From: Planctomycetota bacterium
GTDB taxonomy: Bacteria > Planctomycetota > PLA2 > JAEUHO01
Direction of reading: 5' to 3'
Assembly (NCBI GenBank): GCA_965223505.1
Contig: CBDCWP010000044.1
Span: forward strand, 32,001-96,000
Length of the DNA: 64,000 nt
Shown here: piece by piece, positions 1 to 64,000 of the stretch
Layout of the letters: every line of letters starts with the position of its first letter
How positions within the stretch are numbered: position 1 is the first letter of the stretch
Made by a program: the position numbers and the translations under genes
The notes under the pieces: generated by a model
What the model saw: only the letters and a program-made list of their open reading frames with translations
What the model was told of the DNA's origin: nothing
Databases searched by the model: none

Positions 1-3000
1 TCGACCCGGCCCTTGACCGGGATCCGCAATGCCGTGATCGCCTCCTGGGCGTCCAGCAGCGGCGTGAACCGGTTCATCGTCTGTTCCGTGCAGCCGTGGG
101 GGTAGTCCATCAAGTACGGCAACGCGTTGACGATCGCGTGGACGTAGGTGGACTCGACTGTGACCCGACACTCGATCGATTCGGGATCGGCCTCTGTGGG
201 AACACGGAACGACGTGGCCGGCACGCGGTTGGCTGCCACGACGCCGCCGCGCGCCGTCGAAATGCCTTGCGGGAGAATCGGAAACATCCGCTCCACGCGG
301 TCACCGGCGCCGTCCGGGCCGACCGCCGTCGCGCGGGCGATGACGTCGCGCACACGGGCGGCTTCGATGTCCATCGACTTTGCGAGCGTGGCGCCCGGTT
401 CGAGCGTGTCCTCGTTGTACGGCAGGTACTCGCCGAGGTCTTCGGACACCGACGAGGTCCAGCGGACCGGCATCGCCGCCTCGGTCAGGTTGCGCAGCAG
501 CACGGGGATCGTGGCCACGTCGTTCTCGCGCAGGAAGCGCGGGGGCGTGACGCGCACGCTGAGCCGCTTGCGGGTGCGAATCGTCGCCTGCGCGGACCCG
601 ACGCGCGTCGCTGCGTCGACCGTGCGCGTGCTGACGCGCCAGCGCGTCAACGAGTCGGCGAGCTTCAGCTTCTCGGACGCCCGGCCGTCGGCGTCGGTGC
701 GCAGTCTCGGCGCCCACAGCGCCGAGGTGCGGAAGTCCTTGCGCACGGTCATGCCCTCCGACCGAGCGCTCATCTTGCCGTCGAGGTCGTTGTCCCCGTC
801 ACCGGCGAATAGCGTGTATTCCTGCGCGTCGGGATCCATGGGCTCTTCGGCGTCCTCTTCCTCAGCGCCGAACAGGGGAGGCTCCTCGGCCGGGAGTCCG
901 GGGGCGCCCACGTCGTCGTCACTCCCGGCGCCGCCGCATGCGGCGCCGCCGGCCGCGGTCGCCGGGGCCGCAGGCGACGTCACGGGCGCGGAGGGGTCCG
1001 GCGGCATCGCGTCCTTCTTCGGCGGCGGAATGCGCCGCATGTAGCCGACCGCGTCGTGATGGAGGAACGCGCCGGTCGAGACGTTGTTGCGCTTCGTGGC
1101 GTGGAAGAACGCGGCGATGTCCGCACCCGGATCGCCGTAGAGCGCGTGCAGCGCGTCGTCGACGACGGCCACGGCGACCTCGGCATTCGCGACCGGCTTG
1201 CCTTCCGCGTCCGTCACGCGTACGGCGACGTCGATCTCCTCGCCCGGTTCGAAGTCGGCGCCGCTGGGGTCGATGGTCGTGGTCAGCAGCTTGCGCGCGG
1301 GCGGAATGCGCAACATGCGCGTCTCGAGCAACAGCTCGCCCCGATATACGGTCACGAACGTCGCGTAGACGTTGGGAATGTGCGCGTCGGTCAGCGCGAC
1401 CTTCCAGACGCTCGTACCGGCGTCCGGCGTGAGCACCTCGTGGCGCATCAACGTCCCGCCCTCGAGCGCAGCGAGCACGGCGCGGCCGCCCTCCGGACCG
1501 CGAACGAGCAGCCGCGCGGTGTCGCCGACCGCGTAGTGGTCCTTGTCGGCAATGACGTCGAGTTCACCCGGGGTGATGCCGACCGTCGGTTGATCGCTCG
1601 CGGCCCAGACGTGGATGTGAGCACGGATGGGCGGCCCCGCCGGCTCGTCCTGCGTGCGCTGGACGGCGACGTCGAACCGATAGCGGCCTTCGAGGGGCAA
1701 GGAGACGTCGAGCCTCATCCGGCCCTGGGCGTTCGTGGTGACGGGCAGGTCGTCGACCTGGCTCTCGGTCGCGCCGGCGATGTGCGTGACGGTCAGGACC
1801 CCCGTCCGGCCCGCCGCGGGCTTCCCATCGGCCCGTTCGACCTTCACCACGACCCCGGCGATGTCCTCGAGGCCGTAGAGGTTGCCGTCGGCGTCGAGGC
1901 CGACGCGCACCGGCGCCGCGGCGACGGCGAGGCCGCCGCTGCCGTCGACGCCCATGTGGTCGGGCCCGGTCACGGTGGCCCGCAGCGTGAGGTAGCCGTC
2001 CATGCGCTCCGGCGGCGCCTCGACGTCCACCGTCAGCCGGCCCTTGCCGTCGAGACGGCCCTGCCCGGCGTTCAACGTCGTCGGTTGATACGCCTCCCGC
2101 TCCGACTCGAAAAACAGCTTCACGAGCTCGTCCGTGGGGAAGAGGTCGCGCTCGATGCGGTTGTGCGAGAGCGTCCACTGCACGTTCGCGCCGGCGAGCG
2201 CGCCGCCGTCGTAGTAGGAGGCGTCGATCGCGAACGTCGTCGTGCCGCCCGCCAGGATGCGCGCGTCCCGCGCCTTCACGCGCACCTCGAACGCGGGCTT
2301 GCGGTACGCCGCCAGGCGAAACGGCGCTTCGTAGAGATCGCCGCCGATGTCGACGACCAACGTGTAGTCACCGGTGGACGCGCTCTCCGGCGTCTCCCAG
2401 CTCGCGGCAAAGGTGCCCAGCGCCGCGTCGATCGACGCCGGCAGCTTCACCACCTCGGCGTCCGATCCGTCGAGAATCGTGAGGTTCGCCGACGTCGCGG
2501 TCGGATCGAGGGCGTACGCGCCGTTCTCGTACGCGCGGACGACGCCCTTGACGTGCACCGTCTCGCCGGGGCGATACGCCGGCTGGTTCGTGAACGCGTA
2601 GACGCGGCGGTCGTCGACCTCCGTCGGGAAATACGTCTCCGCGCCGAAGGCGAAGTGACCGTCGGCCATCGCCATTGGGGCGAGCGTGGGGGACAGCGCG
2701 TCGTCGATACTTGCCAGCCCCTGCGCGTCGGTGGTCACGGTGCGGCTGCGCACCTCGATCGCCACGTTCGGCCACGGCGCGCCGGTGCGCCGGTTCATCG
2801 CGAAGAACACGGCGCCGCGCGGATGGCGCTTGCTGACGAGCGCCATGTCGGACACGAGCGCGGTCGCGCGCGCCACCACGCGTCCGCGGCGCGCTTCGAG
2901 CAGATACAGGCCGGGCGTTGCGAGTCGGACGAAGAACGCCTCGCGCGCGCCCTTCTTGCCGTACCGGAGGCGAAACGTCTGCGGCGCCTCGGGGCCCGCC

Positions 3001-3329
3001 TTGGCCCGCAGCACACCGAGCGAGCGGTTCTTGCGAAGTGCCGCGGTGGAGCTTCGACCGGTGCCGAGCCACGCGAGGTCGTTGCCGGCGCCCAGATCGA
3101 TGCCGGCGCGCAGCAGCGCCTCGGGATGCGCCAGGCGGATCGCGCGCAGCTCGATCGCGCCGTTTCGATCCGACTGGATCTGAAGGTGAACGCGCTTCTG
3201 CGACGGCGTCGTTCGTTCGACGACGATGCCGAGCTCCTCCGCTGAAGCGGGGCCGGCCGTGACCACCCCGGCCAGCACGACGGCCGCGCACACCATGGAC
3301 AGGACGAGGGCCCGTTCGAGAGCGATCAT
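1..3329 (-). CDS. Alpha-2-macroglobulin family (MG2) protein, 3' end outside window
   Basis: Absent from the ORF track (no stop in window). ATG at 3329 after AGGAGG; signal-peptide-like N-terminus. In-frame motifs FTNQPAYRPGETVHVKG, VRKDFRTSALWAP and thioester YPHGCTEQ (CTEQ at 81-92). Confidence 0.9.
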   Translation of the reverse strand, partial: MIALERALVLSMVCAAVVLAGVVTAGPASAEELGIVVERTTPSQKRVHLQIQSDRNGAIELRAIRLAHPEALLRAGIDLGAGNDLAWLGTGRSSTAALRKNRSLGVLRAKAGPEAPQTFRLRYGKKGAREAFFVRLATPGLYLLEARRGRVVARATALVSDMALVSKRHPRGAVFFAMNRRTGAPWPNVAIEVRSRTVTTDAQGLASIDDALSPTLAPMAMADGHFAFGAETYFPTEVDDRRVYAFTNQPAYRPGETVHVKGVVRAYENGAYALDPTATSANLTILDGSDAEVVKLPASIDAALGTFAASWETPESASTGDYTLVVDIGGDLYEAPFRLAAYRKPAFEVRVKARDARILAGGTTTFAIDASYYDGGALAGANVQWTLSHNRIERDLFPTDELVKLFFESEREAYQPTTLNAGQGRLDGKGRLTVDVEAPPERMDGYLTLRATVTGPDHMGVDGSGGLAVAAAPVRVGLDADGNLYGLEDIAGVVVKVERADGKPAAGRTGVLTVTHIAGATESQVDDLPVTTNAQGRMRLDVSLPLEGRYRFDVAVQRTQDEPAGPPIRAHIHVWAASDQPTVGITPGELDVIADKDHYAVGDTARLLVRGPEGGRAVLAALEGGTLMRHEVLTPDAGTSVWKVALTDAHIPNVYATFVTVYRGELLLETRMLRIPPARKLLTTTIDPSGADFEPGEEIDVAVRVTDAEGKPVANAEVAVAVVDDALHALYGDPGADIAAFFHATKRNNVSTGAFLHHDAVGYMRRIPPPKKDAMPPDPSAPVTSPAAPATAAGGAACGGAGSDDDVGAPGLPAEEPPLFGAEEEDAEEPMDPDAQEYTLFAGDGDNDLDGKMSARSEGMTVRKDFRTSALWAPRLRTDADGRASEKLKLADSLTRWRVSTRTVDAATRVGSAQATIRTRKRLSVRVTPPRFLRENDVATIPVLLRNLTEAAMPVRWTSSVSEDLGEYLPYNEDTLEPGATLAKSMDIEAARVRDVIARATAVGPDGAGDRVERMFPILPQGISTARGGVVAANRVPATSFRVPTEADPESIECRVTVESTYVHAIVNALPYLMDYPHGCTEQTMNRFTPLLDAQEAITALRIPVKGRV

Positions 3330-3419
3330 CGGCGCCTCCTTCGAAGATCTCCCACCCCATTGGACTCCAAATCGAGCGGCGCGTGCGCGCGTTCGTGGCC
3401 CGAGGGCATACTGCGGCGC

Positions 3420-5276
3420 ATGAAACCGGCCGTCGTCCTCCTCCTGGTGCTCCTCTGCGCGCTGGCGGGCGGCGCGCCCGCCGAATCCGACGAACCGCAG
3501 CCGCTGTTCACCAATGTCGCGAAGGCGCTGGGGCTCGACGGCGTGCGGGCCAAGGACTGTGTCTTCACGGACGTGAACGGGGACGGATTCTGGGACCTGT
3601 GTCTGGACCGGCGGCGGCTGTACCTGAGTGAGGGCGGACGACGATTCGTGGCGCACGAGGCGTCCGGCATCGTCTTTCCCGAGATCCGGCGCGTGCCCGT
3701 CGGCCCGGACGGCGCGCCGCACGTCGAGAAGACGTCCACCGGCGCGTACGTCCCGCAGTACCTCTACTTCGCCGACGTGGACAACGACGGCGATCAGGAC
3801 GCGCTGTGGGGCGTCAAGTCGTGGTGGGAGGCGTTCGACGAGGCGGCGCAGACGTGGCGCTACGTGTGGTCGTGCGACCCGTTCGTGCGCAGCACCGTGT
3901 ACCTCAACGACGGCGCCGGGCGGTTCACGCCGGCCAGGCCGTCGAACTACAGCGCGCCGGCGTCGTGGGGACCGGTGATGGCCCTCGCGATCTGCGACGT
4001 GGACAACGACGGCAACCTCGACCTGTTCGAGGGGCGCGAGTACCGGCAGTACGGGCAGCTCTACGGCTGCGGCGTCGATCGTCTGTTTCGCGGCGACGGC
4101 GAGGGCGGCTTCACCGACGTGACCCGCGCGGCGGGCCTGTACACCGTGCCGGAGCCGGCCCGCGAGAACTCGTCGCGCCCGACGTACGGCGTGACGCACT
4201 GCGACTGGGACAACGACGGCGATCAGGACCTGCTGCAGCTCTCCTACGGACGGCAGTGGAACTACCTGTGGCGCAACGACGGCGACGGCACGTTCACCGA
4301 CGTCGGCAAGGCCACGAGCTTCGCGGCGGACGACATCACACACGGCCGGTACCCGGCAGCCGTCCAGCAGCTCATGAAGGAACGCGGCCTGCCGCCGCGC
4401 GAGGACGAGAAGCCGTTTCGCAGCAACGGCAACACGTTCGACTTCGCGATCGGCGACTTCGACAACGACGGCGACCTCGACGGGTTCATGGGGGAGATCG
4501 CACACTGGTGGGCGGGCGAGGCGTCGGACCTCCCGTCCATTCTCGTCAACGGCGGGAAGGCGAACGACTTCCGGTTCGCGCGCAGGACCGTCCGCGAGAT
4601 GTTGCCGGAGCGGACCTTCCGTAGCGAGCGCTGGAACTTCGGCGACCTGCACGCCGCCTGGCTCGACTACGACAACGACACGCGGCTCGACCTGTTGATC
4701 GGGTCCGGCGACTACCCCGACGGACAGTTCCTGCGGCTGTATCGCCAGACCGCCGACGGCACGTTCGACGAGGTGACGGAGATCGCCGGTTTCGACTGGG
4801 AGGGCTGCGGCAGCCTGAGCATCGGCGACTACGACCGCGACGGGGACGTGGACATCCTGGCGGGGCGTTCCTTCATGCGCCTGGACCAGGCGCATCGCGA
4901 CAAGTACATGGGCGGCATCGCGGTCAATGCGGTCGGGCTGTTTCGCAACGACGTGGCCGATCGCAACGGCAACCACTGGCTGAACGTGCGCTTGCGCGGC
5001 AAGGGCGCAGGCGGTTCGAACCGAAGCGGCCTGGGGGCGCGCGTCGAGGTGACGACGGGAGAGGTGACGCAGATCCGGGAGCTACGGGGCGGCAGCGGGC
5101 TTTCGAATCACCAGGATCCGCCCGAAGCGTGCTTCGGTCTCGGGACGGCGACGGTCGTGGATCGTCTGGTGGTGCGCTGGCCCCGCCGGGATCGAACGCC
5201 GCAGGTGTTCACGAACGTCCCGGCGGACCGGTTCGTCGTCGTCGTCGAAGACCGGGCGATGTTGGTGTTCCCGTAG
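3420..5276 (+). CDS. CRTAC1 family protein (FG-GAP/VCBS repeats + ASPIC/UnbV)
   Basis: Signal peptide MKPAVVLLLV; repeated DxDNDGDxD motifs; C-terminal NHWLNVRLRG..SNRSGLGARV..FGLG..VVRWP. Confidence 0.9.
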   Translation: MKPAVVLLLVLLCALAGGAPAESDEPQPLFTNVAKALGLDGVRAKDCVFTDVNGDGFWDLCLDRRRLYLSEGGRRFVAHEASGIVFPEIRRVPVGPDGAPHVEKTSTGAYVPQYLYFADVDNDGDQDALWGVKSWWEAFDEAAQTWRYVWSCDPFVRSTVYLNDGAGRFTPARPSNYSAPASWGPVMALAICDVDNDGNLDLFEGREYRQYGQLYGCGVDRLFRGDGEGGFTDVTRAAGLYTVPEPARENSSRPTYGVTHCDWDNDGDQDLLQLSYGRQWNYLWRNDGDGTFTDVGKATSFAADDITHGRYPAAVQQLMKERGLPPREDEKPFRSNGNTFDFAIGDFDNDGDLDGFMGEIAHWWAGEASDLPSILVNGGKANDFRFARRTVREMLPERTFRSERWNFGDLHAAWLDYDNDTRLDLLIGSGDYPDGQFLRLYRQTADGTFDEVTEIAGFDWEGCGSLSIGDYDRDGDVDILAGRSFMRLDQAHRDKYMGGIAVNAVGLFRNDVADRNGNHWLNVRLRGKGAGGSNRSGLGARVEVTTGEVTQIRELRGGSGLSNHQDPPEACFGLGTATVVDRLVVRWPRRDRTPQVFTNVPADRFVVVVEDRAMLVFP

Positions 5277-5435
5277 GGGCGACCCTCGTGGTCGCCCAAT
5301 GAAGTGCGTTCAACCCCCGCTTGGGCAGCCACAAGGGCTGCCCCTACGTGCGAAAGGCCTGTAGGGGAGACCCTTGTGGTCGCCCAATGCAGTGCGTTCA
5401 ACCCCTGCTCGGGCAGCCACAAGGGCTGCCCCTAC
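5273..5435. repeat. BIME-like cluster of four GTAG-type REPs (two head-to-head pairs)
   Basis: GTAGGGGCGACCCTCGTGGTCGCCC 5273-5297, GGGCAGCCACAAGGGCTGCCCCTAC 5323-5347, repeated at 5361-5385 and 5411-5435 with similar spacers. Confidence 0.9.
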
Positions 5436-6691
5436 GTCGCTTCCCGCATGAGGTTGCGCGCCAACAACCGCACCGCGCCGCGCTCGTCGGCCTTGCGCAC
5501 GATCAACCGCAAGCCCGGCGGCAGCTCGACCTCGTCGTCCTTCACGGGGATGCGCGCCAAGCGCTCCTGCAACAACCCGTTGACTGTGGTGTTCTCTTCC
5601 TCGTGGCTCTCAAAGTCGACCGGGCACTGCAGGAACCGCGCGACGTCGCGCACGCGCGTGAGGCCGTGAATCAGCGCCGCCGTTCGCGACACCCGCTTCA
5701 CCAGTCCCTCGGAGACGTCGTTGTCGTCGATCGCCTCGCCGACGAGCTCCTCGACAAGGTCGTCCATCGTGATGATGCCCTCGGTCACGCCGTACTCGTC
5801 GATGACGACCGCCATCTTCCCGTGCCCGGCCTGCAGGTCGCACAGCACGTCGTCGACCTTCTTCGACATCGGCAGGAAGAGTGCCGGCTCCATCGTCTCC
5901 CCGACCGTCTTGCTCTCGTTGCCCTTGACCAGCTCGGCGAGCGCGCCATGGATCGGCAGCGTGCCCGTGACGGTGTCGAGGTCGTTCTCGTAGACGGGGA
6001 ATTGGCTGTGGTTCGAGGTCAACAGCTCGTCCCGGATCTCTCCGAGCGTCTGTCCCGCCTCGAACGCGTGCACCAGCTTGCGCGGCGTCATGACGTCGGC
6101 CGCCGTGATGTCGTCGAGGCGGAAGACGCGCCGGATCAGTTCGGCCTCCTCGGGATCGATGTGCCCTTCTTCCTGGCCGAGGCGGGCCAGCTCGCGAATC
6201 TCGTGCTCCTGACCCGAGGTCACGCGGCTGCGCGGGCGCGCCCAGGACACGACGAACTCCACCATCATCACGAGCGGCGTGAGGATGCGCCGCACCCACA
6301 CGAGCACCGGCGAGACCCGCCCGGCGATCAGCTCCGGGAGCGCCTCGCCCAGGACTTTCGGGACGATCTCGCCGAACGCGATGATCAGGAATGTCCACAG
6401 GCAGAGAAACCCCGACATCCATGCCGGGCTGTCGAGCGGGTGGACCGTGACGGCGACGGCGGAGATCGCGCCCGTGCCGCCGATCGCGAAGACGTTGTTG
6501 AGGAAGACGATCGAGGCCAGCGTGCGACCCGGGTCGCGGCGCAGCTGTAGCAGGCGCTTCGCCCAGCGGTCCCCGGCCTCGATACGAACGCGAATGCGCG
6601 CCTGGCTCGAGGAAAGCAACGCGGCTTCACTCAGCGAGCAGAAAAAGGATCCCGCCAGGGTGATGAGGCAATAGACGGCGAGTTCGATCAT
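5432..6691 (-). CDS. CNNM/hemolysin family protein (DUF21 + CBS pair + CorC/HlyC)
   Basis: SFFCSLSEAALLS, FGEIVPK, DVMTPR, HSQFPVYE, VVIDEYG..GIITMDDLVEELVGE, TTVNG. Confidence 0.92.
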   Translation of the reverse strand: MIELAVYCLITLAGSFFCSLSEAALLSSSQARIRVRIEAGDRWAKRLLQLRRDPGRTLASIVFLNNVFAIGGTGAISAVAVTVHPLDSPAWMSGFLCLWTFLIIAFGEIVPKVLGEALPELIAGRVSPVLVWVRRILTPLVMMVEFVVSWARPRSRVTSGQEHEIRELARLGQEEGHIDPEEAELIRRVFRLDDITAADVMTPRKLVHAFEAGQTLGEIRDELLTSNHSQFPVYENDLDTVTGTLPIHGALAELVKGNESKTVGETMEPALFLPMSKKVDDVLCDLQAGHGKMAVVIDEYGVTEGIITMDDLVEELVGEAIDDNDVSEGLVKRVSRTAALIHGLTRVRDVARFLQCPVDFESHEEENTTVNGLLQERLARIPVKDDEVELPPGLRLIVRKADERGAVRLLARNLMREAT

Positions 6692-6766
6692 CGGATGCCG
6701 ACGATGTCGGCCGGTCGCGCTCCCACGTAGGATGTCTGGCCGCGTACTTTATCAAGGAGCACACCC

Positions 6767-9040
6767 GTGGCCCGCATTCCGCGCATGGACGTCCTCAACA
6801 CGCCGATCAAGGCGTTGCTGGGGCTCGGGATCGGGTTGTTGATCGCGGCGGTCTTGTGGTGGTTGCGCGACACGAAGGCCCTGGAGATCGCCGAGCTCAA
6901 TCTCGTCGACGTCCGTACCCGGCACTTCGTCGGGACCCGCAATCCGGACTCGCGCATCATCCTCTCCGTGGTGAACGAAAACGACGTGCGGGACATGGCG
7001 GCGCTGCGCGGACACAAGTGGCCGTGGCCGCAGGGCGAGGTCCAGGCGGGCGCGCCCCAACTCCTCAAGGCGGCCGGCGCGAAGGCACTCCTTCTGGACT
7101 TCCTGTTCCTCGACAGCGGCAAGGACCCGAGCGAACTTGCCGAGGACATGCGCGGCATGTGGCTCGCCCAGACCCAGTTGGAAGCCGAGGAAGCGCAAGC
7201 GCTCGGCGCGTCGCTCCGCGACTTCGGCGGAGGCGTCGTCGGGTTCAACAATCCCAGGGACGCGATCTGGGAGACACCTCTGCGTCGTCCACTGGCTCTG
7301 GAGCGGCTGGCGTTCTCCAAGAGCGACGACGTGGACATCGTTTCCAGTCGGCGCCTGGAGCGCCCGAAAGCGAATCTGCCGGTTCCAGGTGTGTTGGCCG
7401 GCGCACGGCTGCTCGGTCTGGTCAACATGCTCACGGATGACGACGGCATCGTGCGGCAGTCGGCCATTGCCGGAACGTGGGGCGGGCGCAAGGTGCCGAC
7501 GGCGGGCGCGGCAGCGGCTTCGATCTTCGTCGACGGCGAGGTGGTGTTCGATGGCGGCAGCGTGCGTTTCGGCGACTTCGAGCAGCCGCTGTCGGAAGAC
7601 GGCACCTTCCTAGTCAACTTTCGAGACTGGACGGGCGACGGGTTCGATACGGTCTACGCATACGACCTCATGGACGCGTACTACTATCTCGACGAGACCA
7701 ACAAACCTGATACGCCGCAGGATCTGGCCGATTGGAACGAGAGTCGCAAGCACGCGCTCGCTCTCAAGGACAAGCTCGAGGGCAAGATCGTCATCTACGG
7801 GGTGAATTTCGGCGCCGCGGAAGACGTCGTGGCGACGCCCACGTCCGAGCAGTACCTGGGCCCCGCTTTCCACGCGACCGTGATCGACAACCTGCTGCAC
7901 GGTGACGGACGGGTACGCGTCGCCGCCAGCACCAACACGCTCGTCCTCTTCGGTTTGTGCGCGGTGCTCGGCGTGTTCGGCGCGACGACCCGTCGGCGTT
8001 GGTTGCCGCACGCGCTGCCGCCCGTCGTCGCGATCGGCCTCGGGTGGATCGCGTTCTGGATGTTCGAAGGCGGCCGCTCGATCGACCTGGTGACTCCCTG
8101 GATGGGCATTCTGTTCACGTGGGTCGCAACCAGCGCACTCCGTCTGGTCACCGAGGGCCGCCGCAACAAGTGGCTCGAGAACACGTTCGGGCGGTACCTG
8201 TCGCCCGAAGTCATCGCAGCGCTCAAGGACGACCCGACGCGGCTGGCGCTCGGCGGACGCCGGCGCGACCTGACGATCTTCTTCAGCGACGTCGCCGGGT
8301 TCACGTCGCTCTCCGAGAAGCTCATGGCCGAAGAGGTCGTGCTGCTGCTCAACCGGTACCTCACCGGACAGTCCGAAGAGGTCATGTCCCAGAACGGCGT
8401 CATCGACAAATTCGAGGGCGACGCGATCATGGCGTTCTTCGGCGACCCGCTGGACATGCCGGACCACGCCGTGCACGGCTGCCGCGCCGCCGTGCGCTGC
8501 ATGAACGCGCTGCCGAAGCTCGAGCCGCTGTGGCGCGAGTTCGGCCTCGAGGGATTCGCCATTCGCATCGGGCTCAACTCGGGCCACGCGCTGGTCGGCA
8601 ACATGGGCAGCGAGCGGCGCTTCGACTACACGTGCATGGGCGATCCCGTGAACCTCGCGGCGCGGCTCGAAGGCGCCAACAAGGCGTTCGGCTCGAAGAT
8701 CATGATCGGCCCGCAGACCTACGACGACGCCAAGGACCACATCCTCGCCAAGCGCCTGGCCGACCTCGTCGTGGTGGGCAAGAAGCAGGCGGTGGCTGTC
8801 TACGAGCTCGTCGCCATGGCCGACGACGCGACGGACGAGCAGCGGGCCCACGTCGAGGCGTTCAACCGGGCGCACGAGGCCGCCCGCGCGGGGGACCCTG
8901 CGGCCGCCCGGGCGGCGCTCGACGAGGCGGAGGCCCATGCGCCGGGTGACGGGCCGGTCGCCTGGCTGCGGGGACTCGTCGACGAGCTGGAGGCTGAAAA
9001 CAGGGCCTGGGACGGTTCGTACACTCTCGACCGCAAGTAA
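6767..9040 (+). CDS. CHASE2-domain class III adenylate cyclase
   Basis: AAGGAG RBS; KWPWP and DDDGIVR CHASE2 motifs; three TM helices; FSDVAGFT, DKFEGD, RIGLNSG, DYTCMGDPVNLAARLEG. Confidence 0.93.
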   Translation: MARIPRMDVLNTPIKALLGLGIGLLIAAVLWWLRDTKALEIAELNLVDVRTRHFVGTRNPDSRIILSVVNENDVRDMAALRGHKWPWPQGEVQAGAPQLLKAAGAKALLLDFLFLDSGKDPSELAEDMRGMWLAQTQLEAEEAQALGASLRDFGGGVVGFNNPRDAIWETPLRRPLALERLAFSKSDDVDIVSSRRLERPKANLPVPGVLAGARLLGLVNMLTDDDGIVRQSAIAGTWGGRKVPTAGAAAASIFVDGEVVFDGGSVRFGDFEQPLSEDGTFLVNFRDWTGDGFDTVYAYDLMDAYYYLDETNKPDTPQDLADWNESRKHALALKDKLEGKIVIYGVNFGAAEDVVATPTSEQYLGPAFHATVIDNLLHGDGRVRVAASTNTLVLFGLCAVLGVFGATTRRRWLPHALPPVVAIGLGWIAFWMFEGGRSIDLVTPWMGILFTWVATSALRLVTEGRRNKWLENTFGRYLSPEVIAALKDDPTRLALGGRRRDLTIFFSDVAGFTSLSEKLMAEEVVLLLNRYLTGQSEEVMSQNGVIDKFEGDAIMAFFGDPLDMPDHAVHGCRAAVRCMNALPKLEPLWREFGLEGFAIRIGLNSGHALVGNMGSERRFDYTCMGDPVNLAARLEGANKAFGSKIMIGPQTYDDAKDHILAKRLADLVVVGKKQAVAVYELVAMADDATDEQRAHVEAFNRAHEAARAGDPAAARAALDEAEAHAPGDGPVAWLRGLVDELEAENRAWDGSYTLDRK

Positions 9041-9115
9041 AGCGCTCGTTTGCGTCCAGTCATTGCCACGTGTGCGATGCCCCCGTAGCCTGACGGGGTT
9101 GAGGAGGACATTCTG

Positions 9116-9745
9116 ATGCGACTCGTAGCTGTTCTCGCGGTTGTGGCCGCGTCCGTCATCTGGCCGAACCTGGAGCCCGCGGCGGCGGATCCCGCCGACA
9201 TCGAGGTGGGCGCCCAGCGCGCGATCCTGTCACGCAACGGCACCCCGATCGTGGCGGAGCCCAAGATCCGGGCCAAGGCCGTCAAGGTCCTGCCTCACGG
9301 AACGCGCGTCCGCGTCGACGAGGTCCAGGGCGCCTGGCTGCGTGTGACCGTGTTCGAGAACGACACCCCCGGCGAGACGGGCTGGCTGCGCGCGAACAAG
9401 ACGGTCGAGCCCTTCGCGTTGACGCAGGGTGGCCAGTACCGACGGGGCGCACGTCCGCGCGGTACGCGTTCCATCAGCGCGCGGGATCGGACGGCCGCCG
9501 GACGGCAGCTCGACGAGTCCTCCGAGAAGACCCACAAGCAGGCGAGCAGCGCCGAGATTCGTCGTGCCTACGACCTGCTCGACAAGATCGAGGCGACCAA
9601 GCCGACGGTCGAAGAGATCAACGACTTCCGTGCGCAAGGCAGGCTCGGGCGGCCGTCCGTTGCGCGCGTCGTCAAGCAGCCCGTCGTCGAGCCGGAAGCG
9701 CCGGCCGAGGAAGCGCCGGCCGGTGAATCGGCAGGGGGGAAGTAG
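9116..9745 (+). CDS. Exported SH3-domain protein
   Basis: Signal peptide; LPHGTRVRV..GAWLRV..TGWL bacterial SH3 pattern; RTAAGRQL then a helical tail. Confidence 0.75.
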   Translation: MRLVAVLAVVAASVIWPNLEPAAADPADIEVGAQRAILSRNGTPIVAEPKIRAKAVKVLPHGTRVRVDEVQGAWLRVTVFENDTPGETGWLRANKTVEPFALTQGGQYRRGARPRGTRSISARDRTAAGRQLDESSEKTHKQASSAEIRRAYDLLDKIEATKPTVEEINDFRAQGRLGRPSVARVVKQPVVEPEAPAEEAPAGESAGGK

Positions 9746-10750
9746 ATGCGAGCGATCGCTCTTCTCGCGCTGACGCTCAGCGCGTGCAGCGCCGGCGACG
9801 TCGCCGGCAACATCGTGGGTGGCGGTGTCGGTGGCCGGTGGGGCGACGTCGCGCGCGCGGCCGTCGGCGGCGCCGTCGACAGCGTGCAGCAACTCAACAC
9901 CAAGTACTCCCCTGAGCAGGAGTACTACCTCGGCCGTGCCGTCGCCGCGGCGGCGGTGGCCCGCTACGGCCTCGACCCGAACGAGCTGTACCAGCAGTAC
10001 GTGCGCAACGTCGGCGCCACGCTCGTCGCGACTTCGGAGCGCCTGAAGGGAACGTACGGCGGCTACCACTTCGCCGTGCTCGACACCGACGAGGCCAACG
10101 GCATCAGCGGACCGGGCGGATACGTCTTCGTCACCCGCGGCGCGTTCGAGCGCTGCCAGAGCGAGGACGAGCTGGCCGGCATCCTGGCGCACGAGCTCGC
10201 GCACGTGAGCCTGCAGCACGGCGAGGCCGTGATTCGCTCCGGCCGCACGCACCAGGCCGCCATGGCGACGCTGTTCCGCGTCGCGAGCGCGGCGGGCGGC
10301 GCGGACCAGTCCGCGCTGACCGGCGGCATGGCCAAGTACATGGGCGAGGTCGCGGGCGACCTGGTTCGTACGTTGGCGGAAGACGGCTACGGCCACGATC
10401 TCGAGTACGAGGCGGACTACGAGGGCACGCTGATCCTCTACGACGTCGGCTACGACGCGTCGTCCGTCCAGGACTACCTGAAGGCGACGCCGAAGCGCAA
10501 GCAGGGCACCTGGTCCACGCACCCGCCGGCGGCGGCGCGCATCGCGCGGTTGCAGGAGACCGTCGACACGTACGGCGGCCCCTTCGACGGCGGTGTCGGC
10601 AAGGCGGCGCGCACGGCGCGCTTCCGGAACATCCTCGCAGGCATCGTCACGGACACCGACGCGGGCGAGACGGCGCCGCCGACCGAAGAGGGGGAGGCCG
10701 GCATGCCGCCGCTTCCGCCGCCGCCGATTCCCTTGTCGCCGGACAACTAG
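9746..10750 (+). CDS. M48 family metallopeptidase, lipoprotein
   Basis: Lipobox LSAC; PGGYVFVTRG; EDELAGILAHELAH; EYEAD; STHPP. Confidence 0.9.
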   Translation: MRAIALLALTLSACSAGDVAGNIVGGGVGGRWGDVARAAVGGAVDSVQQLNTKYSPEQEYYLGRAVAAAAVARYGLDPNELYQQYVRNVGATLVATSERLKGTYGGYHFAVLDTDEANGISGPGGYVFVTRGAFERCQSEDELAGILAHELAHVSLQHGEAVIRSGRTHQAAMATLFRVASAAGGADQSALTGGMAKYMGEVAGDLVRTLAEDGYGHDLEYEADYEGTLILYDVGYDASSVQDYLKATPKRKQGTWSTHPPAAARIARLQETVDTYGGPFDGGVGKAARTARFRNILAGIVTDTDAGETAPPTEEGEAGMPPLPPPPIPLSPDN

Positions 10751-10753
10751 CGT

Positions 10754-11542
10754 TCAGCTCGTCGTCACGCCCTCGGTGCCGACGTCCAACACCTCGTCTT
10801 GTTCGAGGATGCGGATGCGGTCGTCGCCGAACGTCTTCAGCGTCTCGATGATGCTCTCGCCGTAGCCCGGCTTGCGGTGCATCACGTAGACCGGAACGTC
10901 GACGGTCAGCTTCTCGAGGTCCGCACGCAGGAGCGAGGGCGTCATGTGCTTGCTCGCGAGCGCCAGCTCCGTCAGCTTGTCGGTGAAGCTGCACTCGACG
11001 AGGATGCCCTTCAGGTCCGGCTCCTCGTTCGCGAACGCCCAGATGGCGTCCGTCGTGCAGGTGTCCCCGCAGACGATCAACGACGCGCCGTCCGCGCGAA
11101 CGCGGTATCCCTGGCACGGGACCGTGTGGTTGAGCGGAATCGACTGGATGTCGTACCGGTCGAGCACGCGGGCGCTGTCGCCCGCTTCCACGTCGTGGAA
11201 GTCCACGAGATTGCGACCCTCGATCTTCGACGACGTGAAGTCCGGCCAGATGCGGTCGTTGAACAGATGGTCACGGATGGTGACCATCGTGTAGTTGTCG
11301 GCGTAGACGTGGCAGGTGGGCACGGCCGCGCCGAAGCGATTGGCCAGGAAGAGCGGGAAGCTCCAGACGTGGTCGAGATGTCCGTGCGTGAACGCGACGG
11401 CCTCGACGGCGCGCTGGCCGTCTACCGAGAGACCCGTCGTGAGCGCGCCCGCGTCGATGGCGAAGACGCCGTCGAAGAGATAGCAGGACAGGCGCCGATC
11501 CGGCGCGCTCCCGCCCGCACAACCAAGAACTCGAAGCCGCAT
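10754..11542 (-). CDS. MBL-fold 3',5'-cyclic nucleotide phosphodiesterase (class II-like)
   Basis: MRLRVLGCAGG, IDAG, THGHLDH, HLFNDRIWPDF, NHTVP, GDT, ECSF, HMTP, HRKP. Confidence 0.88.
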   Translation of the reverse strand: MRLRVLGCAGGSAPDRRLSCYLFDGVFAIDAGALTTGLSVDGQRAVEAVAFTHGHLDHVWSFPLFLANRFGAAVPTCHVYADNYTMVTIRDHLFNDRIWPDFTSSKIEGRNLVDFHDVEAGDSARVLDRYDIQSIPLNHTVPCQGYRVRADGASLIVCGDTCTTDAIWAFANEEPDLKGILVECSFTDKLTELALASKHMTPSLLRADLEKLTVDVPVYVMHRKPGYGESIIETLKTFGDDRIRILEQDEVLDVGTEGVTTS

Positions 11543-11739
11543 CGGCGCAGAGCCTACCCGACGCGGCGTGTTCCAACAGGCGATTTGTGCCGGGCACGCA
11601 CCGTTCCGGTTGACCCGTTTGTCCTCTGATCGGTAGGATGGAAATGGGAGCGAGGCCGCAACCGAGCGGGTCGCTCCGCTTTCATGTCCGACGGGCGCCG
11701 CAGAACGCACCGGGCGCCCATCAGCGGGAGGGAACGGCG

Positions 11740-13839
11740 GTGTCGAATCCGATTCTCACGGTCTTCAAGATCGCCACGTTCGCGATCCTCGCATTCCTGG
11801 TCTGGATCACGTTCTGGCAGGGATTGCGTACGGAAGAGAACATCAAGGATCTCAAGCAGCGGGTCGCGCAGCTTCGGGAGAAGCACGACGGGGTCCAAGA
11901 CGCCGAGCGCAAGTACACCGACTCCGTCAACCAGTTGTCGGGCGAGGTGCGCGCGCTCAAGGACCTCATCGCGAGCGGCGCGGTCGGCGTGCGTCACGAG
12001 CCGCCGTCCAACGGAGGTAGCGCCCCGCCGTCGAATGGCGGCAGTGCCGCGTCGTCGCCGACGAAGCATGCGGACGGGGGACCGCCGGCCTACTTCAGCG
12101 ATCGCGCCAAGGCGCTGTGGGGCCGCTTCCCCAACTACCTCGAGCCCGATCCCAAGGACATCCAGTATCCGGATTGGAAGACGACGCCGAACCTCGATTC
12201 GAACGGCCGCATGAACTGCTGGTACGGCTCCACGCCGCCGGACATCAATCCCGTCACCGGCTCCAGCGGTCGGCTGGACAGCTACATCGAGGAGCCGTGC
12301 CTGCGCCGCCTGGCCGAGAAACACGTCGAGTTTCCGTCGAAGTTCAAGCCGGAGCTCGCCATTCGCGCCGAGCACACCCCGGACTATCTCGAGTGGGTGA
12401 TCTGGATGCGCAACGACGCGTACTGGCACACCCCGCAGCTCGACCTCGACGAGTACCCGCACTTGAAGGGGCGCCGCAAGGTCACGGCGCACGACGCCAA
12501 GCTGTTCCTCGACATGGTGCTGCACCCCAAGGTGAACTCGTCCCACAAGCGCAGCTACTACACGGGCTGTCTGGGGGCGGAGGTCGTCGACGACTTCTGC
12601 CTGATCATTCGTTGGTCCAAGCCGCAGTACCAGGGGATCGAGTACAGCCTGAACATCCGCCCGATTCCGAAGCACATTCTGGCGTTCGACGAGTCCGGCA
12701 ATCCGTACGACGAAGGTCAGCTGCCGCTCGCGATGAACGACCACTGGTTCTACCGCGCGCAGCAATACGTCGGCTGCGGCCCCTACTACGTGGCCAGCAT
12801 GGACCTGAAGGACCACATCCTCTTCCGCCGGTTCGACGACTACTTCGGCGAGAAGCCGCCGATTCGCGAGGTCTACCGCAAGATCTTCACGGAGCGCGCG
12901 ATCGACATCGTGAAGCTCGAGAAGGGCGAGCACGACTACGCAGGGGTCACGCCGGACATCTGGCACCAGAAGGTCAACGAGGGGGCGCCCGACTCGCCGT
13001 TCGTCGACGGGCGCATCCAGGCTCACTGGGGTTGGACGAACCAATACGGCTACATCGGCTGGAAGTGCACGCACCCGCTGTTCAACGACGTGCGCGTCCG
13101 CCGCGCGATGACCATGGCGTGCGACCGGTTTCGCATGAACGACACCCTGAACCTCGGCCGCGGCGTCGTCGTCACGGGGCCGCAGCACGTCAACTCGATG
13201 ATGTATCCGCCGGATCTGAAACCCCTGCCCTTCGACCTCGAAAGGGCCGCGCAGCTGCTCGCGGAAGCGGGATGGCGCGATAGCAACGACGACGGCGTGC
13301 TGGACAAGGTGATCGACGGGAACCGCCGCGACTTCGACTTCACCGCCACCATCCCGATCAATCAGCGGATCCTCGCGATGTTCGAGATCTTCAAGGAGGA
13401 TCTGATCAAGATCGGCGTGAAGCTCGACATCAAGACGATGGAGTGGAAGCAGTTCAAGCAGGAGGTGCTCGACTCGCGCAAGTTCGAGTGCACCTCGCTG
13501 CTGTGGGGGGGCGACGGCTGGGAGTCCGACCTGTCCCAGATCTTCCACGGGCGTCTGGTGAAGGAGGTTCCGTCGCACAACTTCGTCGAGTTCAGCGATC
13601 CGGTGGCCGACAAGCTCATGGACGACCTGCGGCTCGAGTTCGATCCGGACAAGCGCGTGAAGATGCAACGCGAGCTGCACACGCGCATCGCGGAGCTGCA
13701 GCCGTACACGTTCCTGTCGACGATCCAGATGCCGGCGATGTACTGGCAGGACCGGCTCGGCAACTGGGACGAGTGTAGCCGCTACCTGTCGAAGCCGTTC
13801 CGCAGGCTCTACCCGTTGGTGCGGTACCTCGCGAAGTGA
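11740..13839 (+). CDS. Peptide ABC transporter substrate-binding protein (family 5), N-terminal TM and coiled coil
   Basis: GTG start after GGGAGG; VTAHD, GCGPY, PLFNDVRVRRAM, FDLERAAQLLAEAGW..DGVLDK. Confidence 0.88.
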   Translation: MSNPILTVFKIATFAILAFLVWITFWQGLRTEENIKDLKQRVAQLREKHDGVQDAERKYTDSVNQLSGEVRALKDLIASGAVGVRHEPPSNGGSAPPSNGGSAASSPTKHADGGPPAYFSDRAKALWGRFPNYLEPDPKDIQYPDWKTTPNLDSNGRMNCWYGSTPPDINPVTGSSGRLDSYIEEPCLRRLAEKHVEFPSKFKPELAIRAEHTPDYLEWVIWMRNDAYWHTPQLDLDEYPHLKGRRKVTAHDAKLFLDMVLHPKVNSSHKRSYYTGCLGAEVVDDFCLIIRWSKPQYQGIEYSLNIRPIPKHILAFDESGNPYDEGQLPLAMNDHWFYRAQQYVGCGPYYVASMDLKDHILFRRFDDYFGEKPPIREVYRKIFTERAIDIVKLEKGEHDYAGVTPDIWHQKVNEGAPDSPFVDGRIQAHWGWTNQYGYIGWKCTHPLFNDVRVRRAMTMACDRFRMNDTLNLGRGVVVTGPQHVNSMMYPPDLKPLPFDLERAAQLLAEAGWRDSNDDGVLDKVIDGNRRDFDFTATIPINQRILAMFEIFKEDLIKIGVKLDIKTMEWKQFKQEVLDSRKFECTSLLWGGDGWESDLSQIFHGRLVKEVPSHNFVEFSDPVADKLMDDLRLEFDPDKRVKMQRELHTRIAELQPYTFLSTIQMPAMYWQDRLGNWDECSRYLSKPFRRLYPLVRYLAK

Positions 13840-15305
13840 TCGACTACCTGATCAAGCGCATCTTGATCATGATCCCCACGTATCTGGGGGTCACGCTCAT
13901 GATCTGGCTCGTGATGACGCTCGCGCCGGGCGAGCCCGAGAGCACCTCGGATGCCGGCATGGGCTCGGCGGGCGGTCTCGGCAGCTTGAGCTCCCAGGAA
14001 TCGCAAGGCGAGAACGTGCGCATCTTCCGGCGCCAGTTCAACCTCGACCGTCCGCGCTTCATCAACACCTGGACCGGATTGGAGCCCGACGAGGTGCGGG
14101 AGGCGCTGGAGATCGTTCACGCCGGTGTCTCGGAGTCGAACCCGCCGGAGCGCGTCAAGAAAGCCAAGCGCAGGCTCGACGACTGGTCGCACTACGCCGT
14201 GCCGTCGCTGGTGACGCTGCTCGAGCGATTCGCCGACGACCCGCCGCTCCAGTTCCGGACGCTCGTCACGTTGCGCAACGCGGCGTATCAGTATCGCGCC
14301 GTCTATGCGGCAGGACACAAGCCGACCGCCGAGGAGAACGCGCGCGCCGACGAGATCGACGCCGAGAACAAGCTGCTCGAGTCCGACGCGCTCCGCTGGA
14401 TGCCGGACGCGGACGCGGAGACGCGGGCCGCGGGCGTTGCAGCGTGGCAACGGTGGTACGAGGAACGCAAGCACCGCTGGGACTACGACACGTGGGAGTC
14501 GATCAAGATCGGCCTCACCGACACGCAGTTCGGCAAGTACTGGGGCAACCTCTTCAAAGGTGATCTCGGTCTGAGCTCGACGACGAAAGAGCCGGTCCTG
14601 GGCATGATCACGAGCCGCCTCAAGTACTCGCTCTCGTTGGCGGTCCCGGCCTTCGTGATCGCCTGGGTGCTGGCGGTCTTTCTCGGCGTCTTCAGCGCGA
14701 CGCATCATCGCAGCGCGACCGATCAGACGATCGGCGTCGGGCTGTTCATGCTCTACAGCATTCCGACGTTCGTGGCCGCACTCGTGCTACGCCGCGTCTT
14801 CTCCGTCGAGCTGGACTGGTTCCCGACCGAGGGCTTCGAGAGCCCGAATGCGATCGAGCGATTCAACACCTGGGAGCACTTCAAGGACGTGCTCTACTCG
14901 ATCGCGCTCCCGCTCATCACGTACGTCTACGGCGGTCTCGCGTACATCTCCCGTCAAGCCCGCTCCGGCATGCTCGAGGTGCTCAAGTCGGACTTCGTCC
15001 GTACGGCGCGAGCCAAGGGGCTGCCCGAACGCACCGTGATCTGGAAGCACGGCGTGCGCAACGGGATGATGCCCATCGTCACGCTCCTGGGGACGGCCCT
15101 GCCGGTGTTGATCGCCGGCAGCGTCTTCATCGAGACGGTTTTCAACATCGACGGCTTCGGCAATCTGATGGTCACGTCGATTCGCGGCAAGGACTACAAC
15201 GTGGTCATGGGCATTCAGCTCATCGTCGCCGCCCTGACGCTGATCGGCTTGCTGCTCACCGACCTCATCTACGCCGCCATGGATCCGAGGATCTCCCTCA
15301 AGTGA
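13836..15305 (+). CDS. OppB/DppB-like permease with large extracytoplasmic insertion
   Basis: YLIKRIL; GDLGLS; RSGMLEVLKSDFVRTARAKGL..KHGVRN; DLIYAAMDPRI. Confidence 0.92.
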   Translation: MIDYLIKRILIMIPTYLGVTLMIWLVMTLAPGEPESTSDAGMGSAGGLGSLSSQESQGENVRIFRRQFNLDRPRFINTWTGLEPDEVREALEIVHAGVSESNPPERVKKAKRRLDDWSHYAVPSLVTLLERFADDPPLQFRTLVTLRNAAYQYRAVYAAGHKPTAEENARADEIDAENKLLESDALRWMPDADAETRAAGVAAWQRWYEERKHRWDYDTWESIKIGLTDTQFGKYWGNLFKGDLGLSSTTKEPVLGMITSRLKYSLSLAVPAFVIAWVLAVFLGVFSATHHRSATDQTIGVGLFMLYSIPTFVAALVLRRVFSVELDWFPTEGFESPNAIERFNTWEHFKDVLYSIALPLITYVYGGLAYISRQARSGMLEVLKSDFVRTARAKGLPERTVIWKHGVRNGMMPIVTLLGTALPVLIAGSVFIETVFNIDGFGNLMVTSIRGKDYNVVMGIQLIVAALTLIGLLLTDLIYAAMDPRISLK

Positions 15306-16795
15306 CCGAACCGAACGACAAGCGCGAGTTCGACGACCTCGTCGCCCACCTCGAGGGGGCCGCTGACGGCGATGCGGACACCGCCGCGCCGATCGACCTG
15401 CAGCCGCGTCAGACCCAGATGGACATCGTCAGGCGGCAGTTCCGCAAGAACCGCGCGGCGGTGTGGGGCATGCGCGTCACGATGACGCTCATCATCGTGG
15501 CGACGTTCGCGCCGGCGATCGCTTCGAGCCAGCCGTTCGTTTGGAAGAACGCGGCGAACGAGACCGAGTTTCCGTGGTTCACGAAGCTCTTCGACGTCAT
15601 CACGTGGCCGTACGTGCTCGACCGGGTCTTCAACCTGCTCATGCTGGTCTCGGTTCTCTACGGGATCTGCATGGCCTGCGTATGGCTCGTCGGGGTGGTG
15701 ACGAAGGCCGGCAAGGGACATACGGCAGGGGCCCGGCGCGTCCTACGACGCGGCGCGCTCGGGCTGTTCGTCGTCGGGATCATCCTCCTGATGACGGGGG
15801 TGCTGCGCACGAGCGAGAAGAAGATCGACTACCTCGAGAAGCGCAAGGCATGGCGCGAGGCCGAGCACAAGACGCGCACGCTCCCCGTTGCGATCGCGAA
15901 TACGCAAGCCGAGATCGACAAGGCGCTTGCGGCCGGCAAGAAGACGACCGACCTCGAGCTCGGGTTGGCCTACGACAGGTCGCAGCTGAAGACGTGGCAG
16001 GAAATCCTGCCGGAGGTGCGCAAGGCGTACGAAGACGAGTGGGCGATCTTCCCGCCCGTTCCGTACGGGTACGACGACAGCATTCCGCAGGACCAGCACC
16101 TGCCGATGGGGTCGTTCGACCACGGCGAGACGCACGTGTTGGGCACCGAACGCATCGGCCGCGACATCTTCTCCCGCATTCTGTACGGAACGCGGATCTC
16201 GCTCACGATCGGCATCTTCGCCGTGAGCATCTACATCACGATCGGCACGATCCTCGGGGCGCTCGCCGGCTACTTCGGCGGTCGCACGGACCTGGTGATC
16301 ATGCGCATCGTCGAGACCGTCATCTGCATCCCGGGCCTGTTCTTGATGCTCACGATCGTGGCGTTCTTCGAAAAGCGGTCGATCTGGCTGATCATGTTCG
16401 CGATCGGCGTCGTTGCGTGGACCGGCATCACTCGACTCGTGCGCGGCGAATTCATGCGCGAGCGCAACAAGGAGTACGTCGACGCGGCGCGCTCGATGGG
16501 GTACTCGACGCCGCGGATCATCTTCCGGCACGTGCTGCCGAACGCGCTGGGCCCCGTGCTCGTCGCGGCCGCGTTCGGCATCCCGGGAGCGATTCTCGCC
16601 GAGTCCGGGCTCTCGTTCCTCGGCCTGGGCGACCCGAGCGTGCCGTCCTGGGGGCGCCTGCTCTTCGACGCGCGCACGCAGGAGTACTGGGCGCTCATCG
16701 TGCCGCCGGCCGTCGCGATCTTCGTGACGGTCACCGCCCTCAATCTGGTCGGCGACGGCCTGCGCGACGCCCTGGACCCGAAGCTGCGCAACTAG
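15302..16795 (+). CDS. OppC/DppC-like permease with insertion
   Basis: QFRKNRAA; HVLGTERIGRDIFSRILYGTRISL; EYVDAARSMG; HVLPN; GDGLRDALDPK. Confidence 0.92.
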   Translation: MTEPNDKREFDDLVAHLEGAADGDADTAAPIDLQPRQTQMDIVRRQFRKNRAAVWGMRVTMTLIIVATFAPAIASSQPFVWKNAANETEFPWFTKLFDVITWPYVLDRVFNLLMLVSVLYGICMACVWLVGVVTKAGKGHTAGARRVLRRGALGLFVVGIILLMTGVLRTSEKKIDYLEKRKAWREAEHKTRTLPVAIANTQAEIDKALAAGKKTTDLELGLAYDRSQLKTWQEILPEVRKAYEDEWAIFPPVPYGYDDSIPQDQHLPMGSFDHGETHVLGTERIGRDIFSRILYGTRISLTIGIFAVSIYITIGTILGALAGYFGGRTDLVIMRIVETVICIPGLFLMLTIVAFFEKRSIWLIMFAIGVVAWTGITRLVRGEFMRERNKEYVDAARSMGYSTPRIIFRHVLPNALGPVLVAAAFGIPGAILAESGLSFLGLGDPSVPSWGRLLFDARTQEYWALIVPPAVAIFVTVTALNLVGDGLRDALDPKLRN

Positions 16796-16832
16796 TTCCC
16801 GTTGCAGGCCGATCTCCTGGGGGGGAGGCGCG

Positions 16833-18437
16833 GTGAGTCAGGACGAGGCCCCTACGACGGAACCCGAGGCGCGCGAACAGGTCGCGAAGCCCGCGGGGCT
16901 CGTGTCGCTCGCGACGATGTGCAGTCGCGTCACGGGGCTTCTGCGCGAGGCCGTGTTCGCCGCGTTGTTCGCGACCGGACCGCTCGCCGACGCGTTCAAC
17001 TTCGCGTTCCGCATCCCCAATCTCCTGCGCGACTTCTTCGCGGAGGGAGCGCTGTCGTCCGCCTTCGTCCCGACCTTCGCGGAGGTCAAGGCGAAGGAGG
17101 GCGAGGCGCGCGCCTTCGAGCTGGCGCGGCGCGTCTTCGGGACGCTCGGGACGGTCGCAGCGGTCATCGTGTTGCTCGGCATCCTCTTCGCACCCGCGAT
17201 CGTGTCCGTCGTCGCGGTGGATGCGCCGGCCGAGACGCGCGCGGTCACCGAGAAGCTCACGCGCATCATGTTCCCGTTCCTCGCGGTGATCGCCGTCGCC
17301 GCCGTCGCGATGGGGATCCTGAACACCTACCGCCGCTACTTCGTTCCCGCGTTGGCGCCGATGTTCTTCAACCTCGTCTCGGTCACCGGCGGCGTGGTGA
17401 TGCTCCTGGCCGGGCTCGGGGTCGACGTCGCCATCATGGTGTGGGCGGTGCTGGTCGTCGCCGGCGGGTTGATGCAGTTCCTCGTACAGGTTCCGCTGCT
17501 GCGGTCGATCGGGCTGCGCGGCGGCCCGCTCGTCGATCTGCGGTTCCGCGATCCGGCGCTGCGGCGCATCGTGCGCAAGATGGGACCGGTCGTCATCTCG
17601 CTCGCCGGCACCAACATCATGTTGGTCATCACGACGGCGCTGGCGTCGCGCGGCGAGGGCTGGGCCTCGACGCTCAACTACGCGTTCCGCCTCATTCACC
17701 TGCCCATCGGCATCGTCGGGGTGGCGGTCGGCACGATCGTGCTGACGGCCGGCGCTCGGCGCCGCGCGGCCGACGATCACGCCGGCGTGAACGACGTGGC
17801 GCGCAAGGGGCTGCGGCTCAACTGGTTCCTGGCGCTCCCGTCGGCGGTCGGGTTGTTCGTTCTCGCCGAGCCCCTGGTGCAGTTGATCTACGAGCGCGGA
17901 CGCTTCGGGGGCGCCGAGACCGAGAACGTCGCGGAGGCGCTGCGCTGGTACGCGTCGGGTGTCGTTTTCTACGCGGGGATCAAGGCGGCGGCGCCGCTGT
18001 TCATCGCTCACGGCGACACGCGCACGCCGATGTACTGCTCGTTGCTCGGCATCGGCGTGAACCTGATCGTCGCGCTCACGGCGATCGACGCGCTCGGCTT
18101 CCGCGCGCTGGCGCTCGCGGTGGCGGCCGGCACGGCCGCGAACTACCTCGCGGTGCGGTTCCTCGGCGTGCGCCGATTCGGGCCCGCGTCCGGACCGGGC
18201 TACGGCTTCCTCCTGAGGGTGGGGGTGGCCTCGGCCGTCATGGGGGGCGCCGGTTGGCTCCTGCAGGCGCACCTGCTGTCCGGTGACGAAGCGGTGGCGT
18301 CCGGATGGGCGTTGGGGGCGCTCACGCTGCTGGGCGTCGTGGTGCTGTCCGTGCTCTATTTCCTTGTGTGCGGGGCACTTAGGGTCGAAGAGGGGGCTTG
18401 GGTGCGGTCGTTCCTGCGGCGGCGGGGCAGGCCGTAG
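16833..18437 (+). CDS. murJ: Lipid II flippase MurJ
   Basis: SRVTGLLRE..DAFNFAFRIPNLLRDFFAEGALSSAFVPTF; about 14 hydrophobic segments. Confidence 0.95.
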   Translation: MSQDEAPTTEPEAREQVAKPAGLVSLATMCSRVTGLLREAVFAALFATGPLADAFNFAFRIPNLLRDFFAEGALSSAFVPTFAEVKAKEGEARAFELARRVFGTLGTVAAVIVLLGILFAPAIVSVVAVDAPAETRAVTEKLTRIMFPFLAVIAVAAVAMGILNTYRRYFVPALAPMFFNLVSVTGGVVMLLAGLGVDVAIMVWAVLVVAGGLMQFLVQVPLLRSIGLRGGPLVDLRFRDPALRRIVRKMGPVVISLAGTNIMLVITTALASRGEGWASTLNYAFRLIHLPIGIVGVAVGTIVLTAGARRRAADDHAGVNDVARKGLRLNWFLALPSAVGLFVLAEPLVQLIYERGRFGGAETENVAEALRWYASGVVFYAGIKAAAPLFIAHGDTRTPMYCSLLGIGVNLIVALTAIDALGFRALALAVAAGTAANYLAVRFLGVRRFGPASGPGYGFLLRVGVASAVMGGAGWLLQAHLLSGDEAVASGWALGALTLLGVVVLSVLYFLVCGALRVEEGAWVRSFLRRRGRP

Positions 18438-18486
18438 ATGGTCTGTGAACGGCTATCCTGACCCGTTCGGGGCGCCTGGGAGGGAC

Positions 18487-21468
18487 ATGAGGCCGCGGTC
18501 GTCGATCTACCTCGTGTTGGGCGCTCTGCTCGCGCTCGCACCGCTGAGCGCGCCGGCCGTCGCGGACGAGGAGCGCGCGAAGAAGAAGCGGTTGCCGCCG
18601 CCCGTCATTCGCAAGGGACCCCCCGTGCGCACCGACGGGCCGCCGGTCGCCCTGCCGCGGCAGCCCACCCCCGAGTCCCGGCCGCCGCCGACGCCGACGC
18701 CTCGAACGCCCGCGCCCCGTCCCCTGCCGCCGCCTCCTCCTCCGCCGCCGCCGCCGCCCCCGAGCGTGCCTGCGCCCAACGAACCCGCTCCGCGCACGCC
18801 GAAGGAGCCCGCTCCGCACACGCCGAAGGAGCCCGTCCCGAGTGCGCCGAAGGAGCTTGAGCCGGGCGCGTTGCGAGAGGCGCCGGACGATCCGTTGCTG
18901 CCGGGCCGGCAGCCGGTGACGCCAGGGGCGTTGCTTCGGCCGCCGCCGCGTCCCGACGCGCCGAGCCGCGCGCCGACGCGTCCCGCCGGGTCGAGCGTCG
19001 ACCGGGGCATTCCACGACGTCCTCCGAGCCGTCCGGAATCGGAGCCGATGGCGAGGCCGGGTGACTTCAGCTTCGAGACCGCCCGCGTCGGCGGGTTGAT
19101 CCACGTCGAGGAGGAGGGCGAGGGCAAGGCCGTCTTGCTGCTGACCGGGAACCCGCACATTCGCTGGATCGCGCACAACGACGCCAAAGGCGACTTCGTG
19201 CCCGAGCTGTCGATCAAGGCCAACACGATCGTGGCGTGGGTGAAGCGGGGCGGCTTTCGCGAGCTCGAAGCGTTCGGCGGCGTCAGCGCGTCCCTGACGC
19301 GCAGCGGCGCCGACGGACGCGCCGGCGCGGCGCCATCGGAGCCTGCGACGCCCGAGACCGGCTCCGAAATTCCGGACTTCATCGAGGGCGTCTACGCGGA
19401 GGGCGCGGTCAAGGTCACGTTCGGCGATCAGACGTTTCAATCGGACGTTCTCTACTTCGATCCGCAGAACTTCGTCGCGTTGCTCGTCGCGCCCCAGGTC
19501 GACACGAAGATCGACACGACGAAGGGCCGGCTGCCCTTGCACGTTCGCGCGCGCCGAGCGCGCGTCATCGGACGCGGCCTCACGGTGTTCGACGACGCGA
19601 CGGTCTCGACGAGCCGTGCCGGCGACCGGATCGAGCTGCGCGTCGAGGAGCTGACCGTCGAGGAGTTCGCGACCGGCGTACGGCCCGACGGTTCCTACCG
19701 GCCGCACTTCCTCGGCTACCAGGTCGACACCACCCAGCGCTTTCGCGGGCGCAGGATCTCGGCCGTGGGCGAACGCATTCCGCTCTTCTACTGGCCCGAG
19801 CTCGAGTTCGGCATCGGCAAGGAGGAGTTCCCGTCGGGGCTGCGCGGCCTGACCACCGGCAGCCGCAGCAACCTGGGGCGCTACGGATTCGTCGAGTTCG
19901 GCGGGGCGATTCGTCCGTTCCCGAACGAGCCGCCGATCGAGTGGATGGCGGAGGTGGGCGGGTACTCGAAGCGCGGGTTCGCCGGCGGCGGCGGCCTGCG
20001 CTGGAACCGCCTGGACGCGCCGCGCGGCATTCGTACGACGGGGCGGGTCTCGTCGCGCCTGATGTACGACAACCGCTCGTTCGATCGCAACGGCAGCACG
20101 GACTTCGACGAGTGGCGCGGGCGCATGGTCTCCGAGAGCCGCACCTACCTGACGGAAGACCTCATCCTCGATGCCGAGGTCAACGTGTTCTCGGACCGCG
20201 GCTACGACATCGAGTTCTTCGAACGCGAAGCGCTCGAACACAAGGACCGCGAGTCGTACGGTCGCTTGCGATGGGCGCCGTCCGCGATCGGGAACACCGT
20301 CGGCACGCTGACGGGCAAGTGGCATCAGCGCAACTGGTTCACGGAGACGACCCAGGAGCCCGTGGCCGGTCTGTGGGTCGCTTCGGCGCCGCTGCTGGCT
20401 CCGTCGACGCCGGGCGGGCTCGGGGTCGACGTGACGACGGTCTCCGACGTCGGGCGTCGCAGCCGCAAGTTCGACGAGGCGCTGCCGGACCCGGACTACG
20501 CCGCATGGCGGTCCAGCACCGACACGCGCGTCAACATGGCATTCGACCTGGGCGACGTGCGGCTGTCCGGATACGGGGGCGTCGCGGCCGATCGTTACGA
20601 CCAGCGCACGGACGGCGGTCGGGACCTTACGCGCACGGCCCTGTTGGCCGGCGCGCGTGCGAACCTGCAGCTTCACCGGGTGTACTTCGTGCAGGGCACC
20701 CGGTTCGGTCTCGACGGTCTGCGGCACGTCGTCGACCTGGACTGCGAGTACTACGGCCGGTTCTTCGACTCGAACGATCCGGCGGACGTGCCGTTCTTCG
20801 ACATGCGTGACATGCAGGAGGAGCGCAGCGAGCTCATCTTCCGCGTGCGCAATCGTCTGCAGACGCGCAGGCGGCCCCAGGCGCCCATCGGGTTCGACGA
20901 CTGGCACGGACCGCATGTCGCGCAGAGCGGTCCCCTGCGGACCGTCCTCGACTTCGACGTCGCGGTGCACACCTACGTGGACGGTGTCGGGCCGTACAAC
21001 CGGCGCTCCGACGGTCTCGTGGAGCTCGCGATGTGGGGCGAGCCGAGCGAGGGGTTGCGCGTCGCCGGCGAGATGGACATCGACTTCGCGCAAGGCATCC
21101 AGACCGGCTTGTTGGGCGCGGGGTTCGAAGGCCCGTCCCGGTTCGGGCTCTTCTCCGTGGGTGGGGCGTTTCGCTTTGCCCGGTCCCAGAGCCTGGCCCT
21201 GTCCGGGGACGTCGCGCTGCGCGTGAGCCCGCGGTACGGCTTCCACTGGCGCCAGATCCACGACTTCGACGACGGCGTCAACGTGTTCCAGATCCTGGCG
21301 CGGCGCTACAGCCAGGACCACGTGATCGAGTTCGGCGTCGGTTGGCGCGACTCGGACTTGGAGCTCGAGCTGCGCTTCGAGCCGGCCATCGGCGGCGTGT
21401 CGACCGAGCGCGGCTCGCTCTCGTTCCGCGACGTGCCCAGCCTGGATCCCCACAACTCGATTCGGTGA
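18487..21468 (+). CDS. LptD-like outer-membrane protein with Pro-rich N-terminal extension
   Basis: Signal peptide; GVYAEGAV..SDVLYFD jellyroll-like part; IPLFYWP; YSKRG; SDRGYDIEFFE; GLRHVV; RNRLQTR. Beta-barrel-like C-terminal region; next to murJ. Confidence 0.72.
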   Translation: MRPRSSIYLVLGALLALAPLSAPAVADEERAKKKRLPPPVIRKGPPVRTDGPPVALPRQPTPESRPPPTPTPRTPAPRPLPPPPPPPPPPPPSVPAPNEPAPRTPKEPAPHTPKEPVPSAPKELEPGALREAPDDPLLPGRQPVTPGALLRPPPRPDAPSRAPTRPAGSSVDRGIPRRPPSRPESEPMARPGDFSFETARVGGLIHVEEEGEGKAVLLLTGNPHIRWIAHNDAKGDFVPELSIKANTIVAWVKRGGFRELEAFGGVSASLTRSGADGRAGAAPSEPATPETGSEIPDFIEGVYAEGAVKVTFGDQTFQSDVLYFDPQNFVALLVAPQVDTKIDTTKGRLPLHVRARRARVIGRGLTVFDDATVSTSRAGDRIELRVEELTVEEFATGVRPDGSYRPHFLGYQVDTTQRFRGRRISAVGERIPLFYWPELEFGIGKEEFPSGLRGLTTGSRSNLGRYGFVEFGGAIRPFPNEPPIEWMAEVGGYSKRGFAGGGGLRWNRLDAPRGIRTTGRVSSRLMYDNRSFDRNGSTDFDEWRGRMVSESRTYLTEDLILDAEVNVFSDRGYDIEFFEREALEHKDRESYGRLRWAPSAIGNTVGTLTGKWHQRNWFTETTQEPVAGLWVASAPLLAPSTPGGLGVDVTTVSDVGRRSRKFDEALPDPDYAAWRSSTDTRVNMAFDLGDVRLSGYGGVAADRYDQRTDGGRDLTRTALLAGARANLQLHRVYFVQGTRFGLDGLRHVVDLDCEYYGRFFDSNDPADVPFFDMRDMQEERSELIFRVRNRLQTRRRPQAPIGFDDWHGPHVAQSGPLRTVLDFDVAVHTYVDGVGPYNRRSDGLVELAMWGEPSEGLRVAGEMDIDFAQGIQTGLLGAGFEGPSRFGLFSVGGAFRFARSQSLALSGDVALRVSPRYGFHWRQIHDFDDGVNVFQILARRYSQDHVIEFGVGWRDSDLELELRFEPAIGGVSTERGSLSFRDVPSLDPHNSIR
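18781..18852 (+). repeat. 24-bp intragenic tandem repeat x3 (EPAPRTPK/EPAPHTPK/EPVPSAPK)
   Basis: Three adjacent imperfect copies following a poly-Pro run. Confidence 0.85.
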
Positions 21469-21478
21469 ATCGGCGCTC

Positions 21479-21982
21479 GTGCCCCATACTGGTCGCGTGA
21501 GCAGCCCGTCCGCGATCTTCGCCGGCACCTTCGACCCCGTGACCAACGGCCACGTGGACGTCGTCGAGCGCGCGGCGGCGGTGTTCGGGCAGGTGATCGT
21601 GTCCGTGTCGCGCGGCGGCCGGTCCACCGTGTTCGACGTGGACGAGCGGGTCGCGTTGTTCGAGCGCGCGGTCGAGGGCCTCGAGAACGTGACGATCGAG
21701 CCGTTCGAGGGGCTGGTGATCGGGCAGGCCCGCAAGCACGACGCCCGGGTGCTGCTGCGCGGCATTCGTGAGGTGGGGGACTGGGACTACGAGATGCAGA
21801 TGGCGTTCGCGAACCGCGACATGGCGCCGGAGGTCGAGACGGTCTTCCTGGCGCCGTCGTCGGGCCTGGCGCGCATCTCCGCATCGCTGGTGCGGGAGGT
21901 GGCGTCGCTGGGCGGGGACGTGTCCGCGTGGGTGCCGGCGCACGTCAACGAGGCGCTGCGGGCGAAGTTCCCGCCGTCGTAG
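21479..21982 (+). CDS. coaD: Pantetheine-phosphate adenylyltransferase
   Basis: AIFAGTFDPVTNGH, LLRGIR..DWDYE, ISASLVREVASLGGDVS. Start may be GTG 21497. Confidence 0.96.
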   Translation: MPHTGRVSSPSAIFAGTFDPVTNGHVDVVERAAAVFGQVIVSVSRGGRSTVFDVDERVALFERAVEGLENVTIEPFEGLVIGQARKHDARVLLRGIREVGDWDYEMQMAFANRDMAPEVETVFLAPSSGLARISASLVREVASLGGDVSAWVPAHVNEALRAKFPPS

Positions 21983-22060
21983 GGGCGCCAAACGCCGGAA
22001 TCGGGCAGCGGGAGGCGGGCGCGCTGGTTAGGATTCCCCACCCGCCGACGGAGGGCGACG

Positions 22061-24148
22061 ATGTATCGAAATCTCTGGGGCCTCGTCGCCATCTTCGCCG
22101 GCGGTCTGGCGGTGGCCCTGCTCATCTTCGGCGCCACCTCGGCGCGCAACGAGCCGCCGGCGGACTTCACGTTCGTCAACGGCACCGAGCCCAAGTCGCT
22201 CGACCCGAACGTCATGACCGGGCAGCCCGAGGGCCGCATCGGCTGGGCCATCTTCGAGGGCCTCACGTATCACGACCCCGAGACCCTGCGCCCCATGCCG
22301 GGCGTGGCCGAGTCGTGGACCATCTCGGAAGACGGGCGTACCTACACGTTCAAGCTCCGCAAGGAAGCCAAGTGGAGCGACGGAGTGCCCATCACCGCCC
22401 ATGACTTCACGTGGTCGTGGCGCCGGCTGCAGGATCCCAAGCTCGGCTCGGAGTACCCGTACATCCAGCACATGATCAAGTACGCCGAGGAGTTCAACAC
22501 GTACGGCGGCCATGTGAAGAGGCTCGAGGGGAAGATCGCCGAGGCGCTCGGCAAGCTGATCAAGCAGACCAACGACGAGGGCGCCGACGGGATCGACGCC
22601 AAGACGTGGGAGGCGTTCGTCAAGGCCAACCACGTCAACGACACCGTGAAGGGCACGCCTGATGCGTGGTTACGCGAGGTGCTCGTGCGCAGGGAGGGCC
22701 GCCTCTCGAATGACGACCTGACCCGCATGCAGGCCGCGCTCGCGACGGAAGCCAAACGGCGAGCCGACGTTCTGCAGGAGGCGAACGAGAAATTCGGTCG
22801 CAGCGGCGGCGTTTTCGCGAAGGACGATCACACGCTGGTGGTCGAGCTGAAGGCGCCGACGCCGTACTTTCTCGAGATCACGACGTTCTACTCGTCGTGT
22901 CCCGTCCCGCGACACGTCGTCGAGAAGAAGGACGCCGACGGCAACGTCATCGAGGGCGAGTACGTCGAGGACTGGTTCACGCCCGGCAAGATCGTCTCCA
23001 ACGGCCCGTTCGTCCTGCACGAGTGGCGCGTCAACGAGAAGATCCGGCTGCACAAGAGCGAGACCTACTGGGGCAAGGACACCATCAAGGTCGACATCAT
23101 CGACGCGCTGCCGATCGAGAACGCGACGACGGGCATGAACCTCTACCTCGCGGGCACGGTGGACTGGATGCCGACGCCGCCGCCGCCGCTCGCGGGCGTG
23201 CTCGCCGAGCGTCCCGAGAAGGACTACTACCTGCGGCCCGGGATGATCGTCTACTACTACCGGCTCAACTGCACGCGCAAGGGACTCACGGACCCGCGCG
23301 TGCGCCTGGCCATCGCCATGTCGATCGACCGCAAGTCGATCGTCGAGAACATCCTCAAGCAGGGCCAGAAGGAGGCCTACCACGTCGTGCCGCCAGGCAT
23401 TCCCGGCTACGAGCCGCCGCCCAGCGCCATCAAGTACGATCCCGAAGCGGCGCGCAAGCTCCTCGCGGACGCCGGGTTCGCCGGGGGCGAGGGCCTCGGC
23501 ACGTTGCGCTTGCTGTTCAACACCAACGAGAGCCACAAGGCCATCGCCGAGGCCGTCACCGATCAGCTGCGGCGCAACCTCGGGATCAAGGTCAATGCCT
23601 ACAACCAGGAGTGGCAGGCGTACCAGGCGAACATGCTCGCGCTCGACTACGACATCGCGCGCGCGGGCTGGATCGGCGACTACCTGGATCCCAACACGTT
23701 CCTCGACATGTGGATCACCAACGGCGGCAACAACCAGACCGGGTGGTCCAACGCGACGTACGACGCGATCCTGCGCTACGCGGCAGACGTCGAGCTGCTC
23801 TTCAAGGAGGACATCGACGGCTTCCTGGCCGGGATGCAGGAGCAGGACCGCTTGCGCGGCTTGATGCAGGCGATGGAAAGCGCTCCCGACACACCGTCGC
23901 GACTGAAGGCCGGCGAGAAGCTGCGCATGCACCTCTTCCGCGAGGCCGAGGCGATCATGTTCGGCCAGGAGATACCGATCATCCCGATCTACTACTACGT
24001 GACCAGCAACCTCGTTCATCCGTACGTGAAGGGCTGGTACGCGGATCTCGAGACCGAGGCCGGCGGCAAGGTGCCGAATCTCCAGGACATTCACCCGCTG
24101 CGCGGCATCGAGATCGACCGCGAGCGCAAGCAGAGGCGCGCACGATGA
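22061..24148 (+). CDS. oppA: OppA-like peptide-binding protein with helical insertions
   Basis: NGTEPKSLDP, IFEGL, PGVAESWTISEDGRTYTFKLR, VSNGPF, RAGWIGDYLDPNTFL. Confidence 0.92.
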   Translation: MYRNLWGLVAIFAGGLAVALLIFGATSARNEPPADFTFVNGTEPKSLDPNVMTGQPEGRIGWAIFEGLTYHDPETLRPMPGVAESWTISEDGRTYTFKLRKEAKWSDGVPITAHDFTWSWRRLQDPKLGSEYPYIQHMIKYAEEFNTYGGHVKRLEGKIAEALGKLIKQTNDEGADGIDAKTWEAFVKANHVNDTVKGTPDAWLREVLVRREGRLSNDDLTRMQAALATEAKRRADVLQEANEKFGRSGGVFAKDDHTLVVELKAPTPYFLEITTFYSSCPVPRHVVEKKDADGNVIEGEYVEDWFTPGKIVSNGPFVLHEWRVNEKIRLHKSETYWGKDTIKVDIIDALPIENATTGMNLYLAGTVDWMPTPPPPLAGVLAERPEKDYYLRPGMIVYYYRLNCTRKGLTDPRVRLAIAMSIDRKSIVENILKQGQKEAYHVVPPGIPGYEPPPSAIKYDPEAARKLLADAGFAGGEGLGTLRLLFNTNESHKAIAEAVTDQLRRNLGIKVNAYNQEWQAYQANMLALDYDIARAGWIGDYLDPNTFLDMWITNGGNNQTGWSNATYDAILRYAADVELLFKEDIDGFLAGMQEQDRLRGLMQAMESAPDTPSRLKAGEKLRMHLFREAEAIMFGQEIPIIPIYYYVTSNLVHPYVKGWYADLETEAGGKVPNLQDIHPLRGIEIDRERKQRRAR

Positions 24149-25341
24149 CGGGCGCACAGCAGCGCGTTCTCTGGGGCGCGATCGTCGCCGTTCTGGTCTT
24201 CGTTCTGATCGGCGTCTTCATCGGCTGGACCGAGGCCATCCTCGTGACGTTCCTCATGGGGCTGTTGACCGCGACGGCGTGGATGCCGGCTCGCGTGGCG
24301 CGCATCGTCGGCTCGCTCTATCTGGCGTTCGTCGTCGGCATCTTCGGGCGCGTCGCCTGGGGCTTCGTCGGCGGGCTGATCTTCGGCCTCGCCGTCGGGC
24401 TGATCGCCTGGAGGTTCCTGCCGACACGCGTCCAACGGCGCGTCGCGTTCATGATCCCGTCGATGGTGCTGCTCATCTTCGTCACCTGCACGCTGATGTA
24501 CATGGCGCCCGGCTCGCCGTTCGCGCAGGAGCGCGTCACCACGCAGCAAGCGCTCGAGGCGCAGCAAGCACGCTTCAAGATCGAGGCCACGGCGACGGCG
24601 TTCTTCTTCTCCTACATGCACGGCATCGTGCAAGAGGGCACGATGGGACAGGCTGTCAAGGTCCAAGGCCGCACGGTCGAGGAGCTGCTCTTCGATGCGT
24701 TGCCCGTGAGCATGTCGCTGGGGGTGCTGGCGCTCACCATCGCCGTAGCGCTCGGCCTCTTCCTCGGGGTACGAGCCGGGCTGAAACCGAACTCGGTCGC
24801 CGACTACAGCAGCATGGGGCTGGCGATGATCGGCATCTCGCTGCCGAACTTCGTGATCGGCGCGGGCTTCATGATCCTGTTCGCGCTCTCGTGGGGTTGG
24901 CTGCCGGTGGCCGGATGGGGAACCTACGGTCATCTCTTGATGCCCGCGCTCACCCTGGCGCTGCCGTACGCCGCGTACATCGCGCGATTGGCCCGCGGCG
25001 GAACCATCGAGGTCATGCAGCAGGACTTCATCCGCACGGCGCGCGCGAAGGGCCTCTCCGAGCGCGCGGTGGTGCTGAAGCACGCGCTGAAGGGCTCGAT
25101 CCTCCCGGTCGTCTCGTTCCTCGGACCCGCCGCGGCGGGCATCTTCACCGGTTCCTTCGTCATCGAGACGATGTTCGGCATCCCCGGCATGGGGCAGTTC
25201 TTCGTCAAGAGCGCGATCGGCCGCGACTACTCCGTCGTGCTCGGCACCGCGATCATCTACTTCACCATCATCACGATGTTCAACCTGCTGGTCGACATCG
25301 CTTACGCCTGGCTCGACCCGCGCGTTCGGGAGGAGCTCTAA
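24145..25341 (+). CDS. oppB: OppB permease with extra N-terminal TM segments
   Basis: ATG overlaps the oppA stop; APGSPF; QDFIRTARAKGL; DIAYAWLDPR. Confidence 0.9.
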   Translation: MTGAQQRVLWGAIVAVLVFVLIGVFIGWTEAILVTFLMGLLTATAWMPARVARIVGSLYLAFVVGIFGRVAWGFVGGLIFGLAVGLIAWRFLPTRVQRRVAFMIPSMVLLIFVTCTLMYMAPGSPFAQERVTTQQALEAQQARFKIEATATAFFFSYMHGIVQEGTMGQAVKVQGRTVEELLFDALPVSMSLGVLALTIAVALGLFLGVRAGLKPNSVADYSSMGLAMIGISLPNFVIGAGFMILFALSWGWLPVAGWGTYGHLLMPALTLALPYAAYIARLARGGTIEVMQQDFIRTARAKGLSERAVVLKHALKGSILPVVSFLGPAAAGIFTGSFVIETMFGIPGMGQFFVKSAIGRDYSVVLGTAIIYFTIITMFNLLVDIAYAWLDPRVREEL

Positions 25342-26237
25342 TGGCCGCGCCCGACATCATCAAGCAGGCGCCGAAGGGATCGAGCCTGTGGCAGGACGCG
25401 TGGAAGCGCTTGCGCCGCAACAAGCTCGCCATGGCCGGCGGCTTCGTGCTGATCGCGATGATCCTGTTCTGCTTCCTCGGGCCGATGCTGCTCGGGGGCG
25501 ACCACGAGCGGAACGATCTGGTCAACAACTATCAGCCGCCCGGCGAACATGGGGTGTTCGGAACGGACGCGTTGGGCCGTGACTTCTTCGTGCGCGTGCT
25601 GGTGGGCGGACAGACGTCGCTGCTCGTCGGTCTCGCGGCGACGCTCTCCAGCCTGATCATCGGCGTGCTCTACGGATGTATCGCCGGCTACTACGGCGGG
25701 CGTCTCGACGAGATCATGATGCGCATCGTCGACTTCCTGTTCGGCATCCCGTACATGTTCCTCGTCATCCTGCTGATGCTGATGTTCAGCGACGAGAGCC
25801 GCAAGACGAACCCGGTCCCGATCTTCTTCGCACTGGGACTCGTTCAATGGCTCACGATGGCGCGCATCGTGCGCGGCCAGGCGTTGACGATCCGCGGACA
25901 GGAGTACGTGCAGGCCGCGAAGGTGCTCGGCGCCAGCGACGCGCGCATCCTGCTGCGGCATGTGTTGCCGAACGTGATCAGCGTCGTCATCGTCTACGCG
26001 ACGCTGACGGTGCCCGCCGTCATCCTGCTGGAGTCGTTCCTCTCGTACCTCGGCCTCGGCGTGGATCTCTCGTGGGGTGTCCTCGTGTCGGAGGGCGTGC
26101 AGGTCGTCAACCCGATCAAGTCGTACTGGTGGCTGCTGTTCTTCCCCAGCCTGTTCCTCGCCATCACCCTGTTCAGCTTGAACTTCCTCGGCGACGGTCT
26201 GCGAGATGCGCTCGACCCCAAGACGAGAAAGGAGTAG
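25341..26237 (+). CDS. oppC: OppC permease
   Basis: SLWQDAWKRLRRNKLA; FGTDALGRD; GDGLRDALDPK. Confidence 0.93.
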   Translation: MAAPDIIKQAPKGSSLWQDAWKRLRRNKLAMAGGFVLIAMILFCFLGPMLLGGDHERNDLVNNYQPPGEHGVFGTDALGRDFFVRVLVGGQTSLLVGLAATLSSLIIGVLYGCIAGYYGGRLDEIMMRIVDFLFGIPYMFLVILLMLMFSDESRKTNPVPIFFALGLVQWLTMARIVRGQALTIRGQEYVQAAKVLGASDARILLRHVLPNVISVVIVYATLTVPAVILLESFLSYLGLGVDLSWGVLVSEGVQVVNPIKSYWWLLFFPSLFLAITLFSLNFLGDGLRDALDPKTRKE

Positions 26238-26241
26238 CTCG

Positions 26242-28037
<1,796 letters not shown>

Positions 28038-28041
<4 letters not shown>

Positions 28042-28433
28042 TGCGGCGGGTGGTGGCGACGGAGGGCGCGCCCGCCGCGATCGGTCCGTACAGCCAGGCG
28101 ATCGTCTACGGCGGCATTGTGTACACCGCGGGGCAGATCGCGCTGGACCCCGACGACCTCTCGGGCCCGCTCGTCGGCGCCGGCGACGTCGCCGCCGAGA
28201 CCGAGCAGGTCCTGCAGAACCTGACGAAGGTGCTCCATGCGGCGGGTACGGGCATGGGAAGCGTCCTGCGCTGCGACGTGTTCCTCGCGGACATGGGCGA
28301 CTTCGACGCGATGAACGCCGTGTACGCCCGACACATGCCCGAGGACCCGCCGGCGCGAACGACGGTGCAGGCGGCGGGGCTCCCCCGGGGTGCGCGCGTG
28401 GAGATCGCCGCAATCGCCGCGGTCCCGCAATGA
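28038..28433 (+). CDS. ridA: RidA/YjgF family enamine/imine deaminase
   Basis: APAAIGPYSQA, GQI, PPARTTV..LPRGARVEI. Confidence 0.9.
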
Positions 28434-28473
28434 CCTTCATCCGGTCTTTGGGGGGCCGCGCTAGACTCGGAAC

Positions 28474-29211
28474 GTGACCGAGAGCGCGCCAACCCTGCAC
28501 GTCGTCCTGTTCGATCTCGACGACACGCTGTACAGCACGACGGAGTTCGCGCACCAGGCGCGCCGTAACGCCGTGAAGCAGATGATCGCCCAGGGCTTGC
28601 GAATCTCCGAAGACGAGGCGTTCGCCGAGCTGAGCGAGGTGGTCGCCGAGTTCTCGAGCAACTACGACCAGCACTTCGGGCGCTTGCTGGACCGTCTGGG
28701 GCCCGAGACGTACGAGGGCCGCAATCCCGCCGTGATCATGGCGGCGGGCGTCGTCGGCTATCACCGGACCAAGGCGGGAGGCTTGCGCATGCTGCCCGAC
28801 GTGCGCGAGACGCTCGAGGCGCTGCGCGAGGCCGGGGTGCGCGCGGGCGTGCTCAGCGCCGGGCTGCACGTGAAGCAGGCCGAAAAGCTGATTCGCTTGG
28901 ATGCGCTGCGCTACTTCGACGACGCGGCGATCTTCTTCTCCGACCAGATGGGGGTGAGCAAGCCGAACCCGAAGATCTACGCGAAGGCGTGCGCTGCGTT
29001 GGCGGTGGATCCGGCGTCTGCGATGTACGTGGGGGATCGGCCGACGCACGACATCGAGCCGGCGGCGGGCATCGGGATGAAGACGGTGCACTACACGGGC
29101 GCGTCGGGCGCGCACTGCCAGGCGACGGACGGCATCCGGCCGGACCACATGATCGACGACATGCGCGAGCTGTTGACGATCCTGCGCGACGAGTACGGGG
29201 TCGTCGTCTAA
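28474..29211 (+). CDS. HAD-superfamily hydrolase
   Basis: FDLDDTL, KPNP, VGDRPTHDI. Confidence 0.92.
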   Translation: MTESAPTLHVVLFDLDDTLYSTTEFAHQARRNAVKQMIAQGLRISEDEAFAELSEVVAEFSSNYDQHFGRLLDRLGPETYEGRNPAVIMAAGVVGYHRTKAGGLRMLPDVRETLEALREAGVRAGVLSAGLHVKQAEKLIRLDALRYFDDAAIFFSDQMGVSKPNPKIYAKACAALAVDPASAMYVGDRPTHDIEPAAGIGMKTVHYTGASGAHCQATDGIRPDHMIDDMRELLTILRDEYGVVV

Positions 29212-29292
29212 CGGGCGTGGCGTCGCGCGCAACCGATCTGTTCACGGCGCGCGCAACCCTCGGGCCCGCCCCTACGGGGTGCCGCCGAATTG

Positions 29293-29325
29293 AAAAGGGC
29301 CCGGCGGTCTGCGACCGCCGGGCCC
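29293..29325 (-). terminator. Intrinsic terminator of secretin paralog 1
   Basis: 13-bp perfect stem GGGCCCGGCGGTC/GACCGCCGGGCCC, with AAAA on + (U-tract on -). Confidence 0.8.
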
Positions 29326-29344
29326 CGTGATTGTCCAGGCCGGT

Positions 29345-32212
29345 CTACCGACCCATCAGGCGCTCTTCCTGCTCGCTCAGGTCCGTGATGTGCGCGCGGA
29401 CGAGGATCATCAAGTGCGAGATCTCGTCGCTGCGGCCCTTGCGGCTGAACAGGAAGCTCAGCAGCGGAAGCTTGCCCAGGAAGGGCGACTCGCTCTGCCG
29501 GTCCACCGTCGTGATGTTCTTCAGACCACCGATCAGGATCGAGCCGCGGTCCGGGATGCGAACCGTGGTGCGAGCCTGCTGCAAGCGCAACTCGGGCAGC
29601 TGGATGATGACCGGCGCGAACGACGAAGCCAGCGTCGTGGCGAACGTCGGGATCGGCTCGATCAGGTCCGCAACCGTCGGCTGCAGTTCCAGCGTGATGT
29701 AGCGGCGGTCGTTGGAGACCGTCGGGCGCACGTCCAGCGTCAGGCCGTCCTGGATGATGCCGACGATCGGGTCCGCGATGAACGAGGTCTGCGCGACCTC
29801 GACGTCGAAGTCCTGGATGTACGACAGCTGGTTGACGACCGTGAGGTTCGCGCGCTGCGTGTTGTAGACGGTGATCGTCGGAGCGGTCAGCGTCCGCGCC
29901 TTGGCGCTCTTCTCGGTCGCCCGGACGACCATCGAGAACTCGGTGTCGTCGAGGTAGCTCAGCGTGAGCGTCGTGCCACCGACCGACGAGAGCACGTTGC
30001 CGAGCGGACGGTCGAAGATGCCCTCCGTGCGGCCGCGGAAGTCGCCGTCGGCGCCGTCGCCGAAGTAGACACCGGCCGACGGGTTCAGGGCGGCGCCCGT
30101 CGTCAGACCACCACCGTTGTTGTCACGGCCGGCCGACGAGTTGTCCTCGAGGCCGTTCGTCACGTCGTCGAGGTTGACGAGCTGACCCGGCGTCTGGTTG
30201 CCCAGGCCGCGGAAGTCGACGCCCACGTCGCGCAGGAAGTTGTCGCCGACCTCGAGGAAGCGGGTCTCGACCGTCACGACGATGCCGGCGAAACCGCGCA
30301 GGTCGTTCAGGAACTGGTCGACCTTCTCCTGCACCTCGGGGGTGGCCTTCACGACGAGCGCGTGATCGCCCTGGCCGCTGACCTCACCCTCGGAGTTCTC
30401 CCAGAACGCGGGATCGACCGCGCCCTTGATGAGCTCGATGAGCTCGTCGATCTGCCCGTAGGGGTAGATGGGCTCTTCACCCTCGGCGCCGAACAGCGGG
30501 TTCTCTTCGTCCGACACGTCGTCGGGGCTCACCAGCTGGATCTTCGGCGGGATGAAGTCCGTGAGACCGCTCGTCAGGTCGGCGACCGAGTGGATCTGCA
30601 CGACGAGGTTCTTCGCCAGCAGGTCCTTGCGCGTGAACTTGATCACGTTGCCCTGCGTCGTCCAGACGATCTCGTCGCCGGCGTACGCCTGCAGCAGGTT
30701 CAAGACGGTTCCCATCGCCACGTCCTGCATGTGCAGGCCCTGGACCGGGTTCTCGTTGATGTCCGCGGCGACGCGGTTGTCGATCATGATGTTGTAGCCG
30801 GTCTGGATCTGAAGGGTCTGCACGACCTGCTGGAACTCCTGGTTGTCCACCGAGATGTTCACCGAGGTGCCGTTGACCTTCTTCTTCAGCGCGGCGGCTT
30901 CCGCATCGACCTCGAAGTTCCCGAACTGCGGGCGGGTGCGCTTGCGGATTTCCGTGATGTCGTCCCAGAACTTCTGCGACGGCCAGACGAGGATCTTGTC
31001 CTGCGGGACGCGCGTGTTCGTGATGTCGTTCATCCACTCGCGGAACCGCAGCTTCTCCTCGCGGAGATAGTCGTTCTCGTACTGCGCGTGCGACGCGCGG
31101 TTCGAAGCGAGCTGGAGGTCCTTGGCCTTCGTGTTGTCAGGCTGCTCGTTGAGGACGAGACCGGCGTAGTAGCCGGCCTTCTCGAAGTCGTCGCGGCCGA
31201 AGGCCTCGACGCCGGCGCCCATCCAGCTCTCCAGACGACGCATCTGCGCCATCAGCTGCTCTTCCTCGGCCATCGCCTGGTCCTGCAGGCTGCCTTCGAT
31301 GGCGCGGCGGCGGGCGGCCGCCTCCTCCGCTTCCTTGAGCGACTGCGCGTTGCGCAGGCCGTTGGAGGTCTCCTGCTCGAGCTCGCCCCAGTCGATGTCG
31401 TAGGGCGAAGCCGTCATGATGAACAGCGACTGCTCGAAGTTCTCGATCGCGTCGTCGAAGCGACCGTTGGCCAGGTGCATGCGGCCGAGGTTGCTGAGCT
31501 GCGCGGCCTTGGTCTTCTGCTCGTCGATGCGCACCTTGGCGATCATGGCCTGCTGGTCGGCGTAGCCGAGCGCGCTGCTGCGGCGGCGACCCAAGAGGTC
31601 CTCGACGATGCGCAGCTCGTGGACGACGTCACGGTTGCCGGGCTGGAGCTTGCGCGCCTCGAGCAAGAGCTTCTCGGCCTTCGCGTACTCGTAGTTGTCG
31701 ACGTGGACGCGGGCGGCCTCGAGCTTCTGGCGAACGAGGAAGCGCGCGCGATCCTGCTCGACCGCGTTGCGGCGGCTGATCTCGTCGGCGAACCCCTCCG
31801 CATCCGGACCGGCGGGCGCGGCCGGCTCTTCGGCCGTCGGCTCGGCGGGCGCCGGCTCGGCAGGCACCGGCTCTTCTTCCGGCGCCGGTGCGGCCGGTTC
31901 CTCTTCCGGCATGGCGGCCGGCTCTTCGGCGACGGCCGGCGTCTCACCGGCGGGACCGTCGACGACGCGCGAGCTCACCACGTCGCCGGGCTTGTCGGCG
32001 TCGCTCGGGCCGGGGCCCGCGGCGGGCATCTCGGCCGGCGCCTCGGCGACGGGCGCATCCGCCGGCGTATCGGCGGCGGGCGCATCGGCGACGACGACCG
32101 GTCCGCTAGCGGGACTGTCGGCGACGATCACGCGGCGGCCGCGGCAGGCGCCGACGACGAGCACGAGGACCAGAAGGATTGCAATCGGTGCGAGTCGGAT
32201 GTTGCGGAACAT
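29345..32212 (-). CDS. Secretin-family lipoprotein with TPR-like region (paralog 1)
   Basis: Lipobox-like VGAC; P/A/E-rich linker; TPR-like helices; N3-like LVVKATPEVQEKV; VETRFLEV; APTITVYNTQRA; TTVRIPDRGSILIGG; PFLGKLPLLSFLF. Confidence 0.85.
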   Translation of the reverse strand: MFRNIRLAPIAILLVLVLVVGACRGRRVIVADSPASGPVVVADAPAADTPADAPVAEAPAEMPAAGPGPSDADKPGDVVSSRVVDGPAGETPAVAEEPAAMPEEEPAAPAPEEEPVPAEPAPAEPTAEEPAAPAGPDAEGFADEISRRNAVEQDRARFLVRQKLEAARVHVDNYEYAKAEKLLLEARKLQPGNRDVVHELRIVEDLLGRRRSSALGYADQQAMIAKVRIDEQKTKAAQLSNLGRMHLANGRFDDAIENFEQSLFIMTASPYDIDWGELEQETSNGLRNAQSLKEAEEAAARRRAIEGSLQDQAMAEEEQLMAQMRRLESWMGAGVEAFGRDDFEKAGYYAGLVLNEQPDNTKAKDLQLASNRASHAQYENDYLREEKLRFREWMNDITNTRVPQDKILVWPSQKFWDDITEIRKRTRPQFGNFEVDAEAAALKKKVNGTSVNISVDNQEFQQVVQTLQIQTGYNIMIDNRVAADINENPVQGLHMQDVAMGTVLNLLQAYAGDEIVWTTQGNVIKFTRKDLLAKNLVVQIHSVADLTSGLTDFIPPKIQLVSPDDVSDEENPLFGAEGEEPIYPYGQIDELIELIKGAVDPAFWENSEGEVSGQGDHALVVKATPEVQEKVDQFLNDLRGFAGIVVTVETRFLEVGDNFLRDVGVDFRGLGNQTPGQLVNLDDVTNGLEDNSSAGRDNNGGGLTTGAALNPSAGVYFGDGADGDFRGRTEGIFDRPLGNVLSSVGGTTLTLSYLDDTEFSMVVRATEKSAKARTLTAPTITVYNTQRANLTVVNQLSYIQDFDVEVAQTSFIADPIVGIIQDGLTLDVRPTVSNDRRYITLELQPTVADLIEPIPTFATTLASSFAPVIIQLPELRLQQARTTVRIPDRGSILIGGLKNITTVDRQSESPFLGKLPLLSFLFSRKGRSDEISHLMILVRAHITDLSEQEERLMGR

Positions 32213-32421
32213 GGATCTGTTCAGCTCCTCTCGGTGCCGTTCGAAAACAGCGACAAACGATGCGAGAGATTGAGCAGAGACCCTCTCTCTGCCCTGCCTG
32301 ACCGAGCCGCTTCCGCGAACGGAACCGACTCCGCCTCCCTACGACGCGATAGAACAATCGAGGGTGGTCACGCCCGTGTCATAAACCGTGACAGGAAAAC
32401 GGATTCCGGCGCGTGGGCGGG

Positions 32422-34224
32422 CTAGCGGCAGACGCGGTTGTAACGGTTCTGTTGGCGGGTCGTCGTGCACAGTTTTCGCGCCGCGTCGCACGCCGCCTCC
32501 GCGGCCTCCGATTGTCCCAATTTCTGTAGAATTTTGGCCTTTAGGAGCCACATCTGACAGGTCCAGTGGGGCAACTGCTTGCCCGCCGTCTCGAGGCGCT
32601 CGAGCATCGCGGCGTCGCGACCGAGCGCGTTCACGCCGCACCAGGCAACCAACGTCCGCGACGTCTTGCGGCCGAGCTCCCACGCGCGTCCGAAGGCCTG
32701 CTCGGCCTGCGCGGCCAGATGGGGGCGGTCGAAGCCCGCGAGGGTCCGACGCGCCTCGCCCAGGCGAAAGTGCGCCTCCGGGTTGGTCGGGTCGCCGTTG
32801 GTCGTGATCCGTTCGGCGGCCCGGACGAGGTCGCTCAGCGCCTGGGTGTCCCCCCGCATCTGGGCGGCGCGCACGTCCAGGGCGAGCTGGTTCAGGACGC
32901 TCACCAGCCCGATCTTCTCGTGCGGGTCGGGGCGGCGCGCGTTCTCCGGGCCGGGCAGGAACGGCTCCACGATGGCGGAGCCGCCGTAGTACTGGGGCGC
33001 GCTCCCGCCGCGGTCGTCCACCCGCACCTCCAGTTCCTTGTATTCAACAAGGATCTGGTTCAGCCTCGCCAGGTTCTGCGCCGCTTTGGCGGGCTGCAGC
33101 ACGGGCTCCGTGCGCCAGGCCGCGCGCTCGAGCCAGTACGCGCGTCCCTCGCCGACGTCGATGAGGGTGCCGGACGGCGAGACGGCCGCGGCGAGCTGGG
33201 CCCAGCCGTAGCGGTTGTGGCCGTACAGGGACTCGGCCACCCGGGCCCGGTCCGGCGGCTGGGTCCCCGCCATCACGTCCCGGCCCATGCCCGGCCCCTC
33301 GACGGCGGGCCAGGGCACGCCGCACAGGCCCGCCAGCGTCGGGGCGACGTCGGCGATGTCGGCGGGATCCGAGCGTACGCCGGCCGGGATGCCGGGGCCG
33401 GCGAGCAGGAACGGGACGCGCAGCGTGGCATCGCCGAGCAGGATGCCGTGACTGGCCTCGCCGAGGTTGCCCAGGCCCTCGCCGTGGTCGGCCGTGAGCA
33501 GGATCAAGGCATCGCCGCGGCCTGCGGCGCGCAGGCCCTTGCGCAGGCGGCCGAAGATGGCGTCGGCGGCCTTGACGTCGTCGACGTAGCGTCCGGTCGT
33601 GTACGGCGCATGGGGCTCGAAGATGTGCACGAAGAGGAACAGCGGCTGCTCCGTGCCGGCCTCCCGGGCGTACCGAACCGCGGCGTCGACGGTGTCGGCG
33701 CCCGGCCGCTCCGCGACGTTCAGGGCGTCCGTGTCGCCGAGATCGCCGTCGTCGTAGCGGTCGAAGCCCTGGTCGAGCCCGAATCCGGCGGCCAGGACAC
33801 CGGCGGAGACGAACGCGCCCGTCCGCCAGCCCGCGGCCTGGAGCCGCTCCGCCAGCAACGGGAAGCCGCGCGTGTCCGGCGGGCGCAGACGGCCGAAGGT
33901 GTTCAGCCGTACGCCGGTGGCAGCCGGCGGTCGCCCGGTCAGCATGGTGGTGTGTCCGGGGAGCGTGAGCGGCACCGGGGAGCGGGCGTCGTCGAAGCGC
34001 AGGCCCGACTCGGCCCAGGCGTCGATGTTGGGGGTGCGTACCGGCGGACGCTCGCCGTCGGGCGTGTAGACGGAGACGTGATCGCGCCGCAGCGTGTCGA
34101 TCGCGAAGAGCACGATCGTGCGCGACGCGCCGCGGTTCAGCTCGGTCGCGCGCCAAGGCTGCCAGATGGCCAGGCCGATGGCGGCCAGGACGGCAATCGA
34201 GAGACCCCACATCCGATGCGACAT
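32422..34224 (-). CDS. Sulfatase-like (alkaline phosphatase superfamily) hydrolase with C-terminal TPR-like region
   Basis: IDTLRRDH, PLTLPGHTTMLTG, GLDQGFD, HIFEPHAPY, TADHGE. Confidence 0.85.
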   Translation of the reverse strand: MSHRMWGLSIAVLAAIGLAIWQPWRATELNRGASRTIVLFAIDTLRRDHVSVYTPDGERPPVRTPNIDAWAESGLRFDDARSPVPLTLPGHTTMLTGRPPAATGVRLNTFGRLRPPDTRGFPLLAERLQAAGWRTGAFVSAGVLAAGFGLDQGFDRYDDGDLGDTDALNVAERPGADTVDAAVRYAREAGTEQPLFLFVHIFEPHAPYTTGRYVDDVKAADAIFGRLRKGLRAAGRGDALILLTADHGEGLGNLGEASHGILLGDATLRVPFLLAGPGIPAGVRSDPADIADVAPTLAGLCGVPWPAVEGPGMGRDVMAGTQPPDRARVAESLYGHNRYGWAQLAAAVSPSGTLIDVGEGRAYWLERAAWRTEPVLQPAKAAQNLARLNQILVEYKELEVRVDDRGGSAPQYYGGSAIVEPFLPGPENARRPDPHEKIGLVSVLNQLALDVRAAQMRGDTQALSDLVRAAERITTNGDPTNPEAHFRLGEARRTLAGFDRPHLAAQAEQAFGRAWELGRKTSRTLVAWCGVNALGRDAAMLERLETAGKQLPHWTCQMWLLKAKILQKLGQSEAAEAACDAARKLCTTTRQQNRYNRVCR

Positions 34225-34353
34225 GGGGGGACTGTATCAGGGGTGCGGGTGCGCGCATCGGACCCGCACCCCGTCACCGATGCCGCCCCCGCGCCGGATC
34301 CCGGCGCCCGGATCGGTATCGGGTTGGGAGACCCGACCGGTCGGGTTCGGACG

Positions 34354-34968
34354 CTACGGCGCGACGCGGTTCTTCAGCGGCGACTGGGTGCCTTCGAAGT
34401 GCACCTTGCTCAAGCCGGCGGCGACGAACGTGTCCAGCACGCGGATCACGTCGCCGTGCGGCACGCTCATGCCGTACGGCGGCGGCGCCACGATCTCGGC
34501 GCGCGTTTCGGGATCGCGGTCGACGAACGCCCACTTGGCCTCGATCACGCGCTGAATCCGTTCCATGACCTCGTCGTACGCGGCAATCCGCGACGCCTCG
34601 TTGCTCTTGTCGATGCTCCACTCGCCGGCCGGCAAGCGGTACGTGTGACTGCCGTCGATCTTCACGAGCGTGTACGCCTCTGCGGGATTCTCGCGGTTCT
34701 TGCGGAACAGCTTGATCTTGATCCGCGGCGCCGTGTCCTCGATGAGTTTGGGAATGTCGGTCGGCCCGCGGTCCTTGGGCATGCTGGCGTCGATGCGTTG
34801 GTCGACGGTTTTGAACTTCAGGCTGAGCAGGAAGAAGATGATGAGCTGAAACACGATGTCGATCATCGGTGTCATGTTCATCTCGGTGTCGTCCCCGGTG
34901 GCCCAGACGGTGGGTCTGCGCCCACTGCCGTCACTCGGGGGAGACCCTGCGTTGGAAGAGTCTGTCAT
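34354..34968 (-). CDS. ExbD/TolR family protein (third copy)
   Basis: AGGAG RBS; MNMTPMIDIVFQLIIFFLL. Confidence 0.85.
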   Translation of the reverse strand: MTDSSNAGSPPSDGSGRRPTVWATGDDTEMNMTPMIDIVFQLIIFFLLSLKFKTVDQRIDASMPKDRGPTDIPKLIEDTAPRIKIKLFRKNRENPAEAYTLVKIDGSHTYRLPAGEWSIDKSNEASRIAAYDEVMERIQRVIEAKWAFVDRDPETRAEIVAPPPYGMSVPHGDVIRVLDTFVAAGLSKVHFEGTQSPLKNRVAP

Positions 34969-35277
34969 TTGTCCGCTCCTGGTGAAGGTGCGGACGGCCG
35001 AACACGGATGTGTCGGCGAACGGGGGTCTGCCGACAGCTTACCTTGGTAGGCGAACGCGACAACAGGGAGAAAGTCGTTCGGGCTTGGGCGACGCGCGCT
35101 GCTCACTCGCATACGGGAAGCGGGAGCGAGGCCGGGACCGGGAGCGGCGTCAACGGCCGTCGATGAGTGCGCGGAGCGACCGCCGTGCGCCGAGGGCTCC
35201 GCTCGACACTCCCGCTAGCCGTTTGCAGAACGGAAGCTGGGCGTCACGCAATGTCGCGTTGGATCGACGACCAACGG

Positions 35278-35859
35278 CTACTTCTGCAGTCCTTGCCCGG
35301 TCATGGTGCCGCCTTCGCTGCTGCGCAGCGGCGGAGCCGCACCCTCGAAGACGACCTGCTGGATGCCGATGTCCACCAGCATGTCCAGCACGCGCACGAT
35401 GTCGCCGTGCGGAACCGCGCCGCCGTCCGGCGGCATCGCGGCGATCTCGCCCTTCACTTCGGGGCTGCGCTGCTGCGCCGCGAACTTCGCGTCGACGACC
35501 TGCTTGATCTGCCCGAACAGGTTGTCGTACAGCGCGAGCCGCGCTTCCGAACCCTTTGCATCCTTCGGCCACGGGCCCTTCGGCAGGTTGAACGTGTGGG
35601 TGTTGTCGATGCGGATCTTCGTGTACGCCTCGAGCTCCTTGCCCTTCTCCTTGCGGAAGAGCTTCACCTTGATCTTCTCGAATTCCGGCGGGAAGGAGGG
35701 CGTGGGGGCCAGGCCGCGGTCCTTCGGCAGCTGGCTGTCGATGCGTCGGTCCACCTCTTTGAACTTCAGGCTGAGCAGGAAGAAGATGATGAGCTGGAAC
35801 ACGATGTCGATCATCGGCGTCATGTTCATTTCGGTGTCGTCGCCTTGCGCGATGTCCAT
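35278..35859 (-). CDS. ExbD/TolR family protein (second copy)
   Basis: AGGAG RBS; MNMTPMIDIVFQLIIFFLL; VPHGDIVRVLD. Confidence 0.88.
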   Translation of the reverse strand: MDIAQGDDTEMNMTPMIDIVFQLIIFFLLSLKFKEVDRRIDSQLPKDRGLAPTPSFPPEFEKIKVKLFRKEKGKELEAYTKIRIDNTHTFNLPKGPWPKDAKGSEARLALYDNLFGQIKQVVDAKFAAQQRSPEVKGEIAAMPPDGGAVPHGDIVRVLDMLVDIGIQQVVFEGAAPPLRSSEGGTMTGQGLQK

Positions 35860-35868
35860 GATCGACTC

Positions 35869-36381
35869 CTACTTGTCCGTTTCCTTGACCGGCTGCTTCA
35901 CGGCGAACTGCATCTTGTAGATCTTGATCTTCTGGTCCGCACAGACCTGCATGATCCACTGCACGTACTGCCACTTCGCGGCGCGGTCACCGTGGATCAG
36001 GACCGGAATCATGCTCGACGAGTCCGGCTCGCTGAACTTCGGGTCCGCCGTGAGCGCCATGAGCTCTTGACGCAGCGCCCGAAGCGCCATTTCCTGCGCC
36101 ATCGGATCGGCCGACGACAGGCTCCACGAGTTGCCCTTGAACGTGACGGTGCCGTTCGACTCGAGGTTGATGACGAACCGCGGCGTCTTGTCCGTCGGAT
36201 CCTCTTCGTCCTCGATGCCCTTGTACGCGTGCGGAAGATCGACCGGCACGAACTCCTTGGTCGTGAGGTCGATCGTCAGCATGAAGAACACGACCAACAG
36301 GAAGGTCATGTCGATCATCGGCGTGAGGTTCATGTTGGCTTCGTCGGAATCGACGACAGCCTTGCTCCGCTTACCAGCCAT
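35869..36381 (-). CDS. ExbD/TolR family protein (first copy)
   Basis: MNLTPMIDMTFLLVVFFML; VDLP; VLIHGDR. Confidence 0.9.
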   Translation of the reverse strand: MAGKRSKAVVDSDEANMNLTPMIDMTFLLVVFFMLTIDLTTKEFVPVDLPHAYKGIEDEEDPTDKTPRFVINLESNGTVTFKGNSWSLSSADPMAQEMALRALRQELMALTADPKFSEPDSSSMIPVLIHGDRAAKWQYVQWIMQVCADQKIKIYKMQFAVKQPVKETDK

Positions 36382-36439
36382 TGCGCCTCCTCGGATTCAC
36401 CGGGTCGGACTTCTTGTTCATCGAGCTGCCAGCGGGCGA

Positions 36440-37132
36440 CTAGCGGCTGCGGAATCGCTCCGTCATATCCTCGAGGATACCGGCGAAGTCGATCGAGATG
36501 CGCGTGGCCTTGTTCCGGAAGTACTGGTACGCGCTCACCGCGGGAATCGCGACGAGCAGACCCAGGAAGGTCGTGACCAGCGCGGCCGAGATCCCACCGG
36601 CGAGGTCCTTCGGCGTCACCTTCGCGCCGAGCGCGACGATGGCTTTGAAGGCCCCGATCATGCCGTACACCGTTCCGAACAGGCCGAGCATCGGCGCGAC
36701 GTTCGAAAGGAACAGCATCCAGCTCACCTTCTGCTGAAGCTTGACGGCCTCGATGCCGGCGGCGGCCTCGATGGCCTCCTTGACCTTCGGGTAGCCCTCG
36801 TTCAGGCGCGGAAGGCCGGCGGCCAATGAGTTCGTCAGGAAGTTCGGCTCCGACTCACAAAGCTCGAGCGCCTCCTGGTACTCATCTTCTTCCAGCAACG
36901 CTTCGAGCTCGTCGATGAGCTCGGGCGGGCAGATCTTGTCGCGCCGCACGTTGACCGAGAACTCGATGACGAGCGCCAACGTCGCGATGGACAGGAAGAT
37001 GATGACCCAACCGATGGCGCCACCCTTGGTCACGACGTCGGAAAGGATCGAGTCGGCGTGTGCGGACGCGGGGAACACGACGGCCGTGAGAACGAAGAGG
37101 GCAGTCAACACTGCGAAGGTCGTCTTGGACAT
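36440..37132 (-). CDS. MotA/TolQ/ExbB proton channel protein
   Basis: Signal-like N-terminus; APMLGLFGTVYGMI; LAGGISAALVTTFLGLLVAIP. Confidence 0.92.
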   Translation of the reverse strand: MSKTTFAVLTALFVLTAVVFPASAHADSILSDVVTKGGAIGWVIIFLSIATLALVIEFSVNVRRDKICPPELIDELEALLEEDEYQEALELCESEPNFLTNSLAAGLPRLNEGYPKVKEAIEAAAGIEAVKLQQKVSWMLFLSNVAPMLGLFGTVYGMIGAFKAIVALGAKVTPKDLAGGISAALVTTFLGLLVAIPAVSAYQYFRNKATRISIDFAGILEDMTERFRSR

Positions 37133-37359
37133 GGCTCCAAAGCACTCCAAATGGGGGCCCCGAGGGGTTCTCGGGGCGGGCGTACGGGCGTCGAAGGGTA
37201 CCTCCCACGCTTGTTTCTTGCTACTCCGTACCAAGCGCTGGGCGCCGGGTCCGTCGCAGCTTCACGAGGTTGCGCCCTTTTCGGGCCTCCGTCGGGGCGG
37301 CCGCCTCGCGCGATCGGTTGTCGGGTCTCCTGAATCGACCGGGAATGGTGTGGGCCGCG

Positions 37360-38763
37360 CTACTTCCGCGCCCACTCCGTGTCTGAGTAGTTGGACTTGA
37401 GCGCCTTGCGCGCCTGGTCCCGCATCTTCTCGTACATCTCCTTCGCGGCGGGCTTCTTGGCGGACTCGGCCGCCTTCGACGCCGCTTCGGCGAGGTAGTA
37501 GTGGGCCAGCGCCGCCTGGTCCCGGACGCCGAAGTTCTTGACACGCACCGTGTCGAAATGGACCAGCGCCTCGACGGCCTTGCCTTCGTGCAGGTACGCC
37601 AACCCCAGGCCGTTCGAGGCGACCGCCTGCACCTCCGGGTCGCGCGCGCCGCTCACGATCGCGTCGGTCACCGCCTTGGACTGCCCGGCGAACTTCGACT
37701 TCAACGCGTCCGGCATGCCGGCCTCGATGAAGACCCGCAGCCGGTTGTAGGTCGCCGCGTTGTCCGCCTCGAGCGCCTGATCGAGCTTGACCTTCGCTGC
37801 GCGAATCCGCGCCCGACTGTAGTACCGACCGAGCTCGAGCTGGAGGCACTTGCGCATCTCGTTCTTGAGGAGCTGGCTTACGATCGTCAGCGCAGACTGG
37901 TACGCCTTCGACGCGTCCTCCGCGTTGCCCTTTGCTTCCTCGATGATGCCGCCGCCCAGCGCCGCTTCGTACGCCCAGCGAGGCGAGAGCCCGAGCGTGG
38001 CGTCGATCGCGTGACCCTGGAGCTCGTCGAAGACCTTCTTCGCCTCCGGGTACTTGCCGAGCCCCACGAGCGTCTTCGCATGCAGGAGCATCGCCTCGGG
38101 ATACCAGCGGCTGTTGCCGTTGGCGAACCGCGTGAGGAAGCCGCCGGTCGTCTTGAACTCGTCGTCCTCGGCGACCTGGTCCGGCCGCGGCATGTCCACC
38201 AACGCCATCAGGGCCTGCCCGAGGATGTCCTTGTTCTTCTCCTTCATGCCGCGCAGGTACAGCGCCTTGCAATAGAAGAAGTGTGCGTACTCACTCTGCC
38301 AACGGGGGCGCTGGTTGCCCTTCGTCGGGTCGCCGGCCATGAAGCTCTTGTACTTGGGCTCCTCGCCGAGCGTGTCCCAACCGCCGCCGTGGACCGTGAA
38401 CAAGGCCTCTGCGGCTTCCTGATAGCTCCCGCGCCGGATGAGGTCCCGCGCCGACTTGATCGTCTCGGCCTCCGCGTCGTTCACGTCGCCGCGCCGCACG
38501 GACGCGACCTCGATCGTGGGGATCTTCTGCTCGGGGCCCTTCGCGCGCTCGCGGTACATCACGAACTGCCAGGTCTCCGACGTGACCTCGTAGACGGTGC
38601 GCGTCGATCGCTCGCACGTCCGGAGATCGATGACCTCGATCTCGTCCGCGGCGGCCTGCGTCGCAAAGGAGAGTCCCAGGACGAAGAGTCCCAGGAGTGC
38701 CAAGCCTCGAATGGATGCGTGCATGGGTGCGGTCCTCTTGATTGCGTCGTTCATGGCGGCCAC
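37360..38763 (-). CDS. Exported TPR-like protein
   Basis: Signal peptide ending AAA-DE; repeated Ala-rich helical hairpins; C-terminal YSDTEWA. Start uncertain (38763/38754/38724). Confidence 0.7.
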   Translation of the reverse strand: MAAMNDAIKRTAPMHASIRGLALLGLFVLGLSFATQAAADEIEVIDLRTCERSTRTVYEVTSETWQFVMYRERAKGPEQKIPTIEVASVRRGDVNDAEAETIKSARDLIRRGSYQEAAEALFTVHGGGWDTLGEEPKYKSFMAGDPTKGNQRPRWQSEYAHFFYCKALYLRGMKEKNKDILGQALMALVDMPRPDQVAEDDEFKTTGGFLTRFANGNSRWYPEAMLLHAKTLVGLGKYPEAKKVFDELQGHAIDATLGLSPRWAYEAALGGGIIEEAKGNAEDASKAYQSALTIVSQLLKNEMRKCLQLELGRYYSRARIRAAKVKLDQALEADNAATYNRLRVFIEAGMPDALKSKFAGQSKAVTDAIVSGARDPEVQAVASNGLGLAYLHEGKAVEALVHFDTVRVKNFGVRDQAALAHYYLAEAASKAAESAKKPAAKEMYEKMRDQARKALKSNYSDTEWARK

Positions 38764-41700
38764 TACTCGTCCCCGTCCCCGTTGGGCTTCGGCTTCTCGG
38801 GTTGCTCGTCGTTCTCTGCGTCCGCGGCCATGTCCTTGGGCATCTTGCGCAGGTCCAACACGAGCTTCGGCTGGATCATGTCGTTGAGCCGCTTCAGTGC
38901 GGTTTCGAGGTCCGCGATGGTCCCCGGCCGCTCCGATTCGCCGAGCCGCGGATAGCGCGACTTGAGGCCGCGCAAGATCTTGCCCGCGTACTCGAGCATC
39001 GTCTTGGCATCCGCCTTGGCGGCGCCGGGGCTCGCACCGCGCGCCCGCTCGGCGGCGTTCAGCATGGCGTTGAGCCGGATGACCTGCGTTTCCCAGAACT
39101 CCTCGGAGTCGTCGTCGACCTGCATGAGCCCGCGCAGCAGCGTGCCGCAGAGGTTGATGGCTTTCACGTCGTCGCCCTCACGGCCCGACTCGGCGTAGGA
39201 CTGCGCAAGCGCCATGCGGAACGAGCGACGGTAGTCGCCGTGGATCCGGTAGAAGACGGCGTCGAAGCCGGCGTTCTTGAACGCCGCCACCGTGCGCTTC
39301 AGCGTCTGGTCGTCTTCCTTCGCCATCTCGCTCTTGAAGCGGCCGAGCGCCTCCTTGTAGGTGCGGTCGGCGCGGGCGCTTTCGAACTTCGGGATGGGCG
39401 TGCCGCCGGGACTCCCGAGCTCCTTGACCGCTTTGCGGAAGCCGGCGACGTCCGACACGCGCGGCATCGGAAAGCGGAAGGAGCGCTTCTCGATCGGGTC
39501 GGTCCACGGCAGGACCACGAAGTCGCCCGCGAGCATGCCGACCAGGAGGTCGTTGTTCTCCGGAATGTTCGCGACCGCGCCTTGCAGCAGCTCGACGGCC
39601 TTCAGATTGAGCTCGCGCGCCGTCTTCTCGTCTTGCGCCGTGCTGGCGAGGTGCGAGTAGATCTTGCCGAGCTTGCCGAGCGCCTTCGAGCGGTCCTCGG
39701 CGGTGATGCCGGGCAGCTTCAGGTAGGCCTCGTTGAGCTCCTTCGCGCGCTCCCAGTTCTCGCGAACCTCGGGCTTGAGCTCCGTCGCGTAGAAGTACAT
39801 GTACGCGAACTTGTACAGATGCGACGGCGTCAGGGACTCCTTCAGCGCGACCATCGTCTTGTACCAGAGATAGTACTTCTCCGCGGCCTTCACCAGGTGC
39901 GGGTACATCTCCAGCTTGTACGCGTCGATCTTCTTGCGCTCTTCGATGAGCTCAGCTTCGAGCGTTTCGCGTTTCGCCGTCAGCTCGCGCAGCTCCTTGT
40001 TCAGCCGCGCGATCGTCTTGATGATGCCGTCGCGGATGAGCTGCTCGTTTGGGTTCTTCTCGTCCTTGAAGTCCGGGCGGCCCTTGAGGTCCTTCTCGGC
40101 CTCGTCGCGCTCCGTCTTGCCGATCTTGGTATCACCGCCGCTCGCCATGGCGCGGTCGTACGTGTCGATCAGCTCCTGCTTCTTGCGGCGTGAGCCGTTG
40201 AGGTCGACGAGACGCTCCGCGACGCGGTTCTCGTCCTTCTCCGCGACCTTGAGCCGGTAGAGCAGGCCCTTGGCGCGTTCGTCTGGCGGACCCTGGATCT
40301 TGGCCAGCGAGGCCTTGAGGTTGGTTTCGATCTCCGAGTACTTGCTCTCGAAGTAGCGGGCCAGCCCGAACGTGATCTTGTGCAGCTTGTTGTAGGTCGG
40401 GTACTTGGCCACGAGCTTGTCGAGGTACTTCTCGGCGTTCTCGATGTCGCCCTTGCCGACGTAGGCCTGCACCTGGTTCCCCAGCGCGCCCGACAGATAC
40501 GGAAGGGGATCGAGGTCGCTGTGTTCGGCGGCGAACGTCTTCAGGAGATCGAGCACCGCGTCCCACTGCTCGAGCTCGACCAACGCGAGGCTCTTCCAGT
40601 AGATGGTTTGGCCGCGCGCCTTGCGTGCACGCTTCGCCCAGTCCGACTCGCTCTGCTTGAACTTCGCCTGCGCGACCGGACCGTCCCAGTACTTCAGGGC
40701 GGCGTCGGACTCCTTGATCATCCCGCGCCAATCCTTGCGGGCGAGCGCGCAGCGAATGATGTAGACGAACGCTTCGTTCTGCAGGCGCGCTTCGGGGTCC
40801 TTCGCAACGCGCCGGAATCCGGACTCCGCCTTCGACAGCGTCGACTTCCAGCCGCTCTTGCCCTCGTTGCGCTCCTTGATCGCCTGCTTGCGGTTGGCGA
40901 TCGCGGCCTGGATCTCGCTTTCCTGCTCGGACGGATGGCCGCGATAGTCGCTCGGGAACGAGTCCTGCACGGCTTTGAAGCGATCGAGATAGATCTTGGC
41001 GTCCGTCTGCACGTAGAGCTGGTCGAGCAGGCCCATCGCCTGTCGTCGAAGGTTGCCCGCCATGACGAGGTTCTCGTCGTTCTCGTCGTTCGTCGTGCGC
41101 GGAATGCGCCCGTCGATCCACGCCTCGTGGATCGGCTCCAGCGCCAGGCTCGCCGACAACAGGTCCCCGAGGTTCTTGTAGCAGATGGCGATCTTGCGCC
41201 ACGACGGGACGCCGAACTTCATCAGGTCGTCCGTGCTGTCGGTCATGGCGACGATCACGCGCTGGTAGGCGCCGATCGCGTCCGTGTAGCGCCCCTTCGA
41301 AAACTGGCTGTCCGCCACGCCCATCAGGACCTCCGCCGACTGGCCGCTGCCGCCGTTGGTGGTCCCGCCGCGCGTCACGAATTTCTCGAGCAGATCGTTG
41401 GCCTTCTTCTCGAGGTAGCCCTTGCCCTTCTCGCTCGCGATGCTGGCGGCCTGGCTGGCGATCTTGATCGCCTCGTTGGTCCGATCCTGGGCGTCCTCGA
41501 GCCGCGCCCACTGCAGGAGCGCGTGGATGCCGTCGTCCGTGTCACCGATCGTCGGGTGCCGCACCATCATCTTCTTGAGGTACGTGCTCCCGGTGCGCAG
41601 GAAGTTCTCCCCACCGACGCGGCCGGCGCTCAGGCAGAGCTGGCCGATGTGGTTGTAGCCGCGCGCGATGATGCGCAGCGTGTCCCCGTCCACGTGCTGG

Positions 41701-42563
41701 GTCTCGACCGTGGTGTCGAACCACTGCAGCGACTGGCGGTACCAGCTGAGTTGATCTTCCTCGCGCTGGGCGCACTTCGCGAGCTCCCAAAGCGCCTGTC
41801 CGTAGATGTCGGATGCGTACGCCGCGACGGTCTCGCCGTCGAAGAACCCGATGAACTCGTCCAGGTCGTTGTTGACCGACTTCAGCGCGTTCTCCGCCTG
41901 CGCGCTGCACGGATCGTGCACGAGCGCCGCGTAGAACTTGCAGACCACGAAGTAGTACTGCGCGATCTGCTGCATCGCGGTCGCCTTCTCGTCGTCCCAG
42001 CCGCGGCGCAGGGTGTCGAAGTAGCTGATGGCGCCCTCGACCATGTCGCGCGCGTCCGCTTGCACCTGCGTCGCGTTCGTTCCGCGCTCCTCCATCATCT
42101 CGGGCTCGCTCATGAGCCGGCTCTGCGCCCACTGGACGAACTCGAGGCGCGTCGTTCCGATCAGGTTCTTCGCCTCGTTGACGCGCGGGTGATCGGCGTT
42201 CTTGCGAACGAACGTCTCCATGTCCTCGACCGCGCTCTTGAAGAGCTTCACGACCTGCTCGTACGGAACGTCCGGGTTCGCGCGGGCGGCGATCGCGGCG
42301 TTGCGCGTGAGATCCGCGAGGCCGTACTTGGCGAGGTCCTTCTCGGACTCGCTGCGGTTCCGGTCGTCGAGCATGCGCTGGTAGACCTTGCGCGCGAGGT
42401 CGAACCACGACGAGTCGGCGGTCTGACGGCCCTTGGCGGCCAGCTGTTGGCCGAACTCGAAGTCGTCACTGCCCGCGCAGGCGGACGGCGTGCCGAAGGC
42501 GAGCAAGAGGAGAGAGAGGAATACCGTGGGGAGAACCAGACGTCGTACGCGACGAGTCAACAT
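38763..42563 (-). CDS. Very large exported TPR-like/coiled-coil protein (1266 aa)
   Basis: Signal peptide; TPR-like units (LMGVADSQFSKGRYTDAIGAYQRV; AEKYLDKLVAKYPT); long coiled-coil-like segment. Confidence 0.75.
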   Translation of the reverse strand: MLTRRVRRLVLPTVFLSLLLLAFGTPSACAGSDDFEFGQQLAAKGRQTADSSWFDLARKVYQRMLDDRNRSESEKDLAKYGLADLTRNAAIAARANPDVPYEQVVKLFKSAVEDMETFVRKNADHPRVNEAKNLIGTTRLEFVQWAQSRLMSEPEMMEERGTNATQVQADARDMVEGAISYFDTLRRGWDDEKATAMQQIAQYYFVVCKFYAALVHDPCSAQAENALKSVNNDLDEFIGFFDGETVAAYASDIYGQALWELAKCAQREEDQLSWYRQSLQWFDTTVETQHVDGDTLRIIARGYNHIGQLCLSAGRVGGENFLRTGSTYLKKMMVRHPTIGDTDDGIHALLQWARLEDAQDRTNEAIKIASQAASIASEKGKGYLEKKANDLLEKFVTRGGTTNGGSGQSAEVLMGVADSQFSKGRYTDAIGAYQRVIVAMTDSTDDLMKFGVPSWRKIAICYKNLGDLLSASLALEPIHEAWIDGRIPRTTNDENDENLVMAGNLRRQAMGLLDQLYVQTDAKIYLDRFKAVQDSFPSDYRGHPSEQESEIQAAIANRKQAIKERNEGKSGWKSTLSKAESGFRRVAKDPEARLQNEAFVYIIRCALARKDWRGMIKESDAALKYWDGPVAQAKFKQSESDWAKRARKARGQTIYWKSLALVELEQWDAVLDLLKTFAAEHSDLDPLPYLSGALGNQVQAYVGKGDIENAEKYLDKLVAKYPTYNKLHKITFGLARYFESKYSEIETNLKASLAKIQGPPDERAKGLLYRLKVAEKDENRVAERLVDLNGSRRKKQELIDTYDRAMASGGDTKIGKTERDEAEKDLKGRPDFKDEKNPNEQLIRDGIIKTIARLNKELRELTAKRETLEAELIEERKKIDAYKLEMYPHLVKAAEKYYLWYKTMVALKESLTPSHLYKFAYMYFYATELKPEVRENWERAKELNEAYLKLPGITAEDRSKALGKLGKIYSHLASTAQDEKTARELNLKAVELLQGAVANIPENNDLLVGMLAGDFVVLPWTDPIEKRSFRFPMPRVSDVAGFRKAVKELGSPGGTPIPKFESARADRTYKEALGRFKSEMAKEDDQTLKRTVAAFKNAGFDAVFYRIHGDYRRSFRMALAQSYAESGREGDDVKAINLCGTLLRGLMQVDDDSEEFWETQVIRLNAMLNAAERARGASPGAAKADAKTMLEYAGKILRGLKSRYPRLGESERPGTIADLETALKRLNDMIQPKLVLDLRKMPKDMAADAENDEQPEKPKPNGDGDE

Positions 42564-42981
42564 GAGAACGCTTCCTTCTCGGGTCGGTCGAATCCAGGAG
42601 CGGATCGGGACGGGGAATGTGTCCGACGGGGCGGCGGGTTCTGGGGTCCCGGCGCTTGCCCTACTGCGTTGCCCACCAGAGCGCGCGAAATAGGGGATGC
42701 GAGCAGCCCACCCGGATTCCCAGGGCGCGGATTCTACGGGTGCCCTCGTAGGGGGTCAATCGGACCCGGAACGTTCGTTCCCGGGTTGCCGAAGACCGCG
42801 TGAGGTCGCGCAGTCCGCGCATGGTGAATCGATGGACGGTTGCCCGGTACCAGAAGGGCGAGAGAAGCCGGCGGGAGCGGGTCGGCGCGGCAAGAGCCAC
42901 CATAGCGCAATCGGAAGGCGGTGCAACGGACAAAAGTCGCGCGCTGAGGGGGGCGCCCGATCGAATCGGGATGGGGACGTT

Positions 42982-43048
42982 GTAGCGACCCTCGTGGTCG
43001 CCCAATCCGTCGCCTGCCCCGCTGGGCAGCCACGAGGGCTGCCCCGAC
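42982..43048. repeat. Degenerate REP pair
   Basis: GTAGCGACCCTCGTGGTCGCCC 42982-43003 and GGGCAGCCACGAGGGCTGCCCCGAC 43024-43048. Confidence 0.85.
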
Positions 43049-43074
43049 GCCGACGCATCTTCGGCAACGAATGG

Positions 43075-43105
43075 AAAAGGGGCCGCGCTGAGCGAGCGCG
43101 GCCCC
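43075..43105 (-). terminator. Intrinsic terminator of secretin paralog 2
   Basis: 11-bp stem GGGGCCGCGCT/AGCGCGGCCCC, with AAAA on + (U-tract on -). Confidence 0.8.
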
Positions 43106-43134
43106 TCTCGGGATGTCCGTGATGTCCGGAAGGA

Positions 43135-45900
43135 CTAGCGGCGGAACCAGCGGCGCGGGTTGCCGACGCCCGGAAGGCCCTTGTCCTCGGGGCCCGTGCT
43201 GTCCGGACAGCCGCACGAGGGCGGAGCCTCGTCGGCCGGCCGCACCGGCGTCCAGCGGTTGGACGGGATCTCCGGCACGTTCAGGTTGTCCTTCGGCTCC
43301 AGCTCCTCCAGGTTCACGATCTCGGCCGTGATGAGGACGAGCAGGTTGCGGCGGTTCACGTAGTTGCCCTTGCGGGACAGCAGGAACGAGAGCACCGGCA
43401 GCTTCGAAAGGAAGGGCGTGCCGCTCTCGAGCGTCTCCTGCTCGTAGAACTTGAGACCGCCGAGCAGCAGCGTGCCGCCGTCGGGCATGTTGACCGTCGT
43501 GCGGACGCGGCTGACGCGCAACTCCGGAATCTGGATGACGACCGGGGCCGACGCCGTGACCGGACCCGAGGCGAGCGACGTGCTGAACGTCGCGATCGGG
43601 CGGGTCAGGACGGCCACCGTCGGGCGCAGCTCCAGGTTCACGAAGCGGCGGTCCGCGGAGACCACCGGGCGGACGTCGAGGACGATGCCGTCGAGGATCG
43701 TCTGGACGACCGGGTTCGCGATGTTGGACGCCTGCGCGATCTCGACCTCGTAGTCAGCCACGTAGGCGACCTGGTTGAGCACCTGCACGTTCGCGCGCTG
43801 CGTGTTGTAGACCGTGACGCGCGGGGCGGTGATCTGCTGGATGCGCTCGCTCTTCTCGACCGCGCGCAGGATCACCTCGATCTGGGTGTCGTCCAGGAAG
43901 GTGTGCTGGAAGGAAAGGCCGCCGGAGCCCGTGAGGACCTCGGGGTTGCCGAGCAGCACGTCGAACAGGTTCTCGACGCGAGCCGAGTAGGCGCCGTCTT
44001 GACCGTCGTTGTAGAAGATACCGGCGTCGTTGGCCGTACCGACCGAGGACGGCTCCGGGTTCACGCCGAACGGCACGCCGAACGGGTTGCCGGGCGACCC
44101 GAAGAAGACGTCGTCCTGGACGACCGCCGTACCGAGACCCGGCACGCCGATGCCCTGCGAGTTGTCGCCCAAGCCGCGCACGTCGACACCGACGTCGCGC
44201 AGGAAGTTGTCCTCGGCCGTCAGGAAGCGGACTTCCAGGTTCACCAGGATGCCCGTGTTCGCGCGGAGCTCCTCGAGAAGGTTGCCGATCTGGTTCAGGA
44301 TCGGCTTCGTGTTGCGCACGATCAGGATGCCGTTGCGCGCCTCGATGTTCGCCGGGTCGTCCCAGGCGCCTTCACCACCGATGGTCTCGCGGATCAGGTC
44401 CGGGAGGTTCTCGGCCGGGAAGATCGGAAGCGGATCCGGGAGCTCCGGCGGCTCCGGCGGCGTGAAGTTCGAGGGCGTCAGGTTGATCTCCTGGCCGACG
44501 AAGTTCTGAATCGCGACGTTGAGATCCTTCACGTCGAAGTAGCGCAGCTTCATGGTGCCGCTGATCTCGTCCTTGGTGGCGATCTTGATGACGCCGCCCT
44601 CGGCGATCCACTTGAGCTCGTAGTCCTCGGTGATGAGGTCCAGCACCGTGGAGACGCTGACGTCGTCGAGCTTGAGCGTGATCTGGACGTCCTCGCCCTT
44701 CTCCTCACGCGCCTTGGCGGTGATGAAGAAGTTGAGGCCGGTCAGGGTGCGCAGCAGGGCGACGGCGTCGTCCAGCGACGCGTCTTCCCAGTTCAGGCCC
44801 TGAATGCGCTGGTTCTCGATGACCGAGAGGATGCCGCCGAGCGACGCGTCCTCTGCCGCGTCGTCCGCGTCGCCGACCGCGCGGGGCTGGCGATGGGCGA
44901 TCTCCTCGAGCCAATCCTCGGGGAACTCGACCGTGCGGACCTGCGGCAGCGCGTCGTTCTCGACCTGCTGCATGATGCGCTTCCACTGGTCGTCGAAGCG
45001 ACGGCGCGCACTGATGTCCTCTTGCATGTGCTGCGCGTCGTAGCTGATCGTCATCAGACGCTCGGCATCGTCGTTCGTCGGGTCTTCGCGCAGGATCTGC
45101 CTCGCGTACTCGCGGGCCAGCTCGTAGTTGCCCTGGCGGAACGCCACGTTGGCTTCCTGGAAGTACGCGTGCATGCGGCCGAGACGACGCTCGCGCTCTG
45201 CGTTCAGCGCGTTCTCCTGCTCGATCTGCGCCTCGCGGATCTGCTCTTCGTGCGCGCTCCGCTCGGCGAGCTCCGACTTGTAGTTCGTGCGGTCGATGAG
45301 ATCGCGAATGCGCTCCGCGCTCATGCCGAAGTCCGCCGTCTCGTCGTACCAGGAGATGATGGCCAACGCCTTGCGGTACTCCTTGACCGCGCCGGCGTAG
45401 TTCTCCTGGCCTTCGAGCGTGCGACCGCGGTCGAGGTAGTTGCGAACCTCGGCGGCCGCCTGCTGGCGACGGACGTCTTCGACGCTCTTGCGCTCGCTCA
45501 TGTACGCGGCCGTCGTGCTGGGACGGTCGGACATGAGGTTCTCGAGCCCGTCGCGCGCTTCGATGTTGCTCGCGTCGAGGTCGAGTGCCTTCGCGAAGAG
45601 ATCCTTCGCCGTGTCGTAGTCGCCCTTGCTGACCGCGTCGTTGGCGCGATCGATGAAGTTCTTGATCAGGAACTTCTGACGGTCGGCTTCGACGGCGGCG
45701 GCGGCGGACTTCTCGTCGAGGTACTCGACGGCTTCCGGTGTCGCGGAGACGTCTCCGCCTTCGCCTTCCGCTTCCGCGACCACGACCGCGGTGTCGTCCG
45801 GCGAGCCGTCGCTCTTGGCGACGATGCGACGACGGCCTTGGCAGGCAGTCAGAGCGACGATCAAGACAGCTACAAAAAGGACGTGAACGGTGCGCTGCAT
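43135..45900 (-). CDS. Secretin-family lipoprotein with TPR-like region (paralog 2)
   Basis: Lipobox LTAC; TPR-like helices; LIVRNT; VNLEVRFL; APRVTVYNTQRA; TTVNMPDGGTLLLGG; PFLSKLPVLSFL. Confidence 0.85.
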   Translation of the reverse strand: MQRTVHVLFVAVLIVALTACQGRRRIVAKSDGSPDDTAVVVAEAEGEGGDVSATPEAVEYLDEKSAAAAVEADRQKFLIKNFIDRANDAVSKGDYDTAKDLFAKALDLDASNIEARDGLENLMSDRPSTTAAYMSERKSVEDVRRQQAAAEVRNYLDRGRTLEGQENYAGAVKEYRKALAIISWYDETADFGMSAERIRDLIDRTNYKSELAERSAHEEQIREAQIEQENALNAERERRLGRMHAYFQEANVAFRQGNYELAREYARQILREDPTNDDAERLMTISYDAQHMQEDISARRRFDDQWKRIMQQVENDALPQVRTVEFPEDWLEEIAHRQPRAVGDADDAAEDASLGGILSVIENQRIQGLNWEDASLDDAVALLRTLTGLNFFITAKAREEKGEDVQITLKLDDVSVSTVLDLITEDYELKWIAEGGVIKIATKDEISGTMKLRYFDVKDLNVAIQNFVGQEINLTPSNFTPPEPPELPDPLPIFPAENLPDLIRETIGGEGAWDDPANIEARNGILIVRNTKPILNQIGNLLEELRANTGILVNLEVRFLTAEDNFLRDVGVDVRGLGDNSQGIGVPGLGTAVVQDDVFFGSPGNPFGVPFGVNPEPSSVGTANDAGIFYNDGQDGAYSARVENLFDVLLGNPEVLTGSGGLSFQHTFLDDTQIEVILRAVEKSERIQQITAPRVTVYNTQRANVQVLNQVAYVADYEVEIAQASNIANPVVQTILDGIVLDVRPVVSADRRFVNLELRPTVAVLTRPIATFSTSLASGPVTASAPVVIQIPELRVSRVRTTVNMPDGGTLLLGGLKFYEQETLESGTPFLSKLPVLSFLLSRKGNYVNRRNLLVLITAEIVNLEELEPKDNLNVPEIPSNRWTPVRPADEAPPSCGCPDSTGPEDKGLPGVGNPRRWFRR

Positions 45901-46110
45901 CCGGTGGCCATCCCTTCCCGTTTACGTAAGTCTGGTGCGTTCTCGACGGCCGGAAAGCCCGCCCGAAAGAACATCCCTCCCTTGGGACGCGCATTTGGTA
46001 GGCGGGACCTGTCACGCCACCGTCACATTGCGTGCGCGTAAACCGCGAATACGTCGGTAGCTGCGTCGACTGAGCGCCGAGCGGGGTCACCGGAACGTAG
46101 GATTCCGTTC

Positions 46111-46866
46111 GTGACCCCCGAAAACGACCCCCGCCCGCCCTCGCTGCACGCCGAGGCCCGGCTGTATCTCGAGTGGATGCGCGGCGCCGGGGGACGGTGG
46201 CTTCCGGCGGACGGACCGCCGCCGGCGCTCGAGACCCCGAAGCCGGTCGCGTCCGGCGCTCGCGGTGACGCGTCGCCGAAGCTCACACGGCCCGAGCGGG
46301 CCGCGTATCTGGCTGCGATGGCGGACGACGTGAAGCGCTGCACGCGCTGCCGCCTCTGCGAGACGCGCAACGAGACGGTGTTCGGCGAGGGCAGCCAGGC
46401 GCCCAAGCTCGTGGTCGTGGGGGAGGCGCCCGGCGCGGACGAGGACCGCACGGGCCGGCCGTTCGTGGGGCGCGCGGGGCAGCTGCTGACGAAGATGCTC
46501 GCCGCCATCGGGCTCGCGCGTGAGGACGTGTACATCTGCAACGTGCTGAAGTGCCGCCCGCCGAACAACCGCAATCCGCGGCCCGACGAGGTCGGCTCCT
46601 GCCGGCCGTTCCTGCAGGAGCAGCTCACCCTGCTCGATCCGCCGCTGATCCTCGCGCTGGGCAGCCCTGCGTCCCGCGAGCTGCTCGGCACGGAGCGGGG
46701 GATCGGCAGCCTCCGGGGCCGATTCGCCCGCACCCGGGGCGGATTCCGCGTGATGCCGACCTATCACCCCGCGTACCTGCTGCGCAATCCGGCCGCGAAG
46801 CGCGACGTGTGGCATGACCTGAAGAAGGTTGCGGCCGACCTGGGGCTGGAGATCCCGGGGCGGTAG
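46111..46866 (+). CDS. Uracil-DNA glycosylase, family 4
   Basis: CTRCRLC, GEAPGADED, PFVGRAG, KCRPPNNR, TYHPAYLLR. Confidence 0.95.
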   Translation: MTPENDPRPPSLHAEARLYLEWMRGAGGRWLPADGPPPALETPKPVASGARGDASPKLTRPERAAYLAAMADDVKRCTRCRLCETRNETVFGEGSQAPKLVVVGEAPGADEDRTGRPFVGRAGQLLTKMLAAIGLAREDVYICNVLKCRPPNNRNPRPDEVGSCRPFLQEQLTLLDPPLILALGSPASRELLGTERGIGSLRGRFARTRGGFRVMPTYHPAYLLRNPAAKRDVWHDLKKVAADLGLEIPGR

Positions 46867-46953
46867 GTAGGGGCAGCCCTTGTGGCTGCCCAACCGCACA
46901 TGCGTTGAGACCTGATCGACGAGCGCGTGGGCGACCACGAGGGTCGTCCCTAC
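46867..46953. repeat. REP pair between convergent genes
   Basis: GTAGGGGCAGCCCTTGTGGCTGCCC 46867-46891 and GGGCGACCACGAGGGTCGTCCCTAC 46929-46953. Confidence 0.9.
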
Positions 46954-47582
46954 TGCGGGCGCAGGACGGCGACCCACAGCTCGCGGCGGTACGCGGCAAG
47001 GCCGCGTGCGTCCACCATCCGCAGGCCCGCGGCCGCAGCCTCCTCACGTAACTCCTTTTTCGACAAGGTGTAACGGTCCCCGCGCCGCCTGGTGAACAGG
47101 CGCCGGATGCCCCGGCTCAGGTTGTGGAAGCTCACCGGGTGGTGGAAGGACAGCAGCAGCGTGCCCTGGGTCAGGGCCCGCAGGCCGCGAAGCACGCGCT
47201 CGCGGTGCGCCGCGTCCGGGAGGTGATGGAGGAACCGGAAGCAGACCACCAGGTCGGCGGGCGTGGCATCGGCGGGCACGGCTTCGAGGTCGATCGTCTC
47301 CAGCCCCAAAAAATGGGGCTTTCCGGACAGGCGGCGCTCGGCCTCGGCGCGCATCGCCGGCGACAGATCTGCGGCGCGGGTGGGAATCCCGCGTCCCATC
47401 AGCTGCTCCGCAATGCGTCCCGTGCCGCAGGGCACGTCCAGTGCGCTGCCGGGCGGCTGCGGCAGGTCGTCGAGCAGGCGGGAGAGCAGGGTCCATTCTT
47501 CGGCGTCGCGTTTGGCGCTGCGCGCGGCGTAAGCCCGGGCCTTGCCCGGTTCGTCGTACTTGGTGCGGCCGGCGTAGGACAT
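46950..47582 (-). CDS. Class I SAM-dependent methyltransferase
   Basis: LDVPCGTGR, ADLSPAM, DLVVCFRFLHH. Confidence 0.88.
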   Translation of the reverse strand: MSYAGRTKYDEPGKARAYAARSAKRDAEEWTLLSRLLDDLPQPPGSALDVPCGTGRIAEQLMGRGIPTRAADLSPAMRAEAERRLSGKPHFLGLETIDLEAVPADATPADLVVCFRFLHHLPDAAHRERVLRGLRALTQGTLLLSFHHPVSFHNLSRGIRRLFTRRRGDRYTLSKKELREEAAAAGLRMVDARGLAAYRRELWVAVLRPQ

Positions 47583-47680
47583 CGGCCCGAATGTAGGGGA
47601 TGGGATAGGAGGTGGCAGCCCTGATCCTCGGTCGTGCCAAGTGTGTTTACGGCATCAGCCGAGGAAGGAACTGCCACCCC

Positions 47681-48727
47681 ATGACTGCGTACCACGTCGG
47701 AATCGACCTGCACAAGAGTGTCGCCCAAATCTGCGTCCGTGATGCGAAGGGCGAGATCGAAGAGGAGCGGCGGTGGCGCCTGCCGGATCGAAAGGCGGCC
47801 GCGGCGCTGGTTGCGTTTCTTGGCACCTACGGCGGCGGGCGCTTCGCGGTGGAAGCGTTGGGCTGCAACCGCTGGTTCGTGCTGGCCTGCCGCGAAGCGG
47901 GTTTGGAGATGCTTGTGGTGGACGCCACGAAGCTCGATCTGAAGAAGCAGGGCAAGAAGACGGATCGACGCGACGCCCAGGAGATCTCGCGCCGGCTGTA
48001 CCTTGGCGACCTGGACCGCTACGCACTGACCTACTTCGCCACCGAAGCCGAGTTCGGCCAGCGCAAGGTGTTGCGGGTTCGGCATCAGCTCGTTCAGCAT
48101 CGAACCAGCGTGCTGGCGCACATCCGCGGCATGCTCAACGCGTACCTGCTGCGAGCGCCGGTGACGCAGCTGTACACCAAGCGCGGGATCCAGTGGCTTC
48201 GCGAGCAGCGACTGGGTGATGAGAACCAGGATCTGGCGCTGCAGTCGCTGGTGGATGTCGTTGCGGCTCTGCAGGAGCGCATCGAGAAGCTCACCGCTCG
48301 AATCCGCGAGTTGGCCGAGCAGGACGAAGTCTCAGGCTGGATCGTTCGGAATCTGCCACAGGCGGGAGCCCAGACGGCTCTGACGCTTCAAGCTGAGTTG
48401 GGTGACGCAACCCGCTTCCGCGGTGCTCGACAGATCTCGAGCTATGGGGGTGTCGTTCCACGCGTTTCGGCCTCGGCGGATCGAGCGCACCACGGCCGCA
48501 TGACCAAACGCGGAAACGCCGAGTTGCGTTGGGTGCTGGGGCAATGGGCGGTTCGGTTGCTGGCCTTCGACCCAGAGGTGAAGGCGTGGGCACAGCCGAT
48601 GCTCAGGCGCATGCACCGCAACAAGGTTCGAATGGCGCTTGCACGCCGGCTACTGGTGGGCGTGTGGGTGATGTTCTCGCGTGGCGAGGTGTTCTCGCTG
48701 CGTCGGTGCCTAGGCCAGGCTGCCTGA
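47681..48727 (+). CDS. IS110 family transposase/recombinase
   Basis: DEDD RuvC-like GIDLHK, VEA, KTDRRDA; Tnp domain AELGDATRF, YGGVVPRVSAS, GRMTKRGN..LR, ALARRL. Confidence 0.96.
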   Translation: MTAYHVGIDLHKSVAQICVRDAKGEIEEERRWRLPDRKAAAALVAFLGTYGGGRFAVEALGCNRWFVLACREAGLEMLVVDATKLDLKKQGKKTDRRDAQEISRRLYLGDLDRYALTYFATEAEFGQRKVLRVRHQLVQHRTSVLAHIRGMLNAYLLRAPVTQLYTKRGIQWLREQRLGDENQDLALQSLVDVVAALQERIEKLTARIRELAEQDEVSGWIVRNLPQAGAQTALTLQAELGDATRFRGARQISSYGGVVPRVSASADRAHHGRMTKRGNAELRWVLGQWAVRLLAFDPEVKAWAQPMLRRMHRNKVRMALARRLLVGVWVMFSRGEVFSLRRCLGQAA

Positions 48728-48960
48728 GCGAACGCACTGAGAGAGAGGAAGCGAAACCAGGAATCGGACACCAACGGGCGCGTACTCCGGCGGGCCGCTG
48801 AGCGCATCAGCTCGTGTAGGCGATTGAGAGGCGCGTCCGACTCCCCCTCATGACGCCGCCCGAATAGGCGAGCTCGAAAACCCGAGTGGACGGATCCGAC
48901 CCTGGCGACGCGGAAAGGACGCACGGCCGACAGAAAAGGGCTTGCCATTCCCTAAACCGG
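48728..48960 (+). ncRNA. Candidate bridge/seek RNA in the IS110 right non-coding end
   Basis: 233-nt non-coding end; stem-internal loop-stem at 48809-48874 whose loop strands match the insertion target. Confidence 0.55.
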
Positions 48961-49051
48961 CGATCCTTGTGGTCGCCCAACTCGGCGTCTTGGGCAGCCA
49001 CAAGGGGCTGCCCCTACCTACGGCTTGGGCAGCCACAAGGGCTGCCCCTAC
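48961..49051. repeat. Right half of the interrupted REP plus two inverted REP copies
   Basis: 48961-48978; GGGCAGCCACAAGG(G)GCTGCCCCTAC at 48992-49017 and 49027-49051. Confidence 0.9.
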
Positions 49052-49055
49052 ACCG

Positions 49056-49353
49056 TCACGTGGACGTGGACGTGAACGTGAACCTGCACGACACCTGGAT
49101 CGCTCAGCGGTTCCACGCATACGACCCGTCCGCGCCGACCGCTGCGCCCACTGGCGTCCATGTCTGCGCGGGATCGCGATCGGGATCGGGATCGGGTGCG
49201 GGGGGGCCGCGCCGTGAAGGGTCCTCACGTGAACGTGGACGTGGACGTGAACCTGCACGACACCTGGATCGCTCAGCCGTTCCATGCACTCGGCCCGTCG
49301 GCGCCGACCGCGGTGCCCACTGGCGTCCCTGCGCGGGATCGGGATCGGGATCG
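49056..49353. repeat. Two copies of a ~135-bp unit bounded by hexamer microsatellites
   Basis: Units start at 49056 and 49225: (CGTGRA)x4, conserved core CCTGCACGACACCTGGATCGCTCAGC...GCCCACTGGCGTCC, then (GGGATC)x3-4. Confidence 0.88.
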
Positions 49354-49448
49354 TGGGCTCCGTAGGGGCGGGGCGAGCCCCGCCCGTCGCGTGAACACCC
49401 CGGGGGGCAGACATTGCGACCCCTGCGCCCGCCGACCAACGCAAGACC

Positions 49449-50213
49449 ATGACCCAACCCGGGTTCCATGACGCGCCCGCAAGGACCTGGAGACCCGTCA
49501 TTCCCGTCAGCTTCGTCATCCCCTGCTACCAGGAAGAAGAGTCCCTGGCCGACTTCGCCGAACACCTCGCGCAAGTGCCCGGGGACGAGATCGTCTTCGT
49601 CGACGACGGGTCCCGCGACGGCACGGCGGCCGCGCTTGCCGAGCTGGCCTCGCGCGACGAGCGCGTGCGCATCGAGACCCACGAGCGCAATCGGGGCGTC
49701 GGCGCCGCCATGCGCACCGGCTTCGACGCGGCCCGGGGTGACATCGTGGTCGTCTACGACGTCGATCGAACGTACCCGCTCGACGATGCGCGGAAGCTGA
49801 TCGACGCGGTCGCGAACGGCGCGTGTGACGTCGCCTCGGCCACGCCCTTCGCGCACGGCGGCGGGCTCGAGCGCGTGCCCGTCTTCCGTCGTCTACTCTC
49901 GCGCGGTGCCGTCTGCGCCTATCGGGTCGTGCTGGCCGGCCGCACCCAGGGCATGACGACGTACACGTGCGCCTTTCGCGCCTACCGCGCCTCGCAGCTC
50001 GAGACCCTGCGGTTCGCGAGCGACGGGTTCCCGGCCGCTGCGGAGATCATCGGGCGCCTGCTGTTGCGCCGCGCGCGCGTGGTCGAGGTGCCGTCGACGC
50101 TGCGGGCCCGGACGGAGGGTTCCAGCAAGATGCGCGTCGGCCGAACGTTGCTCGGCCACCTCTGGAACTGCGCGCGTCTTCTCTGGATTCGTGTGACGCC
50201 TTCGCGGGCCTGA
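49449..50213 (+). CDS. GT2 glycosyltransferase (DPM1/polyprenyl-P-sugar synthase-like)
   Basis: SFVIPCYQEE, VDDGSRDGT, HERNRGVGAA, DVD, FRAYR, RTEGSSKM. Confidence 0.9.
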   Translation: MTQPGFHDAPARTWRPVIPVSFVIPCYQEEESLADFAEHLAQVPGDEIVFVDDGSRDGTAAALAELASRDERVRIETHERNRGVGAAMRTGFDAARGDIVVVYDVDRTYPLDDARKLIDAVANGACDVASATPFAHGGGLERVPVFRRLLSRGAVCAYRVVLAGRTQGMTTYTCAFRAYRASQLETLRFASDGFPAAAEIIGRLLLRRARVVEVPSTLRARTEGSSKMRVGRTLLGHLWNCARLLWIRVTPSRA

Positions 50214-50281
50214 CGCGCCGGATCGCGGGTCGGAACGCACCCCCGCGCCAAATGACGCGCGAATGACCGGCCCTGACGACG

Positions 50282-51004
50282 ATGCCGCCCGTGACCGCCA
50301 CCCTCTCCCCTGTCGTGCCCGCGCCGACCGACCTGCGTTCGTGGAACCAGGCGCTCAACCGCACCCACGCCATGGCCGACATGCGCGCCCGCGCCGGCTG
50401 GATCGTGCGTGCGATCGAGGAGCGCCGCCGCGGCTGGGTGGCGCGCACGGTCGCGCGGCTGGCGCCGGCGACCGTCGTCGACGTCGGCTGCGAGGACGGT
50501 TGGATGGCCGAGGCCTACGCCGACGACGTGGACCGGCTCGTTCTCAGCGATCTCGATGCCGACGTCCTGCGTGGTGCAGCGCTCGCCGCGCGACCGGACG
50601 TCGAGACCGTCGTCAGCGACGCACTGCACCCGGACGCGTTGTTCGATCACATGGCGGGCGGCCGCGCCGACCTGATCGTGCTGAGCGCCTTGCTCGAGCA
50701 CGTGCCGCGGCCGGGCGACGTGTTGCGCGCGCTCACGCCCCTGCTGCGGGAAGGCGGGCGCTTCGTCGTCTACGTGCCGGCCGACGGCCCCATCCTGTTC
50801 TTGAAGTCGATCCTGAAGCGAACGCGGCTCGGCGCCCTGGTGCGCGGGCTGTCGCTCGATCCCGCGCCCGGGCACCTGCACGTGTTCGACCGCGCGCGCT
50901 TCTCCGCGTTGCTGCGTCCGTTCGGCGAGATCGAGCAGCTCGCGTTCGATCCGCTGTGCCTCGGGTACGTCGCCGTCCTGCGACCCGACGCGAGGGGCGC
51001 ATGA
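50282..51004 (+). CDS. Class I SAM-dependent methyltransferase
   Basis: VVDVGCEDG, LLEHVPRP, LREGGRF, HLHVF. Confidence 0.85.
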   Translation: MPPVTATLSPVVPAPTDLRSWNQALNRTHAMADMRARAGWIVRAIEERRRGWVARTVARLAPATVVDVGCEDGWMAEAYADDVDRLVLSDLDADVLRGAALAARPDVETVVSDALHPDALFDHMAGGRADLIVLSALLEHVPRPGDVLRALTPLLREGGRFVVYVPADGPILFLKSILKRTRLGALVRGLSLDPAPGHLHVFDRARFSALLRPFGEIEQLAFDPLCLGYVAVLRPDARGA

Positions 51005-51005
51005 C

Positions 51006-52775
51006 ATGTGCGGCTTCGTAGGCGTTCTCCAACCGCGCAGCGCGGGACCGGTGCGCGTCGAGACGTTGCGACGGTTGCTGCCGGCCATCCGGCACCGTGG
51101 CCCGGATCAAGAAGCGGTGCACGTCGACGGCGGCTTCGGCGTCGCGGCGGCGCGTCTCGCCATCCGGGGCGGGCCGGAGGGTGATCAGCCGCTTCGGCGT
51201 GACGGGTGCGCGATCGTCTTCAACGGCGAGCTGCTCTGCGCGGCGGCGCCGCTGCAGGGCATCTCCCATGCCGAGAACGACTCGGTGGCGTTCCTCGCCG
51301 GCGCGTCCACTTCGACGGCATCGAGACTCCTGCGCGGCAACATGGGCGCGGTCGCGATTCACGACGCCGATCACGCGCTGCACCTGCAGGCGGACCCGCT
51401 CGGCATCAAGACGATCTTCACCGCCGACGGCCCCGACGGTGCGCTCTGGTTCGGATCGGAGATCCGCGCGCTGCTGCATGCCGTGCCTTCCGCGCGGGCG
51501 ATGGACAGGACGGGCATGGCGGAGCTGCTTCGCTGGCAACGTCCGCGTTTCCACACACCCTTCCGCCACGTCCACGGCCCCATCCGCGGTCCCGGCCTGA
51601 CCGTCATCGAAGACGATCGCGGTCTGCAACGCGTTGTCGAGCAGGCGCCGACGATGCCGATCGCGCGATCGACGCACGATCCGGTGCGCGCGCTGCGCGA
51701 AGCGTGGCGCACGTCGGCTGCCGCGGCGGCGGTGGCGGACGAGCCCGTCTGCCTGTTCCTATCGGGCGGCCTCGACTCGTCCGCGGTCGCGGCGTTCGCC
51801 GATTGCCCCGAACTGATCGCGTTGACGGGGCGGTTCGAGGGCGCCGCGTTCGACGAGAGCGCGTCAGCGGCGGCCGTCGCCAAACACACGGGCATCCGTC
51901 ACGAGGTCGTGGACCTTCGCGACGAAGACCTCCTGCTGGACCTGCCCGACGTCATTCGCGCGCTCGAGATGCCGATGGCGGGCCCCGGCTCGCTCGCGCT
52001 GTGGCGCATGGCGAAGCGCGCGCGCGAACACGCCCGCATCGTGCTCACCGGCACCGGCGGCGACGAGCTGTTCGGCGGCTACGCGCGGACGGCGATCACG
52101 CTCGGTCGCGCCGGCATCTGGACGCGCGGGTACGAGTCGCTGCGTTCGAAGATCGAGTCGGCGGGCACGAACGCCCAAGCCCGGCTCAACGCAGCATTCG
52201 ATCGGTCGTCCGACCTCGAGCCGCTGCTCACGCGGGAGTTCCTGCACAGCTTGCCGGCGCCCGATCCGATCGAGACGGACGAACGTTCCGATCTCGACGC
52301 GGCGCTCGCCGAAGAGCGCACCGGTACGCTGAAGACGCTCCTGCACGTCGAAGACCGCGTGACGATGGCGCACGGCATCGAAGGCCGTCCCGTCGCGTGC
52401 CTCGGCTCGTTGCCGGAGATTTCGCGGCAGATTCCCGAAGCGTGGCTGGTGGGGCCCGACGGAGAGGGCAAACGCGCCCTGCGCGCCGCGCTGGAGGGCT
52501 GCATTCCCGAAGCGGTGCGTACGGACACGCGCAAGCGCGGCTTCCCGACGCCGTTCGCGCGCGCTGCGCGCGGCGCCGGCCGCGACATCGTGCTGCAGAT
52601 GCTGCACGACCGCCGCTTCGTGGAGCGCGGTTGGTGGAACGTCGAAGCCTGCCGGGCGCTCTTGGACGAAGCGCGCCCGGACTACGACCGCGCGTTGTGG
52701 GCGTTGCTTTCCTGGGAGACGTGGGCGCGCCTCTTTCTGGACGGTGACGCGTTCGAGGAGAGCTCCGTAGCGTGA
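51006..52775 (+). CDS. AsnB-like glutamine amidotransferase
   Basis: N-terminal MCG, HRGPD, FNGE, DPLGIK, LSGGLDSS, TGTGGDELFGGY, KRGFPTP. Confidence 0.88.
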   Translation: MCGFVGVLQPRSAGPVRVETLRRLLPAIRHRGPDQEAVHVDGGFGVAAARLAIRGGPEGDQPLRRDGCAIVFNGELLCAAAPLQGISHAENDSVAFLAGASTSTASRLLRGNMGAVAIHDADHALHLQADPLGIKTIFTADGPDGALWFGSEIRALLHAVPSARAMDRTGMAELLRWQRPRFHTPFRHVHGPIRGPGLTVIEDDRGLQRVVEQAPTMPIARSTHDPVRALREAWRTSAAAAAVADEPVCLFLSGGLDSSAVAAFADCPELIALTGRFEGAAFDESASAAAVAKHTGIRHEVVDLRDEDLLLDLPDVIRALEMPMAGPGSLALWRMAKRAREHARIVLTGTGGDELFGGYARTAITLGRAGIWTRGYESLRSKIESAGTNAQARLNAAFDRSSDLEPLLTREFLHSLPAPDPIETDERSDLDAALAEERTGTLKTLLHVEDRVTMAHGIEGRPVACLGSLPEISRQIPEAWLVGPDGEGKRALRAALEGCIPEAVRTDTRKRGFPTPFARAARGAGRDIVLQMLHDRRFVERGWWNVEACRALLDEARPDYDRALWALLSWETWARLFLDGDAFEESSVA

Positions 52776-55700
52776 GGATTCCCTTTGCCCGACTGATCTG
52801 GGAACGCTTCATCGCGTTGTGCGGCCGGCTCGGCGAGGGCGGTGCGGGCGGCGCCGCACGATGGGTCGTCTTCGTCGCGCTGATCGCCCATCTCGGCTGG
52901 TATCCCGGCGCCGGCAGCAGCGCGCTCAACGCCGACCCGATCAACTACGACGACCCGCAGGTGCTCGACGCGGCCGAGCGCAGCTCCGTGAAGGACATCC
53001 TCACCGGTCCGACGTACTACGCGTACAAGCCGATCTACTTCCTCAGCCTGAAGCTCGACCGGCTCTTCGGCGATCCCGTTCACGTCGGCCACACGATGAA
53101 CTGGTTGCTGCACGCGCTCTGCGCGGTGCTGTTGACGGTGCTGCTCGCCCACGTCTTTCGAAATGCGTGGTTGGCCGGGATCGCGGGCGCGCTGTTCGCC
53201 GTGCACCCGGCCCACGCGGAGAGCGTGGCGTGGCTGGCCGAACGCAAGGACGTCCTGTCGCTGGCGTTCGTCCTGTGGGCGCACATCTCCTTCCGCCTGC
53301 GCCGCGAAGACCGCGAACGCGGCGATCGCCCGTTCCGACCCGGCGACGCGTTCGTGCCCGCCCTCTGGCTGCTGCTCGGCGGCCTGACGAAAGGCACGGT
53401 CTGGTCGTACGCGGGCATCATCGCGATCGACGAGATCCTCCATCAGGCGCGCAAGGACGAGAGCGCGCGAGCGGGCGTCGTCGCCCGCTTGGCGCCGCTG
53501 TGCGTGGTCGCCGTCGGCGGGGTGGTGCTGGACGCGTGGATGGGGGCCGCGTACGGCCCCGGCGCCGTCAAACACGGCGTCGGCAACGGTGAGCTCGTCG
53601 CCGCCATGGGCGGCGTGCATCTGCAGTACCTCCTGAACGTGCTCGTTCCCGTCAACCTGGCGTTGGACTACGCGATCGACCCCGCGGGCTCGTTCGGTCT
53701 CGGCGCCTGGCTCGGCATCCTGCTCGCGGTGCTGGCCGTCGTCGGTCTCTTCGTGAGCCTGCGCCGTCGTTCGCTGCTCGGCGCGTTCGCGTGCAGCTTC
53801 TGGATCTTCGGCCTCGCGCCCGTGAACAACATCTGGCCGCGCACCTCGATCCTCATGGCCGATCGCTACCTCTACATTCCCGCGATCGGGGCCTATCTCC
53901 TGATCGCCTACGCGATCAACCGTTCTTCGACGTTCCGCAAACCGATTGCGGTCGCCGTCGTGGTCTTGCTCGGCACGCTCTGCATCGAGCGCACGCGCGA
54001 CTTCGCGGACTCCGAGACCGTATGGGCCGACACCATCGAGAAGGTGCCGCACAGCGCGCTGGCGTACATCCAGCTCGGGCAGGAGCACGCGCGGATGGGG
54101 CAGGGGCGCAAGGTCTACTACGAGCGCGCGCTCGAAGACGTCGATCACGTCTTCCGCATCGAGCCGCGGCCGCGCCTGGAGTTCCTGCTGCGCGCGCGGC
54201 TCGTGAAGTGCGCGGCGCTGGCCGGTCTCGGACGCATCAACGATCTCGCATGGGAGGCGGACGCGGCGATGGAGCTGGCGAACCAGCTCGAGCGCAGCCC
54301 GCTGTTGGGCGGCGACGTCAACGGCCTGAAGTCCGAGATCGAGATCTTTCGCGGACAGGCGCTCGAGGCGAAGGGCCTGACGCGGCCGGCGATCGAGGCC
54401 TACGATCGCGCCGTCAAGGCGGACCCGGACAACGGCGTGGCCCGCTACAACTTCGCCACGGCGCTCGCGGGACTGGGTGGCGAAGAGCTGCTGGAGGAGG
54501 CGGAGTTCAACCTCCGTTGCGCCCGTGAGCTCTTGCGCGGCGGCGACATCCACACGCTCGCGACGATCCAGCTCGCGACCGTGCTCGGCACCCGGGCGAC
54601 CGGCGCCCGCACCGACAGCGAGCGGGACGGGCTCGTGAGCGAGGCGCTTCGGCTCTTGCGCAACCACATGAAGCGCGTCGGACGCACGCCGGAGCTTCTG
54701 TACGCGTCGGCGATGATCCACCTCAACGTGCGGCGGGATCTGCCGCGGGTGAAAGAGCTGCTGTACGAGCTCAGCCAGGAGCACCCCGATCACGAGAAAG
54801 GCACGCGCCTGCAGGCGCAGATCTACTTCAACGAGGGCCAGCGCGAGCTGCGCAAGGGACGCAACAAGGAAGATCGCGCCGCGTTGCGCGAGGCGGTCCA
54901 GCGTTTCAAGTTCGCCCTCGAAGCAGATCCGTCTTTCTGGGAGGCGCACGTCGCGGCCGGCGACGCGTGGTCCGAGCAGGGGCTCTTCAACCGCGCGCGC
55001 GACCGCTACAAGAAGGCTGCGCAGATCGAGCGCGGCGCGCCCTGGATCAAGGGGCTCGTCGCTCGCACCCACGTGCTCGAGTGCTACATCCGCGAACAGG
55101 AGGCCGAAGACGAAGCCGCGCTTCGAAGCGCCGCTCAGGTCATGGCCGGCGGGATGCGACTCGACGTCGACCGCATCGACCTCGGCTTCATTCCGCTCGA
55201 AGACGAGCTGCCGTTGGTGCGAGAGGTCGCCGCTCTGCTCGAGGCAAACGAGGAGCCCGCGGCGACCCACGCCGCGAAGGCCTTGCGCGCCGTCGCGCGG
55301 CTGTGCGCCGGCGACCAGGACGGCGCGCTGGGGCTCGCCAACGAGGTGATGGCGGCGCTCGGCAGCGCCAGCCCGTCGCCGCTGCGCGACACGTGCCTCT
55401 TGATCCGCGCGGTCGTCTACACGCGCCGCACCGACTTCGACGAGGCGTACGACGCGTATCGACGGCTCGAGAAGAGCCGGCCGAAGGACGTCTTGCCGAA
55501 GCTGAGCATCCTGCAGCTCGACCAGCGCATCGCGCACGCGCGCCTCAACATCGCGCTCGGCGGCGGCAACCAGGCGCGCAAGGACGAAGCGAACGCGCGC
55601 GTCGCGGCCGTCGCGGATCGCATCCGGGCGTTTGCGGACGCGCACCCGGCGTCGGTGACCGCGGGGTTGCTGGCCACCGAGAGCGACATGCAGCAGGCGC

Positions 55701-57013
55701 GCTGGGTGCAGGCGCTCGCCCGCCTCAACGAGATGGCCGAGCGCTTTCCGAAGCACCCGTCGATCTATCGTGGTCGCAGCTACGTCCACATGGCGCAGCG
55801 CACGTCCACGCAGGACGAGATGCTGGGCCCGCACCTGATCAAGCTCGCCGGACGCGAGCTGCAGTACGCGCGCGCGCTCGATCCGCGCGACGTGCGCACG
55901 CACCTGGACGCCGCGAAGCTGAATCTGATGGCGCAGAACATCCGCGGCGCCGTGCAGCATGCGGAGCGCGCACGCGAGCTCGAGAGCTACGACGGCGGCC
56001 CGGCGTCGCGGTTGCTGGCGACGCTGTACGTCCGGTTGGCCCGGCAGGCGATCGAGGGGCGCCAGGTCAAGGAAGCCCAGCGGTTCATCGCGCGGGCGCG
56101 CAAGCTCGACCCGCAGAGCCCGGCGACCTACGTGCTGGAAGGCGAGCTGCTGCTCAACTCCACGGAACGGGACCGGCTCGCGCGCGCGCTCGAGCTCGGC
56201 AACACCGCCAAGAGCCTCGCGCCGCTCGACCTCGAAGCGCACCGATTCCTCGCGAAGTGCCATCGTCAAAAGGGCATCCAGGCGATGCTCGCCATCATGC
56301 GCATTCCCATGCCGAAGAACCCCGTGAACCAACCCGGGTTCGAGGCGCTGTCGCCGGACGAGCGCTCGAAGCTGCAGACGAAGTGGGCGATCGAGACGGA
56401 CAAGGCGCGCAAAGCCAAGGCGCGCTTTCGCGAGGCGGCGCTGGGGTCGTTCGACCTCGCGCTGACCCTCGATCCGGACGCCGAGGACGCGCCGGACATC
56501 CGCACGCGCATGGAGGAGCTGCGCAAGAGCGACCCCTCCTACAGGCGACGGCAGCTCATGGAGGCGCAGGAGCTGATTCCCAAAGCACGCGACCTGCGCG
56601 TGGCCGGCAAGGACCGCGACGCGCTTCGGCTCTACGAGGAGATCGTCGCGCTGGATCCGGCGAACCAGTTTGCGCACCAACACATCCTCGCGCTGACGTG
56701 GAAGCTGCTTCCGGGCTGGCGCAAGGACATCCCGGAGGAGCGCAAGCAGGAGCAATGGCTCGTCAACCGCGCGTTCACGTCGCTCCACATGCTGGACAAG
56801 CTCGACAAGAGCGGCGTGATCTTCGAGCGCCACCTCTTCCGGGGACTGCTCAACGCGCACCTCTACAAGCAGGAGAAGAGCGAGGAGCTGCGGGTCGTGG
56901 CCAAGCGCGAGCTCCAGCGCTACCTCGAGCTCACGAAGGACCGGCCGGACAGCCCGAACGTCGCCCGGGCCCGGAGCTGGTTGGAGCGGGTGAAGTCCAA
57001 GAAGGGCGGTTAG
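52772..57013 (+). CDS. TMTC-like GT-C membrane glycosyltransferase with very long TPR tail (1413 aa)
   Basis: NYDD, YKPI, NWLLH, LFAVHPAHAESVAWLAERKDVL, ADRYLYIP, then about 1000 aa of TPR-like repeats. Confidence 0.87.
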   Translation: MRIPFARLIWERFIALCGRLGEGGAGGAARWVVFVALIAHLGWYPGAGSSALNADPINYDDPQVLDAAERSSVKDILTGPTYYAYKPIYFLSLKLDRLFGDPVHVGHTMNWLLHALCAVLLTVLLAHVFRNAWLAGIAGALFAVHPAHAESVAWLAERKDVLSLAFVLWAHISFRLRREDRERGDRPFRPGDAFVPALWLLLGGLTKGTVWSYAGIIAIDEILHQARKDESARAGVVARLAPLCVVAVGGVVLDAWMGAAYGPGAVKHGVGNGELVAAMGGVHLQYLLNVLVPVNLALDYAIDPAGSFGLGAWLGILLAVLAVVGLFVSLRRRSLLGAFACSFWIFGLAPVNNIWPRTSILMADRYLYIPAIGAYLLIAYAINRSSTFRKPIAVAVVVLLGTLCIERTRDFADSETVWADTIEKVPHSALAYIQLGQEHARMGQGRKVYYERALEDVDHVFRIEPRPRLEFLLRARLVKCAALAGLGRINDLAWEADAAMELANQLERSPLLGGDVNGLKSEIEIFRGQALEAKGLTRPAIEAYDRAVKADPDNGVARYNFATALAGLGGEELLEEAEFNLRCARELLRGGDIHTLATIQLATVLGTRATGARTDSERDGLVSEALRLLRNHMKRVGRTPELLYASAMIHLNVRRDLPRVKELLYELSQEHPDHEKGTRLQAQIYFNEGQRELRKGRNKEDRAALREAVQRFKFALEADPSFWEAHVAAGDAWSEQGLFNRARDRYKKAAQIERGAPWIKGLVARTHVLECYIREQEAEDEAALRSAAQVMAGGMRLDVDRIDLGFIPLEDELPLVREVAALLEANEEPAATHAAKALRAVARLCAGDQDGALGLANEVMAALGSASPSPLRDTCLLIRAVVYTRRTDFDEAYDAYRRLEKSRPKDVLPKLSILQLDQRIAHARLNIALGGGNQARKDEANARVAAVADRIRAFADAHPASVTAGLLATESDMQQARWVQALARLNEMAERFPKHPSIYRGRSYVHMAQRTSTQDEMLGPHLIKLAGRELQYARALDPRDVRTHLDAAKLNLMAQNIRGAVQHAERARELESYDGGPASRLLATLYVRLARQAIEGRQVKEAQRFIARARKLDPQSPATYVLEGELLLNSTERDRLARALELGNTAKSLAPLDLEAHRFLAKCHRQKGIQAMLAIMRIPMPKNPVNQPGFEALSPDERSKLQTKWAIETDKARKAKARFREAALGSFDLALTLDPDAEDAPDIRTRMEELRKSDPSYRRRQLMEAQELIPKARDLRVAGKDRDALRLYEEIVALDPANQFAHQHILALTWKLLPGWRKDIPEERKQEQWLVNRAFTSLHMLDKLDKSGVIFERHLFRGLLNAHLYKQEKSEELRVVAKRELQRYLELTKDRPDSPNVARARSWLERVKSKKGG

Positions 57014-57017
57014 GGCG

Positions 57018-57758
57018 GTGGCGACCGCAGGCGACAAGCGCGGTCCCGGCCCCGAGCGGGCCTTCGCCGATCCGCTGCCGGACGCCGGGGCCGTGACGCT
57101 CGGCGACGCCGAGTCCGCGCATCTGGTGCGCTCGCGCCGGGTGCGCGAGGGCGACGCGGTCGTGCTCTTCGACGGGAAGGGCGGCTCCGTCCTCGGGCGT
57201 CTCACCGTCGCGGACGCCAAGGCCGCGGTGATCGAGGTCGAGGGTCCGTACCCGGACCGCGAGCCCGCGCGCGTCGTGCGCATTGCGGTGTCGCTCCCCG
57301 AGTCGGGCCGGGCCGACGGCATGGTCGCGACCCTCGCGGAGCTCGGCGTGACGACACTTCGGCCGCTTCGCTGCGCTCGCACCCCGCCCAAGCGGGCGCA
57401 GCCGTCCGCCAACCGAATCGGGCGCTGGCAGCGCATCGTGCGCGAGGCGGCCAAGGTCAACGGCCGCAGCCGGCTGATGGACGTGCTGCCCGCGCGCGCG
57501 CTGGACGAGCTGCTCGCCGCCGACCCCTGCGTCCTGCTCGACCCGGACCCCGACGCGCAACCGCTCGCAAGCGTATTGCCCCGGCAATCGGACGTACCCT
57601 GGTTGCTGGTGGGGCCCGAGGGCGGGTTTACGGAAGACGAGATGCGCGCGGCCGCGCAGGCCGGCGCGGCGACCGCCCGCCTCGGCCGAACGGCACTGCG
57701 AACCGACACCGCGGCCGTCGCTGCGGCATCCATCGCGCTCGCGTGCTCGGTGAATTAG
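57018..57758 (+). CDS. rsmE: 16S rRNA m3U1498 methyltransferase
   Basis: HLVRSRRV..LFDG, ELGV, VGPEGGFT..E, LGRTALRTDTAA. Confidence 0.9.
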   Translation: MATAGDKRGPGPERAFADPLPDAGAVTLGDAESAHLVRSRRVREGDAVVLFDGKGGSVLGRLTVADAKAAVIEVEGPYPDREPARVVRIAVSLPESGRADGMVATLAELGVTTLRPLRCARTPPKRAQPSANRIGRWQRIVREAAKVNGRSRLMDVLPARALDELLAADPCVLLDPDPDAQPLASVLPRQSDVPWLLVGPEGGFTEDEMRAAAQAGAATARLGRTALRTDTAAVAAASIALACSVN

Positions 57759-57800
57759 CTTTCTGCCAAGGCGGTCTGGCATTTGCGGAGAGGCGTCGCC

Positions 57801-59819
<2,019 letters not shown>

Positions 59820-60201
59820 GTGCGCAGCGCTCGGCAACTTCCTTACCGGCGAGTGCAAAGGCACTTACCAATCCGATCCGGATGCCAAGGCGGGATGGTC
59901 ACCGAGTTGGCAGCCGACGGATCCGCCACAGTTCGCCACGAACGTAACACCCTGTCCAAAAGAGAGTTCTGACGTCGCAAGGAGTGCAGATCAAAGGAAT
60001 GGGCGTTGCATTGGCGGGCTGCAGCCCGGTAGTGTTCCGCCTTCGAGCGGGGGGTCGCTTCTCGACCCGGATTTTCGCCGCTGAAGCCACGTTCGCCGGG
60101 TCCGAACCCAGATTCGATCGAGGAGAACGCCGGTGGAAGGGCTCAGCAGCCGCTCGCTGCAGCAGGAACCGAACGACGGGTCCCACGAGGAGAAGGCTGG
60201 T

Positions 60202-62712
60202 ATGGCGCGTCTGATCGTCAAGTCCGGGGATGAGTCATCCACCGTCGAGCTCGACGCGGGGGAGGCCGCGCGCATCGGTCGCGACCCCGCGAACCAGGTC
60301 CCGCTCGGCGACGCCCAGGGCGTGTCGCGGCAGCACTGCCAGATCACGCCCGTTTCGAGCGGGGGGCGCACGCACTGGGAGCTGGTCGACCTCGGCGCGA
60401 CCAACAAAACGCGCGTCAACGGGAAGCCCACCGACCGCGTCGTGCTGACGACCGGCGACGTCATTCGCGTCGGCAAGGTCGAGATCACGTTCGAGGATCC
60501 GGACGAGGAAGCCGCGCTCAAGGACGCCGGGAGCAAGGGCGTCTGCTACCTCGAGTGGGTCGGCGGCGACAAGAAGGGCGACAAGATCTGGTTGGACGCG
60601 CCGCGCGTCACCTTCGGCCGGCGCGAGTCCAACACCGTCCCGCTCGACGACCGGATGAGCTCGGGGCACCACTGCGAGATCACCAAGGACCTGAACGGCT
60701 ACACGATTCGGGACCTCGGCTCGACGAACGGCACGCTGCTCAACGGCGAGCCCACGACCGAGGCCACGCTCACGCACGGCAACCGCATTCGCATCGGCAA
60801 CAGCCGCTTCGCCTTCAAGGACCCCTCGATGAAGGACATCGAGGTCGAGTTGTCGCAGTTCGAGGAGGACGGCGACTGGGGCATGATGGGGGACATCGAC
60901 CTGACGAAGGCCAAGGGCTCCTACGCCGGCCTGCTCATCGGGCTCGTCATCATGGGCGGCGCGGCGTTCGGCGGGTGGTGGATCTCGCAGCAGCCGCCGA
61001 AGAGCGAGACGGAGTCGGGTGATCGCGGAAACCTCGTGGCCGGCGGCACCTACGACAACGTCGAAGACGCCGCCGACCTGCCGTGGACGACCGACGCGGA
61101 CGAGGAGTCGGTGTCCGTCTCGGTCGACCCCAAGGCGGGCCGCAACAGCCCCGGTCTGCTCATTCGCAACCTCACCACGGAGGAGGAGGGTGGCAGGGCC
61201 ATCGACGTCCTCTACTCCGAGGAGTTCGATCTGCTCGCGCGCGAGCCGCTGCGCGTCGAAGCCGCGATTCGACGCCGGTCCGGGTCCGGCGAGGCGCAGC
61301 TGCTCGCAACGTGGCACAACGTCGCGCGCAGCCTGGCCCACACCATCGAGATCGGTCATGCAGGTCCCGGCTGGTCGGTCGTCGGCGCGGAGCTGCCGAA
61401 GCCCACCTGGGCGAGCTCGCTCAGCCTGGGCGTGCGTGTCGCGCCGGGCGTCGCGCTCGCGATGGACGACGTGCGCGTCACACGCGTGAAGGAAGGCGGG
61501 TCGCAGCTCGTTTCGCTCAACGCGCCCGGAGGCGCGAGCGCGCATGCCGACGCCACCGGCGGTCTCGACATCGTCGACAGCATCCAGGAGCCGCTCGTCG
61601 TCGGCGCGCGGCCCGTGGCGAAGCTCGCCGACGGCACGGTCCTGCACGGATTCTCGCCGTCGGGCGACCCGACGTCCGCCGGCGGCGGCGTCGAGATCAG
61701 CGGTGCGTTCGACAACGACGGCGACGACGTGCCGGCGACCATCCGCTGGTCGACGACCGAAGAGGGCGTCAAGGCGACGGTCACGTGCGCAGGCGCCGCG
61801 GCGGTCGGCGTCGCGGCGAATCTGCCGCGCGCCCAGGTCGGCGACCTGGTCAACGTGTTGACCGGCACGCGCGCGCTCACGCTCCCCGCCTCCGGCGGCG
61901 CGACGGTCGACGACGTACGCAAGACCCTGGCGGGCAGCACCGACCAGAGCGGCGGGTCCCGCTTCTCGTTGGTCACGTTCGTGCCCGACCGCAGCGCATC
62001 GCTGGCGCTGAACGACGCGCTCGACGACTCGATTCTGAACGTCGTGCACTGGGTGAAGGGCGGCGAGGGCGCGGTCGAGCTGGTGACGCACTACGACAAG
62101 CAGCGCGACGCGGCGCAGGCGGCGCTGACTGCCGGGCTCCAGCTCCTGCGGGAGCGTCCGGGCGAGGGCATCGAGCGTCTGCGCGAGATCGCGCAGGAGT
62201 TCCCGTTCGACGAGGCCGTGAAGCGCACCGCCGGCGAGAAGGCCAACGCTGCGGAGAAGCAGGCGAACGAGGACGTGGCCGCGCTGAAGCAGGCGCTCGA
62301 CGCATTCCGGATCTACGGATCCGAGGAAGCGCTGGACGACGTCTCGACCCGGCTCGCCGCGCTGCAGGCGCAGTTCCCGCCGCGCGAGGGCGGCGGCGGC
62401 ATCATCGAGAGCGAGGTGGCCGAGATCGCGGCGGCGGTCGAGAGCGAACGCGCGGACTACTACGCCCGCTTCGCCGGTCCGGAGCTGAGCCGGCTGGAAC
62501 GGTTGGCGGACCTGCTGAAGGGCATCGAGGGCTACAAGCCGATGGCCGCGATGTTCTATCGCGCGATCGTCACTCGATTCGCGCACTTGAAGGGGGACGA
62601 CACGCCGTTGGGACGGCGCGTTCTCGCCGCGCAGAAGAACTTCGACGAGCTCATGGCGAACAAGAGCGTCGCGGACGCCGTTCCGCCGGCTCCCGCGAAG
62701 AAGGGAAACTAG
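60202..62712 (+). CDS. Double-FHA, single-TM protein with large extracytoplasmic region
   Basis: IGRD..VSRQHC..ATNKT and FGRR..HC..STNGT; TM YAGLLIGLVIMGGAAFGGWW; beta-rich then helical C-terminal part. Confidence 0.82.
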   Translation: MARLIVKSGDESSTVELDAGEAARIGRDPANQVPLGDAQGVSRQHCQITPVSSGGRTHWELVDLGATNKTRVNGKPTDRVVLTTGDVIRVGKVEITFEDPDEEAALKDAGSKGVCYLEWVGGDKKGDKIWLDAPRVTFGRRESNTVPLDDRMSSGHHCEITKDLNGYTIRDLGSTNGTLLNGEPTTEATLTHGNRIRIGNSRFAFKDPSMKDIEVELSQFEEDGDWGMMGDIDLTKAKGSYAGLLIGLVIMGGAAFGGWWISQQPPKSETESGDRGNLVAGGTYDNVEDAADLPWTTDADEESVSVSVDPKAGRNSPGLLIRNLTTEEEGGRAIDVLYSEEFDLLAREPLRVEAAIRRRSGSGEAQLLATWHNVARSLAHTIEIGHAGPGWSVVGAELPKPTWASSLSLGVRVAPGVALAMDDVRVTRVKEGGSQLVSLNAPGGASAHADATGGLDIVDSIQEPLVVGARPVAKLADGTVLHGFSPSGDPTSAGGGVEISGAFDNDGDDVPATIRWSTTEEGVKATVTCAGAAAVGVAANLPRAQVGDLVNVLTGTRALTLPASGGATVDDVRKTLAGSTDQSGGSRFSLVTFVPDRSASLALNDALDDSILNVVHWVKGGEGAVELVTHYDKQRDAAQAALTAGLQLLRERPGEGIERLREIAQEFPFDEAVKRTAGEKANAAEKQANEDVAALKQALDAFRIYGSEEALDDVSTRLAALQAQFPPREGGGGIIESEVAEIAAAVESERADYYARFAGPELSRLERLADLLKGIEGYKPMAAMFYRAIVTRFAHLKGDDTPLGRRVLAAQKNFDELMANKSVADAVPPAPAKKGN

Positions 62713-62714
62713 AC

Positions 62715-64000
62715 ATGCCCAGTGTCGGACTCGGGGTGACGATCGGCAGCCACTCGCTGCGCGCCGTGAAGCTGCGCCGCAAGGGTGAGGGGTTCGTGGT
62801 GCAGCGCGTGTTCTCGGACCGCGTGGACGACTCGACCCGTCCGGTGGCCGGCCGTGCGCTGGCTGCCCGCGGTTTCAAGGGAACGGACGCCACGCTCGGG
62901 CTGACCGGACGCGACGTCATCATCCGCTACACGCAGGTGCCGCCCGTCCCGGACTGGCGACTGCGCAACCTGATGAAGTTCGAGGTCGAGGAGGTGAGCA
63001 GCCAGTCGGGCGGCGACGTGTCGGCCGACTACCGCAAGCTCAACCTGCCCGACCCCGAAGCCGAGCGTGACGACGACACGATTCTCGTCGCCCTGGCGCG
63101 CAACCGCCATCTCGACAAGCAGATCCGATCCCTCGACGCCGGCGGCATCAAGCTCGGCGGCGGATGTCCGAACAGCGTCGCGTTGTTCAACGCGTTCGCC
63201 GTCAATGCGACGTACACCGAGGACGAGACGGCGCTTCTGGTCAACATCGGATCGGACAACGTCGACATCGCCATTCAGGAAGGCGGCGAGCTGCTGTTCG
63301 CGCGCAACGCGACGCCCGGCGGTCTCGCGTTCACCGAGGCGGTCAAGACCGCGTTCGGGACCACGGACAGCAAGGCCGAGAAGATGAAGCGTACGAAGGG
63401 TGACGTGACGCCCAAGGGCGAGGCGCGCTACCCGGATCCGACGAGCGAGAAGGTCGCCAACGCGATGATGGGCGTGGCCGGTCAGATGTCGTCCATGATC
63501 CAGTCGACGTTGATGATCGCGAAGGCGCAGACGCGCCTGCCGGAACTGAAGATCGACCGCGTGCTGCTCTCCGGCGGCGGCGCGAGCCTCAAGGGCCTCG
63601 ACAAGTACCTGAAGCAGGCGATGGGCGTCCCGGTCGAGCGGTTCAACCCGTTCGACATCTGCGACCTGAGCCAGCTTGGCGACGACGAAGCGAAGATGAT
63701 CGAAGACGCGCCGCATGAGTTCGCGGTCGCGGTCGGTCTGGCGCAGACGTCGCTGGCGCCGGCGGCGTTCGAGCTCTCGGTGCTGCCCGCAGCGCTGAAG
63801 CGCACGCGCGACTTCCTGAAGAAGGGGATCTACTCGGTCGCCGCCGCGCTGGTCATGGCGGGTGTGCTCGTGCTCATGTACATGGGCCGCAGCGAGGCCT
63901 CGCAGAAGGCGAACGACGACCTCAGGAAGATCTCGCGCAAGCTGAAGGAAGCCGATCGCAAGGACGAGCAGCTCCGCAAGGTGCTCAAGGTCGCGCAAGA
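62715..64000 (+). CDS. pilM: PilM-like actin-fold protein fused to a PilN-like segment, 3' end outside window
   Basis: Absent from the ORF track. MPSVGLGVTIGSHSLRAVKL, VIIRYTQVPP, LVNIGS, GGLAFTEAV, VLLSGGGASLKGL, FNPF, FAVAVGLA, then LSVLP, a TM helix and a coiled coil. Confidence 0.88.
   Translation, partial: MPSVGLGVTIGSHSLRAVKLRRKGEGFVVQRVFSDRVDDSTRPVAGRALAARGFKGTDATLGLTGRDVIIRYTQVPPVPDWRLRNLMKFEVEEVSSQSGGDVSADYRKLNLPDPEAERDDDTILVALARNRHLDKQIRSLDAGGIKLGGGCPNSVALFNAFAVNATYTEDETALLVNIGSDNVDIAIQEGGELLFARNATPGGLAFTEAVKTAFGTTDSKAEKMKRTKGDVTPKGEARYPDPTSEKVANAMMGVAGQMSSMIQSTLMIAKAQTRLPELKIDRVLLSGGGASLKGLDKYLKQAMGVPVERFNPFDICDLSQLGDDEAKMIEDAPHEFAVAVGLAQTSLAPAAFELSVLPAALKRTRDFLKKGIYSVAAALVMAGVLVLMYMGRSEASQKANDDLRKISRKLKEADRKDEQLRKVLKVAQ

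Follow-up and report, generated by a model that had tools for sequence, protein, structure and literature searches.

Two lipoprotein secretins, an ExbB-ExbD motor and exported TPR-type proteins lie in one conserved gene block of a planctomycete clade

The known secretins serve type II and type III secretion systems, type IV pili and the export of phages, each time alongside an ATPase in the cytoplasm, and stators of the ExbB/TolQ type are known to drive the Ton and Tol systems, gliding and type 9 secretion. Some ExbBD-TonB-TPR operons also carry accessory TPR proteins. A locus from an uncultured planctomycete, in which secretin and stator genes stand together, raises the question of whether a proton-driven motor might act on a secretin. 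The original prediction, made from the DNA letters, proposed that it does, with proton flux coupled to a secretin pore through TPR scaffolds. Our analysis supports this powered-machine reading in part: gene content, conserved linkage and a motor that is no ordinary Ton or Tol set speak for it, whereas coupling between motor and secretin is only plausible. A literature search whose coverage ended short of subscription journals found no paper on planctomycete gene clusters that join secretins to ExbBD or TolQR and no description of the nine-gene cluster itself.

Components of the nine-gene block

The window analysed is a stretch of 64 kb, and its ORF list places nine co-oriented genes at positions 29345-45900 of the minus strand, in the order SecA, TPR1266, TPR467, ExbB, ExbD1, ExbD2, ExbD3, Sulf600 and SecB. 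Coordinates and a Pfam scan, which covered these nine proteins and 30 other ORFs of the window, bear out both the predicted arrangement and the predicted content of secretins, TPR-like proteins, ExbB, three ExbD and a sulfatase-like protein. PADLOC matched 0/9 of the locus proteins, so the block is no known defence system, and Rfam returned 0 matches over 28000-48000.

Both secretins of the block are outer-membrane lipoproteins that carry a TPR domain of their own, pilotin-like, at the N-terminus. SecA (43135-45900, minus strand; 921 aa) matches Pfam Secretin PF00263 at E 1.5e-25 over residues 680-862 and TPR_2 at E 1.6e-13, and SecB (29345-32212, minus strand; 955 aa) matches Secretin at E 5.1e-25. 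Their PF00263 scores, 90.2 bits for SecA and 88.5 for SecB against a gathering cut-off of 27.5, identify both as secretins. From a lipobox at Cys20, SecA runs through a disordered linker and a helical/TPR domain (about residues 55-317) to an N0-like domain (365-456), a further N-domain (496-548) and the secretin barrel (552-862); in SecB the lipobox is at Cys23 and a linker rich in Pro, Ala and Glu leads to the TPR domain, with the secretin domain at 765-943. The AF2 model of SecA (mean pLDDT 72.3) gave its best Foldseek matches to BfpB, V. cholerae PilQ, InvG and GspD, at E 4e-21 to 1e-15. SecA and SecB are full-length paralogs with 33% identity over 847 columns (E 3e-125), compared with 56-68% among orthologs within each group, and both orthogroups are old and retained. 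Among NCBIfam families SecA scores highest with Amuc_1098, a type IV pilus family (113.8 bits, cut-off 750), followed by MshL (89, cut-off 250), PilQ (84.5, cut-off 284) and GspD (65, cut-off 351), and SecB too falls below every NCBIfam secretin equivalog cut-off. At these scores neither protein would qualify as an equivalog of PilQ, GspD, MshL or Amuc_1098.

The motor consists of a TolQ-like inner-membrane ExbB channel with two distinct ExbD/TolR kinds. ExbB (36440-37234, minus strand; 264 aa), an ExbB/TolQ-like proton channel, matches Pfam MotA_ExbB at E 1.5e-26, and its likely start at Met35 would give about 230 aa. Its nearest solved relatives are TolQ (E 3.8e-13) rather than ExbB (2.8e-7), and NCBIfam gives it 81.9 bits for tolQ against a cut-off of 221 and 45 for the ExbB equivalog against 206; the tolR score at the locus is 42.9 bits against 127. 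ExbD1 (35869-36381, minus strand; 170 aa; Pfam ExbD E 5.9e-17) belongs to type 1 and ExbD2 (35278-35859, minus strand; 193 aa; E 2.9e-10), with a longer periplasmic domain, to type 2; both keep the transmembrane Asp. ExbD3 is a second type 2 copy (34354-35112, minus strand; E 1.4e-12), whose ORF of 252 aa likely starts at Met48, for about 205 aa. The same two types recur across related loci, type 1 as a single copy (two in one locus, L001) and type 2 in 1-4 copies, and all ExbD copies but one retain the transmembrane Asp.

The block further encodes two exported, all-helical TPR-type scaffolds. TPR1266 (38763-42563, minus strand; 1266 aa) has a signal peptide and weak Pfam TPR matches, and its AF2 model is an all-helical solenoid (mean pLDDT 86.9) with a conserved DDFEF motif at the mature N-terminus and long coiled helices at about residues 727-906. 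Foldseek matched this model to generic eukaryotic TPR scaffolds only (TM <=0.28), and a second giant TPR protein encoded in the window (52748-57013) shows no relation to it (E 1.2). A weak NCBIfam match connects TPR1266 with the Tol-Pal TPR protein YbgF. TPR467 (37360-38763, minus strand) likewise has a signal peptide and weak Pfam TPR matches; its start is likely Met14 (454 aa, 37360-38724), because the database copy has 454 aa, and its profile had 0 matches in the PDB.

The TPR1266 family is small, with 305 of 1.84 billion representatives at E<=1e-3. The secretin family gave 511 matches, compared with those 305 representatives and with 32 matches on the side of the TPR families. As the secretin family is so much the larger, a good number of its members may work without this motor. 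A second-tier TPR profile search was swamped by generic TPR proteins, with 4/46 matches in the TPR1266 family, and the ESM Atlas returned only generic planctomycete TPR clusters, a lead at most. A distant TPR1266 homolog (P0303, E 9e-27) and a 41%-identical secretin (P0272) are each listed on one contig only, with a length of 11,390 bp, and this is probably the same short contig; the pairing is one hint of linkage between TPR1266 and a secretin beyond the clade.

The remaining component is a membrane-anchored periplasmic hydrolase. Sulf600 (32422-34224, minus strand) matches Pfam Sulfatase PF00884 at E 1.1e-27 and Phosphodiest at E 1.2e-9, is anchored by one N-terminal transmembrane helix and carries a C-terminal helical Cys-rich domain. 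The prediction had called it sulfatase-like, which stands at the family level and fails at the catalytic signature: aligned to choline sulfatase, it has Thr and His at the sulfatase Cys/Ser and Arg positions, and Thr-Leu-Pro-(Gly/Ala/Ser)-His is invariant at the nucleophile site in 10/10 orthologs. Its sequence points to a periplasmic hydrolase of the alkaline-phosphatase superfamily. We considered a formylglycine (S1) sulfatase and rejected it; the Pfam Sulfatase domain is present, and the Cys/Ser-x-Pro-x-Arg signature is absent.

Conservation, transcription signals and missing partners

Linkage was assessed in 16 related loci, all from Planctomycetota MAGs of one clade, with each junction counted over the loci that cover it. 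SecA is followed by TPR1266 in 9/9, TPR1266 by TPR467 in 15/15, TPR467 by ExbB in 13/13, ExbB by ExbD1 in 12/12, ExbD by the hydrolase in 10/10 and the hydrolase by SecB in 9/9. The order SecA-TPR1266-TPR467-ExbB-ExbD(n)-hydrolase-SecB was thus kept at every covered junction, contrary to the loss of linkage that the original prediction had named as refuting it, and the whole block is present in seven loci in addition to the window. The flanks vary, with the UDG, methyltransferase and HAD genes switching orientation among loci and, in L001, pirin in place of HAD after SecB. The unrelated neighbours UDG, methyltransferase, HAD and Opp ATPase are also conserved across the loci, all of one clade, which indicates that part of the synteny is plain relatedness.

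Transcription signals divide the block. A terminator for each secretin had been predicted, and we find a terminator-like hairpin just 3' of the SecA stop codon (43078-43106, minus strand), whose GC-rich stem of 12 perfect pairs closes a 5-nt loop and is followed by a T-rich run, and an intrinsic-terminator-like hairpin after SecB (29296-29326, minus strand) with 14 pairs (12 G-C). A predicted sigma-70-type promoter (42731-42759, minus strand; TTGACC, 17 nt, TAGAAT) precedes TPR1266 by about 170 nt. This pattern occurs exactly once per locus in 11/16 loci, in each case shortly before the TPR1266 ortholog, and a check of the SecA-TPR1266 gap for a hidden gene found no conserved ORF. The gap between the hydrolase gene and SecB holds a conserved non-coding element (32330-32411, minus strand), seen in 9/9 aligned rows and upstream of SecB in 7 loci, within which a direct repeat, ATGAC-N6-(A/G)TGACC, lies at 32366-32382. 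Separate transcription signals for SecA, for the TPR and motor genes and for SecB count against a single machine.

The usual partners of either system are missing. The prediction had noted that the locus lacks TonB/TolA, a TonB-dependent receptor, TolB/Pal, a pilin and a secretion ATPase, and this holds across the window: among the nine locus proteins and the 30 others, we found no TonB, TolA, TolB, Pal/OmpA, TonB-dependent receptor, pilin or GspE/PilB-type ATPase. The extra ORFs of the 16 loci contained no TonB, TolA, pilus or secretion genes, and no assembly ATPase, platform protein or pilin was found in the 64-kb window or the 16 loci. The domains of a Ton motor are there (MotA_ExbB and three ExbD matches), whereas TonB and TonB-dependent receptors are absent from the window and the 16 loci; tolQ and tolR scores are under their cut-offs and TolA, TolB and Pal are absent from the window. 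Judged by the window and the 16 loci, the motor belongs to no ordinary Ton or Tol set.

Relation between motor and secretins

The reading that we favour, tentatively and short of calling it probable, is that the nine genes are one conserved planctomycete envelope module, a force chain of the Tol/Agl-Glt type that ends in a secretin. ExbB and a type 1/type 2 pair of ExbD would make up a heteromeric stator driven by protons, comparable to AglRQS. Movement of this stator would be passed to the periplasmic solenoids, of which TPR1266 would be the pillar and TPR467 an accessory; by acting on the TPR/N0 domains of the secretins in the periplasm, the solenoids may gate or hold the pore. The chain would thus terminate at the secretin, where other systems have Pal or GltABH, and Sulf600 might process phosphoester-bearing cargo or an envelope polymer in the periplasm. 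Motor-to-secretin coupling is putative, if plausible. Complex prediction, in which SecA residues 21-460 were set as partner to the N-domain of TPR1266 and the periplasmic domain of ExbD2, gave a score of 0.00 and a mark of 0.32, without controls, and speaks neither for nor against binding. The block encodes no TonB-, TolA- or GltG-like transducer, which counts against coupling.

A doubtful but serious competitor is that two systems lie side by side, self-piloting secretins of the PVC type with their type IV pilus or type II secretion parts elsewhere, and a separate Tol-like motor for envelope maintenance or division, their adjacency being inherited and non-functional. The SecA matches point this way, with Amuc_1098 the best family and BfpB and PilQ the best folds, and so does the TPR-plus-secretin build shared with Akkermansia PilQ in the accessible text of PMC4960237. 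The SecA terminator, the conserved elements upstream of SecB and TPR1266, and the unrelated flanking genes conserved in the same loci fit independent units, while an ExbB nearer to TolQ than to ExbB and the weak YbgF match of TPR1266 fit a Tol-like motor. However, secretin paralogs stand at both ends of the block, in 9/9 covering loci per junction, despite inverted flanks. Pilus and secretion genes are absent from the 64 kb, TolA, TolB and Pal are absent beside the motor, and secretin equivalog scores lie far under their cut-offs (e.g., 113.8 versus 750).

A stronger version of the original prediction, which we regard as unlikely, is a secretin machine powered by proton flow and not by ATP, in which a TolQR/AglRQS-type stator and giant TPR pillars across a wide periplasm would open or pull the lipoprotein secretin. 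Its job might be macromolecule uptake, namely the 'selfish' polymer import of Planctomycetes, most of which have neither TonB nor TonB-dependent receptors, with the Thr-nucleophile hydrolase trimming cargo. The accessible text of PMC11131199 states that the mechanism of planctomycete polysaccharide import is unknown, and that of PMC3422733 reports most planctomycete genomes analysed to lack TonB; set together, these make the block of motor, scaffold and pore a concrete candidate.

Less probable still is kinship of the block with the Agl-Glt/Nfs core complex of myxobacteria. Motor and TPR proteins would then displace or reshape a structure at the cell surface, in gliding or in deposition of a coat or polymer, and the secretins would only export a polymer or adhesin. 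The number and sizes of components match AglR, AglQ, AglS, GltD and GltE (accessible parts of PMC3169522 and PMC11761067), both TPR proteins have signal peptides like GltD and GltE, and the core complex is reported in PMC3169522, in the text available, from non-gliding bacteria, where its function is unknown. Against this, the block lacks a TonB-like GltG/GltJ protein, GltC and the GltA/B/H barrels, and Planctomycetes have 0 occurrences in the main text of PMC3169522. An ordinary Ton system, in which a TonB from another locus links ExbB-ExbD to the receptors that they energise, with accessory TPR proteins and unrelated secretins, is very improbable despite the MotA_ExbB and ExbD Pfam families, given no TonB or receptor in the 64 kb and the 16 loci, an NCBIfam ExbB score of 45 bits against 206 with TolQ higher, and TonB with receptors in just 4 of the analysed planctomycete genomes (PMC3422733, accessible text).

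If a proton-powered secretin does exist here, it would represent a secretion or uptake system of a new kind and a candidate component of the crateriform structures. The union of stator and secretin, if true, would add a new output for proton-driven 5:2 motors and a new power source for secretins. Even if the block proves to hold two separate systems, three findings stand: two ExbD types that vary in copy number, a small family of periplasmic solenoids of 1200 aa, and a 'sulfatase' that is not a sulfatase.

Comparison with known systems

The PVC-type PilQ Amuc_1098 resembles the locus secretins in its length of about 900 aa, its N-terminal TPR and its C-terminal secretin. Amuc_1098, whose gene is part of a pilus-like cluster in Akkermansia, differs in setting: no pilus gene occurs in the 64 kb around SecA and SecB, and the locus has two paralogs flanking a motor, of which SecA scores 113.8 bits with a family cut-off of 750. 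Akkermansia PilQ is described, in the accessible text of PMC4960237, as a type IV pilus lipoprotein with an N-terminal TPR domain, read as pilotin-like, and a secretin.

Type 9 secretion (GldLM, the SprA translocon and the TPR lipoprotein SprE) and TonB-dependent Oar secretion are precedents for PMF-powered export across the outer membrane. Type 9 secretion likewise has a periplasmic TPR lipoprotein at its translocon, and SprE is only a low-TM Foldseek match of TPR1266 (rank 31, TM 0.17-0.28). The GldLM motor family and the outer-membrane pore, however, are unlike those of the locus.

The Tol-Pal system (TolQ-TolR-TolA-TolB-Pal-CpoB) shares a proton-driven stator, an outer-membrane lipoprotein as target and a periplasmic TPR protein (CpoB/YbgF), and TolQ and TolR are the best matches of the locus ExbB and ExbD1. 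The locus differs in lacking TolA, TolB and Pal, in equivalog cut-offs left unreached, and in its extra ExbD paralogs, giant TPR proteins and secretins as outer-membrane lipoproteins.

The Agl-Glt core complex (AglR, AglQ, AglS, GltD, GltE, GltG and GltC), of Myxococcus and others, differs in ending in GltA/B/H barrels where the locus has a secretin pair; the TonB-like GltG/GltJ and a separate GltC are absent from the block, where a hydrolase is added, and no TonB_C or comparable protein was found in the block or the extra ORFs of the related loci. Both systems have clustered genes, an outer-membrane end module and a TolQ-like channel with two types of TolR/ExbD-like subunit, and one TolQ-like and two distinct TolR-like subunits are conserved across our loci. 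Both also have exported TPR proteins of about 1200 and 470 aa. AglR, AglQ and AglS have 245, 162 and 194 aa (PMC3169522, accessible text), and GltD and GltE are exported TPR proteins of about 1200 and about 460-480 aa (PMC11761067, accessible text). By analogy, the locus proteins of 264, 170, 193, 1266 and 467 aa appear to mirror AglR, AglQ, AglS, GltD and GltE in size, and the two TPR proteins resemble GltD and GltE also in their signal peptides and helical TPR build.

Composition and conserved order of the block

All nine genes of the block lie on the minus strand (29345-45900) of a window with a G+C content of ~68%. Gene identities were assigned by Pfam and NCBIfam. The secretin SecA (43135-45900; 921 aa; Secretin, E 1.5e-25, plus TPR repeats) is followed by TPR1266 (38763-42563) and TPR467 (37360-38763), for which nothing beyond weak Pfam TPR matches was found, and then by the motor genes ExbB (36440-37234; MotA_ExbB, E 1.5e-26) and ExbD1, ExbD2 and ExbD3 (ExbD, E 5.9e-17, 2.9e-10 and 1.4e-12, respectively). 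The sulfatase-family hydrolase Sulf600 (32422-34224; Sulfatase, E 1.1e-27, and also Phosphodiest, E 1.2e-9) and the second secretin, SecB (29345-32212; 955 aa; Secretin, E 5.1e-25), complete the block. Neither flank is related to it: one side carries uracil-DNA glycosylase (UDG), methyltransferase and IS110 transposase genes, and the other a HAD hydrolase and an Opp-type ABC transporter. TonB, TolA, TolB, Pal, a TonB-dependent receptor, a pilin and a secretion ATPase were all absent from the rest of the 64-kb window. Both the gene content given in the original prediction and the missing Ton, Tol, pilus and secretion-ATPase genes were thus borne out.

To find related loci, one genome per species was scanned with a TPR467 alignment, which returned 46 pattern-matching stretches, 16 of them encoding a relative (L001-L016); all 16 are titled as Planctomycetota, Planctomycetia or Planctomycetales MAGs. 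Gene order, read by tblastn and ORF mapping over at most 21 kb per related locus and 64 kb for the window genome, was the same in all loci: SecA, TPR1266, TPR467, ExbB, ExbD1, ExbD2-type, hydrolase, SecB, with one to four ExbD2-type copies per locus and two ExbD1 in L001. Counted over the loci that cover each junction, SecA-TPR1266 was kept in 9/9, TPR1266-TPR467 in 15/15, TPR467-ExbB in 13/13, ExbB-ExbD1 in 12/12, ExbD-hydrolase in 10/10 and hydrolase-SecB in 9/9. The predicted linkage of secretins, TPR and motor genes is therefore conserved, and the entire block is present in seven loci plus the window. SecB is two overlapping ORFs in L007 (15439-18634), as is the hydrolase in L012 (14043-15901); frameshifts, pseudogenes or errors of MAG assembly may account for this. 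The flanking UDG, methyltransferase, HAD and Opp ATPase genes are conserved too. Because these flip orientation between loci and a pirin gene comes after SecB in L001, the block is more stable than its surroundings. Its conservation is partly plain relatedness of these genomes.

Several other features of the window were recorded. The IS110-family transposase gene (47612-48727, +) lies ~1.7 kb from SecA, with UDG and methyltransferase in between. Two gene sets encode Opp-like peptide ABC transporters (11638-16795 and 22061-28041, +), and the ATPase of the second is also kept near the block in L006, L007, L010 and L016. A second giant TPR protein (52748-57013, +; 1421 aa) shows no relation to TPR1266 (E 1.2), and downstream of its gene are an FHA-GAF sigma-54 activator (57759-59819, +) and then a double-FHA protein (60085-62712, +). 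Two ORFs, 18217-21468 (+; 1083 aa) and 1056-3245 (+; 729 aa), have coding-like composition and no Pfam match.

Transcription signals

After the SecA stop codon come a perfect 12-bp hairpin and a T-rich run. TPR1266 is preceded, at a distance of ~170 nt, by an AT-rich promoter of the sigma-70 type (TTGACC, 17 nt, TAGAAT; 42731-42759, -). The pattern TTGAC-N16-20-TANAAT occurs exactly once per locus in 11/16 loci, in each case a short distance upstream of the TPR1266 ortholog and against a genomic G+C content of 66-72% (L001 374-402; L002 5896-5924; L003 243-271; L004 70-98; L006 5795-5823; L007 5947-5975; L008 3834-3862; L010 375-403; L011 1220-1248; L012 6012-6040; L016 3593-3621). It is absent from L009, L013 and L015, which contain the region, and two loci do not cover it. 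In the alignment the hexamers are prominent against diverged flanks; since the rows were picked by the pattern, it is the extra conserved letters alone that count as independent evidence.

The gap between the hydrolase and SecB has no hairpin and contains a conserved non-coding element (32330-32411, -), ~100 nt before SecB. It comprises a direct repeat, ATGAC-N6-ATGACC (32366-32382), and then a conserved GGGAGG stretch. The element is present in 9/9 aligned rows, exactly in seven loci upstream of SecB (L001, L002, L006, L010, L012, L015 and L016) and, with a single mismatch, in the window. It was not found before SecA or TPR1266 and had no Rfam match; it may serve as a binding site for a regulator or as an unusual promoter. 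A strong terminator follows SecB. With separate signals after SecA, before TPR1266, before SecB and after SecB, the block looks like three separately signalled units, in agreement with the earlier caveat that it is not a single operon.

Properties of the component proteins

SecA and SecB are paralogs from the TPR region through the C-terminus (33% identity over 847 columns, E 3e-125), and both begin with lipoprotein signals (lipobox Cys20 and Cys23, respectively). An AF2 model of SecA (47-row alignment, mean pLDDT 72.3) has a disordered linker, a helical/TPR region (55-317), an N0-like domain (365-456), an N-domain (496-548) and a secretin barrel (552-862), and Foldseek groups it with BfpB, V. 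cholerae PilQ, InvG and GspD. Scores against the NCBIfam secretin equivalogs were all far under cut-off, the top one being the Amuc_1098 pilus family (113.8 vs 750 bits). A profile search gave 511 matches to the TPR-secretin family, which is thus larger than that of TPR1266; among the best 120 of these, 12/12 organism-bearing source names were Planctomycetota or Planctomycetes. From the lipidated Cys, SecA (residues 20-28) and SecB (23-31) share the motif Cys-x-Gly-Arg-Arg-x-(Ile/Val)-(Val/Ala). The motif is found in 13/47 aligned secretins, the closest, and is followed by disordered, unconserved sequence; possible roles are lipoprotein sorting and TonB-box-like strand docking.

TPR1266 and TPR467 carry ordinary N-terminal signal peptides. 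The model of TPR1266 (15-row alignment, mean pLDDT 86.9) is confident and shows an all-helical solenoid whose central helices are very long; the Foldseek matches of TPR1266 were generic TPR scaffolds and nothing else. Among 1.84 billion representatives, its profile matched 305 at E<=1e-3, 79 of which remained at E<=1e-30. About 25 relatives are full-length, and a second tier of 950-1080 aa proteins aligns over the N-terminal ~730 positions only. One of these, P0303 (22% identity to TPR1266, E 9e-27), and the secretin P0272 (41% identity) each have one contig listed, 11,390 bp long, so they probably sit on the same short contig, which would be the sole hint of linkage outside the clade.

Against solved structures, the ExbB of the block matched TolQ better (E 3.8e-13) than ExbB (E 2.8e-7). 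Across the window and the loci, two types of ExbD gene occur, type 1 of ~170 aa and type 2 of ~193 aa with an extended periplasmic part and a conserved tail; tandem duplication, chiefly of type 2, gives 2 to 5 copies per locus in L001-L016. The membrane Asp is retained except in one degenerate copy (L001 9085-9726), in which the Asp motif is lost. Sulf600 has a single N-terminal membrane helix and is alignable with sulfatases, but in 10/10 orthologs its nucleophile signature has Thr and His in place of the sulfatase Cys/Ser and Arg, alongside conserved metal-site motifs. This Thr-x-Pro-x-His pattern would be that of nucleotide pyrophosphatase/phosphodiesterase-type enzymes, with the Pfam Phosphodiest match as the sole support here.

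A candidate envelope module and known designs

The best reading is that the nine genes form one envelope module, in which a heteromeric stator of the TolQR/AglRQS kind would be linked, via exported solenoid scaffolds, to lipoprotein secretins, and the periplasmic hydrolase would work on cargo or on the envelope. In the main rival reading, the secretins would be PVC-type PilQ-like pores (PMC4960237) for systems encoded elsewhere, standing beside a Tol-like system. The conserved linkage, and a motor that is not the standard Ton/Tol set, speak in part for the coupled, PMF-energised machine originally predicted; its coupling to the secretins stays a proposal.

No paper reporting secretin genes next to ExbBD or TolQR genes in a planctomycete cluster turned up in our literature search, and TonB, secretin and ExbB go unmentioned in a study of the cell biology of planctomycetes (PMC5394234). 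TonB and its receptors are reported in just four of the analysed planctomycete genomes (PMC3422733), and the mechanism of polysaccharide import is stated to be unknown (PMC11131199).

For the single envelope module, the nearest known design is the Agl-Glt "core complex", which two papers give as AglR, AglQ, AglS, GltD, GltE, GltG and GltC, with core genes clustered in several phyla and a function outside gliders that is unknown (PMC3169522; PMC11761067). As outlined there, this complex agrees with the block in component number, sizes and export signals; the TPR proteins are likened by number, size and export signal, not by sequence homology. GltG and GltC are missing from the block, however, and whereas the outer-membrane part of Agl-Glt consists of the GltABH barrels, the block has secretins instead.

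Follow-up and report, generated by a model that had tools for sequence, protein, structure and literature searches.

An IS1111-type member of the IS110 family with a probable GG core, inserted in a GTAG-type REP of a Planctomycetota genome

In the window, that is, the whole 64-kb stretch of DNA analysed here, one REP of the GTAG type is interrupted by an element that extends from 47600 to 48958 and that, together with one GG, measures approximately 1,361 bp. With a probability that we put at roughly 85%, this insert is one apparently intact member of the IS1111 subgroup of the IS110 family, inserted into the REP by conservative site-specific recombination at GG. For an uncharacterised clade of IS110/IS1111 elements, the insertion allows the ends to be fixed to the base and points to a probable core and a probable guide RNA; it also extends REP targeting by such elements to a Planctomycetota genome. 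Targeting of this kind has been known since 2003–2006 from IS621, ISPa11 and ISPpu9/10 (as reported by Tobes and Pareja 2006 and Durrant 2024), and the guide RNAs of IS110/IS1111 elements were described in 2024; knowledge of how these elements work is unchanged by the present finding. The coordinates of all features are given in Table 1.

Table 1. Features of the interrupted REP and of the element within it, with positions in the window
Feature	Position	Strand	Sequence or remark
Left fragment of the split REP	47593..47599	+	GTAGGGG; its final GG (47598-99) is the left GG copy
Left terminal extension	47600..47605	+	ATGGGA; ACGGTA in the relatives
Left subterminal inverted repeat	47606..47621	+	TAGGAGGTGGCAGCCC
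Long hairpin of the left end	47608..47680	+	3' arm ends at the start codon
Transposase gene	47681..48727	+	348 aa + stop; DEDD residues D9, E58, D95, D98; Ser S265
Long 3' non-coding region	48728..48958	+	Runs to the base before the right GG
Proposed seek/bridge-RNA domain	48758..48903	+	~148 nt; closed by stem 48758-48768 / 48894-48903
Weak candidate right-target guide	48789..48796	+	GGCGGGCC; pairs 5/8 with core + CGATCC, top strand
Hairpin between the two candidate target guides	48797..48811	+	GCTGA-GCGCA-TCAGC
Candidate left-target guide	48814..48822	+	GTGTAGG (48814-20), then CG; same sense as REP left half ATGTAGG
Candidate right-donor guide	48842..48849	+	TCCCCCTC; pairs 6/8 with GG + ATGGGA, top strand
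Hairpin	48851..48876	+	3' arm is the conserved GAGCTCG motif
Candidate left-donor guide	48878..48884	+	AAACC, then CG; sole variable block inside the conserved motif; equals last 5 nt of the element
Right subterminal inverted repeat	48938..48954	+	GGGCTTGCCATTCCCTA
Right terminal extension and right GG copy	48955..48960	+	AACC (48955-58) + GG (48959-60)
Right fragment of the split REP	48961..48978	+	CGATCCTTGTGGTCGCCC
Inverted partner REP	48992..49017	-	26 nt, one extra base
Second minus-strand REP of the cluster	49027..49051	-	

Results

The REP family of the window

A degenerate 25-mer detected eight REP copies at up to three mismatches in the 64-kb window, compared with zero in each of 100 shuffles. 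Three further REPs were recognised by reading, namely a shortened variant at 42979–43003, the 26-nt minus-strand copy at 48992 and the split copy itself, which brings the total to 11 in 64 kb (10 besides the split one), mostly in inverted pairs. The REPs usually form an intergenic plus/minus pair and belong to two subtypes, CGACC...GGTCG and CAGCC...GGCTG. A short imperfect palindrome with GTAG, present in many extragenic copies and in inverted pairs, is what characterises REP/BIME sequences of the GTAG type, and all of these features were found. In the variant at 42979–43003, CGACC comes straight after GTAG, the three G in between being absent, and there is therefore no GG insertion point in that copy. 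At 46864–46891, the stop codon of a uracil-DNA glycosylase gene is immediately followed by another REP, whose inverted partner reaches 3 nt into a convergent methyltransferase ORF at its 3' end, within the stop codon. Pfam searches found no RAYT (Y1 transposase) gene among 39 ORFs (of 69 passing the GC3 filter), nor among three neighbours.

The interrupted REP

Joining the flanks of the insert by their coordinates with a script gave a 25-nt REP without extra bases. The rebuilt 25-mer is identical to the intact REPs that begin at 5273 and 5361 at 23 of 25 positions and to that at 46929 at 22 of 25, and it matches the five copies of the CAGCC subtype at 18–20 of 25. It had been claimed that the joined flanks lie one mismatch from the REP consensus of the window, and the sole difference is indeed at position 11, with T instead of C. 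The split follows the seventh base of the REP, within the 5' arm of the REP stem, and this stem directly adjoins the core on its right side. The interrupted REP belongs to a cluster, in which it is the copy on the plus strand: the inverted partner named in the original prediction is present at 48992, and a second minus-strand copy follows it. A copy of GG is located on either side of the insert. The bases that border the two copies are G and C before them, and A and C after them; since these differ on both sides, the stretch shared by the two junctions is exactly 2 nt, which bears out the earlier statement that GG is found at both junctions without any longer duplication.

To the left of the insertion, a SAM-dependent methyltransferase gene on the minus strand (46950–47582; Pfam Methyltransf_25/11/12/23) has its start codon 17 nt from the edge of the element (gap 47583–47599), so the former upstream sequence of this gene has been moved 1.36 kb away. 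To the right, the interval between the REP cluster and a gene for a family-2 glycosyltransferase contains a 107-nt direct repeat (49056–49162 and 49225–49331; 90% identical, spacing 169 nt), each copy of which starts with ACGTGG/ACGTGA hexamer repeats and has a CGGGAT microsatellite after it (49169–49202 and 49334–49353). Elsewhere in the window, a run of minus-strand genes (29348–45900) consists of two large TPR-secretin genes and, between them, one ExbB/MotA-like gene, three ExbD-like genes and two large ORFs without a Pfam match.

Identity and layout of the element

The product of the ORF at 47681–48727 matches PF01548, the N-terminal RuvC-like DEDD domain (E = 5.8e-11), and PF02371, the C-terminal domain with the conserved catalytic Ser (E = 3.2e-19). 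It scores 181.5 bits with the NCBIfam model NF033542 ("IS110 family RNA-guided transposase"), whose cut-off is 140. The four DEDD residues and S265 are invariant in 19 sequences, comprising this transposase and 18 relatives of 46–79% identity. Its C-terminal half aligns to the solved chains of IS621 (8wt6) and ISCro4 (phmmer, E = 2e-5), and S265 coincides in the IS621 alignment with the Ser of the ESG motif. The latter residue is called S241 after Hiraizumi 2024, not after the numbering of the alignment. The catalytic motif here is S-A, compared with S-G. As is usual in IS110 elements, there are no terminal inverted repeats and there is no target duplication beyond the short core.

The family named in the original prediction is thus upheld by PF01548, PF02371 and NF033542, but the subgroup is IS1111 and not the IS621-like IS110 subgroup, because the element has a long 3' non-coding region and subterminal inverted repeats. 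Its left end comprises 81 nt upstream of the transposase gene, compared with 233 nt of non-coding sequence downstream, and the longer non-coding region is likewise 3' of the gene in the two relatives described below (L001 and L002). The left repeat matches the reverse complement of the right one in 13 of 17 aligned columns, with one indel; IS1111 elements have subterminal inverted repeats of 7–17 bp, and that of L002 measures 11 nt (91%). This layout agrees with the one described for IS1111 by Siddiquee et al. 2024. The terminal extensions are 6 nt at the left and 4 nt at the right, plus GG, in all three elements, so that they total 12 and not 10 or 9. They differ from the extensions of 7 (or 6) bp at the left and 3 bp at the right, which are typical of IS1111 without defining it.

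The element has a G+C content of 64.4%, compared with 71–73% in the flanking genes, and its GC3 is below that of the host genes. No second copy or fragment of it was found in the window, where both tips occur once each. Among the matches listed from a collection of 5.8 billion protein sequences, the closest is 79% identical to the transposase. The collection contains at least 120 relatives, and those listed are mostly encoded on metagenome contigs of IS size (1–3 kb). A close plasmid-borne relative was not found in the plasmid collection, where no match reaches 60% identity and the best stands at 33%; the named IS families among the plasmid matches listed are ISHvo10 (33% protein identity) and ISPa25 (29%). 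Judged by these protein comparisons, the element is without a close named relative and its clade is uncharacterised. The MurJ encoded in the window is present in the protein collection at 100% identity, and the transposase is absent from it (best 79%). The nearest other proteins to this MurJ come from Planctomycetota MAGs, at 70% identity. The transposase gene may not have been called in the source annotation.

Relatives and the GG core

A genome scan produced 105 candidate stretches, of which two proved to be relatives. L001 is a 1,370-bp contig of a Gemmatimonadota MAG (55% amino acid identity) and L002 a 1,530-bp contig of a Burkholderiales MAG (47%). A plasmid locus of ISPa25 (L003) was left out, its target not being fixable without an uninterrupted site. 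Both relatives start with GG-ACGGTA-TAG..., and their right ends read ...CCTA-AACG in L001, where the contig stops, and ...CCTA-GAAG-GG in L002. The end layout common to the three elements is GG, 6 nt, repeat ... repeat, 4 nt, GG, with L001 lacking the right flank. Neither relative has flanks related to the REP: L001 shows CT (2 nt) before its left GG, and L002 shows TTGCGCC before the left GG and CGCAAC after the right GG, which, read through one GG, form a perfect palindrome.

Because the relatives keep their ends yet sit in other flanks, GTAGGGG is host sequence and not part of the element. The original prediction had named as a counter-indication that GTAGGGG should travel with the element; in both relatives it is absent and GG is kept. 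GG adjoins the conserved ends in all three elements despite their different flanks, which suggests that it behaves as the crossover core of the family. The cores of 2 nt reported for other members are CT in IS621 (Durrant 2024, Hiraizumi 2024) and AG in ISPpu9 (PMC12288879). As to the earlier proposal of a GG core and a circle, the retention of GG holds in three different contexts; the core is a probable one, and the circle is predicted from published mechanisms of the family.

The predicted circle junction and the left-end hairpin

The right end of each of the three elements was joined to its left end by script with zero, two or four G between them. With a single GG, -35-like and -10-like hexamers come to lie 17 bp apart in all three, compared with 15 bp for the same hexamers without G and 19 bp with four G. 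The -35-like hexamers are TTGCCA in the window (48942–48947, in the right repeat) and TTGACA and TTGACT in the relatives, and the -10-like hexamers are GATAGG in the window (47604–47609, at the left tip) and TATAGG and TATAGA in the relatives. The window copy has the weakest junction hexamers of the three; GATAGG has no T at positions 1 and 6, and it fails the rule of our sigma-70 scanner, which is a T at position 6. In the integrated form, the scanner found zero sigma-70-like sites. The junction that had been predicted, with one GG between the right and left ends, is supported by this arrangement of -35, 17 bp and -10, which forms only with a single GG in three of three elements, and such a circle junction would be predicted to build a promoter, by analogy with the published circle-junction promoters.

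The long hairpin of the left end was recovered in all three elements by single-sequence folding, with z-scores of -3.98 in the window and -4.14 and -3.81 in the relatives. The sequences of its arms differ between the elements, and its outer arm is in each case the inner part of the left repeat. As the 3' arm extends as far as the start codon, the hairpin probably controls translation.

A candidate guide RNA in the 3' region

The domain proposed to form a seekRNA or bridge RNA is closed by a stem that has equivalents in L001 (1152–60 with 1287–95) and L002 (1231–46 with 1359–76), and the stem appears in all three folds. In duplex tests of the closing stem, 18 of 1000 shuffles were as good in the window, 174 of 1000 in L001 and 2 of 1000 in L002. 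The fold of the domain as a whole is no better than that of shuffles (z = -0.96 in the window and +0.32 in L001). When the 3' region and the left end were folded from alignments, the consensus structures contained little information, because MAFFT misaligned the arms, and single-sequence folds were used. A scan of the whole window at the Rfam gathering thresholds returned no family match, and an E-value scan of 47000–49600 gave only a chance-level miRNA match on the REP pair, which scored 21.9 bits where the gathering threshold is 95.

All three elements share the 3' motif GAGCTCGA-N5-CG-NN-TGGAC. The N5 block is AAACC in the window, CAACG in L001 and AGAAG in L002, and the last five bases of the respective elements are AAACC, AAACG and AGAAG, so that block and right tip match at 14 of 15 positions over the three elements, with three positions that co-vary. 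The sense of the block is that expected of a left-donor guide. For the candidate left-target guide, the 7-nt run anchored at the core was equalled by 12 of 2000 shuffles. The remaining anchored guide tests (seven of eight), which include GGCGGGCC and TCCCCCTC, were not significant, with 1060–2000 of 2000 shuffles as good. The right-target guide was paired by hand and positioned by analogy with L002. Just upstream of the hairpin that follows the right-donor candidate, L001 has ACTTCC and L002 has ACCTCC, which, again by hand, fit their shared ACGGTA.

At the right-target position of L002, GTTGCGCT pairs at 8/8 with the core and the right flank, and TGCGCC at the left-target position is equal to the left flank over 6 nt; the target of L002 is a palindrome, and the guide assignment there is therefore ambiguous. 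The 2-nt left flank of L001 (CT) does not fit its predicted left-target guide. Each guide pair is split by a hairpin, and the top-strand match precedes the bottom-strand match, which is the order reported for IS1111 seekRNAs (Siddiquee 2024). In all five readable left guides the next two bases are CG (window 48821–22 and 48883–84; L001 1265–66; L002 1280–81 and 1353–54), at the place where the published scheme would have the core, GG. The right halves of both known targets, in the window and in L002, begin with CG. We regard the specific guide assignments as an even bet.

Several other candidates were rejected. A hairpin carrying the left-donor block in its loop (CTCG/CGAG) loses two of five pairs in L001. 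Earlier candidates for the right-donor guide, CGTTCC in L001 and ATCGTCT in L002, fall within the closing stem. TGGAC is followed by a second variable block (GGATC, CGAAC and CAACC), whose registers disagree between the elements.

Discussion

Proposed mechanism and alternatives

The course of events that we consider most likely, in which the steps from excision to strand exchange are taken from published mechanisms of the family and fitted to the observed flanks, GG, residues and layout, would be as follows. The element would be excised as a circle, joining ...AAACC-GG-ATGGGA..., and its junction would provide a promoter made of TTGCCA, 17 bp and GATAGG. Transcription would cross the transposase gene and continue into the 3' non-coding region, which would yield an RNA of approximately 148 nt (48758–48903) bound by the transposase. 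The RNA would then align the circle, with its one GG, to the REP, and S265 and the DEDD site would exchange strands next to GG, leaving GG at both junctions without a true target duplication.

The sequence of one integrated copy cannot by itself separate a duplicated GG from a GG supplied by the donor, and the dinucleotide might be read as an ordinary 2-bp target-site duplication produced by staggered cuts, with ends ATGGGA...AAACC and a circle free of GG. This reading is very improbable, given that GG is kept beside conserved ends in three of three elements whose flanks differ, that the promoter hexamers are 17 bp apart only if the junction contains exactly one GG, and that the family is reported to recombine conservatively at a 2-nt core (Durrant 2024, Hiraizumi 2024; ISPpu9 with AG). 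We give practically no credence to the idea that the half-REPs belong to the element or came to lie side by side by chance: the flanks of the relatives are unrelated to GTAGGGG, the joined flanks agree with intact REPs at 23 of 25 positions, and the REP pattern never occurred in shuffles.

A different account concerns how the REP is chosen, namely mainly through recognition of the REP stem-loop by the protein, with little contribution from the RNA. The weak right-target guide, the position of the REP stem directly to the right of the core and a 2026 preprint on ISPpu10, in which the stem-loop of the target is given as an extra determinant of specificity, are all in keeping with such an account; we nevertheless think it quite improbable in view of the 7-nt left-target match anchored at the core, of the 8/8 right-target and 6-nt left-target matches of L002 to its own, different target, and of the RNA requirement of published family members (Siddiquee 2024). 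It is also unlikely, though somewhat less so, that the copy is a fixed relic, with the architecture described above but no longer mobile. Its presence as a single copy in 64 kb, junction hexamers weaker than those of both relatives and the poor fit of the right-target guide to the REP would agree with a relic, whereas the ORF is uninterrupted and free of frameshifts, all five catalytic residues are present, and neither the ends nor the left-end hairpin nor the RNA domain is disrupted.

Comparison with known systems

It is possible, but rather doubtful, that the element and its many metagenomic relatives represent an undescribed IS1111-like subclade, characterised by a GG core, extensions of 6 and 4 nt, the S-A motif and a compact, stem-closed RNA of ~148 nt with CG after the left guides. 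If this is true, the CG would leave the first core base unpaired, or the guide would read across the core into the initial CG of the right target. Such a subclade would vary the pairing scheme published so far and would add another natural pair of REP-directed recombinase and RNA for engineering.

Among the described elements, ISPa11 of Pseudomonas aeruginosa (IS1111 group) resembles the present one in its IS1111-type layout and in its fixed insertion point within a host REP (Siddiquee 2024; Tobes and Pareja 2006). Its seekRNA, derived from the 3' non-coding region, is reported to co-purify with the transposase and to carry the top-strand match before the bottom-strand match (Siddiquee 2024). 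The host phylum and the REP are different here, and the extensions are 6 and 4 nt plus GG instead of 7 and 3, a distinction drawn from the description of ISPa11. ISEc11 and ISKpn4, also of the IS1111 group, are described as giving rise, from their 3' non-coding region, to an RNA of ~150 nt and a shorter one of 80–100 nt, and this RNA is needed for movement and is reprogrammable (Siddiquee 2024). According to the same description, these two elements target a linear site and attC sites, unlike the present one, which is inserted in a REP.

In the IS110 group, ISPpu9 and ISPpu10 of Pseudomonas putida insert into REPs, mostly into REP clusters (BIMEs), with an invariant AG at either end, and they have been shown to form circles that carry a junction promoter (PMC12288879). 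Unlike the present element, they are described as having no subterminal inverted repeats, their RNA is encoded upstream of the transposase gene, and their core is AG, not GG. IS621 of E. coli (IS110 group) likewise targets REPs, within or next to the GTAG end, and has a CT core, a bridge RNA with four guides and Ser + DEDD chemistry (Durrant 2024, Hiraizumi 2024). Its RNA, however, is reported to lie in the left end, with the guide order reversed, and detectable similarity between the two transposases is confined to the C-terminal half. The details in which the present element differs, namely the GG core, the 6/4 extensions, S-A in place of S-G and the CG after the left guides, are variations and introduce no new principle.

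Follow-up and report, generated by a model that had tools for sequence, protein, structure and literature searches.

A divergent IS1111-type insertion sequence in a REP repeat probably encodes a two-module guide RNA 3' of its recombinase gene

The non-coding stretch 48728-48960 runs from the stop codon of a recombinase gene to a REP repeat and raises the question of whether it encodes a guide RNA and, if so, which of its bases read the insertion site. A sequence-only reading had proposed that this 233-nt region holds the bridge RNA of an IS1111-type element, located 3' of the recombinase gene, and that an internal loop of that RNA reads out a REP target. We analyzed the region together with the rest of the window (the whole 64-kb stretch of DNA under study, with a G+C content of 67.9%) and with relatives from other genomes. 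A homologous RNA with covarying helices was found in the relatives, which agrees with the proposed type and location of the RNA. As a whole, the locus is probably an IS1111-type insertion sequence sitting in a REP repeat and carrying a two-module guide RNA at its 3' end.

An IS110/IS1111-family insertion sequence of 1.36 kb occupies positions 47600-48958, interrupts one REP repeat, and has a GG core at both junctions. About a dozen REP copies are present in the window, with the form GTAGGGGC-RR-CCC-loop-GG-YY-GCCCAA. Uninterrupted copies have GTA followed by four G; the element is therefore inserted at the GG core, one copy of which stands on either side of it. On the left, TGTAGG and GG are followed by the element from 47600, and on the right, AAACC (to 48958) is followed by GG, CGATCC, and the remaining REP palindrome. 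REP repeats cluster around the element in both orientations (46867-46953 and 48960-49051), with two copies upstream and, downstream, the interrupted copy and two more. For annotation of this genome, the element explains the 1.36-kb interruption of the REP. BLAST of the element against the 64-kb window found no second copy. The parts of the element and its target site, apart from the guide RNA, are as follows.

47590..47597, plus strand: left target, the head of the interrupted REP, ending in TGTAGG (47592-97) (from the sequence and the REP consensus of the window copies)
47598..47599, plus strand: core dinucleotide GG, left copy (from the sequence)
47600..47680, plus strand: left end, 81 nt, with the sub-terminal inverted repeat at 47606-47621, the -10-like hexamer GATAGG at 47604-09, and the 5' arm of a helix at 47611-18 (from the alignment with relatives)
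47681..48727, plus strand: recombinase gene, 348 aa (from Pfam, invariant residues, and the family profile)
48903..48958, plus strand: rest of the right end, with the sub-terminal inverted repeat at 48938-54, the -35-like hexamer TTGCCA at 48942-47, and the tip AAACC at 48954-58 (from the sequence and the alignment)
48959..48960, plus strand: core dinucleotide GG, right copy (from the sequence)
48961..48980, plus strand: right target, the palindromic body of the interrupted REP (CGATCC...GTCGCCCAA) (from the sequence)

The layout of the element is that of the IS1111 group as described in PMC11187229 and PMC11208160. The left end measures 81 nt and the right end 231 nt, and the long non-coding part lies 3' of the gene, a trait of this group. 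Read directly, the sub-terminal inverted repeats (47606-21 and 48938-54) match at 13 of 17 positions with one gap. Such repeats in the IS1111 group span 7-17 bp, usually 11-13, and are near perfect; the repeat of the window element is less perfect than this published norm, and that of its relatives is better. The extensions beyond the repeats are 6 bp on the left (ATGGGA) and 4 bp on the right (AACC) when GG is left out, or 8/4 or 6/6 depending on how GG is assigned. These values are near, and not identical to, the rule given for the group in PMC11187229, namely a left extension of 7 (or 6) bp and a right one of 3 bp.

The recombinase open reading frame begins with the ATG at 47681, its stop codon ends at 48727, and the frame is intact. 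At 348 aa, the product falls within the 330-350 aa given for IS1111-group transposases, for which relatedness to IS1111-type transposases along the whole protein is a further mark. Two Pfam domains were identified, DEDD_Tnp_IS110 (PF01548; E 5e-11) and Transposase_20 (PF02371; E 2.8e-19). Residues D9, E58, D95, D98, and S265 are invariant in 25 relatives, and the four acidic residues align with the GID, EA, and TD..DA motifs of IS621. Bridge recombinases have a conserved C-terminal serine in a G--P----S motif, and the corresponding stretch here, GVVPRVSAS (S265), aligns with the P..ESG motif of IS621, the residue after the serine being A and not G. A profile of the recombinase family matched the IS621 transposase (E 1e-16) and the ISCro4 transposase (8e-15), and IS621 matched the single recombinase sequence in the C-terminal region only (E 2e-5). 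The closest named protein found was that of ISHvo10, with 33% identity over 97% of the query, and the IS5075 and IS4321 transposases were 24% identical over 96% of the recombinase length. Judged by these sequence features, the protein is a DEDD (RuvC-like) plus Transposase_20 recombinase of the IS110 family.

A protein search returned 566 relatives at E <= 1e-20, the best of them 79% identical and many others 60-70% identical. Nearly all were encoded on contigs roughly as long as a single insertion sequence. The clade thus comprises at least 566 database proteins at this threshold, none with a specific IS name in the listed sources. One genome per species was scanned with a 25-protein alignment (A1), which yielded 70 loci. 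The loci L001 to L024 encode proteins 44-56% identical to the window recombinase and come from metagenome bins (MAGs) labelled Planctomycetota, Myxococcota, Gemmatimonadota, Krumholzibacteria, Anaerolineales, and others. The non-coding regions of 22 relatives, with 48-56% protein identity and from at least 10 bacterial groups by MAG label, could be aligned with the window region over the 300 nt past the stop codon. L004, whose contig ends inside the gene, and L023, whose gene is broken early, were omitted from this RNA alignment. A set of 20 distinct RNAs (A2) was then obtained by dropping L010 and L024, which have the same RNA as L009, and L015, which has the same RNA as L014; these three loci were counted as separate insertions in the flank tests. 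The right ends of L001, L020, and L022 were not located by the motif rule, and these loci are left out of the right-end and right-flank tests. The left junctions of L007 and L024 are missing from the left-junction counts.

The core found in the window is shared by most relatives. At the left junction, GG was found in 19 of 21 readable loci and GA in the other two (L018 and L022); at the right junction, GG was found in 16 of 19, with GC in L005 and L007 and GA in L018. A short core shared by both ends and insertion at a specific site and in a specific orientation are thus seen here as GG at both junctions within a REP and at the equal position in relatives, the window itself offering a single insertion of this exact element. 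The right flanks of L005 and L007 share GC ATT-T/A-T-T/C-CAC, with GC at the right core position, and the two core copies of L005 differ (GG on the left, GC on the right).

The alignment of the non-coding regions is a conserved scaffold broken by short variable segments. Run unaided on the 20 RNAs, RNAalifold predicted three helices, P2, P2b, and P3, with compensatory changes in 10 of 14 predicted pairs. The helices beyond these three were added by eye before the pair test. The putative guide RNA and its parts, including the guide strands discussed below, are these.

48762..48902, plus strand: conserved guide RNA (bridge/seekRNA) scaffold, about 140 nt (from the 3' non-coding alignment, covariation, the covariance model, and the single-sequence fold)
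48764-68/48895-99, plus strand: P1, the closing stem (from covariation)
48771-73/48887-89, plus strand: P1b (from covariation)
48775..48839, plus strand: predicted target-binding domain, made of P2/P2b (48775-83 and 48785-87 with 48828-39), an internal loop, and the P3 cap (from RNAalifold and pair counts)
48792..48799, plus strand: proposed right-target guide GGGCCGCU, the 5' strand of the target loop, complementing the top strand from the core rightwards (from its position by homology)
48800-03/48810-13, plus strand: P3 hairpin (from RNAalifold)
48814..48822, plus strand: left-target guide (G)UGUAGG with an invariant CG after it, on the target loop's 3' strand (6/6 identical to the left flank; permutation test in the relatives)
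48840..48851, plus strand: donor-loop 5' strand (ACUCCCCCUCAU), which would read the element's left end (complementarity 4.95/8 to own versus 4.71 to foreign left ends)
48852..48875, plus strand: P5 hairpin with two bulges, 48852-60 with 48867-75 (91.3% of cells paired; both-side changes in 4 of 8 pairs)
48876..48886, plus strand: 3' strand of the donor loop, GAAAACC CG AGU, in which AAACC (48878-82) equals the right tip (from the match to tips in the relatives)

In the 20 homologous RNAs, 84.8% of the 585 cells of this fold are paired, both-side changes occur in 20 of 32 pairs, and compensatory changes are present in five helices. None of 500 shuffles reached the fold in any of five measures. 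When the partners were moved by 1-3 columns, pairing was 29-45%. The minimum-energy fold of 48762-48902 alone gives P1, P2, P3, and P5. A covariance model built on the 20 RNAs gave 48758-48912 of the window a score of 114 bits, which lies mid-range for the family. When the window and the 70 loci were searched with this model, the RNA was detected in the window and in 22 relatives only, 19 of them from the training alignment and the other three (L010, L015, and L024) with RNAs identical to trained ones; no RNA was found in L023, with its broken gene, or in L025 to L070, and no second copy was found in the window. Three minus-strand hits in the window, 42069-42194 (16.8 bits, E 0.035), 35584-35645, and 1972-2033, were rejected as noise, the first of them looking like coding sequence. 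Folding and covariance models had both been named earlier as checks. The covariance model recognized the RNA. The folding energy was no better than that of shuffles (z of +0.88 for the whole 233-nt region, where the fold was uninformative, and -0.21 for 48762-48902). A scan of 47400-49300 against Rfam 15 at E <= 10 matched no family and returned two chance matches to microRNAs only. These comparisons point, with good confidence, to a 3' non-coding end that encodes an IS1111-type guide RNA with two modules held together by a closing stem. The two loops look like duplicated modules, each consisting of guide, hairpin, guide, and CG.

The target loop is enclosed by P2/P2b and P3, and its two strands are variable segments of the alignment. 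The word TGTAGG (48815-20), earlier singled out as a target guide, is indeed identical to the hexamer that precedes the GG core at the left junction (47592-97). It occurs once in the region, against 0.022 expected, and was present in 2.2% of the 5000 mononucleotide shuffles of the 233-nt region by which chance levels were set. The word stands as a guide for the left flank of the REP (6/6), on the 3' strand of the loop and not on the 5' strand to which it had been assigned. In fixed columns, the left-guide strand of the relatives matched the left flank of its own locus at 4.43 of 6 positions, against 1.65 for foreign flanks, and the total over class representatives was 45/66, against a permutation mean of 20.0 and with 0 of 20000 permutations reaching it. 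The misses in fixed columns were L006 with 1/6, where there is a one-base insertion, L022 with 2/6, and L001 and L003 with 3/6 each.

In the relatives, the strand facing it tracks the right flank. In a test free of offset, applied alike to own and foreign flanks, the right-guide strand complemented its own right flank at 6.42 of 8 positions, against 4.07 for foreign flanks (0/20000 permutations). Covariation of the loop strands with their target sites, which the sequence-only reading had named as a check, is thus seen across homologs on both flanks. The offset-free test replaced a fixed-column test that was weak (5.26 of 9 for own versus 4.34 for foreign flanks) and that broke down in the L006/L009 group owing to the displacement of its guide within the MAFFT columns. 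The register of the guide beside P3 varies, being shifted by one base in L005, L007, and L018 and including a spacer in the L006/L009 group. Complementarity is 8/8 in L021 (ACTTGCGC against GCGCAAGT) and in L006, L009, L010, and L024 (CAGCTGAC against GTCAGCTG for L006/L009), and it is 7/8 in L002, L003, L005, and L018.

For the window element, the most likely partner of the TGTAGG guide, by alignment with these relatives, is GGGCCGCU (48792-99). Against its own site it would form five Watson-Crick pairs and two G.U pairs with one mismatch; counted over 9 nt from 48791, there are five Watson-Crick pairs, or 7/9 with G.U included. Its score in the offset-free test was 5/8, which 44% of foreign flanks equalled. 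Because the window guide is weak against its own site, the assignment rests on position by homology. The same GGGCCGCU is one mismatch away from each of the two common REP variants, which might widen the range of usable REP targets. With both guides taken jointly, the real site scores 13/16, and 5 of the 10682 GG positions in the window score that high. The REP at 49027-49051 (minus strand) fits the two guides better than the occupied site, at 14/16 versus 13/16, and the nearby REPs, this one above all, are potential landing sites.

The donor loop consists of two single-stranded segments, one running from P2 to P5 and the other from P5 to P1b. On the latter, its 3' strand, the five bases before the second invariant CG equal the right tip of the same locus in 14 of 20 loci and match it at 4/5 in the other six (0/20000 class-level permutations). 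For the last three of these bases the agreement is 27 of 27 letters, over nine class representatives with seven triplets (1/20000 permutations). AAACC was observed three times in the window region (48754-58, 48878-82, and the tip at 48954-58), against 0.35 expected. The copies near the loop had been put forward as matches to the donor; this stands for 48878-82, which matches the right end of the element at 48954-58, and falls for 48754-58, which lies outside the conserved RNA. Comparison of the donor 5' strand with the left end of the same locus gave no signal (4.95-6.21 versus 4.71-5.94 of 8 for foreign left ends, with or without wobble or a one-base bulge), in a sample whose ten distinct left tips give low power. 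Three of the four guide strands can be placed from the comparative data.

The pattern at the core is the same in both loops. On the strand that mimics the top strand, the base facing the first core base is always C, and agreement with the core is limited to the second base; CG is present in both loops for GG cores, and the complementary strand covers the core with C and a wobble U. In L018, where the core is GA at both junctions, each loop has CA in place of CG, and this single event fits the second core base being read by the CG-bearing strands.

From published relatives we infer how the element would move, that is, by excision, transcription from the junction, pairing, and strand exchange. 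It would insert in a fixed orientation at the GG between the GTAGG head and the palindromic body of a REP. The target-loop 3' strand UGUAGG, having the sequence of the left flank, would pair with the bottom strand, and the 5' strand GGGCCGCU would pair with the top strand, starting at the core and extending into the arm of the REP. In the donor loop, AAACC of the 3' strand has the sequence of the right tip, and the 5' strand would read the left tip. By analogy with ISEc11, ISPa11, and IS621, excision would produce a circle. Its abutted ends would form a promoter, with the -35 from the right end, a 17-bp spacer, and the -10 from the left end. The junction transcript would run through the recombinase gene into the RNA. 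Within the complex of RNA and recombinase, the target loop would then pair with a REP and the donor loop with the joined ends, and the DEDD and serine residues would carry out strand exchange at GG.

When the ends were joined, a -35-like TTGAC[ACT] and a -10-like [TGC]ATA[AG][AG] stood exactly 17 bp apart in 15 of the 17 loci with both ends. The exceptions were L018, where the spacing is 15 bp, and L003, in which the pattern did not pick up the -10. The hexamers across the window junction, TTGCCA (48942-47) and GATAGG (47604-09), are poorer than those of most relatives, which have TTGACA or TTGACT and TATAGG, TATAGA, or TATAAG. A promoter scan of the linear element found no sigma-70-like promoter.

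A separate helix in the left end pairs 47611-47618, the inner portion of the left inverted repeat, with 47671-47678 (GGTGGCAG with CTGCCACC), and its 3' arm ends 2 nt before the ATG. Equivalent 5'UTR helices of 8-11 bp, with different sequences, are present in 14 of 18 loci. By folding back, the helix may hide the ribosome site in read-through transcripts.

The RNA gene could be real by descent and this copy a fossil that is no longer mobile, which we regard as possible though on balance unlikely. The copy may be inactive given that it is the only one in the 64-kb window, that its junction-promoter hexamers are poorer than in most relatives, and that its right-target guide is mismatched to its own site; the best relative in the databases is, in addition, just 79% identical. 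However, the reading frame is intact with all catalytic residues present, both ends and both core copies are in place, and the RNA scores in the middle of the family range. Moreover, zero to two mismatches between guide and target are usual in natural IS110 elements according to PMC11208160.

The reading of the locus as an IS1111-type element with a 3' guide RNA has close parallels in described systems. ISPa11, an IS1111-family element of Pseudomonas aeruginosa, targets REP sequences, and by its description in PMC11187229 it shares layout, kind of target, and strand order with the window element. The REP family and the host differ, and the ISPa11 RNA is experimentally supported whereas the window RNA is predicted by comparison of sequences; the window RNA also differs from the ISPa11 seekRNA in lying outside every Rfam model. 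ISPpu9 and ISPpu10 of Pseudomonas putida are IS110-family elements that insert at a fixed position in REPs, often in REP clusters, with a shared junction dinucleotide (PMC12288879), and the window element likewise sits in a REP cluster. In the account of ISPpu9 in PMC12288879, the bridge RNA precedes the tnp mRNA in the transcript, the core is AG, and the minicircles have no hybrid promoter, whereas in the window family the RNA is 3' of the gene, the core is GG, and a -35, 17 bp, and -10 are conserved across the joined ends.

The seekRNA of ISEc11 (IS1111 family) is also located 3' and has a long form of 154 nt and a short form of 82 nt, and its two target-matching stretches have been reprogrammed both naturally and experimentally, as reported in PMC11187229. 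The window RNA, at about 140 nt, is close in size to the long form. As described in the same paper, IS1111 seekRNAs carry the complement of the top strand 5' of the match to the bottom strand, as in the window RNA and in reverse of the IS110 order. That account of ISEc11 stresses donor flanks that match the target rather than a separate donor loop, whereas in the window family a distinct loop strand tracks the right tip. The IS621 bridge RNA, in PMC11208160, has two loops, each of which reads both strands around a core dinucleotide, and the DEDD and serine residues of its recombinase align with those of the window protein. It differs from the window element in that the RNA is 5' of the gene, the order of the loop strands is reversed, and the core is CT. 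IS4321 and IS5075 are given as IS1111-family members in the title of a reference of PMC11208160; their transposases and that of ISHvo10 are the closest named ones, yet their identity to the window protein is very low.

The sequence-only reading had seen here a possibly new reprogrammable RNA-guided recombinase. The novelty is that of a divergent member, since RNA-guided targeting by IS1111 elements, REP-targeting members, the 3' RNA, and reprogramming have all been published (PMC11187229; PMC11208160; PMC12288879). A literature search by general terms found nothing on the recombinase clade, which may still be listed in a supplementary catalogue. On its sequence, the element is a new and divergent member of the IS110/IS1111 family that leaves the known working picture unchanged. 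We think it doubtful that the clade forms an architectural class of its own among bridge recombinases, with a distinct mode of core recognition, an idea suggested by the <=33% identity to any named IS found and by an RNA without an Rfam family. RNA-guided IS110/IS1111 recombinases are under development for programmable DNA insertion, excision, and inversion. From the window comes a further clade, divergent and GC-rich, that combines a compact enzyme (348 aa) with a guide RNA some 140 nt long. This clade could supply new orthologues and be used to test how donor and target are read by RNAs of the IS1111 type.

A different fold of the region had been proposed, in which the stems AGCTCG/CGAGCT and TGAGAGG/CCCCTCA close an internal loop whose 5' and 3' guides would be TGTAGG and GCCGCCC, respectively. 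Every string is present in the window (AGCTCG at 48809-14, TGTAGG at 48815-20, TGAGAGG at 48825-31, CCCCTCA at 48844-50, GCCGCCC at 48855-61, and CGAGCT at 48869-74). Both stems are complementary there, CCCCTCA pairing with TGAGAGG except for one A.C, and GCCGCCC complements the REP word GGGCGAC at 6/7. However, in the 20 RNAs the 13 stem pairs form in 48.6% of cells, a level also reached by 385 of 500 shuffles, and their covariation falls short of the shuffle mean. The half-stems also fall in separate features of the conserved fold, AGCTCG being the 3' half of P3, CGAGCT the 3' half of P5, TGAGAGG part of the 3' strand of P2/P2b, and CCCCTCA part of the donor loop. GCCGCCC itself is structural and no guide, belonging to the 5' side of P5, a covarying helix. 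Its resemblance to the REP is what chance would give, since the reverse complement of GGGCGAC with at most one mismatch was observed once, against 0.57 expected, and was reached in 44% of shuffles, and the aligned segment in the relatives varies as a self-complementary hairpin unrelated to the flanks. We therefore consider this fold very improbable. The strings are real and the stems are not conserved across homologs. Among the matches, TGTAGG and one AAACC are meaningful.

That the region holds no functional RNA, being 3' untranslated or REP-derived spacer in which TGTAGG occurs by chance, is hardly credible: the folding energies, the lack of an Rfam match, and the lack of a sigma-70-like promoter in the linear element agree with it, but the non-coding sequence is conserved across MAGs of many bacterial groups, five helices carry compensatory changes, and the guide strands of the relatives track their own flanks.

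Two further observations concern repeats. In L018, a near-identical stretch of 10-11 nt (ACGC-G-TTCATC) is found on both flanks, on the left before 1501 and on the right after about 2719, and an additional right-end-like stretch lies downstream; the flank repeat may reflect a tandem or nested insertion. In the window, the intergenic DNA after the REPs contains a direct repeat of 107 nt (49056-49162 and 49225-49331), the copies of which are 90% identical and start 169 nt apart. Each copy is followed by a short tandem run of the GGGATC type (49164-49200 and 49329-49353).
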